This document shows positions 1 through 64,000 of a DNA stretch of 64,000 nucleotides, one piece after another. Positions within the stretch are counted from its first letter, which is position 1. Each line of letters opens with the position of its first letter. The stretch spans positions 30,041 to 94,040 of IMG/VR virus record IMGVR_UViG_3300002301_000012; one strand, written 5' to 3'. The notes beneath the pieces were generated by a model. That model had not been told where the DNA came from, ran no database searches, and worked only from the letters and a program-made list of their open reading frames with translations. A program made the position numbers and the translations under genes. The DNA comes from a virus.

Positions 1-739
1 AAGCCAGCGCAAGGTCGACAGTGGCCAGTTTCGGTACGTACGAATTCTTGGCTTCCGTTCGCGAACACCAGCCTTCAGCGCGTACGCAGCAGGCAACCTG
101 TGTAAGTAGCGCCAAGGCTGTAAAGTAGTGGCTCCGTACGCCACCTTCGCCGCCTCCAAAGCCTTCGTCCTCGTATGCGCCAAGTTCCTCATCGAGGCAG
201 GCAAGCATCTCAGCGTATTCGGCCAGTCCGCTGGCGTTTTCGCTGCGCAGGAAGTCCGCGAGGCAGTTTCGGCCAACCTGCTTCCAGCCGCCTTCTGTGC
301 TTTGCAGGACGTACGTGTCTTTGCGAATGCGGTCCGTGTTGCAGTGGTCGCAGGCGGTTCCAGCCGTTCTGTATTCAAGTGGCAGTGTGGTTTCAAAGCC
401 TGGAACCGTGCGCAGAAGGTTTCCGCCGTCTTCGTGCTGTATGGTGGCCGCCATGGCCCAGCCATTCACGCGCGGGCAGTTTCCGGTCAGTGTCACCAGA
501 ACCAGGCGAATGGTGTATCTCCGGTACAGGCCGGTTTCTTCGTCGAGAGCACGCTTTGTAAGCGTTTCGAAGTGTTCGCCGGTTTCCGTCAATACCAGCG
601 GGTCCATCTTGAGCTTCGCAGCCCGCTTGTTCATCTTGGCGATCCGCGCCTTGAGCGCTTCCATGTTGGCTTCCGGCACGCTGTATATCGAGTTTCCGGC
701 TGCGTCGGTCGGCCTTGGTTGTTTTTCTTCGTTTTCCAT
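1..739 (-). CDS. Conserved phage protein with CDHC...QVGRNCLADFL Zn-binding motif (runs off window edge)
   Basis: Not in the ORF track. Hand translation from ATG at 739 gives MENEEKQPRP...ACDHCNTDRIRKDTYVLQSTEGGWKQVGRNCLADFL, open to base 1. GGAG RBS and a sigma70-like promoter lie upstream. Confidence 0.8.
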   Translation of the reverse strand, partial: MENEEKQPRPTDAAGNSIYSVPEANMEALKARIAKMNKRAAKLKMDPLVLTETGEHFETLTKRALDEETGLYRRYTIRLVLVTLTGNCPRVNGWAMAATIQHEDGGNLLRTVPGFETTLPLEYRTAGTACDHCNTDRIRKDTYVLQSTEGGWKQVGRNCLADFLRSENASGLAEYAEMLACLDEELGAYEDEGFGGGEGGVRSHYFTALALLTQVACCVRAEGWCSRTEAKNSYVPKLATVDLALA

Positions 740-780
740 CTTTGTTCTCCTTGGCAGGTGGTTGGTCTGCCTTCAAGTTC

Positions 781-809
781 AGAATAGAGGATCACAATGT
801 CGAATGCAA
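781..809 (-). promoter_or_regulatory. sigma70-like promoter TTGCAT-N17-TATTCT
   Basis: Read directly on the minus strand. Shares the ttttccNcttgcattcg context with the promoter at 2502-2529. Confidence 0.6.
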
Positions 810-819
810 GGGGAAAAGA

Positions 820-966
820 TCAGAATTCTTCGAGACACGCCTCCGGATACTTGTTCTGGAGCCTGCTGATAGCCAGTTCCAGGTCGTCGTAGATATCGCC
901 GCCCGGTCCGTAGCCATTGGCTTCGAGTAGTTCACGCGCGTTCTGTAGTGCTTCGAGTAGTTTCAT
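820..966 (-). CDS. Small hypothetical protein (48 aa, MKLLEALQNARELLEANGYG...)
   Basis: Hand-translated ORF with a GAGG RBS, co-oriented with its neighbours. Confidence 0.55.
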   Translation of the reverse strand: MKLLEALQNARELLEANGYGPGGDIYDDLELAISRLQNKYPEACLEEF

Positions 967-1007
967 AAATTCGCCTCACTTTCGCCTTTCTTGACCGTTT
1001 TGGCTGG

Positions 1008-2035
1008 TCAGGCCATCGGAATGTCGATATGCTGCTCGTTTACCTCTAATCCGGCAGAATGAGCAATGTACGGGTCAATCCAAATGATCTTGGATTCGGA
1101 CCTGCCTTTTCCGAAGTGTTGCCTGCGCATATGGCCAGCACGCCAGCGCAGTTCGGTAAAGTGCGCTTTCGGGTCAGCAGCCAGTCCGCGCCGGTCGATA
1201 GCATACTTCCGACCGATGAATGTTGGCGCATGAATGCGGCGTCCGCTTTTCGGCAGGCGTTTGCCCGTTGGCGCACCAGCCTCTACCAGTTCGGGTCGCG
1301 CCATCATTAGCAGAAGGAGGTTCGCCGCCAATCCGGCCATGCGGCAGGAGAACTCTGCTGGCATGGCATCCTTCAGCAGTTCATCGACATAGGTTACTTC
1401 ATCGATATAGTTCGAATCAGGCTCCAGCTTCTGTGACACTGGAAAAGCGCAATCCTGAATTGTCAGGCCCACTGGTTCAGGCATCCAAAACACGTCGATT
1501 CTGTCGTCCGAAGCCATCCGGAATGGCTTGATGAGTGATTTGGAAACAAAGCCATGCGGAAAACGGCTAATGCCAAGTGCGTAAATCGATGAGCCAGAGG
1601 ATTCTTTCAGCAGTCCAGACGGAATCATAAACGTCATGGAAGGAAAAGGAAATTTGATGTCGGACCAAGTCATTGCCGCTGGAGGATGCGTCCGTAATAG
1701 CGCCTGTATCAGAGGTGCACTGACGTAGTATACGGGCCAGTCGTGTACGGCTCCTGAAGGCTGGCTATCATTCCGACGTTGCTGTGGAGTGGATGTGAGC
1801 CTTCGGCTATTGCAATATTGCAGGTGACAATACCTGAAGCAAAGGTCGCAGCAACGGCCTTCCATCCGCGAAAGTTACCAGGTGTCTCGATGTGTTTTGT
1901 GTAGCATTTCCGCCATACTTCTGGCGCGTTCGTCTCGATTGCTCTGGCAATCGCATCCAATGATGGAGCCAAGGAGTGCCACTGCTCATCAATAAGATTT
2001 TTGACAATTTTGGATCGGTCTAAGATTGCGTTCAT
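1008..2035 (-). pseudogene. Phage hypothetical protein with C-terminal WRAGHMRRQ..G...KIIWIDP motif, apparently split by a 1-nt frameshift near 1755
   Basis: ORF 1709..2035 (coupled start, MNAILD...MIASLQ) and ORF 1008..1865 (GAVHDWPVYYVS...) join into one plausible protein with a single frame change. Confidence 0.5.
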
Positions 2036-2451
2036 TATGCGACCTCAGATATCTGCCTCGGTGCGTCCACATCAACTCCGAGCACTTCCATTTTGTTGGT
2101 GACAATACTGAGCGCTGCACAAAGGTTGAGGAAGTGCTGCCGACCGAAGTTGTCCAGCCTGCACCCGCGATTGTAAGCGTCGATAATGGCGCGGTCAAGG
2201 CGCTTGTAGATCGAATGCAAAGCCAGTCTGCCTTCGATAATGGCGTCGGCACTCATTGTCCAGCCGCAGGTCATGCTGTGGCCTTCATTGGCGTCGTTCT
2301 CGCAGTGGCATTCGGCGGAACTATAGTGGTATCCGGCAGCCATCAGAAAGGCGTCATGGGCACCGCCGAAGTCCAGTCCTTCGTTCTGCGCAGCCAGCCC
2401 GATCTTATAGGCTTCCCGCGCTTCGTCGCGTGTTACAAAAATGGTCTTCAT
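2035..2451 (-). CDS. Hypothetical protein
   Basis: 138-aa ORF, GGAG RBS, directly downstream of the promoter at 2502-2529. Confidence 0.7.
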   Translation of the reverse strand: MKTIFVTRDEAREAYKIGLAAQNEGLDFGGAHDAFLMAAGYHYSSAECHCENDANEGHSMTCGWTMSADAIIEGRLALHSIYKRLDRAIIDAYNRGCRLDNFGRQHFLNLCAALSIVTNKMEVLGVDVDAPRQISEVA

Positions 2452-2501
2452 GCTGTTCTCCTTGAGGCTTGGTTAGTGCCTCTGATCTATTGATCAACTT
2501 C

Positions 2502-2529
2502 AGTATACGCCAGTTTTCGGCGAATGCAA
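2502..2529 (-). promoter_or_regulatory. sigma70-like promoter TTGCAT-N16-TATACT
   Basis: Read directly on the minus strand in an intergenic gap. Confidence 0.6.
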
Positions 2530-2745
2530 GCGGAAAATAAAAAAAGATCAGTCTGTGGCTGTGTCGCTCAGAGATACCTCCAGTCCGGATATCAGGCCAC
2601 CACAGAACGGGCAGCACCTGGCACAAAGAAGTTGCGAACCGTTGACTACATGGCAAGGCAGGTCGGCCGTTCCGGTGCATCGTCCGCAGGTCTCGCATGG
2701 CGCAGCCACCGCAAGAACGATCTGATGGTCCGGTGGCACCAGCAT

Positions 2746-2910
2746 TTACCGGATGTAGATCGCAGCCAGCGTCAGTGCTGCAATAATCATTCCACCTATA
2801 ACGACCACGGCAAAGAATACGCCAGTCGACGTCAGGAACCGCTTGTGATGGCCGTCGCGGCAGAGGCGGCTTTCATGGCTCAGTGGTGGAAACTGCCGAA
2901 TAATGCTCAT
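2746..2910 (-). CDS. Small membrane protein (MSIIRQFPP...; one C-terminal TM helix)
   Basis: C-terminal part of ORF 2746..3087, with hydrophobic stretch VFFAVVVIGGMIIAALTLAAIYI. Confidence 0.55.
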   Translation of the reverse strand: MSIIRQFPPLSHESRLCRDGHHKRFLTSTGVFFAVVVIGGMIIAALTLAAIYIR

Positions 2911-2917
2911 ATATAGT

Positions 2918-3265
2918 TCACGATCTCCCTGTTTCTGCTGTATATCGCTCGTTGGCCTTCGCGATCTCTGCTTCGATGCTGATTCCCCAACACGCTTCGA
3001 ACTGGTCCTTCCCGATCCGTTCAATCGAAAAGTTTCCAGCTTCGTGAAGGTGATACTTTGCCTCCAGCCGGATGGTTCTCCTGTCATCCTTTGGACTGCC
3101 GCAAAAACGAACGTGATGCGTGGTCGCAGGCAGCTTGCCGGATATGATGCACGGCTGCCTTGCCATCCAAGCTAGGTAAGCCTTGTCGATCAGTCTGCCT
3201 CTGCGCGGCTTCGAACGCTTCTGGCTGATCGGTTTGGTCGCTCGTGGAAGTGGAGTGCGCTTCAT
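2918..3265 (-). CDS. DUF968/Ref-like HNH-type nuclease
   Basis: MKRTPL...YLAWMARQPCIISG..ATTHHVR...DDRRTIRL pattern. ATGA overlap with the upstream methylase. The second CxxH is degenerate. Confidence 0.6.
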   Translation of the reverse strand: MKRTPLPRATKPISQKRSKPRRGRLIDKAYLAWMARQPCIISGKLPATTHHVRFCGSPKDDRRTIRLEAKYHLHEAGNFSIERIGKDQFEACWGISIEAEIAKANERYTAETGRS

Positions 3266-4359
3266 GCGGCATCCAAAGGGGTTGCTGGTTCCAATACATC
3301 GAAAAGAGAAGACTGCTGCGCAGGGATGCAATGCGGCGAAAACCAGATGCGCTCTCGGTTCGAGTTCTCGCGGCCCGCGCCATCCCCCTGTGATCCGTAG
3401 CCGCCGCGCGCCTTCCATGCAACGCAATCCCAAGAATCCGGCATCGCGTGCTCGCCTTCGTATCCGCAAAGTGCGATGCGAAGCAGCGGGTTATCGCCGT
3501 TCTCGATTGCCCAGCGCCGCACAGAATGCGCCACTGTGAGGCTGTCGGCTGCGTATAGCGTTTCGTTTCTGTCGGCCGTGTCTGCGTAAGGCGGATCGAG
3601 GAAGACACCCGTAATGCCATGCTTGAAAGTTACCGAAGGGCCTAAGATTCGCTGCCAGTCCCCGCAACACACACGAACCCTGCGGAGCCGTTCCGCGAGT
3701 TCGCGCATGTAGCCTCGAAGATCTACGGATCTTCGGGTTATAATTCCGCTTCCGTTTGGATTTATCAGTTCTGGAATTTGCCTGGAAATCCGCGTCCCCG
3801 AGGTGAGGTCGCTTGCGATGCACGCCTGTTCGCCACCCGCGTTCCCGAGGTGAGGTAGCTGGCGATGCACGCCCGTACCCGCGTTCCCGAGGTGAGGTCG
3901 ATTGCGATGCACGCCCTTACCCGCGTCCCCGAGGTGAGGTCGCTGGCTCGAAGCCGCACACCAACCAGAACCGATCCATATACTTTGTCCCCATACCCAC
4001 CATCCTGCCACCATCGAATCGAAATAGAACGGATCGGTTTTCATCCGCTCTTGAAACTCCATATTGTTCACGAGCCACAAATGCCGCGCGTGCTGGTCCG
4101 CTTCGTTCACGGGGTTGTCCGCGTGTGCTGCGACCGCTTCGGGATCGTTCTGTAGCGCTCTCCAGAAGTTCGCAACGAAGCAGTCCATATCGTTTATCGT
4201 CTCGGTGTGCGCCTCGTGGGGACGCGCTAAGAGCACAGCGCCGGAGCCGAAAAAAGGTTCCACGTAGTTCGGGACGTTGCCGAAGCGATCCCAGACGATA
4301 TCTGCAACCTTGGATTTGCCGCCGAACCATGGAAACGGAGCCTTCATGCGGCGTGTCAT
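3262..4359 (-). CDS. D12-class (Dam-like) N6-adenine DNA methyltransferase
   Basis: FPWFGGKS, YVEPFFGSGAV, ETINDMD and FLDPPY motifs. Confidence 0.9.
   Translation of the reverse strand: MTRRMKAPFPWFGGKSKVADIVWDRFGNVPNYVEPFFGSGAVLLARPHEAHTETINDMDCFVANFWRALQNDPEAVAAHADNPVNEADQHARHLWLVNNMEFQERMKTDPFYFDSMVAGWWVWGQSIWIGSGWCAASSQRPHLGDAGKGVHRNRPHLGNAGTGVHRQLPHLGNAGGEQACIASDLTSGTRISRQIPELINPNGSGIITRRSVDLRGYMRELAERLRRVRVCCGDWQRILGPSVTFKHGITGVFLDPPYADTADRNETLYAADSLTVAHSVRRWAIENGDNPLLRIALCGYEGEHAMPDSWDCVAWKARGGYGSQGDGAGRENSNRERIWFSPHCIPAQQSSLFDVLEPATPLDAA
3790..3945 (-). repeat. Four copies of a ~42-nt repeat inside the methylase (RPHLGxAGxGVH units)
   Basis: ccgcgtYcccgaggtgaggt begins at 3790, 3837, 3879 and 3921. 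Confidence 0.9.
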
Positions 4360-5069
4360 ACGGCACCCGCAAGACTTGGCAGTTCCAATTCAGGGATGCG
4401 CTTGAACTCCACACGCCAAACCCATGGGTTTGTGTACCAGGAGCCAGCACCGTTTACCGTATTCCAGAGCGCTTCAAATGTCTGCACGGCAGTGTTGAAA
4501 CCTCCAAATTGCTTCGGGCCACCATTTTCTCCCCAATAAAACGATACTGATTTCGGCATACGAAAAGCAGCAGGATATTCCTTCGCCCATATGCCCTCAG
4601 CCTCCGCGTCGGCCTCCGTGATGGCGTTCAGGCGCTCCGGTCGCACGCTGACCACCTCCAGCGTGTCGCGCGAGGCCCAGCGGGGAAGAAACAGCGGCGA
4701 TACCCACTTGCCAGCCTTCGCAGCGACTTTCGGTAGCACGTAGTCGGACGGGGCGCGCAGTCTGACTTCCTCCGCGCCATCCGCAGCATAGGAAACGTGC
4801 ATGTTTCCATTCGCTAACCAAGTTCCTGTCCACGTCTCTCTTGTCCACAGCCGATCGCCGGGAACACCATACGGGCAACGGATAGACACCGGGCCGGCGA
4901 AGTGGTGCCACGTCCACCCTGCCGGGTCAAACTCACCGCCATCGAGCGTGTAATCGTCTGGCGCTTCGTTGATCTTGTTCAGGCCGCGCGTGCGCCGCGT
5001 CTGTGTCTTGATTCCGGCACGCAAGGCGCGGACCATCGGCGTACTGAAAATGATCGGTCTTTCTTTCAT
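4356..5069 (-). CDS. ASCH/PUA-like phage protein
   Basis: MKERPIIFSTPMVRAL..G.KTQTRR, CPYGVPGDRLWTRETW, PRWASR and NPWVWRVEF signature. Confidence 0.8.
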   Translation of the reverse strand: MKERPIIFSTPMVRALRAGIKTQTRRTRGLNKINEAPDDYTLDGGEFDPAGWTWHHFAGPVSIRCPYGVPGDRLWTRETWTGTWLANGNMHVSYAADGAEEVRLRAPSDYVLPKVAAKAGKWVSPLFLPRWASRDTLEVVSVRPERLNAITEADAEAEGIWAKEYPAAFRMPKSVSFYWGENGGPKQFGGFNTAVQTFEALWNTVNGAGSWYTNPWVWRVEFKRIPELELPSLAGAV

Positions 5070-5314
5070 CGCGTTTCCTCTGGCTGTTGACGCATTTTCA
5101 TTTGCACCACCTCATTCATCAGTGATTCGTTAATTTTTCCGCGCCCGCGATCAAACTGGTAGAAAATGAGCGCCAAAGCTTTCAGCAGATCGTGATGAGA
5201 TTGTTGAGCAGTTGCGGCTTGGAAAGCGTGCTCGACCGCAGCATGAAGCAAGGCGTCATTATGGTATTCGACCAACGCCAAATCTTGCTCTGAGAGATCA
5301 AATGGTTTGTTCAT
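5066..5314 (-). CDS. Hypothetical protein
   Basis: 82-aa ORF with ATGA coupling to the next gene. Confidence 0.6.
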   Translation of the reverse strand: MNKPFDLSEQDLALVEYHNDALLHAAVEHAFQAATAQQSHHDLLKALALIFYQFDRGRGKINESLMNEVVQMKMRQQPEETR

Positions 5315-5409
5315 CGGTTTTTCCGCGCCCGCGATCAGATGGAACGAATACTCCTTCGACTGATTTCGACTGTTTCAGACTACCGATTTCGACTGATTTC
5401 GACCCCGCA

Positions 5410-5586
5410 TCAGTACAGCCCGCCATCGGCGTCGTCAAAGCACTGCTTGCGGCAATATTCCTTCATGTTGGCGGTCCATCCATGCATCGGCCATCCACCC
5501 CAATACCAACGCCAGCATATTCGGCACGGTTGAAACGGGAACCACCCGACATAGCGAGTCCACCAGTACTTCCATCCAGTCAGCAT
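5410..5586 (-). CDS. Small Trp-rich protein with CxxC...CxxxC (58 aa)
   Basis: Hand translation MLTGWKYWWTRYVGWFPFQPCRICWRWYWGGWPMHGWTANMKEYCRKQCFDD. Starts immediately after the upstream stop. Confidence 0.55.
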   Translation of the reverse strand: MLTGWKYWWTRYVGWFPFQPCRICWRWYWGGWPMHGWTANMKEYCRKQCFDDADGGLY

Positions 5587-6138
5587 CTACTTCTTCTCCG
5601 GCAGTGTCATCCAGTACTTCGGTTTGATAGGATACAGGCCGGGAAACGATCTCCACTCGTGTGTATTGGTGGTAACGATGTGTGTCAAGTAGGCAACCAG
5701 TGGAAAGTCGTAGCGGTCTGAAGAAACAAGGATCTTTGTCCCGTCTTTCGGTGCTGTTGCCATGTCCTGCCAGCCAGCGCCAGCAATCGATCCAATTCCG
5801 TTGTCCAGGCATTCGCGCGTCAGGCGCACGGCGTCGGATGCTACCGCAATAATATCTTTGGGACGAGGAACGCGAAAGCCGCATTGTTCAATCAGATTAA
5901 GGCAGCGAGTCTCAAAGTATGACAGATCGTTAGCCAGCTTTCGGCCAGCAACCACGGTAGCGGTCTCGTCAGGATAGCAGCGTGTTTCATGATCGCAAAA
6001 CGCGCAGCGTCCGTTAGATCCTAACTCGTGGTGATCGCACGGACCAAGGTTGCCTTCGTATGTATCGCACATACAACTGAGGTTCAGGAAGCGTTCGGTG
6101 TGCGTTGTGTCGCAGCGACCTTGCGAGATTCGAGCCAT
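5587..6138 (-). CDS. Cys/His-rich N-terminus fused to DUF551-like domain
   Basis: C-terminal WQDMATAPKDGTKILV...PKYWMTLPE. The start position is uncertain. Confidence 0.7.
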   Translation of the reverse strand: MARISQGRCDTTHTERFLNLSCMCDTYEGNLGPCDHHELGSNGRCAFCDHETRCYPDETATVVAGRKLANDLSYFETRCLNLIEQCGFRVPRPKDIIAVASDAVRLTRECLDNGIGSIAGAGWQDMATAPKDGTKILVSSDRYDFPLVAYLTHIVTTNTHEWRSFPGLYPIKPKYWMTLPEKK

Positions 6139-6142
6139 AGAC

Positions 6143-6358
6143 TTAGTTCTTGACCCCGTATACTTCAGCGTTGTACGGACACTTCTCTGTGTGGTACGGA
6201 GCCGTCGCGTTGCAGCGATGGCAGTGGCCACGGTAGAGAACCGCTTCGTCGTGCTCGATGGTTGCTCCGCGAACAGCAAGGATCGCCAAAGGCAGCGGAA
6301 CCGTTGCCAGTTCCAGTGTCCGTCCTCCCATCGCAGTGGCTTCAAAGTTGGTAACCAT
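6143..6358 (-). CDS. Hypothetical Zn-binding protein, probably leaderless (MVTNFEATAMGG...)
   Basis: ATG lies 7 nt downstream of an extended -10 TGGTAGGAT. CHRC...H...C motif. Confidence 0.55.
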   Translation of the reverse strand: MVTNFEATAMGGRTLELATVPLPLAILAVRGATIEHDEAVLYRGHCHRCNATAPYHTEKCPYNAEVYGVKN

Positions 6359-6365
6359 AGCCAGA

Positions 6366-6417
6366 ATCCTACCAGCAAACATAGGTACTTGTCAACTTGA
6401 AAACATGGTGGTAGCAT
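6366..6417. promoter_or_regulatory. Back-to-back promoters with overlapping -35 boxes
   Basis: Plus strand: TTGTCA(6389)-N17-TAGCAT(6412). Minus strand: TTGACA(6395)-N18-TAGGAT(6371). Both have TGn extensions and sit at the strand switch. Confidence 0.7.
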
Positions 6418-6425
6418 TAAGGCCA

Positions 6426-6599
6426 ATGGAGAAAACACAGTTTTCATTTCGGCTCGACGTTAATTTGCAGCAGGAATTACGAGAGGAAGCGGTCTTATTG
6501 CGCCGTGAGCGAGGGAACAGAGTCACAGTTCAGGAGATCGCCACGGAGGCGATCATGGAATGGCTGAACAAGCGGAAGCAGAATACTTCCAATGGCTGA
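6426..6599 (+). CDS. Ribbon-helix-helix DNA-binding protein
   Basis: MEKTQFSFRLDVNLQQELREEA...TVQEIATEAIMEWL shows the RHH strand-helix-helix pattern. Confidence 0.7.
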   Translation: MEKTQFSFRLDVNLQQELREEAVLLRRERGNRVTVQEIATEAIMEWLNKRKQNTSNG

Positions 6600-7002
6600 T
6601 CGCTCCAATTTGTTCGTTGGTCGCATTGTCGACGGCAAGTTCGTTCTGGACGACAGGGACGGCTTCGCCGCGCTGAAAAACAAACTGGAAGGAAACGACA
6701 TCGTGCTTCAGTTGCGGGAGCGTTTCAATCCAGAGGATATCGGACATTTGCGCCGATACTTCCATGGCGTCGTCCTTCCGCGGATCGCCGTGGCCGCTGG
6801 CTACAGCACCAGCAAAGAAGATCTGGCACACGTCAAGGGAGGATTGAAAGGGCGGTTTCTTACGGTTCCAATGGCTCCCGGTGAGCCGGTTATCATCAAG
6901 AGCACGGAGAGCCTTACGAGAAAAGAGTACTCTGAGTTCATCTTCAGTTGCCGCCAGTTCGCAGCGGAGACTTTGCATATTGACATCGAAGACCCAATAT
7001 GA
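6592..7002 (+). CDS. NinB/YbcN-like recombination-associated protein
   Basis: RRYFHGVVL...LKGRFL...KSTESLTRKEYSEFIFSCRQFAAE.L.I.I pattern. Confidence 0.6.
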   Translation: MADRSNLFVGRIVDGKFVLDDRDGFAALKNKLEGNDIVLQLRERFNPEDIGHLRRYFHGVVLPRIAVAAGYSTSKEDLAHVKGGLKGRFLTVPMAPGEPVIIKSTESLTRKEYSEFIFSCRQFAAETLHIDIEDPI

Positions 7003-7129
7003 AACGAGCAATTGTCAATCCCGCGAGTCCGGCCCGCGCAGCGCACTCGGGATGACAATCGCGAAGCCAACGTAAAAATTCTGAAAACGACGTTGTAACC
7101 AAAAAGCTGTATGCTGAAGAGGAGTCCAC

Positions 7130-7630
7130 ATGGAAGAACCAAACCGTTATCGTCACCACCGAAGACATCATCCTGTACATCATGATCGAAATCGAGCGGT
7201 GCGATTAAGGTTTACGTTCACGACGGCAGATAAGATTCAATTCACAGGAGATCACTTACATATGCAGGAAAACCTCGTTGCAGGACAATCCGTATCAGTT
7301 ATCGGATCGCCCGTCATTTCCGATGGCGTAACGCCCAGCCAGGCCACGCTGTCCAACGTTCAGTACACCAGTTCGGATTCGACGGTCTTCACCGTTGCAG
7401 CCGATCCCAACACTCCGAACGGCGCTATCATCACCAGCGTCGGTGCCGGAACCGCAACGCTTACAGAGACGGCCACAGCGACAGAGCCGGATGGAACAAC
7501 CACGGAACAGATCCAAGGCGTGGCCACCATCACGGTAACGGCTGCGCCGCCTCCTCCACCTCCACCGGCTGCCTCGTTGGTCTTTGCCTTCGGGACGCCA
7601 TTCACCACGCCTGCACCCGCAGCAGCGTAA
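7130..7630 (+). CDS. Ig-like (Big_2-type) domain protein with poly-Pro tail; alternative start at 7262
   Basis: YTSSDSTVFTV...ITSVGAGTATLT motif. GGAG RBS precedes both ATGs. Confidence 0.7.
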   Translation: MEEPNRYRHHRRHHPVHHDRNRAVRLRFTFTTADKIQFTGDHLHMQENLVAGQSVSVIGSPVISDGVTPSQATLSNVQYTSSDSTVFTVAADPNTPNGAIITSVGAGTATLTETATATEPDGTTTEQIQGVATITVTAAPPPPPPPAASLVFAFGTPFTTPAPAAA

Positions 7631-7685
7631 GAAAGGACAAGACGCGCAGGAAGGACTAGCCTTCGAACGATTCGTGCTGGAGCAA

Positions 7686-7743
7686 CAAACAGCGGCTTGG
7701 ATTCGGCAGCGGTAACCACCGGATTCTGGCCGCTTTTGTTTTG
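7686..7743 (+). terminator. Probable intrinsic terminator
   Basis: agcggct...ggccgct stem followed by tttgttttgt. Confidence 0.5.
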
Positions 7744-7770
7744 TGCGCCTGGATTTGGTAGTCTGAAGTC

Positions 7771-8508
7771 GTGCCAGAGTTAAAATCACCGAAACATGAA
7801 TATTTTGCTATCGGCATCACAAACGACGTAAACCCTACGGAGGCTTACATTTCCGCTGGGTATTCGAAAGCTGGCGCGGCTGCCGGCGCATGGAGATTGT
7901 TAAATCTCAAAAAAATTCGTGATAGGATTAACGAATTACGAGCAGAAAGACACGCTGCCATCACAAAACGTGTGATAGAAGGCGAGATTCTGACGACGAC
8001 TGAATGCCTGATTGCTGAACGCAATCAACAGGTTAGGCTAAAGTGGCAGCGGTATCAAAAGCTATCACAAATTGTGCAGGAACGGACATCGTTCTTCACT
8101 GATCCAAAGAACGAGGCGATAATCGCACTGGGTGGACCGGACAAGCTTCCAGGCGTCGATACTGGCTTCGTGACGCTACGGTACAGGACACTTGGCCGAA
8201 AGGTCGTGCCGGAACTGAATCTGGATGTGCCTTTGTTGCGCGAGATGAGCTTACTGGAGGAACAGGTCGGTCGAATGATGGGATTCATCCAGCCGATCAG
8301 TATTAGCCAGACGAACAACAGTCAGACGGTCGCTGTGCAAGCCGTTCAGGCGAATGTATACATGCGGGACAAGCCACCTGAATTAGTCGGTCGGTCTGTT
8401 GATCAATTGCGAAAACTGATGGACCTCGCCAAGGCATGTCAGGCTTCTGGCGTTCACGTGGAACTGCCGCAACTTTCAGCGCCGCCTCCTGCTGCCGATG
8501 CTCGGTGA
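7771..8508 (+). CDS. terS: Terminase small subunit
   Basis: LKSPKHEYFA...TEAYISAGYS....A.RLL....IRDRINELR HTH, immediately upstream of TerL. Confidence 0.85.
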   Translation: MPELKSPKHEYFAIGITNDVNPTEAYISAGYSKAGAAAGAWRLLNLKKIRDRINELRAERHAAITKRVIEGEILTTTECLIAERNQQVRLKWQRYQKLSQIVQERTSFFTDPKNEAIIALGGPDKLPGVDTGFVTLRYRTLGRKVVPELNLDVPLLREMSLLEEQVGRMMGFIQPISISQTNNSQTVAVQAVQANVYMRDKPPELVGRSVDQLRKLMDLAKACQASGVHVELPQLSAPPPAADAR

Positions 8509-10243
8509 AGAGTTATTCACGAAAACGCAGAATGCTGCTGTCTGGTCCGCAATGTACCAGCCAGAAATCTATCGAGACAGGCCCGATGACTTTTCGCACA
8601 TGGTGCTCGACTCCGAAACATGGAGCAAGCAAAGCGAAATACTCAACAGCTTATGTCGTTATGGGCAGACGTGGGTTAAAGCCTGTCACGGTTCAGGCAA
8701 GAGTTATGCTGCGGCGCTGGCTTTGCTGTACTGGCTTGGGATCTGGGACGATGGCGTAGTCATATCAACCGCGCCGAAACAAGATCAAGTTGAACGCATA
8801 CTCTGGGGAGAAGTTCATGCTGCGATTCGTCGCAGCAAGTATCCGTGGCCGCAGCCAAACGTCGCCAGCCTGCGATTCAACGAAAAGCGTTATGCGACAG
8901 GAACGACCACTACAGTTACAGCGCAAAAAGGTTCAACAGCATTTCAGGGCACACACTCCGGCCATGTCCTGATCATCGTGGACGAGGCACCTGGTATTCA
9001 TCCTGCAATCTGGGGTGCTATCGAAGGTATTCGTGCGGCCGGCTACGTCCGCGTGCTGGCACTCGGCAACCCAACTATTCCCAGCGGTCCATTTTACGAT
9101 GCTTTCACCACTCGGTCGCCGAACATCAACTGCATTACGATTTCAGCATTCGACACGCCGAACTTCAAAGACGTGTATCTGAAGTACATAGACACACAGA
9201 CTGGCAAAATCGTTATTTTCGGCAACCTCAACGGGCGCAACCTTCTGGAGATGGATGTCGACGAACTGAACGACAATCCTGCGCCATATCTGACGACCAA
9301 AAGCTGGGTGCGCGAACTGTACGACAAGGTGGGACCGGATCACTACAGCTTCATATCGCGAGCGCTGGGACAATTCCCGCACGAAGCACCGGATTCTCTT
9401 ATCTCTCTTCGTTGGCTGGAACTGGCTGCCGAACGCGAGTTCTTTGCGGAAGATAATGACAAACCGATCAAAGGTGGTATCGACGTTGCCGGCCCAGGCG
9501 AGGACGAGACAACACTGTTTTTGCGCCAAGGTCGGAACGTGCTGCTACAGAAGGCATATCCAGAGGCTGACCCAACAGGACGTGTGCTGGCTGATCTGAT
9601 GCCGTTTAGGGATCGCATAGAAAACCTGAATATCGATGCTGATGGGATCGGATACTACTTCGCCAAAACCATCGAAAGCAATGGCTACAAGGTAACGTTT
9701 TGCCACGCTGGATGGGCAGCTATCGACACAGATCAATTCTTCAATTGGAAGGCTGAGATGTACTGGGGTTTCCGGATGCGGTGTCAGGCCGGCGACATCG
9801 CGGGATTAAAGGATTCCGTCACCTCTGGACAATTAACCACAATCCGTTGGAATAATAACCCCAGGGGTCAGACGGTGATAGAGTCAAAAGAGGATGCGAG
9901 GAAGCGCGGCGTGAAGTCACCGGATCGCGCAGAAGGAGCGATGCTTGCCTTCGCAGAGGCTCCAGTGCATGGAATCCTCGAACTTTGGCGCGATGAGTAT
10001 GAGGCGCAAAAGCGCAAGGCACCAGAGCCTCGCGGTCCGAAGGTGGAGGATACCACCGCGATACCGTTTAAAGAGCAGGCAGCCGCAGCCAAAGAAGAAT
10101 CCGAAGTGCCATGGACTAAGGCACCAGAATCAGCGCCTAAGCTACCAGCGCGGCCTGTGTGCGACCAGTGCGGTTCCACTGGCGTCCGTGTATTCAGCGA
10201 GGCGTGGCAATGCGCTGTGTGCGGTGCAAGCGGTAAGATCTGA
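8498..10243 (+). CDS. terL: Terminase large subunit with C-terminal Zn-ribbon extension
   Basis: Walker A KACHGSGKS, Walker B IIVDEAPG, LGNP, and nuclease motifs GIDVAGPGEDET and SPDRAE. Confidence 0.95.
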   Translation: MLGEELFTKTQNAAVWSAMYQPEIYRDRPDDFSHMVLDSETWSKQSEILNSLCRYGQTWVKACHGSGKSYAAALALLYWLGIWDDGVVISTAPKQDQVERILWGEVHAAIRRSKYPWPQPNVASLRFNEKRYATGTTTTVTAQKGSTAFQGTHSGHVLIIVDEAPGIHPAIWGAIEGIRAAGYVRVLALGNPTIPSGPFYDAFTTRSPNINCITISAFDTPNFKDVYLKYIDTQTGKIVIFGNLNGRNLLEMDVDELNDNPAPYLTTKSWVRELYDKVGPDHYSFISRALGQFPHEAPDSLISLRWLELAAEREFFAEDNDKPIKGGIDVAGPGEDETTLFLRQGRNVLLQKAYPEADPTGRVLADLMPFRDRIENLNIDADGIGYYFAKTIESNGYKVTFCHAGWAAIDTDQFFNWKAEMYWGFRMRCQAGDIAGLKDSVTSGQLTTIRWNNNPRGQTVIESKEDARKRGVKSPDRAEGAMLAFAEAPVHGILELWRDEYEAQKRKAPEPRGPKVEDTTAIPFKEQAAAAKEESEVPWTKAPESAPKLPARPVCDQCGSTGVRVFSEAWQCAVCGASGKI

Positions 10244-10249
10244 GAACGC

Positions 10250-10277
10250 AAAAAAGCCCGCTCCGGAAGAGCGGGCT
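10250..10277 (-). terminator. Intrinsic terminator between convergent units
   Basis: agcccgctc-cggaa-gagcgggct stem with an A6 tract on the left (U-tract on the minus strand). Confidence 0.75.
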
Positions 10278-10606
10278 GGTGCTGTCTAAGCAGCGGCTCA
10301 GAAATTCGCTCCAGACATGCAAGCGAAATCTGATCTTTTTTAAGCGAGCAGCCCTTTGAGCCGGATAGTAAAACGGCGGATATCGTCATGCGGACCACCC
10401 GCAGCCAGCAGAGACCAGTCGCAGAGCCTTGTCCAGCAGCAGACCGCCTTTGCCACAACACTGCGGTGCTGTTCATTTCCGGCTATTCGATGCGTGGATA
10501 TCCAGCGCTCTTGCACACGACTGGAACATGCGAAGGACTCCTGCCTCGTTTTCCCAGTCACCTTCGATGCTTTGCATCCAGATTAAATTGTCCAGCCAGA
10601 CAGGGT

Positions 10607-10771
10607 TCATCGTTTTCCTTTCTTCGTTCGCGGGCTGGCCGCTATCGCCAGTCGCACGCTGACTGCATTCTGTGCGCTCCGTTGCTCGGAGTCGAGCTTA
10701 CTCCACCGGGACAGTGCTGCCTCACGACGGGCGACGCTGACCTCCGCGCGGGATTTACGCTTGCGCGGCAT
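10607..10771 (-). CDS. Small basic protein (54 aa, MPRKRKSRAE...)
   Basis: Hand-translated. Abuts the upstream stop and is ATGA-coupled to a further 45-aa ORF (10473..10610). Confidence 0.5.
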   Translation of the reverse strand: MPRKRKSRAEVSVARREAALSRWSKLDSEQRSAQNAVSVRLAIAASPRTKKGKR

Positions 10772-11038
10772 TCAGATCGTTATCCTTCCACACTTTGCGT
10801 AAGTGCTGCGGATAGTTCGCAGGTCGCCGTATTCCGTGATCCAGCCGTTAACCGTAAGCCACGCATCAGCGTCTTCGTTCATCGCTTCGCGTGCCTGGCG
10901 AACCGTAAGCCCCTGTGCCATTTCCGTGCTAAAGGCATCGGTAGTGCCGATCTCTCGTACAATTCGCGCCGCAGCGGCTTCTGCCGACACCGAGCGAAAC
11001 TGAATCTTCATGTTGGTCGAATTGATGATGGTTACCAT
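10772..11038 (-). CDS. Hypothetical protein
   Basis: 88-aa ORF with GGAGG RBS. Confidence 0.65.
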   Translation of the reverse strand: MVTIINSTNMKIQFRSVSAEAAAARIVREIGTTDAFSTEMAQGLTVRQAREAMNEDADAWLTVNGWITEYGDLRTIRSTYAKCGRITI

Positions 11039-11041
11039 GGC

Positions 11042-11236
11042 TTATTTCGCCTCCTGTGTGGAGTATCTGTACTTGACGACACTGCCGAACAGGTCGTGTG
11101 TAACGCCAGGTGAGCGTAGCGTACTGTATCTACCGGCACGCAGGTAGTAGATCGCATTCATGATGCTGCGCCATGCTCCAGGTGACTTGGTATCGTCCGC
11201 TGCCTGTGCGAGAACTTCAATCGGATCGATCTTCAT
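11042..11236 (-). CDS. Hypothetical protein (MKIDPIEVL...)
   Basis: AGGAG RBS before the ATG at 11236, downstream of the promoter at 11296-11324. Confidence 0.6.
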   Translation of the reverse strand: MKIDPIEVLAQAADDTKSPGAWRSIMNAIYYLRAGRYSTLRSPGVTHDLFGSVVKYRYSTQEAK

Positions 11237-11295
11237 TTGCTTTTCTCCTATTTTCGTTTCCATTTTTTCCCTCGATCAACCTTCGATCTGATACC

Positions 11296-11324
11296 AGTAT
11301 ACACGGTGCAAATGCACTTTGCAA
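11296..11324 (-). promoter_or_regulatory. sigma70-like promoter TTGCAA-N17-TATACT
   Basis: Read directly. The spacer contains the palindrome gtgcaaatgcac, a possible operator. Confidence 0.65.
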
Positions 11325-11592
11325 TACATGATGCAAATGGTTTGCGAAAGAAAGGCGAACGTACTGTTAAATCATGTCGTACAATGAGTCCTATGGAGCC
11401 ACCAAACCGCCAGTGCAGATGCGTTAACACCGATCCGATGAACTGCCGCAGGTATCGCGGACTGACTGGAGCCTGTGCTTGTCTTTGCCACGGCCAGCCA
11501 CAGCAGAAGGCCACCACTGCGCAGGAACTGCGAAAGCCGACAGGAACGCGGTCGGAGTTGAAAAAGTAGCACGGTGAAACATTACGCTGAAT

Positions 11593-11796
11593 ATGGATAC
11601 TAGAAACGCTTTTGAATCATTGGCTGCCGGCCTGAAGCGACGGAATAAGGCCAAGCGAAGCCAGCGCAGTCGGTTCAACGGGCCGTTGCCGGGATGCCAA
11701 GTGAAGGAGATTCACTGCTCTGGCAAGTGCAAGCAGTGCCTTGCAGTTCGCTCGCGCAACTACCGGCGATTCGGAACTACCGTTGCACCTCAGTGA
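11593..11796 (+). CDS. Small Cys-rich protein
   Basis: 67-aa ORF with C..H.C..C..C. A similar small Cys-rich ORF ends at 11569. Confidence 0.45.
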   Translation: MDTRNAFESLAAGLKRRNKAKRSQRSRFNGPLPGCQVKEIHCSGKCKQCLAVRSRNYRRFGTTVAPQ

Positions 11797-12061
11797 TTCG
11801 CGACCACTGCGCAATCGGCGGCGACAGCATTCCCTGCGAACGGAACCATATCTTCCATCCATCGCGTTCAAGTTGACGGTTAGCCTCGTTCCACTTCCAT
11901 CCACCGTGAACGCGAAGTCGGTCTTTCATATCTTCGATGGAAGTGTCTGGCGTGTATGGTTTGTAGCGTCCGAACAAATCGGGTCCGCTGCCAGCCCATG
12001 GAATAAGCGCGGCATCGGCACGTCCTGCTGCTATTGAGTCCTCAATGTCTTGAATATTCAA
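11777..12061 (-). CDS. Hypothetical protein
   Basis: 94-aa ORF coupled to the methylase stop. Confidence 0.5.
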   Translation of the reverse strand: MNIQDIEDSIAAGRADAALIPWAGSGPDLFGRYKPYTPDTSIEDMKDRLRVHGGWKWNEANRQLERDGWKIWFRSQGMLSPPIAQWSRITEVQR

Positions 12062-12690
12062 AATTGCAAAACCCCTTGGCTCAATCTTTTGGCAGAGATT
12101 TCACAATACCGCTCCTCGATCTCGATTCCGATGCACCGACGATTTAGATCCTTGCAGGCACGTGCTGTTGTGCCAGATCCTAAGAACGGGTCCACAATTA
12201 ATTCACCTTCCAGCGATGCACGATTGATAAGCCACTTCCATTGATCGATAGGCTTCGGACAGGGATGGCCGTTCTTTTCTGCTGCGGTTGTCGCAGTGTA
12301 AGAATCAGGACGAGAGCCTTTCCCCGCATATGGGTCAGTGCCGTAAAACAGGATCGGCTGCCAACAAGTGAATCCCCACGGATTGACGCCAGATCCGGCA
12401 GGATAGGAAAAACTTCCGATCCAGTCCGGTTGAGGGTATCTGAATAGATGGCGGATTCCGCTGGTTAAAGCGATTCGCTTGGTAGAAAATCGCAATAGTG
12501 CAAGAACGGACAGTGCCAGCGTAACATCGTCTGCTGAATCGTGGCCGCTGGCGTAGTTCTCTCCGATGCCATACTGAGGATCTGTAATTGCGGCGTCGAA
12601 ACCTGCCTCGCATAATGCAGGCAGTAGATCCAAGCAGTTCGCGTGGTAAATCGTAATACCAGCCTGTTCATCCACGAAGTAAGGTTTCAT
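12058..12690 (-). CDS. N4/N6 DNA methyltransferase (beta class)
   Basis: ITIYHANCL, ITDPQYG, HPCPKP, VDPFLGSGTT and IGIEIEERYC motifs. Confidence 0.9.
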   Translation of the reverse strand: MKPYFVDEQAGITIYHANCLDLLPALCEAGFDAAITDPQYGIGENYASGHDSADDVTLALSVLALLRFSTKRIALTSGIRHLFRYPQPDWIGSFSYPAGSGVNPWGFTCWQPILFYGTDPYAGKGSRPDSYTATTAAEKNGHPCPKPIDQWKWLINRASLEGELIVDPFLGSGTTARACKDLNRRCIGIEIEERYCEISAKRLSQGVLQF

Positions 12691-12893
12691 TTTTGTTCGA
12701 AGTCCAATATACGCTGGTTGGCAAAGCGAAGTCGAGTCCTGCCAGCACGCCAGAGCTTACCAAGGCGGCTGCGCTCTGCTGGCGACCGGCGCGACCATAC
12801 CAGCTTCATTGCGGCGCTGCGGTTGCCGTTCACGGACGGCCTGTTTTTTCTCGTTGACAGTTCGCCTCTCAATGGATAATACTATAGCAAGTA

Positions 12894-13082
12894 GTGAGCG
12901 ACGAGACAACAGGAAATACAGTATCGATCAAGGCAAGGCTACGCAAGTGCCGCTTTTGCGGTTACGAGTGGGCGCTCAGATCGCTATTGCGTCCTGAGCC
13001 GACACGGTGCCCTAACAACGCCTGTCGGTCGACACGGTGGAAGGAAGGAACGAGGAGACGTGGAAAAAACAAACCAGCCTGA
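12894..13082 (+). CDS. Small Zn-ribbon protein
   Basis: CRFCGYEW...PTRCPNNACRSTRW. Confidence 0.7.
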   Translation: MSDETTGNTVSIKARLRKCRFCGYEWALRSLLRPEPTRCPNNACRSTRWKEGTRRRGKNKPA

Positions 13083-13890
13083 AGAAAATCAGGTAGTAAT
13101 ACAGGAGGCATCGTCGGACCTTCAGTTCTCGATCCACATGGAGCGCGTTCAGCAGGGTCCAACGTTCAACGACCTGCGCAAGATGTCGCGGCACGAGCGG
13201 TTGCGCCCGCTCATAGAGCAGCGCAAAGACCGCATCTATGCGGCTCCGTGGAAGTTCGAACCTGAGTCGCGGTACTGGCGCGGCAGCGATACGATCCAGA
13301 TGTCGCGAAGGCTGACAGAAGTATTTGCTGAGCCAGACGGCCTGATTCCATTTCAAAAGTGGCTGCGCATCGTGCTGGAGGATGTGTTCGTTGTCGATGC
13401 GGTCGCAGTGTATATCGAGAAGCGAGCGTTCAAGAAGCCACTATCAGAGGTTTTCCCTGATGGAATATCGGAAACGACCATTCGGCCTTACTTTCGACTG
13501 ATCGATCCTTCCACGATTGCATTAATAGTCGACCAGTTCGGCAACCGGCCAGTCTACACAGCAGAGCATCCTGTGCCGTTTGCAGTGCAGGCAACGGACG
13601 ACGAGCCAGTGTTTTTCAGCGAAAAGGAGCTTTACCACGGCATTCGGCACGACCGGCGCAAAGACGGCTGGCTGTGGGGCAAGAGCAAGATCGAGCAGGT
13701 CGCGGCGCTGGAGTACGAGTGCTCGCAGATGGTACTGAAGGAAAGCAAAGACAAGGCCATGTTCGGCGTGTTTGAACCGCTGATTGGCGACACTGCCGGC
13801 GACCTGGACTGGCTGGAAGAAATGATCAACGGAATTGTTATGCAGTGCTACGGTGAGACGCATTGCCGGTTCCGCTGGCTGGTGAACTGA
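13060..13890 (+). CDS. Truncated portal-protein paralogue
   Basis: FAEPDGLIPFQKWLRIVLEDVFVVDAVAVY aligns with WAKPDGFNTFRQWLRMLSEDLLVCDAVACY of the 18681 portal. Further collinear blocks are present. Confidence 0.8.
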   Translation: MEKTNQPEENQVVIQEASSDLQFSIHMERVQQGPTFNDLRKMSRHERLRPLIEQRKDRIYAAPWKFEPESRYWRGSDTIQMSRRLTEVFAEPDGLIPFQKWLRIVLEDVFVVDAVAVYIEKRAFKKPLSEVFPDGISETTIRPYFRLIDPSTIALIVDQFGNRPVYTAEHPVPFAVQATDDEPVFFSEKELYHGIRHDRRKDGWLWGKSKIEQVAALEYECSQMVLKESKDKAMFGVFEPLIGDTAGDLDWLEEMINGIVMQCYGETHCRFRWLVN

Positions 13891-13894
13891 TTTT

Positions 13895-14026
13895 ATGAGT
13901 TACGTGTGGGCTGATCCGTCGAGTAAAGATTGCATTGGCAAAGATGACGAACGTCCTTCACTGGCCGGGGCGATTTTTCTGGTCGTTCTGATCGTTGCGG
14001 CGCTTTCATTCTGGAAAGGACAGTAG
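13895..14026 (+). CDS. Small membrane protein (43 aa)
   Basis: Hand-translated, fills the intergenic gap, TM segment LAGAIFLVVLIVAALSFW. Confidence 0.5.
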   Translation: MSYVWADPSSKDCIGKDDERPSLAGAIFLVVLIVAALSFWKGQ

Positions 14027-14029
14027 GCT

Positions 14030-14401
14030 GTGCATCAGTCCATCCTCTACGACATCCTCGGTGTAAAGCGCGGCGCTACGGTTGACGAAATCAACAAAGC
14101 GTATCGCAAGCGAGCGTTCGACCTGCATCCGGATCGAAACCATAATCCAGATGCGCTGGAACAGATCAATCTACTGAATGTCGCGCGGGCCACGCTGGTC
14201 GACAAAAAGAAGCGAACGCAGTACGATGCCTCATTGATTCGGCTAGGCGGTGTCAGCCACGCCTGGTTCTGTCCTGAGTGCGATAACGTGCAGGTCTTTG
14301 TCAGCCAATACATCTGGAAGTGCAATGTATGTGGGCTGTGGGGAAGGCTGATCAAGGTAGCTGCTTACATCGGTGAGGAAGTGAAGGAGGTTCCCGCGTG
14401 A
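14030..14401 (+). CDS. DnaJ J-domain protein with C-terminal Zn ribbon
   Basis: LYDILGV..AT..EINKAYRKRAFDLHPDRN...LVD..KR.QYD with an intact HPD, followed by CPEC...CNVC. Confidence 0.9.
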   Translation: MHQSILYDILGVKRGATVDEINKAYRKRAFDLHPDRNHNPDALEQINLLNVARATLVDKKKRTQYDASLIRLGGVSHAWFCPECDNVQVFVSQYIWKCNVCGLWGRLIKVAAYIGEEVKEVPA

Positions 14402-14715
14402 TAGCGTACTGGTTCACTTGGTTATTTCTGGCTCTGGCAATAGCGTTCAACATGTATGTTCACTGGCGTGTTCGGCACGACCCAATGTGGCCGGATCGAG
14501 CGTTAGACGAACTGAGGTACACAATTCGCACTTTTCGGATTGTTGAACGACGGAAGGCTATACGTAAATACAAGCAGAAGATTGCTGAAGGAATGCGGCG
14601 ACCTAGGAAGGTCGAGATCATTGAATACGTGTGGGGACGCTGCATGACCAACACTGAAATCGAGTTTCTGATTTATGGGAATAACCTGATCGGTGGCAGG
14701 AGGTTTCCGAAGTGA
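14398..14715 (+). CDS. Membrane-anchored hypothetical protein
   Basis: N-terminal TM helix, GTGA-coupled on both sides. Confidence 0.65.
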   Translation: MIAYWFTWLFLALAIAFNMYVHWRVRHDPMWPDRALDELRYTIRTFRIVERRKAIRKYKQKIAEGMRRPRKVEIIEYVWGRCMTNTEIEFLIYGNNLIGGRRFPK

Positions 14716-14987
14716 CACAATCCATGCTCAACTTTGATCCGCCATCCATCCCGGTCAATGTGACAGTGGACCAGCGGGAAGTCAAACGCCTGTCGAAGCA
14801 GTGCGCCGCTATCCTCGAACGACTGCAAGCCGGCGATGCCACGAACCACGAACTGGCGCAGATTGCTCTGAAGTACACCAGCCGAATAAGCGACCTTCGT
14901 GCAGCTGGATACCAGATCGAAGTGGCTTCTCGCGATCACGATTCCGGCCTTGTTTGGTATAGACTAGTCAAGGAGAAAACGCAATGA
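14712..14987 (+). CDS. Winged HTH DNA-binding protein
   Basis: ILERLQAG.ATNHELAQIALKYTSRISDLRAAGYQIE...Y.L. Confidence 0.75.
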   Translation: MTQSMLNFDPPSIPVNVTVDQREVKRLSKQCAAILERLQAGDATNHELAQIALKYTSRISDLRAAGYQIEVASRDHDSGLVWYRLVKEKTQ

Positions 14988-15403
14988 CGAAGCCTGATTT
15001 GATGCTTTGCATGGCAGCCGCCGCTTGTTTATTTATGGTACGCGGTTCGGCCATGTACTTGCTTCGTTATTGGCACTGGTGGCGAGCACGTAAAGCTCTT
15101 GAGCGATTGCAGACACTAATGCAAAGCAGCGGTCCTGAGACATCGTACAAGCTGGCTATCGTTCAGCAGGCGTTGCTGGAACGCAAACCGCGACTGTTTC
15201 CTGTTCTTCGCGCCAACATCAATGCGTTGCGCGCGCTGGCCATTCTGTTGCCGGTAGCGATAAAGACTGTACTTCTGTGGAACCACGAGTTAACGTGGAC
15301 ATTCGTGGCCAGCCGGTATCCTGCCGAATGGAAACGGGCGTGCGCGATTTGTCCTAAATACGAAACAGTTCGCCAGCGGGAAGGCGTGAAGGAAATCGCA
15401 TGA
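14984..15403 (+). CDS. Hypothetical membrane protein
   Basis: ATGA-coupled ORF with hydrophobic segments. Confidence 0.6.
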   Translation: MTKPDLMLCMAAAACLFMVRGSAMYLLRYWHWWRARKALERLQTLMQSSGPETSYKLAIVQQALLERKPRLFPVLRANINALRALAILLPVAIKTVLLWNHELTWTFVASRYPAEWKRACAICPKYETVRQREGVKEIA

Positions 15404-15921
15404 TCTTTGAGCGCATCGGGCGGATATTCGCTCCCTCAAATTCGGTTGAAAAACCGGAAGTGGCCACCGATAAACCGTTGATAGAAAAGCCAGTTGCAGA
15501 TGAGGCGAATTGCTCAAGCATAAAGGGCAGATCGATGGTCGGCTACTCTCGGCGTGGGTTCTTGGGAATGCTGGCATCAGCTGCGGTCGCCTCTGAGATA
15601 AAAAAACCAGAATGGTTGAGCGAAATTCGGGATCGCGCTGATGCTCATGTTGCCAATCTCGCAGACGGTGGATACTACGACATAAAGTGGCCTATCAAAA
15701 CGCGGTGGCATGAGTTCGGTGTTTTGTGTACAGAAACACTAGAGGTTTTTATTCCGATGCAATCGCCTGTTGGTCTATCGCGTGGCGAGTACCATGTATC
15801 GGAGACTGGCGTTTTTACCTTCAATCAGGCCGACGCGAATAAAACCGTATCGATTTCACACAATGAATACGCGCGAAGAAAGTGTCCGGCGACTGCTGCG
15901 CTACCGTGGGACCACCGATGA
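15400..15921 (+). CDS. Chimeric protein: twin-arginine motif + capsid C-terminus-like segment + tail-tube-like segment
   Basis: SRRGFLG motif, plus internal alignments to the 27888 capsid and 32899 tail tube (see findings). Confidence 0.7.
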   Translation: MIFERIGRIFAPSNSVEKPEVATDKPLIEKPVADEANCSSIKGRSMVGYSRRGFLGMLASAAVASEIKKPEWLSEIRDRADAHVANLADGGYYDIKWPIKTRWHEFGVLCTETLEVFIPMQSPVGLSRGEYHVSETGVFTFNQADANKTVSISHNEYARRKCPATAALPWDHR

Positions 15922-16355
15922 AATTGATTCTGTTTGGTTTGATCCTGATTAGCGCCAATATCGCAGTGATCTGGTTGACGTTGCAGTTTCTACCGGCGAC
16001 AGTCTGGCCGGTACTGTACTATCGCAAGGCGCAACGCGCATGGGTGAAACACTCCCCTTTGCTTGATGCCAGGTGGCGTCGGCTGAAGTACTGGCCGCAC
16101 AAAGTCGCTCGGTCCTGGATTGAACGCTGGATGATTTGGCGTGTCCGCGAATACTTTCTGTGGTTCCCTGATCGGACCACCTGTCCAGCGTGCGGAAAGA
16201 AGGCTGTTCATCCGTTCGAGTTCCATCCGCAGGCGCGAGTCCTTCGAGTGACTTGCTTACGCTGCAAAGCCAACTTTCCGAAGCAGCCGATATATAGTGC
16301 GGCATCGTGGATGCCGGATCTACCAGTGGCAAAACCAAACAAGGAGCAGGAGTAG
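15918..16355 (+). CDS. Membrane-anchored Zn-ribbon protein
   Basis: MKLILFGLIL... TM segment, CPAC...CLRC, ATGA coupling. Confidence 0.65.
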   Translation: MKLILFGLILISANIAVIWLTLQFLPATVWPVLYYRKAQRAWVKHSPLLDARWRRLKYWPHKVARSWIERWMIWRVREYFLWFPDRTTCPACGKKAVHPFEFHPQARVLRVTCLRCKANFPKQPIYSAASWMPDLPVAKPNKEQE

Positions 16356-16361
16356 AAAAAA

Positions 16362-16562
16362 ATGAACGAAGAACCTCAATCGAAAGAACCATCTGGATTT
16401 GTTGTGCCAGTGAAGGCGATATCTGAAACACGGCTGGTTCACCAGGCCATTCAGGTATCGCGGCGCGACGAGCGAAACAGGGAAAACCATTCACTCGGTC
16501 TGCATGTGGATCGGATTCCGACCTGTCCAGACTGTCCACCGTACAGAGAGACACGTGCATGA
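16362..16562 (+). CDS. Hypothetical protein
   Basis: 66 aa, AGGAG RBS. Confidence 0.55.
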   Translation: MNEEPQSKEPSGFVVPVKAISETRLVHQAIQVSRRDERNRENHSLGLHVDRIPTCPDCPPYRETRA

Positions 16563-16879
16563 CCGGCGACCAGCGGATGTTCATTCGAAGACATTTGCAG
16601 TTTTTCGAGGAGGTTGATCCTCGGAATGGCAGACGCGCTGCAATTCGGGCGGCTTACGATTCAGGAATTAAAGCGCTGGAGATCGCTCGGTTTCTGCGGG
16701 TTCATCACAAAGCCGTCTATGCGGCAATACACCACAAACGGCCGGCCAAGACAACACTGGAGATGGCGCGGAAGCAGATCATCACCGCCCGCAAAGCGAT
16801 GTCACGAGCGCAAAGTGCATTGCGTGTTGCCGAAGGCAAAGAACGGGCGGCGCTGGAAAGGTTGAAGCTACGAGCATGA
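16559..16879 (+). CDS. HTH-containing protein
   Basis: AYDSGIKALEIARFLRVHHKAVYAAI. Confidence 0.6.
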   Translation: MTGDQRMFIRRHLQFFEEVDPRNGRRAAIRAAYDSGIKALEIARFLRVHHKAVYAAIHHKRPAKTTLEMARKQIITARKAMSRAQSALRVAEGKERAALERLKLRA

Positions 16880-17118
16880 GGCGCGTAAAGACTGCCGTTC
16901 CTATGGATGAGTGCAAGCGCAGGGTGTTAGCATTCATCCGCAAAGAGCCTAAGCGTTTACACAAAGCCTCTGAGTTTGCCTGTGAAATATGGCCTGACTC
17001 GGAATTTACAGCGCAAGGTGCCGGAGCCGCTGCTAGTCGTATTCTCAAGGCTTTGGAAAAAGATAACCTGGTTGAATGGATCAGTTCGACTGCGGACTGG
17101 GGATGGAGGTTACGATGA
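16876..17118 (+). CDS. Winged-helix protein
   Basis: AASRILKALEKDNLVEW...WRL, ATGA-coupled. Confidence 0.6.
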   Translation: MRRVKTAVPMDECKRRVLAFIRKEPKRLHKASEFACEIWPDSEFTAQGAGAAASRILKALEKDNLVEWISSTADWGWRLR

Positions 17119-17321
17119 GCCTTGAAGTCTACGGCGACGGCGATGCGGAAGACCTCTGCGAACTCGCAAACCGCTACGATCACAGCCTGTATCCAGATGG
17201 CAAGTGGCGCGAAGACGACTCGGAGCCAGGTAAGACCGACGCCGAGATGTGGGAGTACGTGGAAGACAGACGGCAATCGGATCTGGAGGATATGGCGTTG
17301 AGCGGGGAGGATATGGCGTGA
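17115..17321 (+). CDS. Small acidic protein
   Basis: MSLEVYGDGD..., GGAGG RBS, coupled to its neighbours. Confidence 0.55.
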   Translation: MSLEVYGDGDAEDLCELANRYDHSLYPDGKWREDDSEPGKTDAEMWEYVEDRRQSDLEDMALSGEDMA

Positions 17322-18547
17322 GTTTCGAGATCAGGCAGGGTCATACGCTCGACTTGCTCCGTGCGATGCCAACCGATAGCGTCCATTGCGTCTGTTCCTC
17401 GCCCCCCTACTGGGGGCTGAGGGATTACAAGATCGAACCTCAGATATGGAACGATCCCGGCAACTGCGAACATCACTTTACGGATGAAGAAATCGCTACT
17501 GAAGTCGGCCGGGGAAATTGGGCGCAGGCGGTTAATGGCCGTGGGGAGGCACAAGGAGATATCGCTGCCTTCCGTGAACCGATCCGAGCGACACAGTCGC
17601 GGGGCTTCTGTGCGTGTGGTGCCTGGCGTGGGCAACTCGGCATGGAGCCGACGCCGGAATTATTCATCGCGCATATTACCGATATCTTCCGCGAAGTACG
17701 CCGGGTGCTCAGACCAGACGGTACGTGCTGGATCAATATTGGTGACTCGTATGCCGCGCATCCTGGACAGCGCAAGACGACGGATAAGGCTGGTCCTAAG
17801 CAGCAGACGAATACAGCGTCTCCCCAGACGCCTTCACGCTGCGTCGATGGCCTTAAAGCCAAGGATCTCGTTGGCATTCCGTGGATGATGGCCTTTGCGC
17901 TTCGTGCCGACGGTTGGTATCTGCGTTCTGAGATCATCTGGCAGAAAATCAATCCCATGCCGGAATCGGTACGTGATCGACCGACAAAGGCGCATGAGCA
18001 AATCTTTCTTTTATCAAAGTCTTCAAAGTATTGGTACGACGCTGATGCGATTAAGGAACGGGCCGGAGACGATACGCACGCTCGATACGCGCGGGGTCGA
18101 TCAGACGACCACAAATGGGCCGATGGTGGACCAGGCAACCAATCCATAGCGAAATCATTCGCGCATATGGCAAACCGCGAACGTGTCCGCGCGGCTGGCG
18201 TGAATCCGAAGTGCGCCGAACCGGGCAGCGGGATCAAGCAGAACTCCAGTTTCAGCGCAGCGGTCAAAGACATCGTTGAATACCGCAACAAGCGCGACGT
18301 ATGGCCGATGGCTTCCATGCCAACACCGGAGGCGCATTTTGCTACCTTCCCGCTGGAGTTGCCGGAAACCTGTATTCTCGCTGGTTGTCCGCCGGATGGT
18401 CTGGTGCTCGATCCGTTTTCCGGGGCCGGAACCACTGGACTCGCCGCACTGAAGCATGGTCGTAGCTTTCTCGGGCTGGAACTCAATCCTGAATACATCG
18501 CCATCGCCCATTCCCGCCTGAACAAAAGGATGCCCCTGTTCGCTTAA
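17318..18547 (+). CDS. N4-cytosine/N6-adenine DNA methyltransferase
   Basis: SSPPYWGLRDY, VRRVLRPDGTCWINIGDSY, HFATFP and LDPFSGAGTT motifs. GGAGG RBS before the GTG. Confidence 0.92.
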   Translation: MSFEIRQGHTLDLLRAMPTDSVHCVCSSPPYWGLRDYKIEPQIWNDPGNCEHHFTDEEIATEVGRGNWAQAVNGRGEAQGDIAAFREPIRATQSRGFCACGAWRGQLGMEPTPELFIAHITDIFREVRRVLRPDGTCWINIGDSYAAHPGQRKTTDKAGPKQQTNTASPQTPSRCVDGLKAKDLVGIPWMMAFALRADGWYLRSEIIWQKINPMPESVRDRPTKAHEQIFLLSKSSKYWYDADAIKERAGDDTHARYARGRSDDHKWADGGPGNQSIAKSFAHMANRERVRAAGVNPKCAEPGSGIKQNSSFSAAVKDIVEYRNKRDVWPMASMPTPEAHFATFPLELPETCILAGCPPDGLVLDPFSGAGTTGLAALKHGRSFLGLELNPEYIAIAHSRLNKRMPLFA

Positions 18548-18641
18548 ACCTATTATGCAGATTTCCAACTTCAAACCCCTCGACAAAAACACCCTACGCG
18601 GCGTGTTATAGCCAGTTAGTTTCCTACTGACTAATCCTGTA

Positions 18642-18671
18642 TAGCGAAGAACAGTGCCTTTCGGTTATGAT
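18642..18671 (+). promoter_or_regulatory. Putative late promoter TAGCGA-N18-TATGAT, 9 nt before the portal ATG
   Basis: The same geometry recurs at 25655, 40352 and 48340. Confidence 0.6.
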
Positions 18672-18680
18672 ACGCACTGA

Positions 18681-21600
18681 ATGGCCAACTTCCAGGTACC
18701 AGAAGGCGCAAAGCGTCTTGGACCGATCAATGCTTTGATCGGAACGCAACCAACACAAGTCGCTGGTGTTTCGCCGTCGTTCTGGTTTTCTCCTCTTCAG
18801 CCTGTAACGCCAACAGCGCCATCCGATTACAAACCTCGCCAGTGGGGCTATCAACCTGGTGCCAACCTCATTTGGCAGCCGAAGTCGGACGAAGGCTACG
18901 GTTACGATCTGCTGCGTCAACTGTCTTTGTCTTGGGATCTTCTTCGCATGGCGCTGGAGATGAAAAAGGACGAAATCGGAGATGTCGAGTTCGAACTTCG
19001 GCTGAAGCGACAGGACAACGAGAAGCAGGCAGACTACAAAAACAGGACGCTGAAAGGCGCGAAAGAACTGCAAGACCTTAAGCAGTTCTGGGCCAAGCCG
19101 GATGGTTTCAATACGTTCCGGCAGTGGCTTCGTATGCTATCCGAAGATCTTCTGGTCTGCGATGCCGTAGCCTGCTATCTTCCGCGCGACAACAAAGGCA
19201 AAGTCGCGATGGTCATGCCGACTGACGGCGCATCGTGGAACAGGCTGCTCACCGATCAGGGAATCACTCCTCGCGATCCAACCAGCGCTGCATACCAACA
19301 GGTTTGTTACGGCTTCCCTGCATGGGATGGTACAACGCAGGACGTCGTGTTCAGTATGCAGAACCCGACAACATACCGGCGCTATGGGTACTCCCGCGTT
19401 GAAAGATGCCTGACAACAGTGGCCTTCGGTATTCGTCGTCAGATGTTCCAGATTGCGGAGTACTGCTATTCATCCGACACTGAGGTACTGACAAGCCGTG
19501 GTTGGCTGAAGTGGCCTGATGTCACCATGGACGATACATTTGCAACGCGGCGCATGGAAAGTGGCGAGTTTGAATGGCAGAAGGCTGAAGGTTACATTCG
19601 GAAACAGTTCAACGGTAATTTGATCCGTTTCAAAAATGTAAGCCTTGACATTTTGGTGACGCCAAACCACAGGATGCTCGTTGGTGACCTGCCCGGCAGA
19701 TACCAGCGCGGTTGTCCTACAGCAAAAGTTCCTCGCATCAAAGAGTGTTTAGTCGAAGCTTCCAATTTGGCTCTTCAGAGAGCGTTGTCAGGCCCGAACA
19801 TTTCGGCGTGGATTCCACAGGTTTCCGAATGGAATGGCGGCGTCCGTATCGAAGACAAGGTGTGGTTGTCTCCGAACAACAAAGAGATAACCGTTCGCAT
19901 GACAGGTGATCAGTACTGTGCCTTCATGGGCATGTACTTGGCAGAGGGATGCGTTGGCGGCAGCGAAAAACCTACACTTGTTCATATCTGCCAGCCAAAA
20001 GACAAAAAAGGAATCCATCAGATTTTCAGTGACATGTTGTCTGAGATCTTTGGTGCAGACGTACACCACGACGGAAAGATGTTTTCATGGTCACGAAAAT
20101 CATTGGCCTTGTACCTTCGGCAATTCGGGCTAGCAAATGAAAAGTTCATACCTGAAGAGATTAAGAACGCGCCCAAAGATCAATTACAGATATTCTGGCG
20201 ATACTACGCATTGGGTGATGGCGAATCGGCGACTGCTATCGGCGAAAAGAAACGTTCTCAGCAGGTATTCACTGTTAGTAAAAAACTGTCTGACGATCTG
20301 ACGGAAGTTGTGCAAAAAATAGGTTTGCGCCCAAATGTCGGTGTTCGCGCTGCGGGCAAAGCCTTTTTCGGTAAACCAGGACTGGGACGTGAAATAAACG
20401 CTAGTGAAGGCTATACGATAACTGCGACCGACCAGCCATGCACAAGAAATTGGGATGTTGAATTTGTCCCTTACGATGGTGAAGTGTTCTGCGTATCGGT
20501 GCCGAACCACACGTTGTATGTTCGGCGCAATGGGAAACATGCGTGGTGCGGGAACACGGCCGGCAATATACCGGAAGCGTTTTTGTTCATGCCTTCGGAC
20601 ATTCCACCGCAGCGACTGAAGGAGTTTCAGGATTACATCGATTCGATCCTAAGCGGTAATCTTGCGGAGCGTCGCAAGATCCGTATGATGCCTGGATTCG
20701 GCGACAGCGGCAAACCGAACATCGTGTTCCCGAAGGAAGCGCTGCTCAAAGATGAACTGGACGTGTGGTTGGCGCAGCTGGTTTGTGCGATTGTCGGCGT
20801 GAGTGCGCAGCCGTTCCTCAAAATGGTGAATCGCGCAAGTTCAGAAGAAGCGAACGACGCAGCCCGCGAAAAGTGGCTGAAGCCTGATGTCGATTTCTTT
20901 TGCGAGTACATTAATACCTGCCTTGAGCGCATGGGAATGGATCAGTACGAAATAGCTGCGAAGGCGCAGCGCGATACCGATCCACTGAAGCAGGCGCAGG
21001 CAGATGCGGCGGTGTGGGGTAAGGTTTACACGCCGAACGAACTTCGCGAGCAGCGCGGAGAAGATCCTGTGGAAGGCAAGAACGCAAACCGGCTCGGTGT
21101 ACTCAGTCCGATGAACGGTTTCATGCCACTCGATCCTGATGATGACGATCTGGCTTTGATGCAGCAAATGAAGGCTACTCCTCCCAAACCTGACGGAAGT
21201 GGTGGAGGTGGAGGTTCGCCGGCACCGAACGGCGGCGGTAGCGGTGGCAGCCCGAAGCCGAAGACTAAACCATCTGCAAAGAAATCGTTGGCAGCAACGT
21301 GGGATCTTGAAAAAGATCACAAGTACGGATGTATCATGGTTCCAATCGATCCAGCGTCCGAAGCCGGTCTTCGCATGAAAGCAATGAGGGATGCAATACC
21401 AGATGCAGACCTGATGGAAGGCAACGGAACCTCGCGCGAGGAAGAACCGCATGTCACTGTGCGATACGGGATCAAGGACGGCGGCGAAGGTCTGCCGGAA
21501 TACCTGACTGGCCTTGCACCATTCACGCTGAAGTTCGGTAAAACAATGGCATTTGCGCCTTCTGAACAGTCTGATGGCGCGGCTCCGCTGGTGGTTCAGG

Positions 21601-23873
21601 TTGATTCGCCTGAGTTGCACGCAGTTAACGCACAGTTGGCACAGGAAGCGACGTTCAAAGAGGCTACATTCGACTACCATCCACACGCGACGCTGGCATA
21701 CGTCGCGCCTGAACGCGCACAGCGGTACGTTGACGACGACTATCTGGACGGCGTGGAATATCCAGTGCGGTCCATTGTGATTACAATGCCAGATGGAAGT
21801 TCGCAGGAAATCATGCTGACAGGCGGATTCGCAGCACCTGCGAAGTTCAGCGGAAGCGCTGCGCTGCGGCCAGCGTCATCGCGCATCAAAAATAAAAATA
21901 AAAAACCGACGAAAGGCGTCACGCCTCCACCGATAGACCTATCGGACAGCACACAGATCGATTCCGGTTATCGCAGCAGTCCAGGTGCAACGCAGTCAAG
22001 TACTGTAGCAGTCGAGGACGGTGGCCAAGTGGAGCCGGGAGGCGTGGACGAAAACAATCCGGCTGAAGATCCACCACGCGCAGATCACAAACCAATGCAG
22101 CGAACGGTCCATGCGTTCTTTAAGGCGCAGGCGGCCGCTGCTTTCGACCGACTTAAGCGGATCGGTGAACTTCACAAGGTCATCAAGGCGTCAGATGATG
22201 GCGATGATCAGGACGATGATGCTGAGCGCATCGGCGAAGCAGAACTGCTGTCCGCTGCGAATGACATAAACTGGCGCGAACTGATACCACAGGTTCTGGC
22301 GCATCTGCAAGAGGCTGGCAACTTCGGTGTTGTGAACGGTCTGCATCGCGCGGCAGTGGCCGGTGTCGGTGAAACGTCGGCTTCCATCGGACCAGCACAA
22401 ACGCTTGCTGCTGAATACGCTAAGGACCGCGCTGCCGAAATGGTCGGCATGAAATGGGTCGACGGCGAACTGGTCGAAAATCCGAACGCAATGTGGGCTA
22501 TCAGCGACACAACGCGAGACCAGTTGCGTGAAATAATCGCGCAGGCACTATCGGAAGAAACGCCGATTGACGTGCTTGCCGAACGTATCCGCGATGCTGG
22601 TTCGTTTTCTGAATCGCGTGCGGAGACTATCGCCAATACTGAGATCGCAACGGCACAGGAGAAAGGCGTTACTGGCTCGTGGAAGGCTACAGGAGCAGTT
22701 GAGAAGGTGCGCTGGTCTCCATCGTCGCTCGGGCCATGTCCGGAGTGTCTGGACAACGTTTTGGCAGGTTCAATACCGTTTGGAGATACTTTCCCCACTG
22801 GTGTATTAGCTCCTCCGAACCATCCGAACTGCTTCGCTGGTGATGCAGTCGTATCGGCCAGCGGAGTTTCGGTAGCGTACAGTCGTTGGTTTGAAGGGGA
22901 AGTCATCATCCTGCGAGTCTCTGGCGCACCAGACATTACCGTCACGCCAAATCACCCGATACTGACGCAACGTGGATGGGTCGCTGCTGGTGATTTGGAA
23001 CTCACGGATAAGGTCTTGCAGTGCGTTGATCCAAATCTGGCTGTCTCCCTGATGAACCCAGACGATAATCACATGGAAACCGGCATCCAGGAGATAGCGC
23101 ACACGCTTGGGATGTCGCACAGCGTGTTGTTCAGTATTGTGCCAACCTCCACCGAAGACTTCCACGGCGATGGAATCGCCAACGGCAAAGTCGATATTGT
23201 AGGCACCGCAGGCGCGCTGTCTTGTGACCAGTCCGATAGAATTCAGCACAGAGAAAACACGCTGCTCTGCGCTCTGCATGAGCGGGGGCTTTTGCTGAAT
23301 AGCGATTGCGTGCATCCGTTTGGTATCTTCGGGGACGATTCTTCCGCGACTGGCAGCATGAGCAGCAGCGGTCTGATGAAGTCGTTGGTCTTTGGTCAGT
23401 TGTCCCATGCGGACAATGGCGGCTTCATGGGTTCCACGGACCATCAAACCAGAACGCTTGAAAGCTTTGATGATCATTGTATGGTGGGTGTCATGCCTTT
23501 TCCCGATAGACAAAGCAGACTCACCAGCCAAGTAGCTTGTGTGCATAGCCATCAATTCGGGCAGCGTGAATTTGCAGTCTCTTCCTTTGCGCATCGGATC
23601 GCCCGGTTGGCGAAGAGAGATTCCAGAACGAATCAAGTTAAGACGAACCATACCGTAACCAAGCTGGTATCGCGCACAAATAGTCTGGAGCGTGTCGCCA
23701 GCCTGATACGCTTTGCAGATGTCGTCAAGTTGTGGAAGAATCGTTTTGCGGGGCATGTGTTTAACCTCAGTACAGATACCGGCACGTATTTTGCTAACAC
23801 TATACTTGCACACAACTGTCGGTGTGCTTTGATTATCACAAAGGTTCGCGGTAAAGAGGAGAAAGCAGCATGA
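18681..23873 (+). CDS. Portal / 2H-phosphoesterase / MuF (gpF-like head morphogenesis) polyprotein containing two inteins
   Basis: Portal motifs in the N-terminal part; HVTV and HATL 2H motifs; MuF motifs SRAETIANTE...CPEC...PPNHPN|CRC; two Hint domains. Confidence 0.9.
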   Translation: MANFQVPEGAKRLGPINALIGTQPTQVAGVSPSFWFSPLQPVTPTAPSDYKPRQWGYQPGANLIWQPKSDEGYGYDLLRQLSLSWDLLRMALEMKKDEIGDVEFELRLKRQDNEKQADYKNRTLKGAKELQDLKQFWAKPDGFNTFRQWLRMLSEDLLVCDAVACYLPRDNKGKVAMVMPTDGASWNRLLTDQGITPRDPTSAAYQQVCYGFPAWDGTTQDVVFSMQNPTTYRRYGYSRVERCLTTVAFGIRRQMFQIAEYCYSSDTEVLTSRGWLKWPDVTMDDTFATRRMESGEFEWQKAEGYIRKQFNGNLIRFKNVSLDILVTPNHRMLVGDLPGRYQRGCPTAKVPRIKECLVEASNLALQRALSGPNISAWIPQVSEWNGGVRIEDKVWLSPNNKEITVRMTGDQYCAFMGMYLAEGCVGGSEKPTLVHICQPKDKKGIHQIFSDMLSEIFGADVHHDGKMFSWSRKSLALYLRQFGLANEKFIPEEIKNAPKDQLQIFWRYYALGDGESATAIGEKKRSQQVFTVSKKLSDDLTEVVQKIGLRPNVGVRAAGKAFFGKPGLGREINASEGYTITATDQPCTRNWDVEFVPYDGEVFCVSVPNHTLYVRRNGKHAWCGNTAGNIPEAFLFMPSDIPPQRLKEFQDYIDSILSGNLAERRKIRMMPGFGDSGKPNIVFPKEALLKDELDVWLAQLVCAIVGVSAQPFLKMVNRASSEEANDAAREKWLKPDVDFFCEYINTCLERMGMDQYEIAAKAQRDTDPLKQAQADAAVWGKVYTPNELREQRGEDPVEGKNANRLGVLSPMNGFMPLDPDDDDLALMQQMKATPPKPDGSGGGGGSPAPNGGGSGGSPKPKTKPSAKKSLAATWDLEKDHKYGCIMVPIDPASEAGLRMKAMRDAIPDADLMEGNGTSREEEPHVTVRYGIKDGGEGLPEYLTGLAPFTLKFGKTMAFAPSEQSDGAAPLVVQVDSPELHAVNAQLAQEATFKEATFDYHPHATLAYVAPERAQRYVDDDYLDGVEYPVRSIVITMPDGSSQEIMLTGGFAAPAKFSGSAALRPASSRIKNKNKKPTKGVTPPPIDLSDSTQIDSGYRSSPGATQSSTVAVEDGGQVEPGGVDENNPAEDPPRADHKPMQRTVHAFFKAQAAAAFDRLKRIGELHKVIKASDDGDDQDDDAERIGEAELLSAANDINWRELIPQVLAHLQEAGNFGVVNGLHRAAVAGVGETSASIGPAQTLAAEYAKDRAAEMVGMKWVDGELVENPNAMWAISDTTRDQLREIIAQALSEETPIDVLAERIRDAGSFSESRAETIANTEIATAQEKGVTGSWKATGAVEKVRWSPSSLGPCPECLDNVLAGSIPFGDTFPTGVLAPPNHPNCFAGDAVVSASGVSVAYSRWFEGEVIILRVSGAPDITVTPNHPILTQRGWVAAGDLELTDKVLQCVDPNLAVSLMNPDDNHMETGIQEIAHTLGMSHSVLFSIVPTSTEDFHGDGIANGKVDIVGTAGALSCDQSDRIQHRENTLLCALHERGLLLNSDCVHPFGIFGDDSSATGSMSSSGLMKSLVFGQLSHADNGGFMGSTDHQTRTLESFDDHCMVGVMPFPDRQSRLTSQVACVHSHQFGQREFAVSSFAHRIARLAKRDSRTNQVKTNHTVTKLVSRTNSLERVASLIRFADVVKLWKNRFAGHVFNLSTDTGTYFANTILAHNCRCALIITKVRGKEEKAA
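19464..20555 (+). mobile_element. Intein 1 (364 aa) with LAGLIDADG homing endonuclease, in the portal domain
   Basis: Y|CYSSDTEVLT...VTPNHRM...FMGMYLAEG...YALGDG...YDGEVFCVSVPNHTLYVRRNGKHAWCGN|T. Confidence 0.93.
21320..21830 (+). other. 2H phosphoesterase domain, Acb1/T4 gp57B-like
   Basis: EEPHVTVRYG (His at 21450) and DYHPHATLAY (His at 21684), flanked by low-complexity linkers. Confidence 0.8.
22806..23756 (-). CDS. Antisense HTH-repeat + DUF559/Vsr-like endonuclease nested in intein 2
   Basis: GAGGT RBS before the ATG at 23756. Two HTH units (Y.AG.S/T...I..R.......I/V...L.RSG...R), then AEQR...Q..G.YNIDF...IAVEVFGGGWH...LLDAGFHVIIVW. Confidence 0.8.
   Translation of the reverse strand: MPRKTILPQLDDICKAYQAGDTLQTICARYQLGYGMVRLNLIRSGISLRQPGDPMRKGRDCKFTLPELMAMHTSYLAGESALSIGKRHDTHHTMIIKAFKRSGLMVRGTHEAAIVRMGQLTKDQRLHQTAAAHAASRGRIVPEDTKRMHAIAIQQKPPLMQSAEQRVFSVLNSIGLVTRQRACGAYNIDFAVGDSIAVEVFGGGWHNTEQHAVRHPKRVRYLLDAGFHVIIVWVHQGDSQIWINALQDLIREFQITSSDPSTLRQYRVIWRDGNVWCARDSQDDDFPFKPTTVRYRNSAGRYDCITSEAVRMVRRS
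22830..23816 (+). mobile_element. Intein 2 (329 aa) in the MuF HPNCRC motif
   Basis: HPN|CFAGDAVV...VTPNHPILTQRGWVAAGDL...FAGHVFNLSTDTGTYFANTILAHN|CRC. Confidence 0.92.
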
Positions 23874-24400
23874 AAACGTTAACTGGACTGACGTGGATCG
23901 TGGTCGGCGCTGTGCTGATCGCGAGTGGATTGTGGATTCCTATTTCAGAAGCTCAAACGCCTGTTGCGCGGCCGTCGATCACAGCGATGGGTCCGATGAT
24001 ACCCGTTCAGATCAAACTTACGGGACTGACGAGCACCGGCTATTCGTGGATTCCACTTAACCACATCGGCAATGGTGTCGGCCAGTTCCAGGTGTCGCAG
24101 AACAATCCGCAGGGAGACGTTTACTTCGGCCAGTCGCAGCGGGATCGCGCAGGAAAGTTGATACTCGGCACAGTGACAGGCGGCTCCAGCCCGCAGGTCA
24201 CGATCAAAGACACAACAGGATTCATCGTCGCTAATGCCTGGGGTGCGAATGCGTCGTCCGTGCTGCAAGCAAACAATACCTATACGCTGGATGCTTTATC
24301 CGGCACATGGCTGCAAGGCGGTTTCACGATTACCTGTTCAGACGGTAACTCCGGTGTCGATTGCGGGAAAATCAACGCAGAGCTTTTCTGGCAGCAGTAA
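23870..24400 (+). CDS. Exported or membrane-anchored beta-rich protein
   Basis: Signal-like N-terminus ending SEA|Q, GAGGAG RBS. Confidence 0.7.
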   Translation: MKTLTGLTWIVVGAVLIASGLWIPISEAQTPVARPSITAMGPMIPVQIKLTGLTSTGYSWIPLNHIGNGVGQFQVSQNNPQGDVYFGQSQRDRAGKLILGTVTGGSSPQVTIKDTTGFIVANAWGANASSVLQANNTYTLDALSGTWLQGGFTITCSDGNSGVDCGKINAELFWQQ

Positions 24401-24419
24401 ACCAAAAGGACACACGAAC

Positions 24420-24833
24420 ATGCGCATCGCAGACATCATCAAAAACACTAATGCATTTAACGCCGCCAAGTTTCAGAAAGAAAATCCAAACCACGATGAC
24501 AAGGGGCAGTTTACAACATCGACTGGTGGATTCGCGTCAAGTGCTAATTTGACAGTGCATGATCCGCGCGGTGGAACCGCTCCTGCTAATTCAGTCGGCC
24601 ATGATGCCAATGCAGCAGGTAATAAATATGATCCGCACATGATGGCAGCTGATCTTCGTGGCCAGGAAATAGGACGTGAAGTCGCTCGTAGCGGCAAGAC
24701 TGGAAATCAAGCGCACAGTGCAATCAGAAGAGAGGCGCGGGCTCATGCTGCTAGTCAACCGCACAACAAGCGTGAGGCTGCGTTTAATCAGGCATTCCGC
24801 AGTGCTGTATCGTCGTACCACGAACATATTTGA
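24420..24833 (+). CDS. Putative internal head protein with NPNHDDKGQFT motif
   Basis: AAGGA RBS. Motif of the NPxHDxxGxF type seen in head-module proteins. Confidence 0.6.
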   Translation: MRIADIIKNTNAFNAAKFQKENPNHDDKGQFTTSTGGFASSANLTVHDPRGGTAPANSVGHDANAAGNKYDPHMMAADLRGQEIGREVARSGKTGNQAHSAIRREARAHAASQPHNKREAAFNQAFRSAVSSYHEHI

Positions 24834-25150
24834 CGCATTCGCAGCGCCAAGCGTTTTGTGCAGCGGTAGCAGCCGCGATTCGCAATACTCCATCTGCAAT
24901 ACAAAGCCTGAAGTGTGTAAAGTGTCAGCGGCAGGATTACGTCGTGGCTGCTGACAAAAAGATCTGCGGATCTACGTTTCTGAAGTCTGGATGGCGTCTG
25001 GGGCCAGTGTGTCCGACATGCATCTCGCGATCCTCTCAAGCAATGCCAGTGTAATGACAGGAGTGCCTAACGGTTCTATTCCGCAGGTACATCCGAGTCC
25101 ATCAGTCATTGCACGTTGATAGCAAGCATTAGAATGATCTGTAATATTAA

Positions 25151-25378
25151 TCACGAGCAGTCGTTCCTTTCCTTCCACATTGCTTCGAGATCAGCCTGCT
25201 GGCGAACGTAATACAGACAATCTGAAACGTGCCGGTGCGATACGTACATACCCATATGGCGGCGTGGTTGGTCGCAAGTAATTGGTCCGCGACAGTCGCC
25301 GCAGCGCACGGTCAGCGCTTCGTTTATCTCTTCGATGGTGAACGTGTTATCTGATGTGACGGTTTCGCGAAGACTCAT
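25151..25378 (-). CDS. Small Zn-binding protein
   Basis: CGDC...H...C. Part of a short inverted operon (24972-25576). Confidence 0.5.
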   Translation of the reverse strand: MSLRETVTSDNTFTIEEINEALTVRCGDCRGPITCDQPRRHMGMYVSHRHVSDCLYYVRQQADLEAMWKERNDCS

Positions 25379-25402
25379 GGCTGAGGCACATCCTTTCGTG
25401 TC

Positions 25403-25576
25403 TTACGCTTGCTGTGGAACGTCCCTGGGGTTGATGCGCCACAATCTGCCGATTTTGAATCCTCGAAGTTTCTTTGTTCGAAGGTGCGTCAGCACTGTCG
25501 ATTCGCTGAGTCCAGTGATGGTGGCCACCTCCTTGGCGCTCAGTAGTCTATGAAGGTCTTTATCTGTTGTAGCCAT
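25403..25576 (-). CDS. Excisionase-family (HTH_17) DNA-binding protein, 57 aa
   Basis: Hand translation LLSAKEVATITGLSESTVLTHLRTKKLRGFKIGRLWRI. Confidence 0.8.
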   Translation of the reverse strand: MATTDKDLHRLLSAKEVATITGLSESTVLTHLRTKKLRGFKIGRLWRINPRDVPQQA

Positions 25577-25693
25577 TTGCACTTATTCATAACACAACAT
25601 TAGCGCAATTCGCCACTCTTCGTTTGTTCATGGCAATAGTGCCGGATCTTGCTGTGGCGAATCGACATAAGCCTTTGCAATGATTACGAACGA

Positions 25694-27823
25694 ATGGAAC
25701 TCCTGAAGTACTTTCCTCTGGTGAAGGTCGATGAGCGAGACCACACGGTTTCGGGAATTGCGACAGCGGAAATACCGGATGCTGACAACGAGATTGCGGA
25801 CTACGAGGGCTGCAAGGCTGCGTATACGCTTTGGGCAGGCGAAGCGAGCGCTTCGACAAAAGCTGCTGGACAAGATCCAAGCTATGGCAATATTCGGCTC
25901 CAGCATGGGATGGACATCGGCGGTAAAGTCGTACAATTTCCAACTTTCGACGATGCCAACAAGCGCATTTCGCTGGTGACTCGTCCCAAAAACGACGAGA
26001 TCTGGAAAGATCTTAAAGATGGAATGTATCGCGGATTTTCTCACGCGGGACAATATCAGTTCCGCAAATGCGCTGTTGACGGAACTGACATTGCGAGAGG
26101 CAATTTCTGTCCGACATGCGACAAAAACGTGACAGTGCGATATGCACCGATCCTTGCTGAAGTCAGCTACGTGGATTCACCGTGCCTAAAGAATGCAACG
26201 TTCACCGCAGTCAAGGCTGACGGAACCGCCGTCGAAAAGAAGTTTGAAGGCGTTGAAAGTCCGATTACTCAGGATACGGAAGCAACTCTCAAAGAGATTC
26301 TGGCGCGGCTGAACCAGTTGGCACCGCCGATCAACATCACGCCGACAGCAGAGAGTCAATCTGCGAAAGCAGCAGCAGTGAAGAAGGCGCAATCGTTTCT
26401 TGTGGTCGAGTCGGACGGAACGCACCACCTGCCGTATACCGACGAGGATGGAACGCTTAACCATCGGTTGATGGGTGCAGCATGGGCTTCTTTGCATGGC
26501 GGCTATCGCGGCAACAAGTACGAAGGGCCGGATAAAGACAAGGCCATCGCGCAGCTTACTTCGCTGTACGAAAAAGAAGGCATGGAGACGCCAGCGGCCA
26601 AGTTTACGCGCGTCTGCACCGAAGCAATCGACAAAGCAGCGGTCAAACTGAACCTGCAAAAGGGAATGTACGAGGTTACTCAGGTCGCTCAGGTACTTGA
26701 ACAACTGGCATGGATTCAGCAATCCGCACTGTGGGAACGCCAGATGGAAGACGACGACTCAACACTTCCCGAAGAGTTTCTCGCGGTTCTGGAACATGCA
26801 GCACAGGTTTTTTTACATCAGGTCGCCGAAGAAACCGGCGAACTGACGGCATCCGCGCAGGCGGCGATGGCAGCAGCAACGGCGGCAGATGCCGCAGAAA
26901 CGATCAAAACTTCCAAAGGAGTCACGACTATGGCAAAGGGCAGCACCAACTCATTCGTTAAAATCTTCGCGCCGATTCTCGGAGCGGAAAAGGCACATTC
27001 ACTGGCTCACCACATGAGCAAGATGGTCAAGTGCGTCAAAGAGCACAACGCCGATGGCTTCGGTTTGCACAAAGCTCACCATGCGTCAATGACGGACCAT
27101 CTTGACAAGGCGATTGCTGCGGCTCCAGTCGTTCAGACCGGTGTTGTCGACAAGTCCGCTGGCTTCATGGCACACATGAAGAAGGCGAAGGAATGCGCTG
27201 ACGGCCACTGCGAGTCTGGTGTGGAGATGCACCAGGACCATGCAGACGAAATGGCAGACCACTTCGGCAAGCTTGGCAAAATTCTCGGTGTCGAGGAAGC
27301 AGACAAGTGGGCGGATGAAGCAGCGGACACGCCGGAAGAAATCGGCGGCGAACCGCGCGGCGCTGCACCGGACACCTACACGAAGGGACGCAAGGCCAAC
27401 GCCGGCGGCGCACCTGCTCCTTCGAACGACGACGCGAACAAAGAATCATTCACGAAGGCAGATGTAGCCGAAATCGTGGCTGCAACCATCGGCGAATTCA
27501 TGAAGAATCTGAAGGACGGGCTGGGTGCCGAACCGGAACCTGCACCGCAGACAGCCCAGCGTTCTGCCGGTATCGGTGACCGCAACAATGTGCGGTGGCC
27601 TGTATCTGGTCCTGGCGGCAACGTCTCGAAGCGGCAAGACACTGCCGCCTCGACGCCTGCCACGCCTGCTGGCGCAGCACCCGCTGCAACGGAACCGACC
27701 GCAGAAGATTTCCAGAAGGCATTTCGCGGCGATCCGGAAGCGCTGAAAAAGATTGGTCTCGGCGGTCCCGGCGATACGCTGCCGCCCGAAGTCGCGTACA
27801 ACATGGCCATGGTCGGCAAGTAG
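25694..27823 (+). CDS. Prohead protease-scaffold fusion
   Basis: FPLVKVDERDHTVSGIAT..PD.D.E, NIRLQH, YRGFS and EVSYVDSP motifs; long Ala/His-rich tail; lies directly before the capsid gene. Confidence 0.85.
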   Translation: MELLKYFPLVKVDERDHTVSGIATAEIPDADNEIADYEGCKAAYTLWAGEASASTKAAGQDPSYGNIRLQHGMDIGGKVVQFPTFDDANKRISLVTRPKNDEIWKDLKDGMYRGFSHAGQYQFRKCAVDGTDIARGNFCPTCDKNVTVRYAPILAEVSYVDSPCLKNATFTAVKADGTAVEKKFEGVESPITQDTEATLKEILARLNQLAPPINITPTAESQSAKAAAVKKAQSFLVVESDGTHHLPYTDEDGTLNHRLMGAAWASLHGGYRGNKYEGPDKDKAIAQLTSLYEKEGMETPAAKFTRVCTEAIDKAAVKLNLQKGMYEVTQVAQVLEQLAWIQQSALWERQMEDDDSTLPEEFLAVLEHAAQVFLHQVAEETGELTASAQAAMAAATAADAAETIKTSKGVTTMAKGSTNSFVKIFAPILGAEKAHSLAHHMSKMVKCVKEHNADGFGLHKAHHASMTDHLDKAIAAAPVVQTGVVDKSAGFMAHMKKAKECADGHCESGVEMHQDHADEMADHFGKLGKILGVEEADKWADEAADTPEEIGGEPRGAAPDTYTKGRKANAGGAPAPSNDDANKESFTKADVAEIVAATIGEFMKNLKDGLGAEPEPAPQTAQRSAGIGDRNNVRWPVSGPGGNVSKRQDTAASTPATPAGAAPAATEPTAEDFQKAFRGDPEALKKIGLGGPGDTLPPEVAYNMAMVGK

Positions 27824-27887
27824 TAGCCGACCATTCACCGAACAGTAATAAACCGGAACGAAAAAACAAGGAGCAACGGAAAACATC

Positions 27888-29519
27888 ATGTCAAGCCAAG
27901 CACTCGCAAGTCTGGCACTTCTCGGTAAATCTCTCGGCCAGGAGATGATGGCCACACTTCGAAAGGACGTCACGACTTCGGGGCTTAGCTCGACATCGCA
28001 GTTGTCGTACTACTACCTGGAACAGACGGCCAAGAACATCTACCCGGTGTTCTATCCGATTCTGGCCAGCACGCCTCGTGTCTCGCCGGAATGGGGTGGC
28101 CAGCGCGTCGGTGGTACGTCGGTCAACTGGAAAGCAGTTGTTTCCATCGCCAATGGCGGTGCGCCGTGGACGTCGGAAGGCAACCGCAACGCCTACATGA
28201 ACTTCACCACACGGAACTACACGGCGCAGCATAAGTCGTGGGGTCCGGACGTGAAGGTTACGTTCTTCGCGCAGCAGGCTGGTCTCGGATTCGACTCGAA
28301 TCTGGCCATCGCTCAGATGGGCGCACTGAACCAACTGCTCAACGACGAAGAGCGCATGATTCTGTTCGGCAACAGCGGACCGGCCAGCGCAGGTGGTAAT
28401 GGTTTTGCGCTCGGACAGTGCGCAACGCCGACACTGACTGCGGCCACAACCGGTGGCGCTCTTGCAAGCGGACTGACTTGCACAGTGTTTTGCGTCGAAC
28501 TGACTGGCTGGGGCGTTCGCTATGCCGGCACGATTGCTTACGGGCTGGCTGGCGGTGGCCTTGGTAAGAGCGGCGTTCAGCTTCCGTTTACACGGACCAA
28601 TGCGGACGGTTCTACCGACATCATCAACGGTGGCACTGGCATCGTATCAGCGACGTCTGCCGAAGTAACGACTGGCGGCAGCGGTAAGGCTTCGCTGACT
28701 GCGACTGTCGTTGGTTCTGTCGCAGCAATGGGCTGGGCCTGGTATCTGGACACCACGGATGCCAGCGTTGGCAATCTGGCGAACGCTTATTTCGTCGGCA
28801 CGACAACCGTTCCGACCATCACAATCACTGCCGTGCCTTCGACGTCAACCAATCAGGTTGGTAGCGCAACCGGCGCGAATGGAACCAGCCTGTCCACAGA
28901 CAACTCGTGGAATACGCTGGACATCGACGGTATCACAACCTGGAACATCGGCACGCAGGGTTCTTCGCAGCCTGCGTATCTGGCGAACCTTCAGGGCGCC
29001 GGATGGACTTCGAACGGTGACGGAACCATTGCGGAAATCGAAACAGCGGCCAACTACCTCTGGCAGAATTACGAAATCTCCATCGACCAGATTTTCCTCG
29101 GTGGTGCTCTCATTCAGTCGTTCTCCCGCGCTATCTTCACCACAGGCAGCGGAACGGCCGGAGCACAGCGCATCATCATCGACCGCGATGCGGCTGGCGG
29201 CGTAACAGGTGGACAGATCGTTCGCGAATACGTCTGGAAGTACAGCAACACTGCACTCCAGAAAATCGTTCCGGTCCGCGCGCATCCGTGGCTTCCCGGT
29301 GGTGTCTGCATGTTGGACCTGACGACCAATCCGTACCCGGCTGCCGGTGGCGCAATTCCGGCTGTTCGTCGCATGGTCATGCTTGAAGACCACTTTGCGA
29401 TTCGCTTCCCGTACGTCAACTTGCAGCATCAGCTTGGCACGTACGCATTCGGCACGCTGGAGCATTATCTGCCTTTCGGAGGCGGATTTATCACTGGCGT
29501 TGCCAACAAGGTCAACTAG
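27888..29519 (+). CDS. Major capsid protein with inserted beta-rich domain
   Basis: Position, strong AAGGAG RBS, and LEQTAKNIYPV..P....PRV, EERMIL.GN and HPWLP.G motifs. Confidence 0.85.
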   Translation: MSSQALASLALLGKSLGQEMMATLRKDVTTSGLSSTSQLSYYYLEQTAKNIYPVFYPILASTPRVSPEWGGQRVGGTSVNWKAVVSIANGGAPWTSEGNRNAYMNFTTRNYTAQHKSWGPDVKVTFFAQQAGLGFDSNLAIAQMGALNQLLNDEERMILFGNSGPASAGGNGFALGQCATPTLTAATTGGALASGLTCTVFCVELTGWGVRYAGTIAYGLAGGGLGKSGVQLPFTRTNADGSTDIINGGTGIVSATSAEVTTGGSGKASLTATVVGSVAAMGWAWYLDTTDASVGNLANAYFVGTTTVPTITITAVPSTSTNQVGSATGANGTSLSTDNSWNTLDIDGITTWNIGTQGSSQPAYLANLQGAGWTSNGDGTIAEIETAANYLWQNYEISIDQIFLGGALIQSFSRAIFTTGSGTAGAQRIIIDRDAAGGVTGGQIVREYVWKYSNTALQKIVPVRAHPWLPGGVCMLDLTTNPYPAAGGAIPAVRRMVMLEDHFAIRFPYVNLQHQLGTYAFGTLEHYLPFGGGFITGVANKVN

Positions 29520-29554
29520 TTCGTTTTCAACGGATTAACAGGAGAAATAAGGAA

Positions 29555-30904
29555 ATGTCAGTCAATCCAACACTCGCAAGCGAACTGGCTCAGGTATCGT
29601 CGCCAGGAACGTCGTACACAGTCAGTCAGCAGGCGCTGCTGTCGACCATCGAAAACCACATCGCCAACGATATCGACCCGTTCGCTCTCGTTGCAAATCC
29701 GGCCAACTCGCAATCTGTTCTTGGCGCGCGTCTTCGCCTTAATGCGATGACCGCGCCGGTTGTAACGATCACTCCGGTCGGTGGCGCTGCCGGATCGCAA
29801 ACGTACGTTGTGGTCGCAAAAATCAATTTGGCGAATCTTCTGCCAAGTGCGTCGGCGTCGACATCGACCGGTCCAACTACGCTGTCTGCGACCACATACA
29901 ACACGCTTACATGGCCTGTAGTCAACGGTGCCACGCAGTACGATGTGTACCGTACCTCGGGTGGTGCAACTCAAGGTCTCATCGCAGCCAATCTGACGTT
30001 CGCTTCTGGCGTGTCGCCGTCGTACAACGACATCGGCACAGCAGGAGACACAACCTCTGCTCCGACAATGACTGCTTTGTTCGCGTCCGCGACATTCGCG
30101 GATCTGAACTCCATCGGCATCGCAACGCCAACTCTGGTGTCCTCTGCTGTGATTGGCACAGCCGGATCGACCACATGGACCTATGTCGTGGTTGCCGATT
30201 CTTACGTCGGTAGCGCGGCAGCTGGTTCAACCTCGGTGACAACCGGTATCGCGACAATGGTCGCGGGCACCAGTTACAACCAGATCAGCTGGAACTATGT
30301 TGCCGGAGCCTATCAGTATCGGATATTCCGCACTGTCGCAGGCACTTCGCCAAGCACCACAGGACTGATCGGAACTGTGGCGCAAATCGAACAGGCCACG
30401 TTCACATTCAACGACAACGCGCTGGCTGGCACTGCTTACACACCGCCAACCGGCAATACAACCGGTTCTCTGGCCACAGCCTCCAATCTTTATGCGGCTG
30501 GCATCAGCCTTGTCAACGGCACATCGGCGCAGACTGCGGCTGCCGGAACCACACTTACAACCGCAAACCTGTTGTGCAATACGATGCTTCGCTCTGGCGC
30601 CGCCGGCGTCAGTGACGCTACTCCGACCGCTGCCGCTATCGTGGCGGCGCTTGGCGGCGCGGGTGCTGCCAGCGGGACGGTAGGACCGGCTGTCAAGGTC
30701 GGCATGTCGTGGCGCTGGACGATTCGAAACGCCAACTCAGGCACTTTGACTATCACCGCTGGCAGCGGCGTGACTCTGGCTGCGGGAAACACGAACACAA
30801 CGCCAACCGTCAACGCTCACGAATTTCTGATTGTTGTCACCAACGTGACGGCAGGCAGCGAAGCGGTCACGATTTATTCGAACGGTCCGTCCGGAGCGTA
30901 CTAA
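29555..30904 (+). CDS. Head decoration/fibre protein with two FN3-like repeats
   Basis: Repeated TYVVVA...YN..(T/S)W..V.GA.QY..(Y/F)RT..G.I. Follows the capsid gene and precedes a terminator. Confidence 0.7.
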   Translation: MSVNPTLASELAQVSSPGTSYTVSQQALLSTIENHIANDIDPFALVANPANSQSVLGARLRLNAMTAPVVTITPVGGAAGSQTYVVVAKINLANLLPSASASTSTGPTTLSATTYNTLTWPVVNGATQYDVYRTSGGATQGLIAANLTFASGVSPSYNDIGTAGDTTSAPTMTALFASATFADLNSIGIATPTLVSSAVIGTAGSTTWTYVVVADSYVGSAAAGSTSVTTGIATMVAGTSYNQISWNYVAGAYQYRIFRTVAGTSPSTTGLIGTVAQIEQATFTFNDNALAGTAYTPPTGNTTGSLATASNLYAAGISLVNGTSAQTAAAGTTLTTANLLCNTMLRSGAAGVSDATPTAAAIVAALGGAGAASGTVGPAVKVGMSWRWTIRNANSGTLTITAGSGVTLAAGNTNTTPTVNAHEFLIVVTNVTAGSEAVTIYSNGPSGAY

Positions 30905-30945
30905 GCGCTTTTCGGATCGGACTCGCATTGGTGAAGTTTTCTCCC

Positions 30946-30988
30946 GACGCGCGGGTTTTGGGGTGACCCGGCCCGCGCGTTAGTTTTT
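30946..30988 (+). terminator. Intrinsic terminator after the capsid/decoration genes
   Basis: gacgcgcgggtt...ggcccgcgcgtt stem followed by agttttt. Confidence 0.65.
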
Positions 30989-31005
30989 GAAAGGAAAGGA
31001 AGTAC

Positions 31006-31902
31006 AAGGCCATCGGCATCTTCGACATCCCGGCTGCTGCTCCATCGACATACGATCTTACGGATGTCGCAAGCGTTACTGCGCTTGTAAATATCGGGAC
31101 ACCGACGCAATTCGCGATAACGGGCATAACGAACGCTGCAACCGCAGTTGTAACAAGCGCAGCAACAGTCCAAATCGGTCAGTATGTCGCCTTCCAGAAC
31201 GTCGCCGGCATGACACAGATCAACGGACTAACGGGATTGGTTCTTTCGCTGGGAACCGGTACGTTCACCGTTGCAATCAATACCACAGCGTTCGGAGCAT
31301 ATGTGTCTGGTGGTACGGTCTACGTTGCAAGCCAGGCACAGGCTATCGTGCAGGGTTTAATCACATCTGCGAGCCTGCGGTTCCTGAATGACACTGGACG
31401 CACACTCGGCGCGAATGGGACCGGACCATACGCAGGAATCGACTCGTACACGGACACATACGACGGCAACGATGGTATCAGGATGTTTCTTGTCAATGCG
31501 CCGATTGTGACCGTATCTTCGTTGGTGGTCGGCAACACAGCGATCAATCAAAGCCTGAACTTCAACAGCGGAGGTTTCGTGATCGATGGAACCAAAGCCA
31601 GCTTGTCTATCCGGAATGGCGGCGGGACGACTGTAACGCTCGGTGCGCCTGGTTTTTATGGCACCTTCGGACCATATCCGCAGAGCGTCTTTGTGAGCTA
31701 CACAGCCGGATACGCAATCACTCCGCAGGATATTTCCGACACGATCACGTACTTTGTCGCAGAAGTGTATCGCGGAAAGGATTGGCTCGGACAAGCCAGT
31801 CAGAATTTGGCAGAACTTGGAACGATCTCGTATCGAGCCTGGGATCAAAGTCCGCGAGTAAAGCACTGCGTCAGCAACTATAAGCGCTACGCCTTGGTGT
31901 GA
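31006..31902 (+). CDS. Head-tail adaptor with inserted FCCH-like domain; no canonical start codon at the apparent 5' end
   Basis: Frame open from 30991; DLTDVASV...LITSAS and VSYTAGY..TP.DI adaptor motifs. The first ATG (31210) falls mid-domain. Confidence 0.7.
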   Translation, partial: KAIGIFDIPAAAPSTYDLTDVASVTALVNIGTPTQFAITGITNAATAVVTSAATVQIGQYVAFQNVAGMTQINGLTGLVLSLGTGTFTVAINTTAFGAYVSGGTVYVASQAQAIVQGLITSASLRFLNDTGRTLGANGTGPYAGIDSYTDTYDGNDGIRMFLVNAPIVTVSSLVVGNTAINQSLNFNSGGFVIDGTKASLSIRNGGGTTVTLGAPGFYGTFGPYPQSVFVSYTAGYAITPQDISDTITYFVAEVYRGKDWLGQASQNLAELGTISYRAWDQSPRVKHCVSNYKRYALV

Positions 31903-31905
31903 ACT

Positions 31906-32382
31906 ATGCCGCTACCAGATTTTGAAATCACGACCGGACTCGATGCGCTTCAGGCGATGGCTGAACACAAGCTCGAAGTGTTTCAGCGTGCGGTTATCAC
32001 TCACATCGACGACAACAACGCTGTGCTTCAGCAGAGGCTTCAGGAAGCCTATTCTGGCGGCGTTGTCAAACAGCGTTCAGGCAAGGCTGCACGTTCTGTG
32101 GAATCGATTACGGCGCATGTCGAAGGATTTAGCGTCACAGGTGAGGTTCACGCAGGCGGTGGCACCGCGCCATACGTGAGATATCTCGAAGAAGGCACGT
32201 CAGCGCATGACATCGTAGCAAAAGGCAAAGCTCTTGCATTTATCATGGGCGGCCAGCAGGTGTTTTTCAAGCGTGTTCATCATCCAGGCACACCGGCGTA
32301 TCACATCGTTGAAAACACCTTCGATGCAATGAGAGATCAAATCATCGCAGATTTACAGTCGATTCCAGCGGAGGTTCTGTAA
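31906..32382 (+). CDS. HK97 gp10-like neck/tail-completion protein
   Basis: RSG...RS...APYVRYLEEGT..H.I...F.KRV.HPGT. Confidence 0.8.
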   Translation: MPLPDFEITTGLDALQAMAEHKLEVFQRAVITHIDDNNAVLQQRLQEAYSGGVVKQRSGKAARSVESITAHVEGFSVTGEVHAGGGTAPYVRYLEEGTSAHDIVAKGKALAFIMGGQQVFFKRVHHPGTPAYHIVENTFDAMRDQIIADLQSIPAEVL

Positions 32383-32383
32383 A

Positions 32384-32866
32384 ATGAACGTCTCGCGTGA
32401 GGCTGTATCTGTTGCGCTGTTTTCGCTGTTCACACCACTGCTGGCACCTGGCGGTCCGTTCGTGACTGTTTCTCGTCGGTATCCGACGAAGGCCACCATG
32501 GAAGACGCTCAGACGCAGCCAGCGCTGTATCTGGTGGAGGATGACGAAAACGATAACGAAGAGCAGATCTATTCGCAACAGAGATATTTGCTGCGGTTTA
32601 AGGTGGTCGTTCTCAGTCAGACACCTGACGACGGTATGACATCGGCCGGAACAATTCTCAATCCTCTGCTGGATGCTGTGGATAACGCGATGAAGCTAAC
32701 GCCGGCAGGAACGCCACTCAACGGCATGAAGCAAACGCTGTCAAACGTTGGCAGCCCTCCTTTGGTCGCGAATGCATGGATCAATGGCAGGGTGTTTAAG
32801 AATGCGGGCGTGCTCAGTGCGCAGAATTACGGAATTTTCAACGTCAGTGTAGTGACCGGACAGTAA
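32384..32866 (+). CDS. Tail terminator
   Basis: Position before the tube gene; QPALY...LNPLLDAV...QTL. Confidence 0.7.
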   Translation: MNVSREAVSVALFSLFTPLLAPGGPFVTVSRRYPTKATMEDAQTQPALYLVEDDENDNEEQIYSQQRYLLRFKVVVLSQTPDDGMTSAGTILNPLLDAVDNAMKLTPAGTPLNGMKQTLSNVGSPPLVANAWINGRVFKNAGVLSAQNYGIFNVSVVTGQ

Positions 32867-32898
32867 CGAAGTAAAACGGAAAAGGAGATCAAAATCGT

Positions 32899-33651
32899 AT
32901 GTATCAATTTGGTGATGGACTCATGTTCGTGGCTCCTGTGGGAGGCAACGAGGCGACCAATCCTTCGCCGTCGCAATTGCTGACGGTCCAGAGTTTCAAA
33001 TTCGACGTCAAGGTTACACTGGTGCCTCTGAAGGGGCAAAACCAGTTTCCCGATGACGTGGCACCGGGCGATAAAGAAGGGTCCGGATCTTTCGCCATCG
33101 GCAATAACCAAATCACGCAGGAGAACAATATTCTCTATGCCGATGCGCTGACAACAGGCATTAAACAAGTGACGCAGCAAACGGCGGCTATTCCAGGTTC
33201 ACCGTTTTCGATCACTGTGACCAACAGCGCCAACTTTTTCAAAGATCTTGGCGTGCGCAACTCCGCGACAGGCGCATTTTTCCAAGCCGTGGCCAGCGGA
33301 CCTACTGCTGGGCAGTATTCCGTCGCTGCTGGTGTGTATACATTTTCAACGGCAGACCATACTTCCGGTGTCAGTGTCATCATCAGCTATGCATGGACAG
33401 ATTCCAGCGTCGGAAACACGCTGACGGTAAACAATCAACTGATGGGCTACGGACCAATCGTGGAAATCTGGTTCTCGGAAACCTATCAGAGCGTTTCAGG
33501 CAATCCGAACGGACTTCATCTGTTCAATTGCCGCATCGGATCGGTGAAAAAGGATATTAAGCGAGACGGCTATCTGGTGCCTGAATACGACTTCATGGCA
33601 TATCCGAATTCGTCGAATCAGGTCTTCGAAGAGTTCCAGGTCGCCAACTAA
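32899..33651 (+). CDS. Tail tube protein with auxiliary beta domain
   Basis: MYQFG.G...L.GQNQFP..VA.G; AAGGAG RBS; followed by a terminator and the chaperone gene. Confidence 0.8.
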   Translation: MYQFGDGLMFVAPVGGNEATNPSPSQLLTVQSFKFDVKVTLVPLKGQNQFPDDVAPGDKEGSGSFAIGNNQITQENNILYADALTTGIKQVTQQTAAIPGSPFSITVTNSANFFKDLGVRNSATGAFFQAVASGPTAGQYSVAAGVYTFSTADHTSGVSVIISYAWTDSSVGNTLTVNNQLMGYGPIVEIWFSETYQSVSGNPNGLHLFNCRIGSVKKDIKRDGYLVPEYDFMAYPNSSNQVFEEFQVAN

Positions 33652-33681
33652 ACTCGGTGTGGCGTAACAGACTCGGATTAT

Positions 33682-33730
33682 CGCGCGGCGCACGCCTTTG
33701 TCACGAAGGACGTGCGCCGATTGCGTTTTT
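33682..33730 (+). terminator. Terminator hairpin after the tail tube
   Basis: cggcgcacg-cctt...aagg-a-cgtgcgccg followed by gcgttttt. Confidence 0.65.
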
Positions 33731-33757
33731 GGCTTATACTAATTGCAAAGAAAGATT

Positions 33758-34440
33758 ATGCAAATTACAAAAACAGTCGACCTTGGCAATGGCTGCCTGA
33801 TTACTTTGGCATCGCTCACCTACGATCAAGTAGAGAAGTCTCTGGAACGTCAGAACCCGACATCGTGGGGAGAGATGCGAGCCGTCGCCTGGGACGATAT
33901 CGTAATGGGATTTCGAAACGTCGACGGCCAGCAGGACAAAACGAAGGAGGACATCAAAGAACTCCTGAATGCGTACTTCCTGCCTTTGGTCGCCGTCCGA
34001 AAGGTTCAGGAACTTCACGCTGCTGTGATGGAACTCAGCGGATACGAGCCGGAGAAAAAAAAGCCGGGGGAAGAAAAGGCGGCAACGGCACCTCTTCCCG
34101 AATAGACTTCGGAAGACTCCGCTGCCGCATAGCGTCGTCTGGTATTTGTTCGATATTCGATGTTGGCCGGTTGCCGTGGGCTGTAGTGCTGAAGTTGCTG
34201 GAATATTGGGAGGACTTTCCTCCACTTCATGAGGTGCAGCGAATGTCTTTGATGGCGACGACAACATGGAAACCGGCCAGCGCGGATGCACTGCTCGATC
34301 CAGCGACACGCGCAGCCAATAATCGACTGGCCTCAATGACCACAGCCGGTCGCGGACCAACCAAAGCGTTTACGCAGCTTCCGCCATTGATGCAGAGCGC
34401 TTTGGTTGCGATGAAAAGTCACAGCAAACTGATCCAGTAA
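33758..34440 (+). CDS. Tail assembly chaperone (33758..34105) with -1 frameshift extension to 34440
   Basis: A AAA AAG (34057) and G GGG GAA (34066) in the zero frame. The -1 frame is open to 34440, just before the tape measure gene. Confidence 0.85.
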
Positions 34441-34449
34441 CCATACACT

Positions 34450-36657
34450 ATGGCCGATACGATACTGTCCGCTGGAACCCGCGTTGATCTGTCAGGCATT
34501 CAAAGCCTGCGTGCTGAACTTGCTATTTTGCAGGCGACGTACAGCGCAGTATCCGGTGACATTCGGCAGTCCGTCAATCGCGTTGTCGACGCAGAGCGGC
34601 AAGCAACGGAGGCGATTGCAGCAGGCCACACAAAGCTGGCCAGCGTTTTGCAGTCGGCTGCAAACAGCGAACGCGCATCACTCGACAGCCTGATCGCGAA
34701 GCAAATCGAAGTCAAGAACACGATGGAAGAAATTGCAGGTTCCAGTGGCCATGCAGTTTCAGAAATTCAAGCTGTCAGCGGAACGATTCGAACTTTGGAT
34801 GGTAACGGTGGCATCAGGGCTGCGGAACGTTTTCTTACTATGATTCCAGGCCTAGCACCGGCATTACAGGCTGCTTTTCCTGTAGTTGGTGCTCTGGCTT
34901 TCGGAAAAGTGCTTCTGGAAACCATAGATAAATTTGGTAAAGCTTCAGAAGCTGAGAAGAAGTTCGCTGAAGACAACAAAAAGCTGGATACGGAGATGAC
35001 CAGCTTAGAGGGGCACATACAATCATTAAACGTAGAGCTTCAAAAGCTTACGTTTAATGCGGCAGCAGGCGAAAAACTGAAAGGTATTTACGATCAGCAG
35101 CAAGCCGATGCTGATATGGATCATCTGAAAGCGACCGAACGTCAAATTAAGTTTATTCAACAGGAAATCAACCAAGCACAATCAGTGGCGGCAATCGGTG
35201 GTAAGTTTATCACCAAGCACTGGCTTGGGATGGATGTCGACGAACTTAAAAACCAGTTATCGCTGGCACAAAAGGAAATTGATAAAACACAAGAAGAGAT
35301 CGTTCTGGACAACAAAAAGGCCGAAGTAGCGAAAGCGCAACAGGCCAAAGATGCCATTGAGGAATCCAAGAAGGCCAACGAGAAAAAGCTTGAGGAAGCC
35401 AAAAAGTCCTTTACCGAGTTGTCTGAAGAAAGGGACAAAGCTCTTAAGTTCATCAAAGACCGTGATCTGAATTTGTTCGAATTTTACGCTGAAGAGTTTC
35501 GAGCGCAGGAAGAAGCGGATCGCAAGGCGGAAGCGGAACAAAAACGTCACGACGAGGCACTTGCTCGTCAGTTCGACGAGGAAATGAAGGTCATCGTTGA
35601 CAACGCCAAGCAGGCAGCGGAAGTCAAAAAACAAGCGATTCAGGATGCCAATTCGGCAGCCAGTGAAGCGCGGTCGCGAACAGAGACCTCCGGTTCTATT
35701 TCCGGCGATAACCTGGAGGCGCAGCGTTCGCGTGTGGAGTCAGCGTCGAAGGTCAGCGGTAAGGGAGGCGGCTCGGCGCAATCTGAAGTTAATTACCTTG
35801 AGCAGTTGCGTGTCATCGACGCTGAAATCATTCAGGAAAAGTGGAACACGGCAAGTAAGATTTTAGCCATCGACCAGGCTGCCGCTGCCGAAGACCCGTC
35901 GAAAGAGAATCTCAACCGCGTTCAATCTGACATAGCAAAGCTCGCTGCCATTCAGCGTGAAGGCGCATCGAAGATGGCGACAGACAACGCTGCTATTCTG
36001 AACGTCGAGCAGGAGCAGTATAAAAAGTTTTTCGACAAGATCAATCAGGAAGCCACCAAGGCTTTCAACGACTTGCTTCAGCATCCGAAGAAGTTCACGC
36101 AGGACTTGAACAATATCTGGCAGGGAATGGTCACGAGCTTTGCTGACTATCTGCTGAAGCTCGGACTGAAATGGGTAGAAAAAATTGCGCTTCAGGAAGC
36201 TCAGGAGCTTGGTCTTAACGCTGTTTTGCAGGCGTTGCATTTAACGGCAGCGGCAAGCCAGCAGGCCACAACAGCCGCAGCTAACTCACTGTCCGCGCAA
36301 AGTGCAGCAGCATTGGCTGCGACGAATACCTTTGCCTGGTACAGTGCTGTCGATCCGCTGATTGCTCCGGAAATGGCAGCTATCGCATATGCGGAAGCTG
36401 AAACCCTTGCAGCGCCAGCCGCACTTGAGACAGGTACGAACTATGTGCCTAAAGGCGGCTTGTACGAACTTCATCAAGGTGAAGCTGTAGTTCCGAAGCC
36501 GTTCAATCCCGCTGCTGGTGGTACAGGCGTCGGAAACACATTCAACGTGACACAGCACATAAATGGTGGTGTGCAACATTCACCGGGACAGATCGCAGAC
36601 ATGGCAGTCCAGAAACTGCAAAGCTTTGCGCGGCGGTCGAATATGAGGATGGCTTGA
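34450..36657 (+). CDS. Tape measure protein
   Basis: Ala/Glu/Lys-rich helical protein ending GTNYVPKGGLYELHQGEAVVPKPFNP; canonical position. Confidence 0.9.
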   Translation: MADTILSAGTRVDLSGIQSLRAELAILQATYSAVSGDIRQSVNRVVDAERQATEAIAAGHTKLASVLQSAANSERASLDSLIAKQIEVKNTMEEIAGSSGHAVSEIQAVSGTIRTLDGNGGIRAAERFLTMIPGLAPALQAAFPVVGALAFGKVLLETIDKFGKASEAEKKFAEDNKKLDTEMTSLEGHIQSLNVELQKLTFNAAAGEKLKGIYDQQQADADMDHLKATERQIKFIQQEINQAQSVAAIGGKFITKHWLGMDVDELKNQLSLAQKEIDKTQEEIVLDNKKAEVAKAQQAKDAIEESKKANEKKLEEAKKSFTELSEERDKALKFIKDRDLNLFEFYAEEFRAQEEADRKAEAEQKRHDEALARQFDEEMKVIVDNAKQAAEVKKQAIQDANSAASEARSRTETSGSISGDNLEAQRSRVESASKVSGKGGGSAQSEVNYLEQLRVIDAEIIQEKWNTASKILAIDQAAAAEDPSKENLNRVQSDIAKLAAIQREGASKMATDNAAILNVEQEQYKKFFDKINQEATKAFNDLLQHPKKFTQDLNNIWQGMVTSFADYLLKLGLKWVEKIALQEAQELGLNAVLQALHLTAAASQQATTAAANSLSAQSAAALAATNTFAWYSAVDPLIAPEMAAIAYAEAETLAAPAALETGTNYVPKGGLYELHQGEAVVPKPFNPAAGGTGVGNTFNVTQHINGGVQHSPGQIADMAVQKLQSFARRSNMRMA

Positions 36658-36658
36658 A

Positions 36659-37342
36659 ATGAGTACGCCGATTCTGGAACCTTTGCCAGGTCTTGTCAGC
36701 GATTACAAGCGCAGTGCAACTTGGGAAGGACTGCTCGTTCAGACATCTGCTTCTCAACTGGAAGCGCGAATGCAGCAGCAAAGTTTTGATCGATACTCGT
36801 GGGATCTTGAGTTCAACTACCTGGGTCTTCAGCAGCGCGGCACCTACACGGATGCCATCGCGGCGAAGAACTATCAGTACCTGATGGGATTCTACGCACA
36901 GCAGGGCGGCGGTCTTCTCAGCTTTTTCTATCGTGACCAGGAAGACAACAATACCGGCAGTGGTTCATCGAACGCAGCTTTCATTGCAACCGGCGATGGT
37001 TCCACATTGGCGTTTCAGCTTCAGCGGCCGTTTGGCAATAACTTTCAGCCGGTATACGGCATCGACACTCGACCTGCTATCACTTACGGGCCGTACTTAC
37101 AGCCCGCTGCGCTGACGCCGCAGGCATATGTTGCGGGTTCGCCTGTTAGTGCCAGCTTCGCCACGGAAACCGGCATTATGACGCTTGCCAGTGCATCAGG
37201 CACTGCTGGTCAGCCGATCAGTGCGGTATTCTCTTATTTATGGAGAGTTCGGTTCGTGGAAAACTCGCTGGAGTTCGACCGGATGTGGAACGCTTACTAC
37301 AGCCTGAAGAGCTTCAAAATCATACAAGTACTCGCGCCATAA
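36659..37342 (+). CDS. Distal tail protein (DUF2460, GTA-like)
   Basis: RYSWDL.F..L, L.GFY...G...SF.Y.D..D, GDGST..FQL and VRF..N.L motifs. Confidence 0.85.
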   Translation: MSTPILEPLPGLVSDYKRSATWEGLLVQTSASQLEARMQQQSFDRYSWDLEFNYLGLQQRGTYTDAIAAKNYQYLMGFYAQQGGGLLSFFYRDQEDNNTGSGSSNAAFIATGDGSTLAFQLQRPFGNNFQPVYGIDTRPAITYGPYLQPAALTPQAYVAGSPVSASFATETGIMTLASASGTAGQPISAVFSYLWRVRFVENSLEFDRMWNAYYSLKSFKIIQVLAP

Positions 37343-37345
37343 CGC

Positions 37346-37750
37346 ATGTTTAAAGTCGCCAATCTGGAAACAACTGACGGTGGACACCTGACGGTACAGA
37401 AGAATCTGAACCTGCATGGTGCGCAGAAGATGGAGCACTATGCGCAGGAGGCGGCGCTCGGATACTTTCGCGAAACGACACTGGTTTGGACGTATGCCTG
37501 CATCACGATTTACGGCAACTCTACAACGATCACGAACGAACTGAATCGCATGGCAGAGGAAGGATGGACGCACTATCTGACATGCGGCAGCCGTGGGTAC
37601 TTCAAAAAAGCTGTTGAAGAATCAAATCCAGAACCAATGCCAGCGATTCCAGCGCCGAAGCCGGCCACTATATTCAGCACCTCCAGCAACGGCCACGGAA
37701 CCGGTTCATCTAATGGAAAGAACGGCAAGCACTCAGCAGGTCGAAAATGA
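37346..37750 (+). CDS. Hypothetical protein inserted in the tail-tip module (DUF4177-like)
   Basis: ELNRMAEEGW...YFKK; coupled to its neighbours. Confidence 0.55.
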   Translation: MFKVANLETTDGGHLTVQKNLNLHGAQKMEHYAQEAALGYFRETTLVWTYACITIYGNSTTITNELNRMAEEGWTHYLTCGSRGYFKKAVEESNPEPMPAIPAPKPATIFSTSSNGHGTGSSNGKNGKHSAGRK

Positions 37751-39285
37751 AATCAGCATCCGCTGCGCTTATCGCTTTTCTCGACCAACCGGATCTGGCA
37801 TTCTATGGCGCTGACATCTACACGTTCACGCTTCAAAATGGTACGGTGTTTCGCGCCAGCACGTTTGACAGACCGATCAGCTACAGCGGCGCAATCTATC
37901 CAGTTGCACGCGCGGCGGTGAACCAGCAGTACGCGATTACCGGAATCACGCAGGCGTCGATTGCGGTTTTGACGATTGACGGTCATCCGTTCACTGTCGG
38001 CGATCCATTTCAGGTTACCGGTGTATCCGGCATGACGCAGATCAACGGTCTTCAGGGATATGTCACCTTTGTGACGCCGAACACCATTGCAGTAACGATC
38101 AATAGTTCTTCGTTTTCCGCTTATACCTCGGGCGGCGTGGCAACACTTCTCAGCGTCCCGACGATTAGCAGATCGAAGGTTTCCATGGGTGTGGGACTAA
38201 AGGCTTCAAAGGTCGACATCGCCATTCAGGCAACACCTGAAACGCTTGTGAATGCGCAGCCGATGCTGACTGCGATTGCGCAGGGAATGTTTGACAATGC
38301 CTACGTGTCGATTCGACGCTGCTTCATGACTTATGGAGATGTGACGTACAACGCCGATCAATTGAACGGTCCTGCAATTTGCAATCTGACAGGATCGCCG
38401 TTTGGGACCGGCGACGGCACAATTCTGTGGTTCGCTGGTTGGGTTGGCTCCATCGACGACATCGGCACACTTTCTGCCAAGATGGAAGTGCGCGATCTGA
38501 TCTATTACCTGAATCGGCCAACGCCCAAGAACCTCATCAGCATCGGCTGCTGGCACCAACTGTTTGATGCAGGCTGCACTTTAAGTCCTTCAGGATCGTA
38601 CAACAGCATCAATTTTACGCAGACTGGCACGGTACAGGCCGGATCGACAGCGCAGGTCATTAACACAAATATTTCTGTTGGTGCGGCTCCATCTGCGCCG
38701 GCCAGTGCGCCGACCATTTTCGATCAAGGCAACCTCGGAATCAACATCGCTGCTCAGCAGTATTACGCGAAGGTAACGTACGTCTCGAATACAGGCGGTG
38801 AAAGTCTGCCGTCGCCGGAAGCAACCATTTTTCTGGCTCCATATCACGTTCCCGGCGTCAACTCGCCACCATCTGCAACCGGTGCAATCGGATGGAACTG
38901 CTACCTTGGCGATGCATCGGGCGACGAGCAGATTCAAAACGGCACTCCGATTGCAATCGGTACACACTACCTTGCGCCGAACGTAGGCATCAGCCAGAGC
39001 GGCCAGTTTACGCCAGCTTTCGCTTCCACCGGCTACTGGTCGCAAGGCGTGATAACCTTCACCAGCGGCGTCCTCAGTGGCCTGAGCGCGTTCGTCGAAA
39101 CATCCAACGATGCCACTGGCCAGATGGTTTTGCGCGTTCCTATGATCGCTGTACCATCGGTCGGAGATTCGTTCTCCGTACAAAGTGGCTGCGCAAAATC
39201 TTATGCGATCTGCAACCTGAAGTATGGAAACACAGCGCATTTCACAGGACTCCCATTCGTCCCAACTCCCGAACAGGGATGGTAA
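37747..39285 (+). CDS. Baseplate hub (DUF2163/BR0599-like) with FCCH-like and FN3-like insertions
   Basis: MKSAS..L, ADIYTFTL.NG, G.FDNA, C.H.LFD.GC and GC.K....C..KY.N..HF.GLPFVP motifs. Confidence 0.88.
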   Translation: MKSASAALIAFLDQPDLAFYGADIYTFTLQNGTVFRASTFDRPISYSGAIYPVARAAVNQQYAITGITQASIAVLTIDGHPFTVGDPFQVTGVSGMTQINGLQGYVTFVTPNTIAVTINSSSFSAYTSGGVATLLSVPTISRSKVSMGVGLKASKVDIAIQATPETLVNAQPMLTAIAQGMFDNAYVSIRRCFMTYGDVTYNADQLNGPAICNLTGSPFGTGDGTILWFAGWVGSIDDIGTLSAKMEVRDLIYYLNRPTPKNLISIGCWHQLFDAGCTLSPSGSYNSINFTQTGTVQAGSTAQVINTNISVGAAPSAPASAPTIFDQGNLGINIAAQQYYAKVTYVSNTGGESLPSPEATIFLAPYHVPGVNSPPSATGAIGWNCYLGDASGDEQIQNGTPIAIGTHYLAPNVGISQSGQFTPAFASTGYWSQGVITFTSGVLSGLSAFVETSNDATGQMVLRVPMIAVPSVGDSFSVQSGCAKSYAICNLKYGNTAHFTGLPFVPTPEQGW

Positions 39286-39412
39286 TATTTTGGATGGGAA
39301 GGAACACCGTCGCCAACTTGAATGGCTGCGTCTTGCACACGCAGCCATTTTCATTTTCTGTTACAGTGCAAGTCCGAACTGAAGTACACTAGTCAATGAA
39401 AGGAGGTTAACC

Positions 39413-39706
39413 ATGGCTGATGAAACGAAGGACTGTAGCCTTCGGGTCGGTATGGCTGTAATATACGTTGATCCTGTCGGAAGACAGCACAATGCTTTGA
39501 TTACAGCCTGCTGGGGTAAGCTGGAAGATGCTCCATGCATCAACTTGCTGTACGTGTCTGGCGATGAGTCCAAACAGGACTCATACGGTCGTCAGATTGA
39601 GCGGCATTCGTCCTGCTCGCACAAGACCCGTAATCCTGCGCATGGAAATTATTGGATGCTTAACGGTGATGTGCCGAATCCTGTAATTCCACTAACAGCA
39701 AGGTAA
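39413..39706 (+). CDS. Hypothetical protein (moron-like insert)
   Basis: AAGGAGG RBS; VG..V.Y.D..G....A.IT..W....CINL. Confidence 0.75.
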   Translation: MADETKDCSLRVGMAVIYVDPVGRQHNALITACWGKLEDAPCINLLYVSGDESKQDSYGRQIERHSSCSHKTRNPAHGNYWMLNGDVPNPVIPLTAR

Positions 39707-39792
39707 AAAGCAGAATCCGGCATCGTGGAACCTTAACGGAACCGTAAAACGATGCGGGTGATGCAATTTCAGACCAGAGCAGACTTAAAGCC

Positions 39793-40248
39793 ATGTTGAC
39801 GACCTCAGAAGCACGTGCGGCGGTGGTGTCAGAAGGAATGTCCTGGATGCGGACACCGTTTCACTTGGGAGCGCAGTTGAAAGGCATTGGCGTCGACTGC
39901 ACCAGTTTTATTCTCGCCTGTTATGGCGCTGCTGGTATTGCCTTAGAGATCTCGCCTCAGCCAGTGAAAAAAGACTGGTTTCAGCATCGCGAAGACGACC
40001 GTATAATAGCTCCCGTTCGCGCACACGCGCACGAGGTGCAATCGGGGCTACCCGGTGACCTTGTACTGTTCAAGATTGGCATGTCGTGGGCGCACGCGGC
40101 GGTTGTGCGCGAATGGCCAATACTGATTCATGCGAAGTGGTACTCCGGCGTGCAGCTTATTGACGTGACACAGTTCGAACTGCGGAAACTGCCACGGCTG
40201 ATATTTTCTCCGTGGCCAGAAGAAGAAAAGCCGGAAGCCCAAGGGTAG
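39793..40248 (+). CDS. NlpC/P60 tail-tip peptidase
   Basis: W..TPFH..A..KG.GVDC, PGDLVLF, HAA and LIHA motifs. Confidence 0.9.
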   Translation: MLTTSEARAAVVSEGMSWMRTPFHLGAQLKGIGVDCTSFILACYGAAGIALEISPQPVKKDWFQHREDDRIIAPVRAHAHEVQSGLPGDLVLFKIGMSWAHAAVVREWPILIHAKWYSGVQLIDVTQFELRKLPRLIFSPWPEEEKPEAQG

Positions 40249-40519
40249 GAATCCGGCTTTCTTATCGAACAAACCGCTGAATGTAGGGATGGCAGCCTGA
40301 ATGAATACTGACAGGTCGCCGTACGGCAATGCACTCAGTGTACTATGGCAGGTGCGAATTTGCACATCGTCGTGTTAATATTCGTATCGAAAACATGCAC
40401 AGGCATAGACGACGGAGTTGTTCATCTTCGGCCAAGCAACTGATCTGGATAGCTGTTTTGTTTTCAGTTGGGCTGGCTTTGTCTGCATTCGATCATCATT
40501 ACTTGTGGTTGGTTCCGTG

Positions 40520-41017
40520 ATGATGCAGAATCTTCTCACGCCAGAAGGATCGAAGTGGCTCGATACCTTTATGAAGTCGACGGCCTTCGACGCGCTGAAA
40601 ACGGCTTTATTGTTTTTCGTTGGACTCGGTGTCCATCGTCTTCGGCGGTCCATCAAGACTTTCCGGCCTGAATTGATTGAGGATGTGGCTCACAAGACAG
40701 TGCCTCTTGTCGCAAGCGAACTCAAGCTCCACATAGACGAGTCGGTTCGGCCGGGGATCGTCAATGACGTCACCGCTCACGTCGACAGTACTATTCGCAT
40801 CCACGAAGAGTCAGTCAAGATCAAATTACAGGCTGCCATGTCTTTGCACGAAGAGGACGATAATCGACGATTTGCGGAAGCTGAACGCCGGTCCGAAGAA
40901 GCGCGTATCGAGGCGCGGGTTCGCCACGAAGACACCAATCGCAGAATCGATCACGTGATAGCAATTGTCGAAAATTTAGGACCATTTCGAACGTCGCGCT
41001 CGAACGGCGACGATTAG
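40520..41017 (+). CDS. Single-TM coiled-coil protein (possible holin-type)
   Basis: One hydrophobic helix followed by a charged helical tail. Preceded by a small TM ORF at 40395..40520. Confidence 0.55.
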   Translation: MMQNLLTPEGSKWLDTFMKSTAFDALKTALLFFVGLGVHRLRRSIKTFRPELIEDVAHKTVPLVASELKLHIDESVRPGIVNDVTAHVDSTIRIHEESVKIKLQAAMSLHEEDDNRRFAEAERRSEEARIEARVRHEDTNRRIDHVIAIVENLGPFRTSRSNGDD

Positions 41018-41218
41018 TGTTCTGAAAATAGAACGTCATTTACGGTTACACTGATGATTAAGTGGACCGTTTCACAAAAATACTGGTCGGAATCGGAAGC
41101 GCCGTATGGGGCGTCCACGGCATATTGGAAGCGGTCAAGGCATGGATGGCCGGCAAATGGAAACAAAAACTTTCCCGTGTTCTGAAACCTAAGTAATTTT
41201 GGTTGTATACTGAGTTCC

Positions 41219-41368
41219 ATGGATAAACACGTATTCTCAGGCGATGGCGAGCACTGCGGACATTGCGGATCTGAACCGGATAACCCAGTTCACGAGCAAC
41301 CGAAAGAGCCAATCGCGCATCCGAACGCGCCCCCGTTCGACCCAGGAAGTGGTCTGCCACCTGAATGA
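41219..41368 (+). CDS. 49-aa His/Cys- and Pro-rich peptide
   Basis: MDKHVFSGDGEHCGHCGSEPDNPVHEQPKEPIAHPNAPPFDPGSGLPPE. TATACT lies 7 nt upstream; ATGA overlap with the next gene. Confidence 0.55.
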   Translation: MDKHVFSGDGEHCGHCGSEPDNPVHEQPKEPIAHPNAPPFDPGSGLPPE

Positions 41369-41943
41369 ACGCTAATCTATTTATCGTCGCTGTGGCCGTA
41401 ATCTACGCATCTATCGGCTTGGGCTGGCGAACAGCACCGTGGCAGTGGCGCATTTGGGCGCTGTTCTACGGCATAACTGAACTGGCACTTTACGAAGCTC
41501 TCCGCAGTCGCTTAAGCCATGTCTATCCTCCACTCTGGTACGCCCAGCAGTTCGGCACAGCACTTCTGTTGATCCCAGTCGTTCGCAAGACTATCAATCC
41601 GGCCATCAACCTCGTCGTCGTCAGCGGGATTATCGCGCTTATCTTCAGCGGAATCATCGCGCAGGCTCACCACTGGCCCACCAGCCACATGGAAACCGTG
41701 ATGGAAGTGTGTGGAACGGTTACGCTGATGCTCGGGTTTATCGCGGCCATCGGATCGATTGCTGTGAAAACGTTCGACGCTTACATCCTGGCTGGCTTTC
41801 TGCTGCTGTACTCCGCACTGATGCTCGGCGGCTCGGACTATTTGCAATCTACGGGGATCGGCTGTGCGTGGAGTGTGCTGGAGATTGCATCGTTCGGCGC
41901 GTGGGCTGTATACTATCGATCATGCAAAGGCAAGAGGCTGTAA
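41365..41943 (+). CDS. Polytopic membrane protein (~6-7 TM)
   Basis: Multiple hydrophobic helices across 192 aa. Confidence 0.8.
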   Translation: MNANLFIVAVAVIYASIGLGWRTAPWQWRIWALFYGITELALYEALRSRLSHVYPPLWYAQQFGTALLLIPVVRKTINPAINLVVVSGIIALIFSGIIAQAHHWPTSHMETVMEVCGTVTLMLGFIAAIGSIAVKTFDAYILAGFLLLYSALMLGGSDYLQSTGIGCAWSVLEIASFGAWAVYYRSCKGKRL

Positions 41944-42140
41944 AGCAGATCGTTCGCATTCTGCAACAGCACACGACCGTGCCTGTCGAGGAAGCCTCAA
42001 CGCTGGAAGAACTCTGCATCGAATCGCTGGAATTCATTACAGTCCTTTGGGAAATCGAATCGGCGCTGGATCGCACGGTCGAAATGATCGAATTCAGCAA
42101 TATCAAGACTGTGACCGAACTGGCACAACTTTTCATTTGA
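41922..42140 (+). CDS. Acyl carrier protein-like
   Basis: V..IL......V...TLEELCIESLEFITVLWEIE..L...V......IKTV.EL matches the ACP pattern with the phosphopantetheine Ser retained. Confidence 0.75.
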   Translation: MQRQEAVKQIVRILQQHTTVPVEEASTLEELCIESLEFITVLWEIESALDRTVEMIEFSNIKTVTELAQLFI

Positions 42141-42217
42141 CGGAGCGGTTCGAGTCCGCTCGCGCCTTCCACAAAATTCAACCATTACGCACTGTGAATG
42201 ATTTATCATAGATTTCA

Positions 42218-45200
42218 GTGAGTCTGTTCAAAACACCAAACGATCCGAACGCTCAGAACGCGGATACTGCGGCGTACTCAAACTACACGACGCAGACGAG
42301 CGTAATCGGCGGTGCGCTGCCAATTGTGATCGGTAAGGCGCGGCTGGCTGGTAACGTAATCTGGATCGGAGACTGGACGTCATCTGTTCCCGGCGGCAAT
42401 TCCAAACTCAGCGGCAAAGGCAGCGGCGGTGGTAAAGGCGGCCAAACTTACAACTATACTGCCAGCTTTGGCATCGTGCTTTGCCAAGGTGGGCCTGCGC
42501 CGGCCATCCTTGGCTCTGTGTGGAAGGACAGGTCGACGTACGTTCCTGAAGGCGTGCAGTCGCCAACACCTGGCTATTTTTCGACCGGACTGATCGGCCA
42601 ATCGCCGTGGCCTTACCTGACATCGAGCAAACCAGCGAATCAGGCGCTCGGATACTCCGAGATGGTTGTGGCCTGGTACGAGAATGCAAACCTCGGCAGC
42701 GGCGGCGCAATCTCAAATTACAGCTACGAGATCACTGGTCAGGCTGCGAACGTTGGCAATGTAAATATTGCTTCAGACGGCGTAAGCGTCACATGGGGAG
42801 GCGACGGTGCGCAGTTCAATCCATTGATCGCGCTGACCGGAACCATAGTGATCAGCGGGCTGACGTACAACTGCACCTGGCACAGTCCGACATCCTTAAC
42901 GCTGTCTACCAGCTACGGTGGTTCTGCGACTGGATTGTCATACAGTGCATTGCTGGGACCGGATGCGCTGGTGTCTGACGCCATCACGTTCATGTTGACA
43001 AACTTCAATTGTGCCAACATGAATCCGGCATATCTGGGAAGCATGGCGGGTGCAGGCGGTCTGGCGAACTATTGCATCGCCAATGGCCTTGGAATTTCGC
43101 CGATAGTCAACAATCAGGACACCTATTCGAGCAGGCTTACAGAGTGGCTACTGGTCTGCAATTCCGAAGCGTTTTCCTCTGAAGGTCTGATCAAGTTTGC
43201 CACTTACGGCGATACTGCAATCACTGGCAACGGCGTTACTTTTACGCCCAATCTGACGCCTGTTTACACGCTCGGACTCGATGACTTCGTTGTCGGTAAG
43301 AACACCAATTCGCCACCTGTTCAGTTCTCGCGAGTGGCTGCGCAGGACATCAATAACCGCATGGTGGTCGAATGGACCAATCGCGGAAACCAGTACAACA
43401 CGGAAACGATGGACGATGAGGATACGTGGTCCATCGACTATCAGGTTGGCCAGCGCAATACAGGGTCAACGATCTCCGTTCACAGTGTGTGTCTTCCCAC
43501 AGTGGCGCAGCAAGTGCTTACGGTGCAACTGAAGCGCAACGTGTACATGACGCGCAAAGCGTCCTTTACTCTTGGCTGGGCTTACTCTATTCTGGAACCG
43601 ATGGATCTGGTGCAGGTGCCGGAGCAGTATCCGTCCACCGATTACGTTGCAGTCCGCATCCTGACCATCGACGAAGACGATAACGGCAATCTGGCGATGA
43701 CGGGGGAAGTGTTGCCATTCCCGATCTTAACGCCATCGCTTTACCAGAAGCAGCAGTCAGGCGGATTCACTGCCGGATTTAATGCTTTACCCGGCTCGAC
43801 CAATGTGCCGGTATTTTTTGAGGCTACTCAGCAAATGCTGAATCAAAATCTCGTAACGCAGCTCACTCTTTTCATTGCACTGTCCGGAGGACCGAACTGG
43901 GGCGGATGCGCCGTTTACGCATCGACGGACGGCGGTGCCAGCTACGACCAGGTAGGAACGCAGAATGTCGGATCGCAGCAAGGCTCGCTGACTGCCAGTC
44001 TGGCGGCCGTCGTTGATACCAACGTGCCAGACACAACGCACACACTGAGTGTCAATCTGCAAGAATCGCTTGGCGATCTCGATACTTACACGCAAGCGGA
44101 AGCAGACAATAACGTCTCTCTGTGTGTGGTCGATCAGGAGTTGATGAGTTGGAAAACCGCAACGTTGACTGGTTCGAACGCTTTCAATTTGACGTACCTG
44201 CGGCGCGGTGTTTTCGGATCTCCATGCACAAGCCACGCGAGCGGTGCGTTCTTCGCTCAACTCAGCGGTGGAGAGGCATTCCAGTTCGATTACCAGCCTG
44301 CCGGTGCTTCTGGCATCGCATCGCAGGGTCCGCGCGTCGGACAGACGATCTACTTCAAGTTTCCCGCTTTCAATTTATCTGGACAGCAGCAGGAGGAGAC
44401 ATCGGCAGTCACTGCATATCCGTACACGCTGACTGCACCCTATGTGCGTCCACCGCTGAGCCTGAAGCCGTACTCGCAGGTTTACAGCTTCGCGCCTTCT
44501 GGATACGGCTATACACTGGCACAACAGAACGGCGGATCTTCTGTTGAAATAGAAGGCACCCCGCCTGTTAATTCATTTTCAAAATCAGTGACTGCACCAT
44601 CGATTGACTTCACAGCAACAGTCTCCGCTAATGCATTCGGCTTGATTCCAGCTGGGACATGGGTAGCTCAAGTTTTTGCTATTGATTCGTCTGGACTTTA
44701 CAGTACAGGTTCTAATTTGACGGAGTTTGTTTCTCCGGGGTTCGGCTATCAGGCGGCTTTTTCGGTTTCGTGGTCTTCATCTGCTGTTGCTTATGAAATC
44801 TTTACAGGAACTTCTTTGAATAATATGTTCGGCATGGGTAAGGTAACGCCCGGTTCTATACCTTCATCTCTTACGCTAACATCCATAGCGAATGGTGGCT
44901 ATGGGCCTCCAGACCAACAGGCCACTAATTTTCATGCGCGTGCGAAGCAGGTAATTCACGGCGGTATCGCAGCAACTACCATAGTCTCATCAACATTTAC
45001 GACTGTCGTGATCAACTGTCCCTCAGCACCAGCTTCAAATGAGTTTGCGAATCGCCAATTGATACTGGTCAGCCGTGCAGGTCTTCCTGCAACGCAAAGC
45101 TTCCCGACGCAGCAAATCAACGGTAACGACACAGGGACGCCATTGTGTACGCTAAACATTACCAGTCCAGGTGGTTCGTTTTACAATCCAGGCGATCTGG

Positions 45201-46234
45201 TGATCATCAGCACTTATTCTACTTCTTCGACGCAGACCAGTATCAATGACACGGGGCTGATTAGTCCGTTCGCACCCAACATGGCAATATCAGCAGCGAC
45301 TAATGCCAGCGCTGCTGCTCTTACCGTAAGTGCTGCACCATACACCGGAGAGTACGTCACAATCAGCGGTTTTTCTGGATCGTGGGCACCTGCCAATGGA
45401 ACCTTTCAGGCAACAAACCTAAGTTCATCAACGTTTTCTGTTCCAGTAAACAGCACTGGTTTCGGCGCTGTGACTGGCACACCTATTGTTGTGGGAGGGC
45501 TGACGCCACATGTCGAAAAAGGAAATCTTATCCGCGTTTTCATTGATCCAACCGGGTCCGCAAGTCCATCAGATCCTCCTGTGACTATTGTCGACAATAC
45601 CAATACAGGATGGACCACGACATCCTTCCTGAATGTGCCAGGAAACGGAACGATCTTTATTGAAGAAGAGCCTACATGGCGCACAAATGTAAACACTGTG
45701 GCAGCGCCAAACTCATCGGCTCCAGTTCTCAGCAGTCCTGAAACAGTGCCACTTATATCTGTCCCGACGACCAACCTTCAGGGGTTAGTGGCACTAGTTG
45801 AACTGTTGGCGCAAAACGTAAATGGGCTGGACTCTGCTGAACTCGGCGATGGTCTTCGTATGCTTTACATCGTTCCCGGTGCAGGCTCGTCGAATAACAC
45901 GGACGGACCTGTTTATACGATTCCTAACGTTGGGAACACGTTCACGCCAGATCTATCAAAAGGACTTAATCAGTATGTTCTTTTGACTGCAAACTCAATG
46001 ATAAACGCACCGATTAATGTGCCAGCAGGAACAAGCATTACTTGGACTCTGATTATTGATCAGGATAGCGCGGGTGGTCACAATGCGCTACTCCAGCCTG
46101 GCTCTTATTTTACTAACGTGAATATTCTCGGAACTGCTTTGGCAAATACAAGAAGCCAAACCAACTGGGTGACAGATCAATCTGGGAACACGACCATTTC
46201 GGGAACGCCATCTACAGATCAACCTATACCATGA
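42218..46234 (+). CDS. Central tail fibre / host-specificity (gpJ/GTA megatron-like) protein
   Basis: QTS..G..LPIV.G.ARLAGNVIW, LEPMDLV, WGGC.VY.S.DG.SY, L..LRRG.FG and IYFKF..FN motifs. Confidence 0.9.
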   Translation: MSLFKTPNDPNAQNADTAAYSNYTTQTSVIGGALPIVIGKARLAGNVIWIGDWTSSVPGGNSKLSGKGSGGGKGGQTYNYTASFGIVLCQGGPAPAILGSVWKDRSTYVPEGVQSPTPGYFSTGLIGQSPWPYLTSSKPANQALGYSEMVVAWYENANLGSGGAISNYSYEITGQAANVGNVNIASDGVSVTWGGDGAQFNPLIALTGTIVISGLTYNCTWHSPTSLTLSTSYGGSATGLSYSALLGPDALVSDAITFMLTNFNCANMNPAYLGSMAGAGGLANYCIANGLGISPIVNNQDTYSSRLTEWLLVCNSEAFSSEGLIKFATYGDTAITGNGVTFTPNLTPVYTLGLDDFVVGKNTNSPPVQFSRVAAQDINNRMVVEWTNRGNQYNTETMDDEDTWSIDYQVGQRNTGSTISVHSVCLPTVAQQVLTVQLKRNVYMTRKASFTLGWAYSILEPMDLVQVPEQYPSTDYVAVRILTIDEDDNGNLAMTGEVLPFPILTPSLYQKQQSGGFTAGFNALPGSTNVPVFFEATQQMLNQNLVTQLTLFIALSGGPNWGGCAVYASTDGGASYDQVGTQNVGSQQGSLTASLAAVVDTNVPDTTHTLSVNLQESLGDLDTYTQAEADNNVSLCVVDQELMSWKTATLTGSNAFNLTYLRRGVFGSPCTSHASGAFFAQLSGGEAFQFDYQPAGASGIASQGPRVGQTIYFKFPAFNLSGQQQEETSAVTAYPYTLTAPYVRPPLSLKPYSQVYSFAPSGYGYTLAQQNGGSSVEIEGTPPVNSFSKSVTAPSIDFTATVSANAFGLIPAGTWVAQVFAIDSSGLYSTGSNLTEFVSPGFGYQAAFSVSWSSSAVAYEIFTGTSLNNMFGMGKVTPGSIPSSLTLTSIANGGYGPPDQQATNFHARAKQVIHGGIAATTIVSSTFTTVVINCPSAPASNEFANRQLILVSRAGLPATQSFPTQQINGNDTGTPLCTLNITSPGGSFYNPGDLVIISTYSTSSTQTSINDTGLISPFAPNMAISAATNASAAALTVSAAPYTGEYVTISGFSGSWAPANGTFQATNLSSSTFSVPVNSTGFGAVTGTPIVVGGLTPHVEKGNLIRVFIDPTGSASPSDPPVTIVDNTNTGWTTTSFLNVPGNGTIFIEEEPTWRTNVNTVAAPNSSAPVLSSPETVPLISVPTTNLQGLVALVELLAQNVNGLDSAELGDGLRMLYIVPGAGSSNNTDGPVYTIPNVGNTFTPDLSKGLNQYVLLTANSMINAPINVPAGTSITWTLIIDQDSAGGHNALLQPGSYFTNVNILGTALANTRSQTNWVTDQSGNTTISGTPSTDQPIP

Positions 46235-48342
46235 TGAAACCTATTTACTTGTTGCTGATCTTTTCTGGTCTTTGTTACGCACAGGTGACTGTAACTAGCC
46301 CAGCTGTCTTCACTGGCAGTGGGCTGAATGATGCCACGAGTGGCGGTATCTGGACGCCACTGCCGACAAATGCCAGCTATGTCGTTACGATATCAGCCAC
46401 TGGCACGCCAGATCAATTCACATGGACGTTGAATAATGGCACGGCCAGTGCGCCCATTGCAATCACTGGCTCAGTGCAAACACTTTCCAACGGGATCACA
46501 GTCACCTTCGCGGCGACAACGGGGCATTCACTTGCAGACTATTGGACAATAAAGGTGTCGGCGAATAGCTCTTCCTCCAGTGTTAATTGGATTCACAGGC
46601 TCTGGAATGCCATCACACGCACCTCACAGGACAAGATGCGAGACACGGTAAGCGTGAGAGATTTCGGGGCGCAAGGCGACGGCTCCAGCGACGACACTGC
46701 AGCTTTCCAGAACGCCATAAATGCCGTGGCAAAGGCCGGGTACAACGCATCTCAAACCGCTCCTGGAGCAACTGTCCACGTCCCAATTGGTCATTACATA
46801 GTCGGTCCTTTGTTCATGTCCAGGGGTGTTCGTCTTGAATGCGACTCGATGGCAGAGGGCAGCACACTGATGATGAAATCCAACTCCGAGACGATGCTGA
46901 CCTTTTCCAATGCTGCATTTTCCGGGGCCGCGAACTGCTTTATCGATAGCAACGGAAAGACTGGGACGACTGGCATCGAAGAGGATACAACGCCAACGAA
47001 TAACCACTTCTCGAATATTGCCATGAACAACCTTGGGACTTGCGTGACGACTACGAGCGCTTACTTCAATCTGTTTGAGAATGTTCGCTGTTACGGGCCG
47101 ACATCATACGGTTTTTTGTTCGGAAATTCTTCAAATTCATTGACCTGTATAGATTGCAGCGTTTACTCCAGTGCCACCAGCACCCTTTGTTTGCAAGTAG
47201 CTCAATCCCTTGGCGTTACAATCAGCGGTGGAACCTACGAGGCGAATTGCTACATCCAGGTGTATGGCACAAACGGCACGACAATCGCCGGAAACTATTT
47301 TGAGAACGCGACTGGGATGGAATCGCCTTATGGCTGGATAAATCTTGGGATCGGCTCGCCGTACTTAACATCGGGAACCTCGATTACAGGAAACACGTTC
47401 AGGGGCGGCGCGCCCTATGCACTACAAATCCAAGGCGCGGACGGTGTGACAGTCTCGGCTAACGACATCGCAGCCGATACTGATGCCTTTTTCATCGTAA
47501 ACAATGTCGGCGCAACGTATCCAAATAGGGGGCTGAATCTCGGAAATAACACTTACAACATCGGTGGTCTGGGATATGATCCGACAAAGCTGCTTGCATA
47601 CAACGCCAACCCGACGACCGAAAACACGCTGAATTCTAACACAAATCAGGAGGTAATCGATCCGCTTCTGTTCACCGCTCCGCTCTATGGTACGGCTTAT
47701 GCCTTTAAGGAACCGCCTGATCCAAGTATTATGAACAACCAAGCCGCTCTGTATTGGGATGGAACGGCGCTGTGGGCGAAGTTTAAAAACAGTTCTGGTA
47801 CGATATTTCACACTCAGATTTCCGATCCCGGCAATGTGCATACTGTTGGACCAGCCGGAACAGGCGGCCAACTTGTCGTCAATACGCCATCGTTGAATTC
47901 TTCGTTCCCGTCTTGGTTCAATGTCTCTGGAACTTATGGCAGTCTTCTTTCCACTATCATTCTCGACGCTTATGGCGTGCAATCGGGTGGAGGATACACC
48001 TCGAATTTTCTTTTCCGGACATACACGGGGTCCAGCAACACAGGCAGCGTGACGTTCGATAATGGCGGTGGAGTCACTGCCAGTAGTTTGGCTGGAAGCG
48101 GTACAAGGTGTTTGCAGGCAACAAATGCTGGCATGGTTCAGCTTTCAGCGGCCGCCTGCGCGGCGACGCTAACTGCTGGAACAAGCATTTCGATTGTAGG
48201 CAATGCGATAAACAACACAGCACCTTTCCCTGGTGGCACGACCGTAACATATACTGGTGTGCCGACTGGATGCACGTTCACTGGTGGCGTACCAAGCGGT
48301 TGTACATCAACCACTCTGATTTTTACAAACGGTCTGAAATAG
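46231..48342 (+). CDS. Signal-peptide beta-helix (pectate-lyase-3-like) tailspike-like protein
   Basis: MMKPIYLLLIFSGLCYA|Q; RTSQDKMRDTVSVRDFGAQGDGSSDDTAAFQNAI. Confidence 0.85.
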   Translation: MMKPIYLLLIFSGLCYAQVTVTSPAVFTGSGLNDATSGGIWTPLPTNASYVVTISATGTPDQFTWTLNNGTASAPIAITGSVQTLSNGITVTFAATTGHSLADYWTIKVSANSSSSSVNWIHRLWNAITRTSQDKMRDTVSVRDFGAQGDGSSDDTAAFQNAINAVAKAGYNASQTAPGATVHVPIGHYIVGPLFMSRGVRLECDSMAEGSTLMMKSNSETMLTFSNAAFSGAANCFIDSNGKTGTTGIEEDTTPTNNHFSNIAMNNLGTCVTTTSAYFNLFENVRCYGPTSYGFLFGNSSNSLTCIDCSVYSSATSTLCLQVAQSLGVTISGGTYEANCYIQVYGTNGTTIAGNYFENATGMESPYGWINLGIGSPYLTSGTSITGNTFRGGAPYALQIQGADGVTVSANDIAADTDAFFIVNNVGATYPNRGLNLGNNTYNIGGLGYDPTKLLAYNANPTTENTLNSNTNQEVIDPLLFTAPLYGTAYAFKEPPDPSIMNNQAALYWDGTALWAKFKNSSGTIFHTQISDPGNVHTVGPAGTGGQLVVNTPSLNSSFPSWFNVSGTYGSLLSTIILDAYGVQSGGGYTSNFLFRTYTGSSNTGSVTFDNGGGVTASSLAGSGTRCLQATNAGMVQLSAAACAATLTAGTSISIVGNAINNTAPFPGGTTVTYTGVPTGCTFTGGVPSGCTSTTLIFTNGLK

Positions 48343-48378
48343 CGAAAAGCTTGCTTGTTATTGTATACTCGCGGCGAG

Positions 48379-50406
48379 ATGCGAAATTCCCGACTGGTCT
48401 GGGTTGTCTTTGCCGCGACATTGATCGTCGCGTGTTGTGGTCTGTCGTGGCTCGATGGTCAGAGCTTGCAGTCGATACCTGGCGGCGGAAATGGCGGTGT
48501 TGGCGTTGGCGCGACGAATCCAACTGCCACATGCGCTGGCACGGTAACTTCATGTGCTGTAACGATTACGACGCTGGGGTTGACATCAGCCACAATCGAC
48601 ACAGCAATTGCCAAGTGTTACGTCACATCATCTGGTGCTGATCTGCCAATCACTGGATACACCGTCAGCGGCGGTCCTCCTTATACGACCTTTACGCCAA
48701 CGTTTACGAGCACAACTGGCGTCTATTGCACGGTCAACAGCAATGGTGGTCAGGGAGCGACAGGTATCACCGGCGCTATCGGCCCGACTGGAGCCACGGG
48801 AAGCACTGGAGCGACTGGGAGTACTGGTGCAACCGGACCGATCAGCGCGGTTACCGCTTCTTCGCCGTTGGCATCAAGCGGTGGATCTACGCCTAATATA
48901 ACGATCAGTTCCAGTATCGGATCTGGTCCGGTCGTGCTTGAAAATTCTCCTGCACTGACAAGTCCGAACCTCGGCACTCCAACAGTGATCAATTTGACGA
49001 ACGGAACCAATCTGCCGGTATCGACAGGTATCAGCGGATTAGCGACTGGCGTTGCAACGGCTCTGGGAACAGGCGTATCTGGCAGCGGCAGCATCTGTCT
49101 GACATCCGGTTCTTCCTGCGCCGGAGTGACGCTCCAGACAAACGGATCAAACAATGCAAGCCAAACAACACTGAATCTGGTCAATGGTTCGAACGTAACG
49201 CTTACGAACACAGGCGGCGGAACGGTGTCTATCGCGGCGACAGGCGGCGGAAGTGGTTCCGGAATCGGTGCGGCTCTATTTTGTCCTGCTACTGGAGTCT
49301 CTACCGGAACAGCAGTCTGCACGACAACACCGTCAATCTATCCGGCCTGTTATGCGACGACGGGCAGCATCAACCTGAACGTCACCGTCGATAGCAACGT
49401 TGCCGGCCCTACTACACTCAATGTCGACGGATGCGGCGCTCTGAACGTCTACTTCCAGGGGCAACCGTTAAGCGCGAACCAAATGGTAGTTGGCACTGGC
49501 AGCGGCAACATGTACAACATCGGCTACCAGTCAGGCGGCAGCGGACTCTGGCAGATGTCGTATAGCCCAGGCTCTGCTGGCGCGGCCGGACCGACCGGGC
49601 CGACCGGAGCTACTGGTACGGGAGCCACCGGCGCGACGGGTGCGACGGGCGTCACCGGATCGACCGGAGCCACCGGCGCGACAGGCCCACTCGGTTCGGC
49701 GAATACCGTAGTCAGCCACACGTTTGCTTCAGCCGGGTCTTTCAACTACGTTCACAACCAAAACACAGCCTACCCGATCATTACCTGCTGGCAAAACACC
49801 GCTCCCGGCGATATCGGCGTGAGTGTCGGGCTGACAGAAGTCGACGTGAATACAACCTCAGTGACAGTCTCGGGCGCGGCGACGGTTTACTGCGCGTTCA
49901 ATTCAGCGGGTTCGGCTGGTGCCGCGGGAGCCACAGGACCGACTGGTGCAACGGGTGCAACTGGTGCGACAGGTACAGCCGGAGCGACCGGTGCAACGGG
50001 TGCCACCGGCGCGACGGGCAGCATCACCGGAAACATCAAGCAATTCGTCGCCAACTTCTACAATGCTGGCTCGACTTTGGCGACCACGGTATCTCCTGCC
50101 GTCACGATGCAAAACAACTGCACGATTACCGGCTGGTCCCTCACGATTCCATCCACCGACGCTGGTACGGCTACGGTGAAATTCCTTAAAATAGCGGCCG
50201 GAACTTCCTCTCCGACGACGGCTAATTCCATAAACGCAAGCGGGGTCGGTCTGGCAACCGGGACGCATGTCAGATCCACTACGGTGACAGACTTCTCGGT
50301 CGGCACTGGTACTGCCGTCACGCAGGGAGACGTTCTCGCAGTGCAATTATCCGCCGTCGCCTCAATGGTCGGTCCCCTCGTCGTCGGTCTGGAGTGTACG
50401 CAATGA
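48379..50406 (+). CDS. Signal-peptide collagen-like fibre protein
   Basis: Hydrophobic N-terminus ending LDG|Q, three (GAT/GPT/GST)n tracts, and SP.L..P.LGTP fibre motif. Confidence 0.85.
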   Translation: MRNSRLVWVVFAATLIVACCGLSWLDGQSLQSIPGGGNGGVGVGATNPTATCAGTVTSCAVTITTLGLTSATIDTAIAKCYVTSSGADLPITGYTVSGGPPYTTFTPTFTSTTGVYCTVNSNGGQGATGITGAIGPTGATGSTGATGSTGATGPISAVTASSPLASSGGSTPNITISSSIGSGPVVLENSPALTSPNLGTPTVINLTNGTNLPVSTGISGLATGVATALGTGVSGSGSICLTSGSSCAGVTLQTNGSNNASQTTLNLVNGSNVTLTNTGGGTVSIAATGGGSGSGIGAALFCPATGVSTGTAVCTTTPSIYPACYATTGSINLNVTVDSNVAGPTTLNVDGCGALNVYFQGQPLSANQMVVGTGSGNMYNIGYQSGGSGLWQMSYSPGSAGAAGPTGPTGATGTGATGATGATGVTGSTGATGATGPLGSANTVVSHTFASAGSFNYVHNQNTAYPIITCWQNTAPGDIGVSVGLTEVDVNTTSVTVSGAATVYCAFNSAGSAGAAGATGPTGATGATGATGTAGATGATGATGATGSITGNIKQFVANFYNAGSTLATTVSPAVTMQNNCTITGWSLTIPSTDAGTATVKFLKIAAGTSSPTTANSINASGVGLATGTHVRSTTVTDFSVGTGTAVTQGDVLAVQLSAVASMVGPLVVGLECTQ

Positions 50407-51845
50407 TGAAAAAATTATTTGTATTCCTGTTGTGCGGAAACCTGTTCACTGCGATGGCTGCGTTCAACTCGACCGCAATCTGGCAAACCAGCACAGTGAT
50501 CGGCGACGACACTAACGCCGGTGGCGCTTATGATCCCAGTGTGTCGTTCCCCGGCACGAACGAGAGCCTGGCGGCGGCAACTGCGCTCACGCTTACCTTG
50601 TCTGGTTCGGGCACCACGGCGACGTCTTCGCCGGCCTTCTCTGCAACCACGCATGGACCGGGGAATTTCATTCAGATCACAGGCGGATCGGGCTGTACGA
50701 CCGGCACCTATGAAATGCTCACGTTCACACTGGCTGGCCTTATCGGAACGTTCGACCGTACGATGGGAAGTGCCAGTTCCATCTGTACCGCTTACATGGG
50801 CGGTCCGTCTTTGACTCTTGGCCACGTTGCTGGCCTGGTAGTGACCGGAAACCAAGTGTGCGTCAAGGCTGATGGGACATACTCACTGACATCGAATCTG
50901 ACGATCACCGCGACATCTGGAGCTGCGTCAACCGTAACGATCTGGCAGGGATATGGCACGACGTGCGGCGACAGGACACAGGCGGTAGTCCAAGCTGGAG
51001 CCAATGGGCTGACCGGCATGTTCACAATGAGCAATCAGGCCACACAGGTCAGCAGCTTTATTCTGGACTGCAACTCAACCACCGGAACGGTCCGTGGGAT
51101 CAACATCACGAGCGCAAACGATGTCGTCGACAACGTGCTGGTGAAAAACTGCGGCACGAACGGAATACTCGCTGCAACCAATTATCCCGTGACGATCATA
51201 AACACCCGCGTTACCGGATCTTTGTCTCTCTGCAACGCTGGTATCGGTTTCACCGGAACCGGCATTATGACGCTGCTCGGAGTTCTCGTGGATGCAAATC
51301 AATGCCATGGTCTTTTGACGGGCGGAAACGTCTTCATGGCAAACTCGATCTTTGCCAACAATACGGGAGCAACTACGGATGGCTTCCGGTGGACAGGGAC
51401 CTGGAGTTCGGCTCTCTCCATAATGAATTCTGTGTTTTACGGGAATGGAGAATATGGTTTCAACGCCACGACGACTTCCGCCGACAACGTTGTATTTCTC
51501 AGAAACAACATCGCCTATGGCAATGCGACCAAGAATTTCCAGTTTTTCTCGGTTGGCTCAGCCTCGAATATCAACGTTGACTACAACGCCTATCCAACCG
51601 GAACCAACACTCACTATCCGATAGGCCCGCACGATCAGGCGATAACCGGAGATCCGACTGTGGGATGCGGAGGATCGACACCGAATTGCGCTCTAAACAC
51701 CACGGCTGGTGCGGGTGCGCTGTTGCAGTCTGCCGGCTTCCCGGGAGCGTTGCAGGTCGGTGGCACTGGGTATTTGGCAATTGGCGCATTGCAGCCGCAG
51801 ACCACGGTCGGCAGCGGAGCAACTTCTTACATCTATGCTCAGTAG
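50403..51845 (+). CDS. Signal-peptide right-handed beta-helix protein
   Basis: MMKKLFVFLLCGNLFTAMA|A; N-rich beta-helix repeats; ends LAIGALQ. Confidence 0.8.
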   Translation: MMKKLFVFLLCGNLFTAMAAFNSTAIWQTSTVIGDDTNAGGAYDPSVSFPGTNESLAAATALTLTLSGSGTTATSSPAFSATTHGPGNFIQITGGSGCTTGTYEMLTFTLAGLIGTFDRTMGSASSICTAYMGGPSLTLGHVAGLVVTGNQVCVKADGTYSLTSNLTITATSGAASTVTIWQGYGTTCGDRTQAVVQAGANGLTGMFTMSNQATQVSSFILDCNSTTGTVRGINITSANDVVDNVLVKNCGTNGILAATNYPVTIINTRVTGSLSLCNAGIGFTGTGIMTLLGVLVDANQCHGLLTGGNVFMANSIFANNTGATTDGFRWTGTWSSALSIMNSVFYGNGEYGFNATTTSADNVVFLRNNIAYGNATKNFQFFSVGSASNINVDYNAYPTGTNTHYPIGPHDQAITGDPTVGCGGSTPNCALNTTAGAGALLQSAGFPGALQVGGTGYLAIGALQPQTTVGSGATSYIYAQ

Positions 51846-51869
51846 AAAATATCTATGCTCAGTAGAAAA
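51831..51869 (+). repeat. 19-bp tandem duplication at a gene junction
   Basis: atctatgctcagtagaaaa at 51831 and 51851. Confidence 0.9.
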
Positions 51870-54800
51870 CTCATAGTTCTGGCGATGATCGCATTGCCGT
51901 GCTTCGGTCAGGCGACAGCCAATGGTGTGTTCAGCGAGCAGTTCAATGGCGCAAATACTCAGTGGACAATCGGCGGGACCGGCGTAACGTATAGCGGAAC
52001 AACGACACCGGGGATGTCGGTAACGAACGCCACAGCGGGACAGGCCAGCGCTTCATGGACGGTCGGCAGTTCACCGTTCACACTGACCTACCAGATGCCG
52101 TCGCTATCCGTCTGGCAGAACCAGACTGGACTGACTGGCATGGTGTTCGGCATATCCACCGGCGTGCCTGGGTCGATGACATCTGCCGACTACTCCTATG
52201 TTGTGGCGATCACAAAGACTGGCTTTTATTGCAGCGCGCGCACCGGAGACGTGCTGCCGAACAGCGGCGGTGCCATGGCAGGCACGGATCTATCAAATCT
52301 CGGAACGGGCGGAAGTCGTCACTTTGTCAATGCTGCATACTCGACCATCGCATGGCCTGTGTCTTCCAGTCAGGCAGCGATTCCTCAGAACTGGAACTGG
52401 TGGGTAACTATATCCCGCGATGGCAGCAACAATGCGACGTTCTCGATCTTCACGGATCAGTTTCAGGGCGGTACTGTGGCCTATTACAGCGGCACGTGGG
52501 CGATTACGTCGACGTACCGAACCAAGTCGATAGCAAACGTGTGGATGGTGAATGAGACATCAGGCGGCGGTGGAAACACCTTGGTGACCGCGCTCGTGAA
52601 TAACATCTATGGATACACGTCGGTGACGGGTGGAACGGCTCACACGGTGACGAGCGTCGTACCGAGCGGAGGGTCTACGACGTTTCAATCCGGCAATACG
52701 GTAACGATCACCGGAACGAACTTCGACAACTCCAGCGCGTATACGGTCAATGTCGGCGCGGGCAGCACATTGCAATCGGTGACGGCTTCCTACGTGAGCG
52801 CAACGACCCTTACTGCAACATTACCGACCGAAAGCAATTCCGCTACGCCATACCTGTTCCAAGTGACGCGGAATGGAATCAACGCTCTCCTGCAAAGCGG
52901 GATTACATACTCCGGACCGGTTGTCTACAGCATGGACCCGCACGAGGTGCCCCTGATACCTGCCAACTCGGCAGACGGTACGATCACGATCACAGGTGCC
53001 GGATTCGATGCGACCACAGCCGTGACTATCGGCGGCACTGCGGCTACTGTAACGGTTGTCGATCCATGCCACCTAAGCGTCATAGTTCCCTCGGGCAGTG
53101 CTGGACTGCCAACTGTGCTGGTCACAATTGCCAGCGGCGCGACCACGGTCTATAACTCAGCCAGCAGCGGCACCTATCCACCAGCCGGAAAGGTGAACTT
53201 CGGGTATGCGCCTCATCCATACATGCACTTCACACCGACCACGCTTACCGCAATCCAGGCGAAATACTCGAATCCGGCATATGTGAACTATCGGTGGATG
53301 ATGGATGCGGAGATCACACCACCGCTGGCCTATACGTCTAATCCGCTGAACCAGTGTCCCAGCTACCCGCCGACCGGCTGCACTTCCGGCTATACGACGC
53401 AGACCACCGGCGCATACGGATACCACTATCTTCTCGCGCAGGACTCAGCATCTCTTACCGCGTTCAATTCCGCAGTCTACTCTGTGTCGTCGACGAGCAA
53501 CGACCTCGGTTTGGTCCAACTGGCGCAGATCGCATGGGGAGCCAACAATGTTCCGTTCAATCTCGGGACTGCCGATACTCTCGGCGTGATGTATGACGCG
53601 CTGTTTCCGACGCTGACTCCCGCGCAGCGGATCTTGTGGCTGAATATGCTCGACTCGGCCTGCAATGGGTTCTACTACATGTGGGCCACGCAGGACGCAA
53701 ACACGTACCCGGCCGGTAACAGTTGGGATAACCGCATCGCAGTCGCCAATGGCGGCGGAGGATCGGCGGCAGTGGCTGTGGCCTTCTCTCTGGCACATCT
53801 CAAGGGATACACGACCGGATCTCCGTGGCTGGCCATCACTGGCGTGACGCTTACCAACGATGCCGTGTCCAGCCTCGTGACGCTGACCGACAACTACGGA
53901 AACAATGAGTGGCTTGCCGATGGGACCGGTGTCGAAGGAGCCTTTTATTCGGACTACGGCGGCATCGCCTACCTTCGCTTTGCGGATGCGATCTGTGGGT
54001 TGAACACGTACAAAGGCACTAGCCCTTGTGATCAGGGAACGTTCTCGACACACTTCAGCAGCTTTGCCACATGGGCCAAGAATACTTTGTGGAACGGCTT
54101 CAACTGGGATACGTGGAGCGATACCCAACCGCAATACAACCTTCTGCCTTCGCTGATTTTCTGGTGCCAGCACAGTGCAGTACCGCAGGCGTGCTTCATG
54201 GCCGACACGCTGGCTCAACAGGTGGCAGCCAATCAACTTGGAGGCTTGTGGATCAATACGATGACGGTGCTTCCGGCATCATACTCGGATTCGTTCTATG
54301 ACTTCATCTGGAGAGATCAGACGACTTATCCCGGTTCCTTTACGTCGTTTCCGACACTGGGCGTACAGGCGACAGGACAGCAAGCGAGGATGCGAAGCAA
54401 CACTAACTGGGACGCTGACTTCTCGATAGCGCTGAAGGGAAAATCGGCAAACGAAGACTCGGACGGCCACAATCACCCAGACCAAGGCGGAATCACCATG
54501 AACTATCAGGATGAGTGGTTCCTGATCGATCCAGGCTATGAAATTCCGGCTGCGGCGAACCATTCGATTCTGATCGTGGACGGAGTATCGCCGACCATTA
54601 GTTCTCAGGGCACGCACACGGCCACAATCGACACGACGCAGAACCAAGACGCGAACAACTGGCACTGCGCCACAGTGAACGCCAAAAATGCCTACCTGAC
54701 GGATGTGACTCTATTGAGGCGCAATGTCTGCCTGTACGCCAACCTTTCAACCGGTGTGCGGGTCGGTGTGGTGCTCGATGACATCGCGCAAAGCGGAGCC

Positions 54801-55214
54801 GGTTCTGTGCAGGGGCTTTGGCAGACAGGCAGAGCAGTTTCCAATGTCACAAGTGCTGGATTCCAGATCAACGGCTACCTGAATACGATGTTCGTTCGGT
54901 GGTTTGGGCCGACGTCTTCATCGGGTTTACAGGCAGTTTCACTCGATTGCTCGACGGGCGCTCCGTCGTGGGCATTTTGCCAGTTGCAGCCAGCGGGAAT
55001 CTCCTACAGCGCGGTGCAGGACGCCTACACGGATTCATCGACACAACCGCGTGTGACCTGCTTCTCGCCACAAAGCGTGAACGGTGGGCCGGCAGCGGCA
55101 ACATGTTCCGTGGCTTATACCTCGGGAACGGTCACCCTGACGTTGAGCAACGGCGCTGGAGCGGTCTGGACGAATGGAACGGGAACATGGAATCTTTCGA
55201 GCGTGACTCCGTAA
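51855..55214 (+). CDS. Signal-peptide protein with two IPT/TIG domains and a heparinase II/III-like lyase domain
   Basis: CFG|Q; VTITGTNF and ITITGAGF; EG..Y..YG; GHNHPDQG.I......FLIDPGY...NHSILIVDG. Confidence 0.8.
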   Translation: MLSRKLIVLAMIALPCFGQATANGVFSEQFNGANTQWTIGGTGVTYSGTTTPGMSVTNATAGQASASWTVGSSPFTLTYQMPSLSVWQNQTGLTGMVFGISTGVPGSMTSADYSYVVAITKTGFYCSARTGDVLPNSGGAMAGTDLSNLGTGGSRHFVNAAYSTIAWPVSSSQAAIPQNWNWWVTISRDGSNNATFSIFTDQFQGGTVAYYSGTWAITSTYRTKSIANVWMVNETSGGGGNTLVTALVNNIYGYTSVTGGTAHTVTSVVPSGGSTTFQSGNTVTITGTNFDNSSAYTVNVGAGSTLQSVTASYVSATTLTATLPTESNSATPYLFQVTRNGINALLQSGITYSGPVVYSMDPHEVPLIPANSADGTITITGAGFDATTAVTIGGTAATVTVVDPCHLSVIVPSGSAGLPTVLVTIASGATTVYNSASSGTYPPAGKVNFGYAPHPYMHFTPTTLTAIQAKYSNPAYVNYRWMMDAEITPPLAYTSNPLNQCPSYPPTGCTSGYTTQTTGAYGYHYLLAQDSASLTAFNSAVYSVSSTSNDLGLVQLAQIAWGANNVPFNLGTADTLGVMYDALFPTLTPAQRILWLNMLDSACNGFYYMWATQDANTYPAGNSWDNRIAVANGGGGSAAVAVAFSLAHLKGYTTGSPWLAITGVTLTNDAVSSLVTLTDNYGNNEWLADGTGVEGAFYSDYGGIAYLRFADAICGLNTYKGTSPCDQGTFSTHFSSFATWAKNTLWNGFNWDTWSDTQPQYNLLPSLIFWCQHSAVPQACFMADTLAQQVAANQLGGLWINTMTVLPASYSDSFYDFIWRDQTTYPGSFTSFPTLGVQATGQQARMRSNTNWDADFSIALKGKSANEDSDGHNHPDQGGITMNYQDEWFLIDPGYEIPAAANHSILIVDGVSPTISSQGTHTATIDTTQNQDANNWHCATVNAKNAYLTDVTLLRRNVCLYANLSTGVRVGVVLDDIAQSGAGSVQGLWQTGRAVSNVTSAGFQINGYLNTMFVRWFGPTSSSGLQAVSLDCSTGAPSWAFCQLQPAGISYSAVQDAYTDSSTQPRVTCFSPQSVNGGPAAATCSVAYTSGTVTLTLSNGAGAVWTNGTGTWNLSSVTP

Positions 55215-55225
55215 AGGAATGGCAA

Positions 55226-57052
55226 ATGAAGAAAAATAAACTTACACAAAAACCGCGCGAGAGTAACCTTGGCCTCATTCTCGCAGTTATAGTGATCGCG
55301 CTGTGCGTTATTGCACTTCCCGCGCACGGGCAATCAGTGGATCTTCAGCAGCGGAATATCGCGCACGGCGCGTCACTGCCAAGTAATTGCACTGTCGGCG
55401 ATGAGTTCGACCTGACATCGGCAACTGCGGGCCAGAACTATTATCTCTGCACTGCGAGCAATACTTTCACACAGCAGGCAGGCGGCGGGGGAGGAGGTAC
55501 ATCTGCCGTGTTTGCCGGATCTGCATCTCCTGCGCCATCTTTCTCTGCAACTCCGACTTTCTCACTCGCTGCGGTATCCAATCAGAGTCCGCTTCGCATC
55601 GAGCCTGGAGTTATGACAGCCAACGTCACTGCCGTTACATTCTCAAACGTGACGGCTGGTGCTAAGTTTTCAATTGCATGGACACAGGCTGCCTCTGGTG
55701 GCCCATATACCGTTACCTATGGCGGATCGACAGTTAATACATGCGCGATCTCACCGATTGCTTCCGTTATCACTGTGCAGGAATTCGAGGTTGGAAACGA
55801 CGGTTCCACCGTGAAGGGCACGTCGTGCTCGTCCAGTGAGACTGGTGTAATACGAAACGTGGAAGTCTCCAATCCTTCAGCGCCGAGTGCTGGCTATGCA
55901 CTGAACGGGGATTCGACCAACCATGTCCTGCACTACGTGGACAGCACACAGGCCAGCGTAACCGCCGTGCCCGTCACCTGCACGAACCAGGTAGCTACGG
56001 CACTGAGTGCGGCTGGTGTCTTCACGTGTACCTCGATCACCAGCGCTTATGTTTCAGGCACTACGGGAACCGGTAACTTCGTTTTGGCAACATCTCCTAC
56101 CTTGGTAACACCTGCTCTCGGTACTCCGGCCAGCGGTAACGCAAGCAACCTGACGAACCTTCCGATCACGTTGACAACTACCGGAACCAGCGGTGCGGCA
56201 ACATACACGCAAAGCACGAGCACGCTCAATATCCCGCAGTATGCTGGCGGATCTACAGGAACGGTCGGAGGCTGCGGCAGCGCGGGAATAAATGCGAAGA
56301 CTGGCAGTTATACCTTAACGTCCAGCGATGCTGGATACCTGGTTACCTACAACGGGTCTTCTCTCACAGCTACACTGTACGCATCGCCAGCGTCCGGGTA
56401 TCAAGCCTGCATCGAAAATCTGAACGCTTCCCCGTTGACGGTTGCCACAAATTCTCTTCAGTACAACACTGCGACAACATCGATCACGCTTCAGCAGTAC
56501 CAGACCATATCATTTTCGTCCAACGGAACCAATTATTTCGGCACTATACCGAGTGTGGCCGGAACTGGAAACTCATTTACTCAGGCCAGTAATGGACAGA
56601 CGCAGGCTGCGACCACTGCCTATCAACGTCGGTCTTGCACTTTCGACAATGATTTCATCGGCACAGCGATGGTCGCTGGTGACTTCACCGGAAAGTGTGT
56701 AGTTCCTTTTGCGGCTACCATTGTCGAGGTTGACGTAAGCGGCGGAACGGGAACCTCGACTGCGGCAACGGCACCAACGTATTCCGGAACCGGCTCCATT
56801 CAGATAGGTAAGCATGGGGCGTCGAACTCCACAGCACTGCTTTCCGGCGCACTGGCGACGGCTTCTGGTGTAGCGTGTGCATTGACCACTACATCGGGAA
56901 CATGCTTGTTCAATAACGCCATGACATCCAGTTCCAGTATCACAATTTCCACCACGACTCTTGCAGTCGGTGACCAGCTTTATATTCTTCCCGGCACGCC
57001 CGATGGAACACAGACTTGGTACAGCGTGACGGTAGTGTTCACGGCAAACTAA
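55226..57052 (+). CDS. Signal-peptide tail-fibre-like protein
   Basis: AHG|Q; LPSNCTVG...YLCTASNT; GTGNFVLATSPTLVTPALGTP; NAKTGSYTL..SD.G. Confidence 0.8.
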   Translation: MKKNKLTQKPRESNLGLILAVIVIALCVIALPAHGQSVDLQQRNIAHGASLPSNCTVGDEFDLTSATAGQNYYLCTASNTFTQQAGGGGGGTSAVFAGSASPAPSFSATPTFSLAAVSNQSPLRIEPGVMTANVTAVTFSNVTAGAKFSIAWTQAASGGPYTVTYGGSTVNTCAISPIASVITVQEFEVGNDGSTVKGTSCSSSETGVIRNVEVSNPSAPSAGYALNGDSTNHVLHYVDSTQASVTAVPVTCTNQVATALSAAGVFTCTSITSAYVSGTTGTGNFVLATSPTLVTPALGTPASGNASNLTNLPITLTTTGTSGAATYTQSTSTLNIPQYAGGSTGTVGGCGSAGINAKTGSYTLTSSDAGYLVTYNGSSLTATLYASPASGYQACIENLNASPLTVATNSLQYNTATTSITLQQYQTISFSSNGTNYFGTIPSVAGTGNSFTQASNGQTQAATTAYQRRSCTFDNDFIGTAMVAGDFTGKCVVPFAATIVEVDVSGGTGTSTAATAPTYSGTGSIQIGKHGASNSTALLSGALATASGVACALTTTSGTCLFNNAMTSSSSITISTTTLAVGDQLYILPGTPDGTQTWYSVTVVFTAN

Positions 57053-57592
57053 ATGAAACTATTTACGAATGGCTTTCCAAAGGCAGGAAATCACGCGCTG
57101 GTCAAGGCGTGCGAACTGCTCGGCGCAACGTGTGAGGTAAATCACTCCACGTTTGCCGAATGGCGTCCGGACGGCACATCGCATACCGTGATGATCATCC
57201 GTGATCCGCGCGACATCGTGATATCGTTTCTTCGGTTTAATGGTAAACAGGTAAATCCAGGTGAGTTCATGTCTGCGGTCCGCGAGTTTCGGCCCGATAC
57301 TTCTCTCGTCGGCGAACTAGCCAAATTTGAAGGATGGCTCTACAGCGATTCGCTGATCGTCCGCTATGAGGCTTTGATCACAGATGACAGAGAAATGCGA
57401 CGTATCGCGAAGTTCCTTGGACTTGACTATGAAGAAGGCGTGTGGGAGGATCTTCCTGGTCGAACGTGGACATGGAACGAAGTCCACTCGGACTATCGCA
57501 CCATCTGGAACGATGCGATCGAATCTGAATGGGCTGCGGTCGGTGGAAATCAGTTGCTGGAACGTTGGGGGTACGAACCGTGGAAATCCTGA
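57053..57592 (+). CDS. PAPS-dependent sulfotransferase
   Basis: GFPKAGNHAL (5'-PSB loop), IIRDPRDIVIS (3'-PB) and VRYEAL...RIAKFLGL. Confidence 0.85.
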   Translation: MKLFTNGFPKAGNHALVKACELLGATCEVNHSTFAEWRPDGTSHTVMIIRDPRDIVISFLRFNGKQVNPGEFMSAVREFRPDTSLVGELAKFEGWLYSDSLIVRYEALITDDREMRRIAKFLGLDYEEGVWEDLPGRTWTWNEVHSDYRTIWNDAIESEWAAVGGNQLLERWGYEPWKS

Positions 57593-59073
57593 TTCACACG
57601 CGACACAAAGAGCATCCATCCACTGTTAAGCCAGGCGACGTCATCACTATTCAACGGGACGGCTGGCCATGGAGTAAGATCGAGCGCACGCATCCGGAAT
57701 GGCGAATCATAAAAACCGGCGAACTGCACGGCACCCACGTCACATGTCTCCAGTCTTCTCCCGTGCTGAATCCGTGTTCGCACTTTCGCGCATGGGCTAT
57801 CGACTTCGACAAGCTATCCGCGGCCGATCAGTTCTGCGGTGCGCGGCGGTCCGTCTTTGTTGCGGTGGATGCCAAAGAGTTGCGGAAGGCCACTATCCAA
57901 AGACCGGACGTCTCTGATGTCGAGCCGAATCCTTCCCGTGTCGATCCACTAGTCGCCGCTATTCCATTTGCCGCCTCTCTGAATAAGCCATCGCGCAGGG
58001 GAATACTGAAAGGCATCCTCGGCGTATCAGCGCTGATGTTGATGCGACAGAAAGCTCAAGCAGGCACTGTCACGAGCACTATTGGGACTTCCAGCCGGAA
58101 CTATTCGACGATTGCCGCCTGGATCGCGAGCCTTCCGTCAAACGCAGTCACCGCAGGAAACAGTTACATCGGAGCCTGCTATAACGATTCCGAGTTCACA
58201 GGTACCGGAACGATTGCTACTTTCACTGCGATCACGACCGATTCCAGCCACACGATCACACTGACGGCGGCCACGGGTCAAAGTTTTCAAGACAATGCCG
58301 GGGTTCGGACCAACGCGCTGAAATACAACCAGTCAAATGGTGTCGGCGTTCGGAAGACTGACAACTATGCTGCGATTGTGCAGATTAGCGGCATAGTTAA
58401 TTATCTGACTTTAAGCAGGTTACAACTTAGCCGATCTGCCACAGGAGCGGGATCGGTCGTGCTACTCGACAACGTAGGATGCACAAATTTGCTATGCACA
58501 AATTTGCTATGCAATGTGGCAGGCAGCAGTGGTACTCCGTGGACCGTTGGCGTAACCGGTGGGTCGGTTGTCTGCTCCAATGTTCTGATCATCGTCAATA
58601 GCAGCAATGCTCTGACTTCTATATTTAATAATAATGGCGGACCTACTCTGTTTGTAGGGTGCTCTGCTGTCAGGCCATCGGACAAGACCGCCGGCGGAAT
58701 AGCCTTCACGTCTGCGGCCGGAAGCCCGACGCTTCAGTCTTCCTGTTCATTCGGATTCACCACCGCATCTTCAGGCACGTGGGGCGGCAGTTCTCAAAAA
58801 AATGCGACTGACCAAAGCAGCATAGCCGGAACCAGCAGTCAGACAAGCATTACCTACAGTTCGGCTACACCATTCCAGGACGCTGCCAGTACGGCGCTCG
58901 ATCTGAGGGCTATAGCCGCAACGTCTCTGGTCGGTAACGGTTATCTGGACTCCACCAACGCTCCGAATGACATCAGCGGATCTCCTCGACCGTCCAATCC
59001 GACCATCGGAGTATGGGAGGACAATCCGTTTACTCCGTCACCAGTACCACATCATAAGGTGGTCAGTAATTGA
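57580..59073 (+). CDS. Small phage domain fused to a Tat-motif beta-helix protein
   Basis: Internal SRRGILKG...AQA at 57991-58062; IGT..R.YSTI.AW; DI.G.PR...PTIG.WE. Confidence 0.75.
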   Translation: MEILIHTRHKEHPSTVKPGDVITIQRDGWPWSKIERTHPEWRIIKTGELHGTHVTCLQSSPVLNPCSHFRAWAIDFDKLSAADQFCGARRSVFVAVDAKELRKATIQRPDVSDVEPNPSRVDPLVAAIPFAASLNKPSRRGILKGILGVSALMLMRQKAQAGTVTSTIGTSSRNYSTIAAWIASLPSNAVTAGNSYIGACYNDSEFTGTGTIATFTAITTDSSHTITLTAATGQSFQDNAGVRTNALKYNQSNGVGVRKTDNYAAIVQISGIVNYLTLSRLQLSRSATGAGSVVLLDNVGCTNLLCTNLLCNVAGSSGTPWTVGVTGGSVVCSNVLIIVNSSNALTSIFNNNGGPTLFVGCSAVRPSDKTAGGIAFTSAAGSPTLQSSCSFGFTTASSGTWGGSSQKNATDQSSIAGTSSQTSITYSSATPFQDAASTALDLRAIAATSLVGNGYLDSTNAPNDISGSPRPSNPTIGVWEDNPFTPSPVPHHKVVSN

Positions 59074-62000
59074 AAGTAATTAGAATATCTGTTAGCGTTG
59101 TGGCGTTTTTTTTGGCGGTGTCCGCCTGTGCGCAAACTATAGGCTGGACGAAAGAAACCAACCCTGTACCGGGATACACCAATGGGGGATATGAAAACCC
59201 AACCGGAGCATACGATCCGGTGTCGGGGAGGAATGTTCTTCACGTTCTGAAGGTTTTCGGATCAAGCACGAGCTACGTTCATTTGGTAAATGGCTCTCCT
59301 ACCGTAACAAGGGTAAGCGGAGATTTTTTTTCGGCGATCTGGACGTGGCCGGATCAAATCTCTGTTGCCGGGTATGGATTCATGAAGGTCGCCTCTGGCA
59401 CCACACCGACTAGCTGCACTTCTGGAATTCCAATCTCATGCACTGTATTCACGGCTACTACCAATTTTACCGGAACCACCGGGAATTATACATGGACTGC
59501 AGCCTCAACCTCTATCTACAGTGATCTGTTTGGGTTTTATCAGGCTTCTACTAACTCATTCATAGCCGGTCCAGGATGGGGAAGTCTGCATCGTCAATGC
59601 TATACGGATTCATCCATTTACAACCTACCAGACGCCAGACAAGCAGGGAACTGGGCAACAGATACAAAGCGAAACCGTCTGTACCTTGGCGGAGGCGTCA
59701 ACAATGGTTGCCAATGGGATGTCACGACGAATGGCACCAGCACCGTGACGATAAACCTTGCGCAGGGACTGTATTTTATTCCAGGCAGCCTATATGTAGG
59801 CATACAAGTAGCCATTCCTGGAAACGGTTCTACCTACTATACGGTTGCCAGCGTGCCCGACGAGCAGCATATGACAATCAACTGCGGCGGATCGTATCCA
59901 GCATGTCCGAACGGTCCGGTAACAGCCTTTCTGGCTCCCTCCAACATGTATCCGGGGGGGATCAATCAGTTGACGGACATGGGATACCTTTCCCTTAACA
60001 GTGATCCGACCACTGATACATGGACCCAGTTGCCGCAATCCTCTGTGGCCGGATTCTCCGGTCCGTTTTACGTGACATCAATGGCCTATGATACCATCGA
60101 CGATGCCATCGTACTGTTCGGAGAAGTTGGCGGACATACCAGCACTTATGTGATGTGTTCGGCTGACGGTAACGTTGGCGGCACGCTGACATCTGCACAA
60201 TTGGCGGTTGGGTGCGTAACCAGTAACGTGTTCGTTCAGGTTACGACCAATACGCCGCCCCCTGGTTTGTACGATCCGTTTGTCACTTATGACCATGCAT
60301 TCGGCGTGATCTGGCAAACCGGAGGATCTTCTTTGATAACGCAAGCCACAAACCAGACTGATGTCTGGAAATACACGCCATCCACAAAAACATGGGCACA
60401 GATGAACACGACAAACCAGCCCTCTCAGACTAGCCTGGTAGAATTCTTTCCCCCTGTTATTTTTAACTCCTCGTCGGACTGCATCGTAACGCATGTTCCA
60501 GATGTGCCGCAGACGAAGCAATGGTGTCCCGCGATCAGCAACGCATGGGTGACGCTTACGGCATCTGGCTCCAGCATCCCAACTTGCTCAAACCCGGGTG
60601 GAGGAAACTGTGGAACGTCGGGAATTATGACGACATACGATCCGAACACCGGAAATTTTTTGGCTGTACAGCAGACGCTATCGGTTTACCCTAATATGTG
60701 GCAGGGGCAATTACCAGTGCCACCTACAATCACAAGTTCCTCGGCACTGACAACGGCAGTACAGGGATCTGTCTACACATGGACGTTTGTTGGCATAGGA
60801 GAGATGCCGATCACATGGTCTGTGTCTGGTGGCAGCCTACCGGCCGGCCTGACCCTGAACTCCAGCAGTGGGATACTTTCGGGCACTCCCTCAGTGCGTG
60901 GACTGTTTTCTTTCGTCGTGCAGGCGGCAAATGGGATTTCTCCGAATGCCACACAAAATATTACTTTGTTGATAGATCCACCTATCACTGATCTTGGAAT
61001 CGGCCACTCTACTTACAACTGTCTCGATGTAGACGGGGACGGTTACGGCGTTGGTCCCGGATGTCTGGGGCCGGATGCGGACGACAACGACGCCACCGTT
61101 CATTCCTATTCCGATGTGATCACAACGTATGGATCGCTTGCTACATTCTGGCTTCACATGGGATGGGCACTTACGGGAGTGTTGTACGTGGACGGCGGGT
61201 CTGGCAGTTGCGCTTCAGTTTCCACCCCTTTTACTTATTCGGCCACAACAGCCTGTGCTACCATTGACGCGGCCATAACGGCGATGACAGCGGGACAGGC
61301 GGTCGTCATGCGCTCGGTAACGCAGAACCGCACTACTCCAGTACAGCTAAAGGCCGGAACGCTGAGTGGAAGCACGTGCACAGCGTATTCGTACTACCTG
61401 GCTTACCCTGGCGAGCAGCCGGATTTTGAATATAATTCGGACTCCAATGGTGCCGGTTTTTCTTCTGGAACGCAAAGCTGCTTCGTGCTGGACGGCATGA
61501 AATTTTATCAGTCATGTCTTGCCAATAAGACTTGCAGCGGGGGCGGATATGGGATGGCAAATAGCACGACGGTCTATGGCATGACGTACAGCCACAACGA
61601 TGTGGGAGGCTTTACAGACAACATCTTTATCCAGTACAACCAGATGGGCACGCAGATAACTCATGATTACGTACACGATTCTTACGCTGGAGGCGATTTC
61701 GGACACGGTATCTATCTGGGAAGCAACGTAACCACCAGTTCCGGGACGACCATACAGGGGAACATTTTTCTGAACGCTGAACAAGCATGTATCCATGCAA
61801 ACGGGCCGATGACATCTATTCTGATTGACTCTAACATGATCTACGGATGCAACCAGGGTATATTGTTTCAGTCCGGGGTCGCTCACTCGACCGTGCAGAA
61901 CAACACACTGCACACAGTCGCTACGACACCATTCGAGTTGAATACCTACGCAAACTCGTACTCGACCAATCCATGGCAATGCCATGACGAGAACTACAAC

Positions 62001-62645
62001 CTCATCGTGAATAACACGATCTTCATGGACGGGCAAAGCTATAATACTAGCATCGTCACCGACGAGGACTCCGGACACGGCGACATCGAAGTCATAGATG
62101 ACGGCACCTGTCAGGCGCAGGCCGGGTATACTCCCGACCTCGGACACAACACGTACAGTAACAACCTGTTGGTACATTACTGCGGAACGAACTGCGTCGA
62201 TTACATCGGGCCGATTGTGCGGTACGGCGGAACACAAGACGTAACTTACAGGACTTCGGACACCTATTCAAATAACCTTTTGAATAACTACGATGCCGCT
62301 ACGCATATCATCGATCCATTGGATAACGTGGTATTCCAGAACTGTTCGTGGTTCGAGAACACGGCCAACATCCCATTGGCCAGTGGAACGGTTTGCGGCT
62401 CCAGCCCGCTTTTTGTTGCCGCGAATCCGCAATGGAACACGCTTCCGCAGAACTGGAATCTGGCAGTATACTCCACTTCTCCCGCTGTAAACGCAGCGCT
62501 GGCGTCCACCGCGCCGGCTTACGACATCGTGGGCAATATCAGGCAGAGCACGCCGACCATTGGTGCATACGACATGTCCTTAAACCAGTCGTATACGGGA
62601 GCGAGTGGATTCGGGTTCGTGTTCTCTGGCAGCGCGATTCACTGA
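59070..62645 (+). CDS. Signal-peptide multidomain protein: kelch-like propeller, Ig-like, DxDGDG Ca-binding motif, beta-helix
   Basis: ACA|Q; DVWKYTP..KTW; GSLPAGLTLNSSSG.LSGTP; CLDVDGDGYG...D.DDND; SPAVNA...DI.G..R...TIGAY. Confidence 0.85.
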   Translation: MKVIRISVSVVAFFLAVSACAQTIGWTKETNPVPGYTNGGYENPTGAYDPVSGRNVLHVLKVFGSSTSYVHLVNGSPTVTRVSGDFFSAIWTWPDQISVAGYGFMKVASGTTPTSCTSGIPISCTVFTATTNFTGTTGNYTWTAASTSIYSDLFGFYQASTNSFIAGPGWGSLHRQCYTDSSIYNLPDARQAGNWATDTKRNRLYLGGGVNNGCQWDVTTNGTSTVTINLAQGLYFIPGSLYVGIQVAIPGNGSTYYTVASVPDEQHMTINCGGSYPACPNGPVTAFLAPSNMYPGGINQLTDMGYLSLNSDPTTDTWTQLPQSSVAGFSGPFYVTSMAYDTIDDAIVLFGEVGGHTSTYVMCSADGNVGGTLTSAQLAVGCVTSNVFVQVTTNTPPPGLYDPFVTYDHAFGVIWQTGGSSLITQATNQTDVWKYTPSTKTWAQMNTTNQPSQTSLVEFFPPVIFNSSSDCIVTHVPDVPQTKQWCPAISNAWVTLTASGSSIPTCSNPGGGNCGTSGIMTTYDPNTGNFLAVQQTLSVYPNMWQGQLPVPPTITSSSALTTAVQGSVYTWTFVGIGEMPITWSVSGGSLPAGLTLNSSSGILSGTPSVRGLFSFVVQAANGISPNATQNITLLIDPPITDLGIGHSTYNCLDVDGDGYGVGPGCLGPDADDNDATVHSYSDVITTYGSLATFWLHMGWALTGVLYVDGGSGSCASVSTPFTYSATTACATIDAAITAMTAGQAVVMRSVTQNRTTPVQLKAGTLSGSTCTAYSYYLAYPGEQPDFEYNSDSNGAGFSSGTQSCFVLDGMKFYQSCLANKTCSGGGYGMANSTTVYGMTYSHNDVGGFTDNIFIQYNQMGTQITHDYVHDSYAGGDFGHGIYLGSNVTTSSGTTIQGNIFLNAEQACIHANGPMTSILIDSNMIYGCNQGILFQSGVAHSTVQNNTLHTVATTPFELNTYANSYSTNPWQCHDENYNLIVNNTIFMDGQSYNTSIVTDEDSGHGDIEVIDDGTCQAQAGYTPDLGHNTYSNNLLVHYCGTNCVDYIGPIVRYGGTQDVTYRTSDTYSNNLLNNYDAATHIIDPLDNVVFQNCSWFENTANIPLASGTVCGSSPLFVAANPQWNTLPQNWNLAVYSTSPAVNAALASTAPAYDIVGNIRQSTPTIGAYDMSLNQSYTGASGFGFVFSGSAIH

Positions 62646-62648
62646 GGC

Positions 62649-62677
62649 TTGCATATTTTTATTGCCTGATGTAATCT
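62649..62677 (+). promoter_or_regulatory. sigma70-like promoter TTGCAT-N17-TAATCT
   Basis: Read directly. Same -35 as the promoters at 804, 2524 and 63556. Confidence 0.6.
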
Positions 62678-62683
62678 GTAATT

Positions 62684-63042
62684 TCGCGGCTGAATCAGTT
62701 TCCGGTTAGCCATTCCGGTTCGCGTTTCGGCAACTCAGTCGCGGCCAGTTTTTAGCGCGGTGGAGAAGTCCGACCTGCGCCACCAAGATCCCACACACGA
62801 CGAGGGTGCGGGCGATGTAGGACGTAAGTAAAGGCAAGCGAGTACGACGGGCATGGTCAGTAGTCGGGATGGTTGCAAGCGCATTTCCGGCGAACAAAAC
62901 GGAGTGGTATCCGTCTGGAATAGACCTTAATGAACTTGACGGAATCGCCGGCTGAAGTCTGAGATAGCTGCCATCCGCCTATCAGAAGTCCAGTGAACCA
63001 CACTGGCAAACGAAGCGCCCCGGGAAACTGGGGCGCTTTCGT
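62684..63042 (+). ncRNA. Candidate ~350-nt structured non-coding RNA, family not recognised
   Basis: Lies between a promoter and a terminator, has no credible ORF, and contains at least six nested or serial stems. Confidence 0.55.
63010..63042. terminator. Probably bidirectional terminator
   Basis: acgaagcgccccgg-gaaa-ctggggcgctttcgt between convergent units. Confidence 0.75.
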
Positions 63043-63057
63043 CATTTCAGCCGCCTA

Positions 63058-63231
63058 CTACCGCCAGTTGCATCCCCAGCACTCGATCCCCGGATCGCTC
63101 GGATCGCAGAGTGCGCAGTGATTGCCGGTTTTCGGCGTTCCGATCTGTTTCAGCGACGCCTTTCCGTGTGTCGTTCCGGCGCTCATGGTTGCGACCGCAA
63201 GCAGCGCGGCCAACAGAATATTCGTTTTCAT
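63058..63231 (-). CDS. 57-aa secreted Cys-rich peptide
   Basis: Hand translation MKTNILLAALLAVATMSA|GTTHGKASLKQIGTPKTGNHCALCDPSDPGIECWGCNWR; AAGGAG RBS. Confidence 0.65.
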   Translation of the reverse strand: MKTNILLAALLAVATMSAGTTHGKASLKQIGTPKTGNHCALCDPSDPGIECWGCNWR

Positions 63232-63555
63232 TTGTATTTAAGTCTCCTTGGGTTTCCTGACGCCGAACGGGTCAGGTGTTTCGGTTGCGCTCAGTTGACG
63301 CGCACTTGTATAGTCGGCAGAATGGCGGAAGTTCTCCAGTCCGCAGTCGGATATATTTTCACGCAGCGAGTAAACACCCAGCGCAACTCAATTCGTGCGC
63401 CCGAATTACACCCTTGACCTGCGTGAAGTCCAGCGGTCACACTCTGGTCGAATGCACTTAATAAGCCACGAGCCGCGAGTGTGATTGCTCGAAGGAACTT
63501 TCGATGCAACATTTAAAAAAAATGCCGCTGGAAATCTCATCCTAACACAACCCGC

Positions 63556-63584
63556 TTGCATCCGTTGATAAGTTTTGATAAGGT
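63556..63584 (+). promoter_or_regulatory. sigma70-like promoter TTGCAT-N17-TAAGGT
   Basis: Read directly, upstream of the GGGGG RBS and ATG at 63607. Confidence 0.5.
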
Positions 63585-63606
63585 GAAGTCTGAACCGGGG
63601 GACATA

Positions 63607-64000
63607 ATGGAGAAAATCACAACACTGAAGCCAGAATGGAAAGAAGCGATCCCCGAGTGGAACAGGAAATGGATCACATCTGGACTGTCCACCAAACCTG
63701 CTGATTTTGAAGCGTTCGAGCGCGGTGCTAAAGAGTGCTACCGTTACGCTGGTATTTCATGGCCGGGTGTCGTGGTGCGTGTCTCGTCGCCGTTGGTCGG
63801 TGCATTGGCTGCGCCCATAGCAGCCAATGTCATTGCGCTTGCAAGAGCAGGATGCCTGGACCATCGCGCTAAACATAGCGAAGTGCTGCACGTGGACTCG
63901 GCGGTGGGCTCGGCGGTGGACTCGGCGGTGGACTCGGCGGTGGACTCGGCGGTGTACTCGGCGGTGGGCTCGGCGGTGGACTCGGCGGTGTACTCGGCGG
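63607..64000 (+). CDS. DUF6745-like phage protein with (V-x-S-A)n repeats, truncated by the window edge
   Basis: MEKITTLKPE...W...W...GLSTKPAD......CY..AG...P...V.SP, then the repeats. Confidence 0.75.
   Translation, partial: MEKITTLKPEWKEAIPEWNRKWITSGLSTKPADFEAFERGAKECYRYAGISWPGVVVRVSSPLVGALAAPIAANVIALARAGCLDHRAKHSEVLHVDSAVGSAVDSAVDSAVDSAVYSAVGSAVDSAVYSA
63892..64000 (+). repeat. 12-nt coding tandem repeat gtg(gac/ggc/tac)tcggcg
   Basis: Nine units are visible up to the window end. Confidence 0.95.

Follow-up and report, generated by a model that had tools for sequence, protein, structure and literature searches.

An intein in the MuF gene and the strand opposite to it

The window is a 64,000-nt stretch of viral DNA (IMG/VR record IMGVR_UViG_3300002301_000012, positions 30,041 to 94,040). 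One of its open reading frames, at 18681-23873 on the plus strand, encodes a MuF or head morphogenesis protein of 1730 aa. The Pfam family Phage_Mu_F spans residues 1281-1384 (E 4.9e-6; 27.7 bits, slightly below the 29.6-bit cut-off) and a PHROG head protein matches the gene at 1.7e-23; together with the HPNCRC motif, these matches identify the product as a MuF-like minor capsid protein. The motif is interrupted by the second intein of the gene (intein 2), with splice junctions that read ...HPN|CFAGD... at 22830 and ...AHN|CRC at 23816/23817 in translation. The features of the plus strand are as follows.

22821-22829, plus strand: N-extein flank His-Pro-Asn, the left half of the MuF motif HPN|CRC (the homing site), from the translation
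22830-23816, plus strand: intein 2, 329 aa, with Cys1, block B TPNH, block F HVFNLS and AHN, then Cys+1
22830-23141, plus strand: N-terminal HINT subdomain, intein residues 1 to about 104, from model and conservation
23142-23681, plus strand: open spacer of about 180 aa, the 'shadow' of the antisense gene, without a fold or family of its own
23682-23816, plus strand: C-terminal HINT subdomain with blocks F and G and the terminal His-Asn, from model and conservation
23817-23819, plus strand: Cys+1 of the C-extein, first residue of CRC, from the translation

The coordinates and motifs given by an original prediction made from the DNA letters are all present in the sequence, and the intact splicing blocks that it read here (Cys1, TPNH, HN|C) are confirmed in translation. 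The nucleophilic Cys lies at 22830-22832 and Cys+1 at 23817-23819, while TPNH and AHN occupy intein residues 39-42 and 327-329. In the structural model, the N-terminal HINT subdomain has a pLDDT of 83-96 at residues 1-90 and 68 at residues 91-100, and the C-terminal subdomain 89-95. As modelled, intein 2 is a class-1-type intein with a HINT fold built from residues 1 to about 104 and about 285 to 329.

The region between the two subdomains had been described as resembling no protein, and this description holds. Its pLDDT of 26-47 corresponds to very low model confidence, a Pfam search of the plus-frame interior (23142-23678) returned no family, and no endonuclease was matched; an endonuclease encoded in the plus-frame interior was rejected on these grounds. 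A split intein or fractured gene was rejected as well, since the host frame passes through the entire insert without a stop in this virus and in 84/84 related loci (host ORFs of 480-1300 aa, apart from two shorter ones of 246 and 380 aa at contig ends).

The opposite strand carries a frame that is open from 23813 to a TAA at 22806-22808, with a likely start at ATG 23754-23756. It extends 24 nt beyond the intein, into the N-extein. The predicted features of the minus strand are listed below.

22806-23756, minus strand: predicted gene for an antisense homing endonuclease, 316 aa and a TAA stop, its codons in exact register with those of the intein, from ORF, homology and fold
23799-23804, minus strand: predicted -10-like hexamer TATAGT, 42 nt upstream of the start, on the block G Thr-Ile codons
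23764-23768, minus strand: predicted Shine-Dalgarno (SD) sequence GAGGT, 7 nt before ATG 23754-23756, on the block F Asn-Leu codons
23628-23729, minus strand: helix-turn-helix (HTH) unit 1, residues 10-43, from AF2 model, profile match and Pfam
23454-23564, minus strand: HTH unit 2, residues 65-101, from profile search and AF2 model
23292-23432, minus strand: helical linker, residues 109-155, with a conserved AAAHAA.RGR stretch, from alignment and model
22989-23285, minus strand: Vsr-like (EDxHD-type) nuclease domain, residues 158-256, from profile search and fold
22809-22988, minus strand: C-terminal tail, residues 257-316, antisense to intein blocks A-B, pLDDT 41-63

The prediction that a codon-aligned antisense frame runs open across the intein stands for 23813 to 22806, but openness by itself is weak evidence for a gene, because antisense stop-equivalent codons are rare in the host ORF. 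TTA, CTA and TCA make up 1.2% of its codons, so that 335 open codons are expected with a probability of about 0.016, and a second antisense-open run of 344 codons lies elsewhere in the same ORF and has no Pfam family. The open frame was therefore set aside as an argument in its own right, and the case for the minus-strand gene is made by homology, fold and substitution pattern. The scarcity of stop-equivalents and the long run lacking protein features would also suit an account in which the antisense frame is a by-product of codon usage and the plus-frame interior a functional insert, such as a novel endonuclease or linker domain. This account is given almost no credence: fold, family and catalytic residues are found in the minus frame and none in the plus-frame interior, the minus frame is open within the host ORF and in the same register in 84/84 loci, where homologues had been checked for stops, and in the interior the substitutions follow the wobble position of the minus frame, as described below.

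A predicted Vsr-like endonuclease with two HTH units

Both the profile search and the fold agree with the proposal that the minus frame encodes two HTH units and a DUF559/Vsr-like nuclease. HTH unit 1 is modelled as three helices (pLDDT 84-90) and matches the two-HTH protein 2lvs (E 2.7e-8) and Pfam HTH_58 (E 0.0012), and in HTH unit 2 residues Y75 and G78 are invariant in the family alignment. A PDB search with the helical linker (residues 109-155) gave no match. Structure comparison (VIA-align) of the minus protein recovered a Vsr-type nuclease fold, the outcome anticipated for this ORF; a Foldseek search with the whole three-domain model gave nothing at E<=0.001. Residues D189 (23190-23192), E199 (23160-23162) and H206 (23139-23141) align with D196, E206 and H213 of I-Bth0305I; the letters of the composite EDxHD motif that were mapped are thus the catalytic Asp (Mg), the general-base His and the acidic residue between them. 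All invariant and nearly invariant residues of the family are kept in the protein of this virus. Its matches to PF18741 (REase_MTES_1575; 25.1 bits, gathering cut-off 38.2) and PF04480 (DUF559; 15.3 bits, gathering cut-off 20.6) fall below threshold while many of its homologues are assigned PF18741 in a precomputed table, and it is therefore, judging from these scores, a distant relative of PF18741/PF04480 rather than a scored member.

Over its last ~60 residues, the minus protein lies antisense to the N-terminal splicing blocks of intein 2. These residues include the motif YRVIW.DG, a mirror of the intein's TPNHP, which was found in 174/186 homologues with a recognisable nuclease core when a loose pattern was sought at the expected distance from that core; most of the remaining 12/186 have variants of it. 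No free-standing relative of the antisense endonuclease was found among these 186 homologues.

The family is large. With a cut-off of E<=0.001, homologues of the minus protein amount to 1,516 cluster representatives, and 662 remain at E<=1e-10. Close homologues number 59, the best being 45% identical over 95%. A tblastn search with the minus protein found matches in 117 phage records, and in 7/7 inspected records the match lies opposite an annotated MuF gene or a gene in the head-morphogenesis position. The MuF HPxC insertion site recurs in most of the 73 distinct loci; a few of the segments cut out for the comparison missed a junction. Carriers include phages of Salmonella, Escherichia, Vibrio, Pseudomonas, Klebsiella, Acinetobacter and Gordonia, with about 30% identity between minus proteins from phages of Actinobacteria and Proteobacteria. 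The antisense gene is unannotated in well over 100 deposited phage genomes, including those of Salmonella Jerseyviruses.

Purifying selection on two strands

According to the original prediction, purifying selection should act on the interior through the minus frame and on the ends through the plus frame, and this is the pattern obtained. Substitutions were counted in 8 independent pairs of relatives that are 69-91% identical, this virus's own copy standing outside the pairs. In the interior, differences at plus positions 1/2/3 amount to 640/260/421; in the HINT ends and the extein they are 72/27/143, 17/19/74 and 163/132/271. In the interior, the excess thus lies at the wobble position of the minus frame, whereas in the splicing ends and exteins it lies at that of the plus frame.

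Conservation by frame follows the same division, whichever frame guided the alignment. The minus frame is more conserved than the plus frame over 23019-23738, except in the bin 23154-23198 (nuclease core), where both are highly conserved; the plus frame is the more conserved up to 23018, from 23739 and in the extein. In the interior (23142-23681), the plus-frame BLOSUM score is about 0.1-0.3 versus 0.6-2.0 for the minus frame. The substitution pattern thus argues that the minus frame is a real gene under purifying selection in the interior.

The two genes also share constrained sequence. Where the N-terminal HINT part lies opposite the nuclease core (23019-23141), the substitution rate is low, at 0.170 per site, and both wobble positions are depressed. 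Within the C-terminal HINT subdomain (23682-23816), where rates at positions 1/2/3 are 0.082/0.091/0.356, the segment 23682-23738 overlaps the N-terminus of the antisense protein. About 40 codons on the N side and about 20 on the C side appear constrained in both frames, so that the earlier notion of an antisense 'shadow' peptide is confined to about 23142-23681. To our knowledge, bacteria and phages offer few long genes that overlap antisense and for which selection has been shown on each strand; the MuF intein with its antisense gene is a clean and abundant case.

Predicted antisense expression signals within the splicing blocks

The GAGGT ribosome-binding site, the ATG at 23756 and the TATAGT box named in the original prediction are located where the family keeps its antisense signals at synonymous sites. 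Block F uses CTC as its Leu codon in 55/65 loci (extein background 0.27, HINT control 0.375) and CAT as its His codon, whose antisense is the start codon, in 48/61 (background 0.34 and 0.24). A TATAAT-like hexamer with 5 or 6/6 matches occurs 38-52 nt upstream in 44/67 loci, made by the rare codons ATA, GTA and ACA; as with the other codon-bias statistics, the count ignores shared ancestry among loci. Rare synonymous codons in blocks F and G thus appear to spell the SD sequence, the start codon and the -10 box of the antisense gene. The candidate -10 box is proposed only from this family-wide codon bias: in this virus TATAGT is a 5/6 match to TATAAT without a -35 element and without TGn, and no complete sigma-70 site came out of a consensus promoter scan of the minus strand upstream of 23756.

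With promoter support in this virus reduced to a single 5/6 hexamer, its minus ORF might be a decaying relic of a gene that is real in the family, the intein being a fixed passenger. The closest homologue is only about 44-45% identical and no close relative of this virus was found which could show recent mobility. Decay is nevertheless very improbable here, as the 316-codon frame is intact with every invariant and nearly invariant residue present, the SD sequence, spacing and ATG are canonical, and the structure model is confident.

Probable mobility of the element in relatives

Presence and absence of the intein can be compared among Jerseyviruses. The intein is found in 58/348 Jerseyvirus-type records, and most of the others show a precise 816-nt absence that leaves the empty site PPAHPN|CRSS. 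Where exteins are 85-91% identical, the inteins are 95-99% identical. This difference may be due in part to double coding instead of recent transfer. Filled and empty alleles both exist in cultured Jerseyviruses, which makes homing directly testable.

The Jerseyvirus copies have Ala at the position of the general-base His, so not every member of the family need be an active nuclease. That these copies are nonetheless open and conserved could mean that the antisense gene is expressed but domesticated, as a DNA-binding or nicking protein housed in the intein with a role in, for example, phage exclusion or regulation, for which two HTH units could serve. Selection still visible at ~30% identity across phages of Actinobacteria and Proteobacteria likewise outlasts what the classic cycle of gain, decay and loss predicts for homing elements. 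Domestication is considered unlikely, since a single insertion site in a single host gene houses the endonuclease family, close relatives have either filled or precisely empty sites with discordant intein and extein identities, and the catalytic residues are intact in this virus's copy.

A probable two-strand mobile element

The preferred reading, with a probability of roughly 0.85, is a two-strand mobile element in the MuF HPN|CRC site, which pairs an intein on the plus strand with a free-standing homing endonuclease encoded antisense to it. It builds on what was established by observation: both frames, both folds, frame-specific purifying selection, conserved antisense signals for translation and a -10 box, and presence/absence polymorphism in relatives. 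On the plus strand, an unstructured linker of ~180 aa would connect the HINT halves; by staying free of stops, it would allow translation and splicing of the MuF precursor. The minus strand would supply a 316-aa endonuclease composed of two HTH units, a helical linker and a Vsr-like nuclease with Asp, Glu and His, its signals being written into the splicing blocks, the SD and start in block F and the -10-like box in block G. During co-infection, the enzyme would cut a MuF allele that lacks the intein, at or close to the sequence that encodes HPN|CRC, and repair would then copy the whole element into the cut allele. Splicing would afterwards take out the linker peptide, leaving the head protein unharmed. 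Minus-strand transcription, nuclease activity and its target, splicing and timing are the parts of this mechanism that we infer. Such an element shows a route by which a homing endonuclease can join an intein without fusion, and the antisense arrangement is relevant to the 'splicing first, nuclease later' view of how inteins arose.

There is a somewhat better than even chance that the intein and the antisense endonuclease form one old, obligately coupled element. In this reading, nearly the whole family (~1,500 clusters) appears to be bound to the MuF intein, with strand and site seen directly in 84 loci and taken for the rest from the block B mirror; the signals lie at synonymous positions of blocks G and F, and ~60 codons would be dual-coding for two folded domains. 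If true, this coupling would account for the persistence of the pair in phages whose hosts belong to distant bacterial phyla.

Relation to known systems

The layout is not new. Gosselin, Arsenault and Gogarten (bioRxiv 10.1101/2025.01.02.630785) described full inteins in actinobacteriophage genes, among them those for minor capsid (MuF-like) proteins, in which a VSR-like homing endonuclease is encoded antisense. Their elements and the present one share a contiguous intein, an antisense Vsr-like endonuclease ORF and a MuF-like host protein. Their survey covered actinobacteriophages; the copy described here is found in an uncultivated 94-kb virus, with relatives in Gordonia phages and in many Proteobacteria phages. 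Here, the ORF overlaps both splicing subdomains, and blocks F and G contain its predicted signals. In its main text, the preprint does not treat promoter, SD sequence, start codon or codon-position selection, nor confinement of the family, signals within splicing blocks or dual-coding codons.

Fractured genes, in which a free-standing Vsr-like or GIY-YIG endonuclease gene lies between the halves of a split intein (Dassa et al., 2009; PMC2677866), also carry the endonuclease as a gene of its own within the intein, with its own control elements and short coding overlaps with the intein part. In contrast, the intein here is contiguous, because the host frame stays open (84/84 loci).

Antisense LAGLIDADG ORFs in inteins, for example in Synechocystis DnaX, are attributed to Gorbalenya (1998) and Gogarten et al. 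(2002) in bioRxiv 10.1101/2025.01.02.630785. As far as that account describes them, they too place the endonuclease ORF on the strand opposite the intein; the nuclease family and the host gene differ from those reported here.

A counterpart at the level of the enzyme is I-Bth0305I, together with the EDxHD (Vsr-like) homing endonucleases to which it belongs (Taylor et al., 2011; PMC3239194; PDB 3r3p). The two proteins share a Vsr-like catalytic fold, in which residues of the present protein align with the active-site D196 and H213 and with Glu206 of I-Bth0305I; both combine an N-terminal DNA-binding region with a C-terminal nuclease and are tied to a self-splicing element. I-Bth0305I is encoded on the sense strand of a group I intron and uses NUMOD-type motifs, whereas the present protein is antisense in an intein and has two HTH units. 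Identity between the two is about 17-20%, in the nuclease domain only.

Host gene and inteins

The 94-kb uncultivated virus record from which the window comes carries a host ORF in which portal, 2'-5' RNA-ligase-like (2H) and MuF domains are fused (Pfam). The features concerned are these (a slash marks a splice junction):

18681-23873, plus strand: host ORF, a single 1730-aa frame
19464-20555, plus strand: intein 1, 364 aa, in the portal part of the host ORF; Cys1 ... HAW-CGN/T
20841-21686, minus strand: control ORF, 281 aa, 344 codons between stops, antisense to the host gene and in codon register with it
22830-23816, plus strand: intein 2, 329 aa; Cys1, TPNH, block F (HVFNLS), AHN, then Cys+1
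23813-22806, minus strand: minus ORF, open from 23813 to a TAA at 22806, in exact codon register with intein 2

Intein 2 splits HPN/CRC, a conserved MuF motif near the end of the host ORF. All of its splicing blocks (Cys1, TPNH, HVFNLS, AHN, Cys+1) were found. Its interior was said to resemble no protein, which holds: high confidence in the model of the plus-frame intein is restricted to residues 1 to ~100 and 285-329, the middle has a pLDDT of 26-47, and the 179-aa plus-frame interior matches no Pfam family. As modelled, the plus-frame intein is empty in its middle. Intein 1 is canonical, with in-frame LAGLIDADG-like motifs and a weak Pfam LAGLIDADG_3 match (E 0.0036); one gene therefore holds both this type and an intein with an antisense endonuclease.

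The antisense protein

The likely start of the minus ORF is an ATG at 23756, which gives a 316-aa protein and is preceded on the minus strand by GAGGT with a 7-nt spacer. The open codon-aligned antisense frame, GAGGT-7nt-ATG and TATAGT at 23799-23804, the sequence features behind the original prediction, are all present. By itself, an open antisense frame was rejected as proof of a gene. Antisense stop-equivalent codons (three kinds) make up just 1.2% of host ORF codons, so the probability of 335 open codons is ~0.016. The control ORF, a negative control with no Pfam family and no protein features, indicates that codon usage alone yields long antisense-open runs in this gene.

Homology and modelling argue that the minus frame encodes a real protein. 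There are 59 close homologues (the best with 45% identity over 95% of length), several labelled very-short-patch-repair endonuclease in their source records, and an exhaustive search with residues 1-256 returned 1,516 cluster representatives at E<=0.001. A 16-member profile matched 2lvs, a protein with two HTH units (2.7e-8), and 3r3p, the catalytic domain of I-Bth0305I, a homing endonuclease (3.9e-5). In the AlphaFold model (pLDDT 78.7) a pair of three-helix units is followed by a helical linker and then an alpha/beta domain, upholding the proposed two HTH units plus Vsr-like nuclease. D189 and H206 align with positions mutated to alanine in 3r3p (D196A and H213A), and E199 with Glu206 of I-Bth0305I; the family alignment shows no variation at D189 or E199 and almost none at H206. 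We put at roughly 0.85 the probability that the minus ORF is a genuine homing-endonuclease gene lying antisense within an intein that looks functional; homing, splicing and expression timing are presumed. The first reading took it for a two-strand mobile element.

Frame-specific selection

Conservation was scored in both frames of a codon alignment of 67 distinct loci. The plus frame is better conserved in the extein (flanking host protein), at 22830-23018 and at 23739-23816, and the minus frame across 23019-23738, except in the nuclease-core bin 23154-23198, where both are high; the outcome is unchanged by the choice of frame used for alignment. Substitutions were also counted in eight independent pairs (69-91% identical), in a register that sets plus codon position 1 opposite minus position 3. 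The wobble flip in the interior is present in all eight pairs, and both analyses gave the predicted pattern, with selection on the minus frame inside and the plus frame at the ends.

Table. Differences at plus positions 1/2/3 (HINT, the splicing fold)
Interior: 640/260/421 (wobble flipped, p 2e-11)
HINT N end: 72/27/143
HINT C end: 17/19/74
Extein: 163/132/271

Two overlap zones, in which each frame is modelled with confidence, look constrained on both strands. Intein residues 64-104 lie opposite nuclease residues 206-246 (0.170 substitutions per site), and residues 285-303 opposite minus-protein residues 7-25 (0.182). Both values are near the low end of those measured; the purely antisense part has 0.26-0.30.

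At 23154-23198 the plus frame reads a conserved EDFHGDG opposite the nuclease core AVEVFGGGWH. In 27 sequences plus His112 and Gly113 never vary, which leaves the minus Val and Ala codons no freedom at their wobble base. This hints at plus-frame or nucleotide-level constraint on top of the minus-frame protein.

Spread of the arrangement

The minus protein was found by tblastn in 117 phage genomes, which belong to Salmonella Jerseyviruses and phages of Escherichia, Vibrio, Pseudomonas, Klebsiella, Acinetobacter, Gordonia and others; IMG/VR added 524 further stretches. The match lay opposite an annotated MuF or head-morphogenesis-position gene in 7/7 records opened. At each of the 84 loci examined, the antisense frame in codon register stays open over the entire match and runs on into a long host ORF (480-1300 aa, less where a contig end intervenes), and the remaining two antisense frames are short. 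Most aligned loci share the insertion site HPxC/.../C(R)C, a few segments as cut having missed a junction. The search for related MuF inteins thus bore out the expected open minus frame, mostly at the same site.

Over its final ~60 residues the minus protein mirrors the intein, the conserved YRVIW.DG being the antisense of TPNHP. Of the 186 homologues whose core could be recognised, 174 have this motif, so the endonuclease family appears to be almost confined to this MuF intein.

None of the seven annotated records inspected annotates the endonuclease gene as such. The annotation of Escherichia phage Snoke shows the intein and nothing opposite it, and in Salmonella phage vB_StyS-sam the strand concerned is annotated with just a 134-aa 'hypothetical protein' fragment. 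The 1083-aa MuF gene of Gordonia phage Affeca has a 95%-coverage antisense tblastn match to the Vsr-like protein. Affeca also appears in a published list of inteins whose out-of-frame ORF resembles endonuclease VII (bioRxiv 10.1101/2025.01.02.630785); perhaps two or more elements share this gene, or the classes are not fully distinct.

Antisense expression signals

The antisense signals are synonymous choices in the plus frame, compared with the extein background and a HINT control; the counts ignore shared ancestry.

Table. Plus-frame codons and the antisense signals they form
Block F His as CAT: 48/61 (extein 0.34, HINT control 0.24); ATG start
Block F Leu as CTC: 55/65 (0.27, 0.375); GAG of GAGGT, 7 nt upstream
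Block G Ile as ATA: 26/51 (0.12, 0.26); part of -10 hexamer
Block G Val as GTA: 23/33 (0.09, 0.19); part of -10 hexamer
Block G Thr as ACA: 11/22 (0.10, 0.12); TGn extension upstream of the hexamer

The antisense of the block G codons is TATAAT or TACAAT, 45 or 48 nt upstream of the start. With shared ancestry ignored, 44 of 67 loci carry a hexamer that agrees with TATAAT at 5 or 6 positions, and the TGn extension is present in 25. Two subfamilies form the hexamer through different residues (I-I-T and I-V-S), and the window uses a third register (T-I, TATAGT at 23799-23804). The window's box has no -35 and is not among the sites found by a consensus promoter scan, so minus-strand transcription is what we infer here.

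Two small minus-strand genes (25151-25582), one encoding an HTH_17 (excisionase/AlpA-like) protein (E 4e-10), lie within the otherwise plus-strand head module; the antisense endonuclease is 1.4 kb downstream of the pair.

Known systems

Full inteins with anti-sense VSR-like endonucleases have been described in actinobacteriophages by Gosselin, Arsenault and Gogarten, who list minor capsid proteins among the hosts of non-canonical endonucleases (bioRxiv 10.1101/2025.01.02.630785). The same nuclease family is free-standing between split-intein halves in Dassa et al. 2009 (PMC2677866), whereas in the window the nuclease is antisense within one intein, and I-Bth0305I was characterised by Taylor et al. 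2011 (PMC3239194). Given these reports, the kind is already known and the window's element is one more case. The original observation is confirmed and its interpretation supported, but its claim to novelty falls to the 2025 preprint, outside which our literature search found no description of the layout. The preprint's main text reports no spread into many Proteobacteria phages, no frame-specific substitution pattern, and no antisense signals or overlaps inside splicing blocks.

Mobility in relatives

Mobility was examined in relatives only. The SGPC MuF gene matches 348 Jerseyvirus-type records. The intein is present in 58 of these; most others give a two-piece match that lacks the 816-nt intein and spans exactly 1044 nt, and SETP13 reads PPAHPN/CRSS at the site of the SGPC intein. 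Between intein-bearing phages the intein is 95-99% identical, against 85-91% for the exteins, and pair ranking differs between the two. This discordance is consistent with horizontal spread, though coding on two strands slows divergence as well.

The Jerseyvirus version (SGPC, locus L001 at 2423-3238, and others) is shorter: its intein has 272 aa, and only a single HTH unit was matched. In place of the window's GGGWH it has GGGWAC, with Ala for the presumed general-base His; despite this, the intein is polymorphic and more conserved than the exteins.

Follow-up and report, generated by a model that had tools for sequence, protein, structure and literature searches.

Tailed phage particles are classically built in the cytoplasm of the infected cell, an assembly scheme that does not cover exported fibre-like proteins. 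Known tailspikes and depolymerases, such as those of Sf6 (gp14), HK620 and CBA120 (TSP3), are right-handed β-helices with a pectate-lyase-type start motif, and their genes lie behind that of the central fibre in the tail module. Their N-terminus is a particle-binding domain, they lack signal peptides, and folding takes place in the cytoplasm. Shiga toxin, in contrast, is encoded in a late operon, exported through Sec, assembled in the periplasm and released at lysis. Secreted and SAR endolysins are late phage proteins that also use the host Sec pathway and wait outside the cytoplasm until lysis (PMC6116005). In Pantoea stewartii, the chromosomally encoded WceF, part of an exopolysaccharide (EPS) cluster, is a tailspike-fold β-helix glycanase that is exported via Tat by a normal 28-residue N-terminal signal and acts on the cell's own exopolysaccharide (PMC7949094). 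The mosaic adhesive trimer (MAT) fibres of Bdellovibrio consist of a signal, a conserved β-rich N-domain and mosaic phage-fibre-like C-termini; they are cellular and surface-anchored, work outside the cytoplasm and in many cases carry a C-terminal S74 chaperone-protease (PMC10769870). In Porphyromonas phages, predicted cleavage exposes Gln in the products of five genes of unknown function, which has been read as an adaptation to host secretion (PMC10367356); the 'Bacteroidetes Q rule' itself was defined elsewhere (PMC5837995).

The locus described here lies in a window of 64,000 nt that corresponds to positions 30,041-94,040 of the virus record IMGVR_UViG_3300002301_000012; all gene coordinates are window positions. 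The full record is 94 kb long and comes from a soil-type phage. The central fibre or host-specificity protein J (42218-46234, plus strand) matches Pfam Phage-tail_3 and Rcc01698_C and a PHROG tail protein, and its N-terminus has no hydrophobic segment of the signal-peptide type. A genome-collection search with the J alignment gave no matches, and a metagenome search with J gave two distant relatives only. J is followed by eight densely packed genes, A to H, all on the plus strand, whose neighbours overlap or are separated by gaps of 0-36 nt, and the stop codon of J runs into the start codon of A (ATGA). Within the array, internal promoters do not exceed the chance level. The possibility that the array is host DNA past the end of a prophage is ruled out by the 94-kb virus record, the coupling to J and the recurrence of the layout in viral contigs. 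Apart from J, no receptor-binding or side-fibre candidates were found elsewhere in the genome.

Sec-type signal peptides open six of the eight genes after J (A, B, C, D, E and H), in agreement with the original prediction and on the combined evidence of heuristic scores, start analysis and conservation in homologues. The signal calls were made with a strict heuristic of our own rather than a trained predictor; it replaced a looser version that flagged many spurious ORFs. In a scan of 116 ORFs of at least 150 aa across the whole 94-kb genome, A, B, C, D, H and a head-module gene at 23870 score 4.9 or above, and all remaining ORFs of this size score below 4.5. E lies outside the start range of that scan and scores 6.1 from its real start in a variant of the heuristic without a Gln bonus, which gives scores about 0.8 lower at Gln sites. 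The core virion proteins, used as negative controls, have no such N-termini by the same heuristic. The basic n-region, the hydrophobic core of 7-15 residues and the small residues at -3 and -1 fit fully in A, C, D and H. The cores of B and E are longer, at 17 residues and near transmembrane length, and the Gln site of B has Leu at -3. The head-module gene (23870-24400, plus strand, 176 aa) has a strong Shine-Dalgarno site and a signal peptide ending in SEA|Q, and follows the array pattern as anticipated; its score of 5.8 is the second in the genome, after H at 6.23. It has no family match.

For five of the signals (A, B, C, D and H), the distance between the first start codon in frame and the beginning of the hydrophobic segment is zero to a few codons. 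E differs: its credible start, ATG 55226, is the eighth start codon in frame, and the long ORF from 54818 overlaps D and is not credible as E. Together with the tight gene spacing, the closeness of the signals to first start codons argues against true starts 3' of the hydrophobic segments, a weakness that the original prediction had itself considered.

The signal layout is retained in diverged homologues while the sequence drifts. Signals are kept in 8 of 8 members of the D family, in the H relative P0023 and, together with Gln, in about 30 of 39 collinear A homologues. The post-J genes of two sister phages are also signal-bearing, and the suggested survey of related phages found signals on differing post-fibre genes in L001/L002, L003, L006, L008 and L095. 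In sister phages and in unrelated ones, the signals recur on post-fibre genes that are non-homologous. Targeting of the array proteins for export is thus well supported at the level of predicted sequence features. Since almost every large gene after J carries a secretion signal, the proteins probably mature outside the cytoplasm, the compartment in which the virus particle is built. No outer-membrane anchor, type IX secretion (T9SS) or autotransporter domain or S74 chaperone was found in the array proteins with Pfam and NCBIfam; T9SS cargo is ruled out by the lack of a C-terminal sorting domain in the same searches. No report of exported tail fibres was found in the literature.

Of the six array signals, five have Gln immediately after the most probable cleavage site (+1), namely A (CYA|Q), B (LDG|Q), D (CFG|Q), E (AHG|Q) and H (ACA|Q), and so has the 23870 gene. 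The five predicted sites are recovered, those of B, D and E not uniquely: without the Gln bonus the heuristic chooses other cleavage sites there, so these three rest on conservation and inspection. The closest genome matches are Terriglobia and Bryobacteraceae MAGs, and the host is therefore probably an acidobacterium. In a Terriglobia MAG, 21 of the 60 heuristic signals have Gln at +1, where 3.9% would be expected, and the small-x-small|Gln signal ends of the array appear to follow a pattern also used by the likely host lineage. A Bacteroidota host was considered and ruled out in favour of Acidobacteriota from the genome matches and the +1 Gln of the Terriglobia MAG. The Porphyromonas genes belong to Bacteroidota phages and none is named as a tail part (PMC10367356), whereas the signals described here open a whole 16-kb fibre/depolymerase array with a likely Acidobacteriota host.

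A (46231-48342, plus strand) consists of a signal peptide (46231-46281), a β-sandwich of about 90 aa and a tailspike-like β-helix. It matches Pfam Pect-lyase_RHGA_epim and 11 PHROG tail or tailspike families. Folds were modelled for A and G only; the AF2 model of A places the β-sandwich at residues 19-110, with pLDDT above 90, and the β-helix at about 140-470. The Foldseek matches include the Sf6, HK620 and CBA120 tailspikes and also AlgE, GH87 and RbmB, with A equally close to the secreted enzymes RbmB and AlgE and to the tailspikes. A is likewise a right-handed β-helix with a pectate-lyase-type start motif, and its gene likewise has its place in the tail module behind that of the central fibre; in place of the particle-binding domain of the known tailspikes, however, it has a signal and the β-sandwich. 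The N-domain has no PDB sequence match. The A family joins a constant N-module to variable, swapped C-termini, the classic fibre design, and the first gene after J in sister phages starts with the same N-module, in one of them followed by a common 60-residue C-terminus. In the prophage L045, the N-module comes after an ordinary signal-less fibre N-terminus, a place taken in A by the signal. The module can be repeated in tandem, with up to 13 copies in one protein, and in this respect resembles a stalk or a sugar-binding unit more closely than a domain for specific docking. The signal, β-rich N-domain and variable C-termini reproduce the arrangement of the MAT fibres, a likeness of layout only. 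The array belongs to a phage late operon, and no array protein has a Pfam Peptidase_S74 match.

B (48379-50406, ATG, plus strand) is a collagen-repeat fibre-like protein behind a signal peptide at 48379-48459, with a lipobox-like IVA|C as the alternative to LDG|Q. It matches Pfam Collagen and PHROG tail fibre families and, weakly, the NCBIfam Scl/Lcl collagen-adhesin. C (start 50403 or 50406, end 51845, plus strand) has a signal peptide (AMA|A; score 4.9) followed by a 460-aa protein, for which no match was found in Pfam, PHROG or NCBIfam and no relative in the viral contigs searched. E (55226-57052, plus strand) is fibre-like after a signal at 55226-55330 with a long basic n-region; its hydrophobic core is long enough that it may instead serve as an uncleaved anchor. 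The single relative of E in viral contigs matches its C-terminus only and sits in L095, where it lies among six consecutive genes with signals. The predicted fibre motifs are present: A has a pectate-lyase/tailspike start, B has collagen, and B and E have a 39-residue fibre block in common. PHROG tail families match A and B; C, D, E, G and H have no such match.

D (51855-55214, plus strand) contains a signal peptide (51855-51908), TIG domains and a heparinase II/III-like polysaccharide-lyase half. The TIG match is to Pfam, and Hepar_II_III_C remains sub-threshold at 17 bits against a cut-off of 24. A profile of the D family, whose members share 34-94% identity and an invariant Gln19, has a match of E=4.6e-8 to PDB 8khw, a DUF4962 protein, and weak ones to PL17 lyases. 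D thereby resembles, and is predicted to be, a heparinase-type or PL17-type lyase. H (59070-62645, plus strand) starts at a TTG preceded by the Shine-Dalgarno sequence AAGGTGG. Its signal (59070-59132), with a lipobox VSA|C as the alternative to ACA|Q, is followed by an N-terminal region, an Ig domain matching Pfam He_PIG and a C-terminal region that ends in a choice-of-anchor-Q-like motif, just sub-threshold for NCBIfam choice_anch_Q. The homologue P0023, at 40% identity, has precomputed Kelch and He_PIG domains and also an N-terminal signal with Gln.

F (57053-57592, plus strand) is a sulfotransferase-like protein (Pfam Sulfotransfer_1, E=2.3e-7) that has no signal and is taken as cytoplasmic; the F-G gene order is retained in the viral contig L006. 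G (57580-59073, plus strand) is composed of a partner domain (57580 to about 57924), a Tat-like twin-arginine signal (57991-58062, AQA|G) and a β-helix (58063-59070). The original prediction had given this seventh ORF a Tat motif. The motif is present, as SRRGILK, an 11-residue hydrophobic core and RQKAQA|G, but begins at residue 138 of a 497-aa fusion protein, so a simple N-terminal Tat signal in G is in doubt. Two internal starts, GTG 57865 and TTG 57880, would make the motif N-terminal, and neither has a clear Shine-Dalgarno site. Of 119 G homologues, about 115 lack a signal, are about 335 aa long and start exactly at the predicted cleavage site of G, and the N-domain is a separate small 5' gene in at least 13 other viral loci. 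In all five fused orthologues (the window and four relatives), the fusion runs through the twin arginines, a hydrophobic stretch and an AxA-like end; two G relatives have lipoprotein-like signals. The AF2 model shows a helix at 139-157 and a β-helix at 162-450, with weak Foldseek matches (E about 4e-3 to 4e-2, none at or below 0.001) to pectate lyase Pel9A, pectin methylesterases and fucoidan lyase. No match to the β-helix was found among GenBank phages, none to G among PDB sequences and none to the N-domain in the ESM Atlas. WceF is the nearest known analogue, both for G and for an array of free enzymes; G differs in being phage-encoded and in carrying its twin-arginine element after a fused domain of about 135 residues.

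The closely spaced Cys pairs that were noted earlier are reflected in composition. Cys makes up 1.97% of the mature array proteins, against 0.98% of the core virion proteins, and the mature count is even in A, B (14), C (10), E and H (28), and in 9 of 11 proteins when relatives are included (P=0.03). This pairing suggests an oxidising compartment.

A to E and H carry Sec-type signals, all but that of C with a host-like Gln site, and G a conserved twin-arginine element. Two fates had been proposed for such proteins, appendages that mature in the periplasm and join virions at or after lysis, or secreted matrix-remodelling or surface proteins. The premise of export is well supported, and the sequence evidence divides between free or secreted enzymes and virion fibres. 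The best explanation, tentative as a whole, is that A to H make up a single late operon whose products bind or cut glycans outside the cytoplasm, and periplasm-matured, lysis-released proteins are, with similar reserve, favoured over fibres that dock after membrane permeabilisation. Sec would pass the unfolded chains into the periplasm, where signal peptidase I would trim them and disulfides would form; G would fold in the cytoplasm with the aid of its fused partner domain and then exit via Tat. The proteins would build up outside the cytoplasm in late infection, and lysis or an earlier secretion would set them loose as soluble enzymes and adhesins. In this state they could strip or loosen host capsule and exopolysaccharide, helping progeny to escape and reach adjacent cells, rather than serving as tail parts mounted in the cytoplasm. 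The lyase-like D, the sulfotransferase inside the array, the weakly enzyme-like β-helix of G, the likeness of A to RbmB and AlgE, the precedents of WceF and Shiga toxin, the place of the signal in A where L045 has a fibre N-terminus, and the lack of an anchor module common to A-H favour free enzymes. Secreted endolysins and Shiga toxin differ in being lysis enzymes or toxins, not fibre-like or glycan-active arrays. Against free enzymes, the array occupies the side-fibre position of a siphovirus and is translationally coupled to J, the A family has a fibre design, and both the collagen tracts and the B/E block are of a kind usual in virion fibres; periplasmic enzymes would also need lysis or a further secretion step to reach an extracellular polymer.

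These same features would fit a second explanation, judged somewhat unlikely, in which the genuine side fibres or spikes of the phage are at least A, B and E, and perhaps also H, which would pass into the periplasm and there be trimmed and acquire disulfides. Docking onto cytoplasm-built tails would follow only once the holin has breached the inner membrane, with the outer membrane still confining the cell contents, or just after lysis. The placement of A immediately behind J, whose stop overlaps the A start, the PHROG tailspike and tail-fibre matches of A and B, and the constant N-module, which heads the post-J genes of sister phages and occurs in the signal-less tail fibre of L045, all point this way, as does the lack of another side-fibre candidate in the genome. 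However, tails assemble in the cytoplasm, across a membrane from the exported proteins. The N-termini of A-H reveal no common anchor or docking module and no adaptor protein, which leaves seven different large proteins without a shared means of attachment. D, F and G are enzyme-like rather than fibre-like, the tandem repeats of the A N-module suit a stalk or sugar-binding role, and no published case was found. A broader form of this explanation, a little more doubtful still, posits an extracytoplasmic branch of assembly, in which the fibres and spikes of this phage and many uncultured relatives would be exported via Sec or Tat and matured in the periplasm, with pyroglutamate trimming, disulfides and a docking step delayed until the holin has opened the inner membrane.

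Display on the host envelope, during infection or lysogeny, is improbable. The proteins would there mask or destroy receptors, giving superinfection exclusion or protecting progeny from debris, or act as MAT-like adhesins. Genes for the exported proteins T5 Llp and Cor lie next to fibre genes, and the MAT-like layout of the A family, the lipobox-like alternatives in B and H, the lipoprotein-like signals of the two G relatives and an integrase-like gene beside the L095 array, recognised by its N-terminal sequence only, are consistent with such a role. The lack of internal promoters and the tight coupling to late genes make expression in lysogeny unlikely, however; outer-membrane anchors, T9SS or autotransporter domains and an S74 chaperone are missing from the Pfam and NCBIfam results, and 16 kb is a large outlay for exclusion. 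Retention on the cytoplasmic side, with the hydrophobic N-termini as assembly or membrane-tethering helices or uncleaved anchors, is very improbable: the long cores of B and E, the crude heuristic with its shifting B, D and E cleavage sites and the internal motif of G would allow it, but all six signals have the full n/h/c layout with small -3/-1 residues (Leu at -3 in B apart), the layout outlasts sequence drift, +1 Gln is enriched as in the host lineage and the Cys pairing suggests an oxidising compartment.

In conclusion, annotation pipelines that call every gene after the central fibre a 'tail fibre' overlook a consistent targeting signal. Gln after the cleavage site, described as a Bacteroidetes trait, seems to reach Acidobacteriota and their phages, and offers a cheap cue for host prediction. 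If the exported proteins do dock onto virions, the rule of wholly cytoplasmic tailed-phage assembly would need amending, and host-range engineering would have to allow for signal peptides. If, as favoured here, they act as free glycan-active proteins, soil phages would carry large secreted polysaccharide-degrading toolkits, a possible source of stable, disulfide-bonded depolymerases, with a bearing on biofilm and soil-carbon turnover.

The virus record is a single sequence of 94,040 bp, of which the window is the final 64 kb; no tRNA genes were found. Judged by its genes, the genome is siphovirus-type with a GTA-like tail tip. The tail module comprises a tape measure (34450-36657), a distal tail protein (DUF2460, 36659-37342), a hub (phiJL001-gp84/BR0599, 37747-39285) and the 1338-aa central fibre J (42218-46234), which carries Phage-tail_3 and Rcc01698_C domains. 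A gene at 41365-41943, located after the tail peptidase region and before J, encodes a protein of 192 aa whose N-terminus is strongly hydrophobic and which may be a membrane protein within the tail module. After J, eight genes (A-H) occupy the plus strand at 46231-62645, with neighbours overlapping or lying 0-36 nt apart, and promoter-like or terminator-like sites across this array do not exceed the frequency seen in shuffled sequence. The tight spacing and the lack of excess sites suggest that the array forms the distal end of the late operon.

Review of all in-frame starts bears out the six Sec-type signals of the original prediction, five with Gln at +1 of the predicted cleavage site and one, C, with Ala. 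The signals end in CYA|Q in A (start 46231), LDG|Q in B (ATG 48379; a lipobox-like IVA|C is the alternative), AMA|A in C (50403/50406), CFG|Q in D (51855) and ACA|Q in H (TTG 59070, with a good Shine-Dalgarno site; alternative VSA|C). Read from ATG 55226, its credible start, E shows an extended basic n-region followed by a core of 17 residues and by AHG|Q; a start at 54818 was dropped, as that ORF overlaps D. A heuristic demanding a basic n-region, a hydrophobic core free of charge, small residues at -3/-1 and a polar mature start was applied to the 116 ORFs of at least 150 aa in the entire 94-kb genome. Scores of 4.9 or more are confined to A, B, C, D, H and the head-module gene at 23870-24400; all remaining scanned ORFs fall below 4.5, the lower hits being mostly spurious antisense ORFs. 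From its true start E scores 6.1 in a variant lacking the Gln bonus, in which Gln sites come out about 0.8 lower. Removing the bonus moves the cleavage site in B, D and E, whose Gln sites are based on inspection and conservation. The core virion proteins, proposed earlier as negative controls, behave as such: the heuristic finds no signal-type N-terminus in portal-MuF, capsid, tube, tape measure, Dit, hub or J. The 23870-24400 gene, coupled to the portal-MuF gene end behind a strong Shine-Dalgarno site, encodes 176 aa with a predicted SEA|Q signal; it scores second only to H and fits the array pattern as had been proposed, and no family match was found for it. Outside the window, in the early region, an 848-aa protein (G000:C1:6886-9432, minus strand) has a signal-like N-terminus with a weaker score of 3.9.

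Conservation provides the strongest evidence that these predicted signals exceed chance. Seven full-length relatives of D were found, 34-94% identical, and all eight proteins begin with a hydrophobic signal of drifting sequence in which Gln19 is invariant. A search of 1.8 billion representatives returned 3,914 hits to the A family; the signal count was limited to the 39 collinear from residue 1, of which about 30 open with a signal whose cleavage site reads A|Q or G|Q. Directly after the signal, A-type proteins carry a conserved domain (FTGSGLNDATSGG ... TGTPD.F.W), followed by variable C-termini (500-1200 aa). An H relative, P0023, likewise has an N-terminal signal with Gln. In two sister phages (L001 and L002), where J is 59% identical, the first post-J gene again overlaps the J stop, and three different post-J genes carry CFA|Q, LWS|Q and VSA|Q; in L002 the first two are seen, as the third ORF there is annotated from a start farther downstream, which leaves the signal out. 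Similar runs occur in the unrelated viral contigs L003, L006, L008 and L095, the last a 48.7-kb contig with six consecutive signal-bearing genes (L095:97-8323), four with Gln at +1, adjoining an integrase/tyrosine recombinase-like gene as judged by N-terminal sequence only.

The closely spaced Cys pairs noted originally are also present. Cysteine makes up 1.97% of the mature array proteins vs 0.98% of core virion proteins (tube 0.4%, tape measure and Dit 0); in the array, many cysteines come as closely spaced pairs. Each of A (12), B (14), C (10), E (12) and H (28) has an even number in its mature form, and with relatives added the same holds for 9 of 11 proteins (P=0.03). This pattern fits oxidative folding outside the cytoplasm.

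Typical fibre motifs are confirmed in A and B. The AF2 model of A (mean pLDDT 78) shows a signal helix, a confident β-sandwich at residues 19-110 and a β-helix at about 140-470, which matches the Sf6, HK620 and CBA120 tailspikes and, equally well, the secreted bacterial enzymes AlgE, GH87 and RbmB. For the N-domain of about 90 residues (46285-46560), neither Pfam nor the PDB gave a match; thousands of proteins contain it, as a single copy, internally or in tandem runs of up to 13, and it also turns up in MAG contigs that carry the labels Patescibacteria, Planctomycetota, Desulfobacterota and archaea. B has collagen tracts and PHROG tail-fibre matches, and shares a 39-residue fibre block with E. 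D combines TIG domains with a C-terminal half that is probably a relative of the DUF4962/heparinase II-III/PL17 lyases; H has a He_PIG domain and an end resembling choice-of-anchor-Q, and P0023 Kelch and He_PIG domains. C and E received no family assignment.

F (57053-57592) is a sulfotransferase-like protein without a signal and directly precedes G, an order kept in L006 (sulfotransferase-like gene at L006:7478-8002), an otherwise different contig; this hints that the two genes work together, perhaps on a polymer that bears sulfate. The twin-arginine motif predicted for G stands and is conserved in fused relatives, but it is internal, after a fused small-protein domain, and not N-terminal. 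The C-terminal domain of G belongs to a large family of ~335-aa proteins, about 115 of 119 of which are signal-less and start precisely at the predicted AQA|G cleavage point. Immediately upstream of the signal-less β-helix gene, at least 13 viral loci have a separate small gene; its product of 100-150 aa (104-174 if counted from the first start codon) shows the motif ELLVRV.DK ... KRGDVI ... W.W ... NP.WRII and no Pfam, PDB or Atlas match. The small protein is found at 57580-57924 in the window (fused to G) and in L007, L009-L013, L019-L022, L029, L031, L035 and L036. In this phage and four relatives, one ORF joins the small protein, a conserved RR/hydrophobic/AxA element and the β-helix; the twin-arginine element is therefore real and conserved, yet internal. 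The AF2 model of G has a helix at 139-157 and a confident β-helix at 162-450, the latter with weak Foldseek likeness to Pel9A, pectin methylesterases and a fucoidan lyase (E about 4e-3 to 4e-2). The N-domain would act in the cytoplasm as a folding partner, after which Tat would export the folded helix and cleavage would free it; alternatively, G may be an uncleaved N-in/C-out anchor. A second twin-arginine-like N-terminus, SRRGFLGMLASAAVA, appears at 15400-15921 in the terminase-portal island if read from an internal Met.

The best genome matches of the A N-module lie in a prophage-like region of a Terriglobia MAG (L045, 55% identity), where the domain comes after a fibre N-terminus of the usual kind without a signal, and in Bryobacteraceae MAGs (46-54%, signal included; L046). 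In 400 kb of the Terriglobia MAG (L075-L094, G001:C1:1-400000), 21 of 60 heuristic signals, picked without the Gln bonus, have Gln at +1 (background 3.9%, P about 4e-15). Published work describes Gln at +1 of signal peptidase I substrates as a trait of Bacteroidetes (PMC5837995), and five Porphyromonas phage genes of unknown function have been noted to show it (PMC10367356). Here the feature fits an acidobacterial host, which makes processing by the host signal peptidase more likely. The 'Bacteroidetes Q rule' may thus extend to Acidobacteriota.

With a probability a little short of one half, the array products are free enzymes, released by lysis or secreted. The lyase-like and methylesterase-like folds, the embedded sulfotransferase, the absence of a shared anchor or any common N-terminal module among A-H, and the signal of A in the place of the L045 adaptor count for this reading, as does Shiga toxin, a late product that is Sec-exported and lysis-released. 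WceF, a Tat-exported glycanase of tailspike fold (PMC7949094), counts likewise. Virion fibres that dock after export are a rather unlikely alternative, favoured by the position after J and coupling to it, by the pairing of a constant N-terminus with variable C-termini in the A family, a design that persists in the first post-J gene of the sister phages, by the PHROG fibre matches and by the lack of any other side-fibre candidate; literature searches turned up no account of tailed phages that export their tail fibres. Surface display, by analogy with Bdellovibrio MAT fibres (PMC10769870), appears improbable, and, set against their conservation, it is very improbable that the N-terminal segments are not export signals. 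The occurrence of Sec-type and Tat-type elements on unrelated proteins of one array suggests that the whole module has been selected for a location outside the cytoplasm.

What the first reader, a model, noticed from the sequence alone, without database searches (positions are those of the whole stretch)
62649..63042. Promoter- and terminator-bounded ~350-nt structured RNA
Seen: TTGCAT-17-TAATCT followed by serial stems: cgcggctga/tcagtcgcg (62685/62735); the gcgcggtgga-gaag-tccgacctgcgc hairpin (62755-62780); accaagatccc/gggatggt (62782/62866); ccggcga/tcgccgg (62887/62945) enclosing tccgtc/gacgga; ctgagatag/ctatcag; and ccagtg/cactgg, then a strong terminator. There is no credible ORF, in an otherwise gene-dense genome. 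It lacks a convincing T-arm or tag ORF (tRNA/tmRNA) and the full RNase P consensus. Inference: a phage ncRNA, possibly of an undescribed class.
Basis: partly seen in the sequence, partly recalled or inferred. Interest (0 to 1): 0.72.

Follow-up and report, generated by a model that had tools for sequence, protein, structure and literature searches.

The report
ORF-free promoter–terminator gap after tail fibre
A 412-base gene-free stretch at the end of a peat-bog phage's tail-fibre genes probably makes a short non-coding RNA, but that RNA folds no better than scrambled sequence and has no detectable relatives, so nothing supports a new structured RNA class.

Summary
The stretch 62646-63057 is non-coding in all six frames.

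Two parts of the finding hold up:
- The TTGCAT-17-TAATCT site matches a promoter motif that recurs in this phage. A matrix built from six other sites, each lying just upstream of a start codon, ranks it 6th of about 188,000 positions.
- The 3' hairpin (63009-63042) is very stable.

Three points weaken it:
- The hairpin is symmetric, has no U-run, and sits 15-20 nt past the stop of a convergent 57-aa gene. It is a shared bidirectional terminator.
- The "serial stems" are at chance level. Without the terminator, 62684-63005 folds at z = +0.84 against 200 dinucleotide shuffles. Its sliding-window structure content equals that of 24 coding control segments.
- No relative was found: no Rfam hit, no tRNA or tmRNA, and no match in GenBank phages, IMG/VR pattern scans, 150 related loci or about 700 Acidobacteriota genomes. 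The nearest reachable fibre homologues show no similar sequence after the gene.

Verdict: a plausible gene-less transcription unit of about 360 nt, with generic small-RNA anatomy and unknown function. The claim of a structured RNA of an undescribed class is not supported. Interest is low.

The parts
59070..62645 (+). Last tail-fibre-like gene (1191 aa, He_PIG Ig domain). Its stop codon is 3 nt before the promoter.
   Evidence: codon score 0.25 per codon
62649..62677 (+). Promoter-like site, TTGCAT-17-TAATCT. The transcription start is inferred at about 62683-62686.
   Evidence: The motif TTGCAW-N16-17-TAnnCT occurs 4 times in the window against 0.40 expected. A leave-one-out matrix ranks the site 6th genome-wide. 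It matches only 6 of 12 positions of the E. coli sigma-70 consensus and was not called by the scan.
62685..62743 (+). 5' stem-loop at the predicted transcript start (-23 kcal/mol).
   Evidence: z -2.73; first window z -3.5, within the range of the coding controls
62744..63008 (+). Body of the putative RNA: short stems at chance level, no ORF, GC 52-60%.
63009..63042 (.). GC-rich hairpin acting as a shared bidirectional terminator for the + transcript or late operon and for the - strand 57-aa gene.
   Evidence: z -6.65 on +, -4.95 on -; no U-run; 15-20 nt downstream of the stop codon at 63058-60
63058..63231 (-). Convergent 57-aa gene: signal peptide, then a mature peptide with four Cys; AAGGAG ribosome-binding site.
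   Evidence: (codon score 0.208)
63556..63584 (+). Second promoter of the same type (TTGCAT-17-TAAGGT), in front of the DUF6745 gene that starts at 63607.

Best explanation
The stretch 62646-63057 is the non-coding junction between the end of the phage's roughly 55-kb rightward structural-gene block and a small leftward gene for a secreted peptide.

A host-type promoter of the phage's own recurrent kind sits 3 nt after the fibre stop codon. It most likely starts a transcript at about 62684. That transcript, and any read-through from the fibre gene, ends at the GC hairpin 63009-63042. The same hairpin, read on the other strand, ends the 57-aa gene.

The product would be a gene-less RNA of about 360 nt with a hairpin at each end, which is the usual anatomy of a stable bacterial small RNA. 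Its middle is no more folded than random sequence.

If the RNA has a function, that function is more likely linear base-pairing, or local insulation of the two convergent transcription units, than a conserved three-dimensional fold.

Shown: the ORF-free status, the promoter-motif match, the hairpin stabilities, and the absence of excess structure and of homologues. Inferred: that the promoter fires, where the RNA ends, and any function.
For: - No coding signal in any of six frames, while both neighbouring genes score like real genes.
- No protein relatives for the longest stop-free stretches.
- The promoter motif recurs: 4 matches against 0.40 expected, and 0 of 100 shuffles reach 4.
- A matrix built from 6 other sites, each 10-60 nt upstream of a start codon, ranks this site 6th of about 188,000 positions.
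- The terminator hairpin has z -6.65 on + and -4.95 on -.
- The predicted start coincides with the base of the 5' hairpin.
- The genome is dense, and this is one of the two longest stretches I found without a credible gene (412 nt, next to a 324-nt one), though both simple gene-callers used were unreliable.
- Phage transcriptomes commonly show such short non-coding and UTR-derived RNAs (PMC10914365).
Against: - There is no transcript evidence.
- The promoter motif was defined after the fact, by a pattern that also selected this site. It matches only 6 of 12 positions of the E. coli consensus.
- No conservation could be shown. The nearest reachable fibre homologues (52-56% aa) have no similar sequence after the gene.
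- There is no excess structure.
- Complementarity to neighbouring mRNAs or to the rest of the phage genome is no greater than chance.
- GC content is coding-like (52-60%) rather than that of the clearly regulatory region at 63450-63600 (42-47%). This also fits a decayed gene.
Confidence: 0.45

Rival explanations
1. Relic cassette. A small accessory ('moron') gene once lay between this promoter and terminator and has decayed. The DNA is now neutral filler that is still transcribed.
For: - Every other promoter of this type sits 10-60 nt before a start codon; this one has none.
- GC content is coding-like, not AT-rich.
- There is a weak residual + strand codon signal at 62800-63025, at most 6.9 per 50 codons against 11-17 in real genes.
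- No similar sequence follows the fibre gene in the nearest reachable homologues.
Against: - The residual signal is not significant.
- No protein homologue was found for the + frame 44-aa fragment or for the - frame 90-aa stretch.
- Dense phage genomes usually delete useless DNA quickly.
- The promoter and terminator are both still intact.
Confidence: 0.25
2. Plain 3' untranslated tail or spacer. The promoter match is fortuitous, and the stretch only separates the fibre gene from the terminator it shares with the convergent gene.
For: - There is no terminator between the fibre stop codon and 63009.
- The hairpin is placed correctly for the 57-aa gene.
- There is no structure signal and no homologues.
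Against: - Only two sites outside the training set reach the matrix score of this site in the whole genome. The chance of one falling in an 824-position stretch is well under 1%.
- A 370-nt 3' UTR is long; in Pseudomonas phages most 3' UTRs do not exceed 100 nt (PMC10914365).
Confidence: 0.17
3. One reading: a structured RNA of an undescribed class that works through a defined fold.
For: - It is bounded by a promoter and a terminator and has no ORF.
- Two local hairpins, cut at hand-picked boundaries, have z of about -2.6 to -2.7.
Against: - Body z is +0.84, and local structure equals that of the coding controls.
- There are 0 Rfam matches at gathering threshold and only chance-level ones below it.
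- No homologues were found anywhere that was searched.
Confidence: 0.07
4. An mRNA for a very small protein, for example the 28-aa ORF at 62869-62955 or the 25-aa ORF that starts at the ATG near 62853.
For: A slightly positive codon score in the frame of the 28-aa ORF.
Against: Neither ATG has a Shine-Dalgarno sequence at proper spacing. Both ORFs are under 30 aa. No homologues were found.
Confidence: 0.04

Closest known systems
Phage-encoded small non-coding, UTR-derived and antisense transcripts mapped by transcriptomics (for example ONT-cappable-seq of Pseudomonas phages, PMC10914365)
   Same: A short unit in an intergenic position with no ORF, its own promoter and a terminator hairpin. Function is mostly unknown in those cases as well.
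   Different: Those RNAs have mapped 5' and 3' ends and are mostly 100-200 nt. Here there is no RNA evidence, and the predicted length is about 360 nt.
Moron cassettes and the PeSL promoter/stem-loop cassettes of T4-type phages (PMC2839356)
   Same: A sigma-70-like promoter plus a stem-loop terminator flanking accessory DNA at a module boundary. The promoter motif recurs across the genome.
   Different: There is no gene inside the cassette, and no repeated stem-loop sequence elsewhere in the genome.
Type I toxin-antitoxin pairs with convergent 3' overlap (txpA/RatA and bsrG/SR4 of Bacillus prophages; from my own knowledge, not checked in a paper here)
   Same: A small protein of about 57 aa with a hydrophobic N-terminus lies convergent to a gene-less RNA, on phage DNA.
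   Different: The overlap is limited to the shared terminator (about 35-45 nt) and does not reach the coding region. The peptide looks like a cleaved signal peptide plus a Cys-rich secreted part, not a membrane toxin. No excess complementarity was found.

Membership tests
Any Rfam 15 family (including tmRNA, RNase P, 6S, GOLLD, ROOL, riboswitches, group I/II introns) | Covariance-model score at or above the family's gathering threshold | tested here: not met
   0 matches in the whole window. In E-value mode the only matches are sX12 at 23 of 106 bits, which is the terminator hairpin, plus SNORD102 and ncS54, all far below threshold.
tRNA / tmRNA | Cloverleaf or tRNA-like domain with a tag ORF, detectable by ARAGORN | tested here: not met
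   0 genes in the window.
Structured non-coding RNA (generic) | Folding energy below that of dinucleotide shuffles | tested here: not met
   Body z is +0.84. The sliding-window profile equals that of the coding controls.
Structured non-coding RNA (generic) | Compensatory base changes in homologues | not testable with these tools
Rho-independent terminator | GC-rich hairpin | tested here: met
   -25.9 kcal/mol with z -6.65 on +; -22.6 kcal/mol with z -4.95 on -.
Rho-independent terminator | U-run of at least 5 of 8 directly after the stem | tested here: not met
   Not called by the scan. The tails are UUUCGUCAUUUC on + and UUCGUUUGCC on -.
Sigma-70-type promoter | Match to TTGACA-17-TATAAT | tested here: inconclusive
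   6 of 12 positions match, and the scan did not call it. It does fit the phage's recurrent TTGCAW-N16-17-TAnnCTG motif, found upstream of 6 other genes.
DGR template region or retron msr/msd RNA | An adjacent reverse transcriptase, and a template/variable repeat pair for DGR | tested here: not met
   No RVT_1 match in the genome. No repeat links the gap to the fibre gene's 3' end.
attP site | An integrase in the genome and identity to a host attB | tested here: not met
   No tyrosine or serine recombinase. In about 700 Acidobacteriota genomes there were only chance hits of 23-31 nt; every one whose context I checked lies inside an unrelated ORF.
Type I toxin-antitoxin (3'-overlap type) | Antisense RNA overlapping the toxin mRNA beyond the terminator, or complementary to it | tested here: not met
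   The overlap is confined to the hairpin 63009-63042. Duplex energies against the peptide mRNA have z -1.6 and +1.3.

The most novel reading that the evidence does not exclude
The gene-less RNA of about 360 nt and the convergent 57-aa exported Cys-rich peptide form one two-part module. The RNA would control the peptide gene, as an antitoxin-like or antisense regulator acting through the shared terminator or through read-through. That would be an unrecognised RNA-peptide pair in phages of Acidobacteriota-type bog bacteria.
Probability: 0.06. Interest if true: 0.55.

Novelty: new member of a known kind. Interest (0 to 1): 0.17.

Why it matters
If transcribed, this would be one more orphan phage small RNA, from an uncultivated phage lineage of peat and bog environments whose host is probably Acidobacteriota. 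RNA biology in that lineage is unexplored. As it stands the stretch offers no fold, no family and no target, so it opens no question that can be tested without the host or metatranscriptomes. The main value of this check is negative: stems picked out by eye in DNA of 54% GC are what chance gives. The reusable by-product is the phage's recurrent promoter motif, TTGCAW-N16-17-TAnnCTG.

Tried and rejected
**Known RNA families:** Rfam at gathering and E-value thresholds and ARAGORN gave nothing.

**Direct homologue searches:**
- GenBank phages by blastn: no match.
- nhmmer, blastn and tblastx of the gap against 83, then 149, fetched loci: nothing.
- 301 Bryobacterales and 401 Acidobacteriota genomes: only hits of 23-31 nt; every one whose context I checked lies inside an unrelated ORF.
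- Two hairpin patterns in IMG/VR: 0 matches.
- Earlier notes of this scan: no look-alike stretch.

**Searches through neighbouring genes:**
- The fibre protein, terminase, the 57-aa peptide, the downstream gene and P0002 against viral contigs: no close relatives.
- The fibre alignment A1 reached only distant loci in viral contigs, metagenomes and genomes, none syntenic.
The 33 or more contigs with the identical fibre protein, and the contigs of the 63%-identical relatives P0002-P0004, could not be fetched.

**Alternative identities rejected:**
- DGR, retron or attP: no reverse transcriptase or integrase, and no repeats or iterons.
- Replication origin: no skew switch and no AT-rich or iteron features.
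- Hidden or decayed gene: the HMMER search of the 90-aa minus-frame stretch hit only junk tandem-repeat translations. The + frame 44-aa fragment found nothing.
- Paralogue in the genome: none.
- Base-pairing to neighbouring mRNAs: not above shuffles.

**Method note:** my two simple gene-callers were unreliable for a genome-wide list of gaps.

Full report
**Context.** The window is the last 64 kb of a 94,040-bp IMG/VR phage record. Both contig ends lie in the same 12-nt tandem repeat. The genome is therefore circular or terminally redundant, and the assembly broke inside a repeat-bearing gene. The finding lies between two genes:
- the last of a long rightward block of tail-fibre-like genes, 59070-62645, 1191 aa, with a He_PIG Ig domain;
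- a leftward 57-aa gene, 63058-63231, with an AAGGAG ribosome-binding site, a signal peptide and four cysteines.

To the right lies a second non-coding stretch, 63232-63606. After it comes a DUF6745 gene that runs across the contig junction, and a lysozyme gene follows about 4 kb further on. The closest fibre homologues in genomes are in Bryobacterales and other Acidobacteriota MAGs from bogs, which hints at the host.

The stretch 62646-63057 (412 nt) is non-coding. I trained a codon log-odds model on 24 long genes of this phage.
- The fibre gene scores 0.25 per codon and the 57-aa gene 0.21.
- Every ORF inside the gap scores 0 or below.
- A scan that ignores stop codons shows no frame with gene-like signal. 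The maximum is 6.9 per 50 codons, against 11-17 in the fibre gene.
- A full HMMER search of the longest stop-free stretch (90 aa, minus strand) hit only junk tandem-repeat translations.
- The best + frame fragment found nothing.

**Promoter.** TTGCAT-17-TAATCT matches the E. coli consensus at only 6 of 12 positions, and the generic scan did not call it. The same design recurs in this phage, however. TTGCAW-N16-17-TAnnCT occurs 4 times in the window against 0.40 expected, and none of 100 shuffles reached 4. I built a position matrix from six other sites, each 10-60 nt upstream of a start codon:
- window 809(-), 2529(-), 11324(-) and 63556(+);
- a divergent pair at genome 21791/21796.

This matrix ranks the 62649 site 6th of about 188,000 positions. 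The motif was defined after the fact, by a pattern that also picked out this site, so the statistic is generous. I still regard the promoter as credible. It is the only site of its kind with no start codon behind it.

**Terminator.** The hairpin 63009-63042 is very stable (-25.9 kcal/mol, z -6.65). It is almost equally stable on the other strand (-22.6 kcal/mol, z -4.95). It has no U-run on either side and begins 15-20 nt after the stop codon of the convergent 57-aa gene. It is best read as one bidirectional terminator shared by both transcription units, not as the private 3' end of an RNA gene.

**Structure.**
- The full-length + strand fold gives z -2.16 or -1.94.
- When the terminator is removed, 62684-63005 gives z +0.84 on the + strand and +0.81 on the - strand, with 200 dinucleotide shuffles.
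- In 60-nt sliding windows the region has mean z -0.29 and two windows below -2.
- Twenty-four control segments of the same length, taken from the phage's coding DNA, give mean -0.16 ± 0.29 and 1.67 such windows. Their minimum z ranges down to -4.94.
- Segments cut at boundaries chosen around the stems look better, with z -2.1 to -2.7. That is selection bias.
- Only the 5' hairpin 62685-62743 is mildly notable, and it starts exactly at the predicted transcription start.

**Relatives.**
- Rfam gave nothing at gathering threshold in the window or in related loci. In E-value mode it gave only chance-level matches, the best being the terminator hairpin against sX12 at 23 of 106 bits. ARAGORN found nothing.
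- There was no blastn match in GenBank phages and no paralogue in the genome.
- The fibre protein has an identical or at least 90%-identical copy on dozens of ENA, Logan and JGI contigs, and relatives at 50-63% identity.
- A fibre alignment recovered 149 loci from viral, metagenome and genome collections. None contains anything similar to the gap by nhmmer, blastn or tblastx.
- In the nearest reachable loci (L005, L006 and L007, 52-56% aa identity), unrelated sequence follows the fibre gene directly, or a convergent gene does.
- About 700 Acidobacteriota genomes gave only matches of 23-31 nt. Every one whose context I checked lies inside an unrelated ORF.
- Two hairpin patterns found nothing in IMG/VR.

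Covariation could therefore not be tested at all.

**Other identities considered.**
- The genome has no integrase, serine recombinase or reverse transcriptase. No repeat links the gap to the fibre gene, and there are no iterons. This rules out attP, a DGR template, a retron RNA and an obvious replication origin.
- The putative RNA is no more complementary to the 57-aa gene's mRNA, to the next gene's start region, or to the rest of the phage genome than chance allows.

**Reading.** What is shown is a gene-free stretch of 412 nt, one of the two longest stretches without a credible gene that I found in a dense genome. It has a credible promoter at its left edge and a shared bidirectional terminator at its right edge.

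The most likely product is an RNA of about 360 nt with a hairpin at each end and a middle no more folded than random sequence. Read-through from the fibre gene would also cover the stretch as a long 3' tail.

I put about 45% on a real gene-less transcription unit of this kind. Any function would be local, either insulation of the convergent units or linear base-pairing. The rivals are:
- about 25% on a decayed accessory-gene cassette, supported by the coding-like GC content and the orphan promoter;
- about 17% on a plain spacer with a fortuitous promoter match;
- well under 10% each on a new structured RNA class or a micro-protein mRNA.

Short non-coding and UTR-derived transcripts are a known and common feature of phage transcriptomes (PMC10914365). 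Promoter/stem-loop cassettes at module borders are also known (PMC2839356). Even the favourable reading is thus a new, orphan example of a known kind.

Noticed in passing
window 63892-64000 and genome 1 to about 150 (L164): Both contig ends lie in the same 12-nt tandem repeat, GACTCGGCGGTG, which encodes a D/G/Y-S-A-V repeat. The genome is circular or terminally redundant and the assembly broke in the repeat. The repeat sits inside a DUF6745 gene that starts at ATG 63607 and continues for 299 aa at genome 2-901.
   Followed up: partly
window 781-809(-), 2502-2529(-), 11296-11324(-), 62649-62677(+), 63556-63584(+); genome 21791(+)/21796(-); window 41885(+): A recurrent promoter-like motif, TTGCAW-N16-17-TAnnCT(G), lies 10-60 nt upstream of start codons. 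It includes a divergent pair that looks leaderless. One extra copy lies inside coding DNA just upstream of the 1338-aa gene at 42218.
   Followed up: partly
window 63058-63231 (-): A 57-aa gene with a strong ribosome-binding site, a signal peptide and a C-terminal part with four Cys. Its codon usage is gene-like. No relatives were found in IMG/VR by pattern scan.
   Followed up: partly
L005:2216-2576 and L006:3109-3529: Two metagenome contigs with 55%-identical fibre homologues are identical for about 290 nt past the fibre stop codon and then diverge completely, which looks like a recombination breakpoint. That stretch holds only an 18-codon ORF behind a strong ribosome-binding site.
   Followed up: no
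genome 6885-9431 (-), L164: An 848-aa ORF has weak matches to the DDE transposase domains of IS1 and IS240, below the Pfam cut-offs for all but one. It may be a transposase-derived phage protein.
   Followed up: no
window 63232-63555: A second stretch of 324 nt with no credible gene lies between the 57-aa gene and the DUF6745 gene. Its GC content drops to 42-45% near 63450-63600, and it holds an inverted repeat at 63429-63444 / 63477-63492. It is probably the divergent regulatory region.
   Followed up: no
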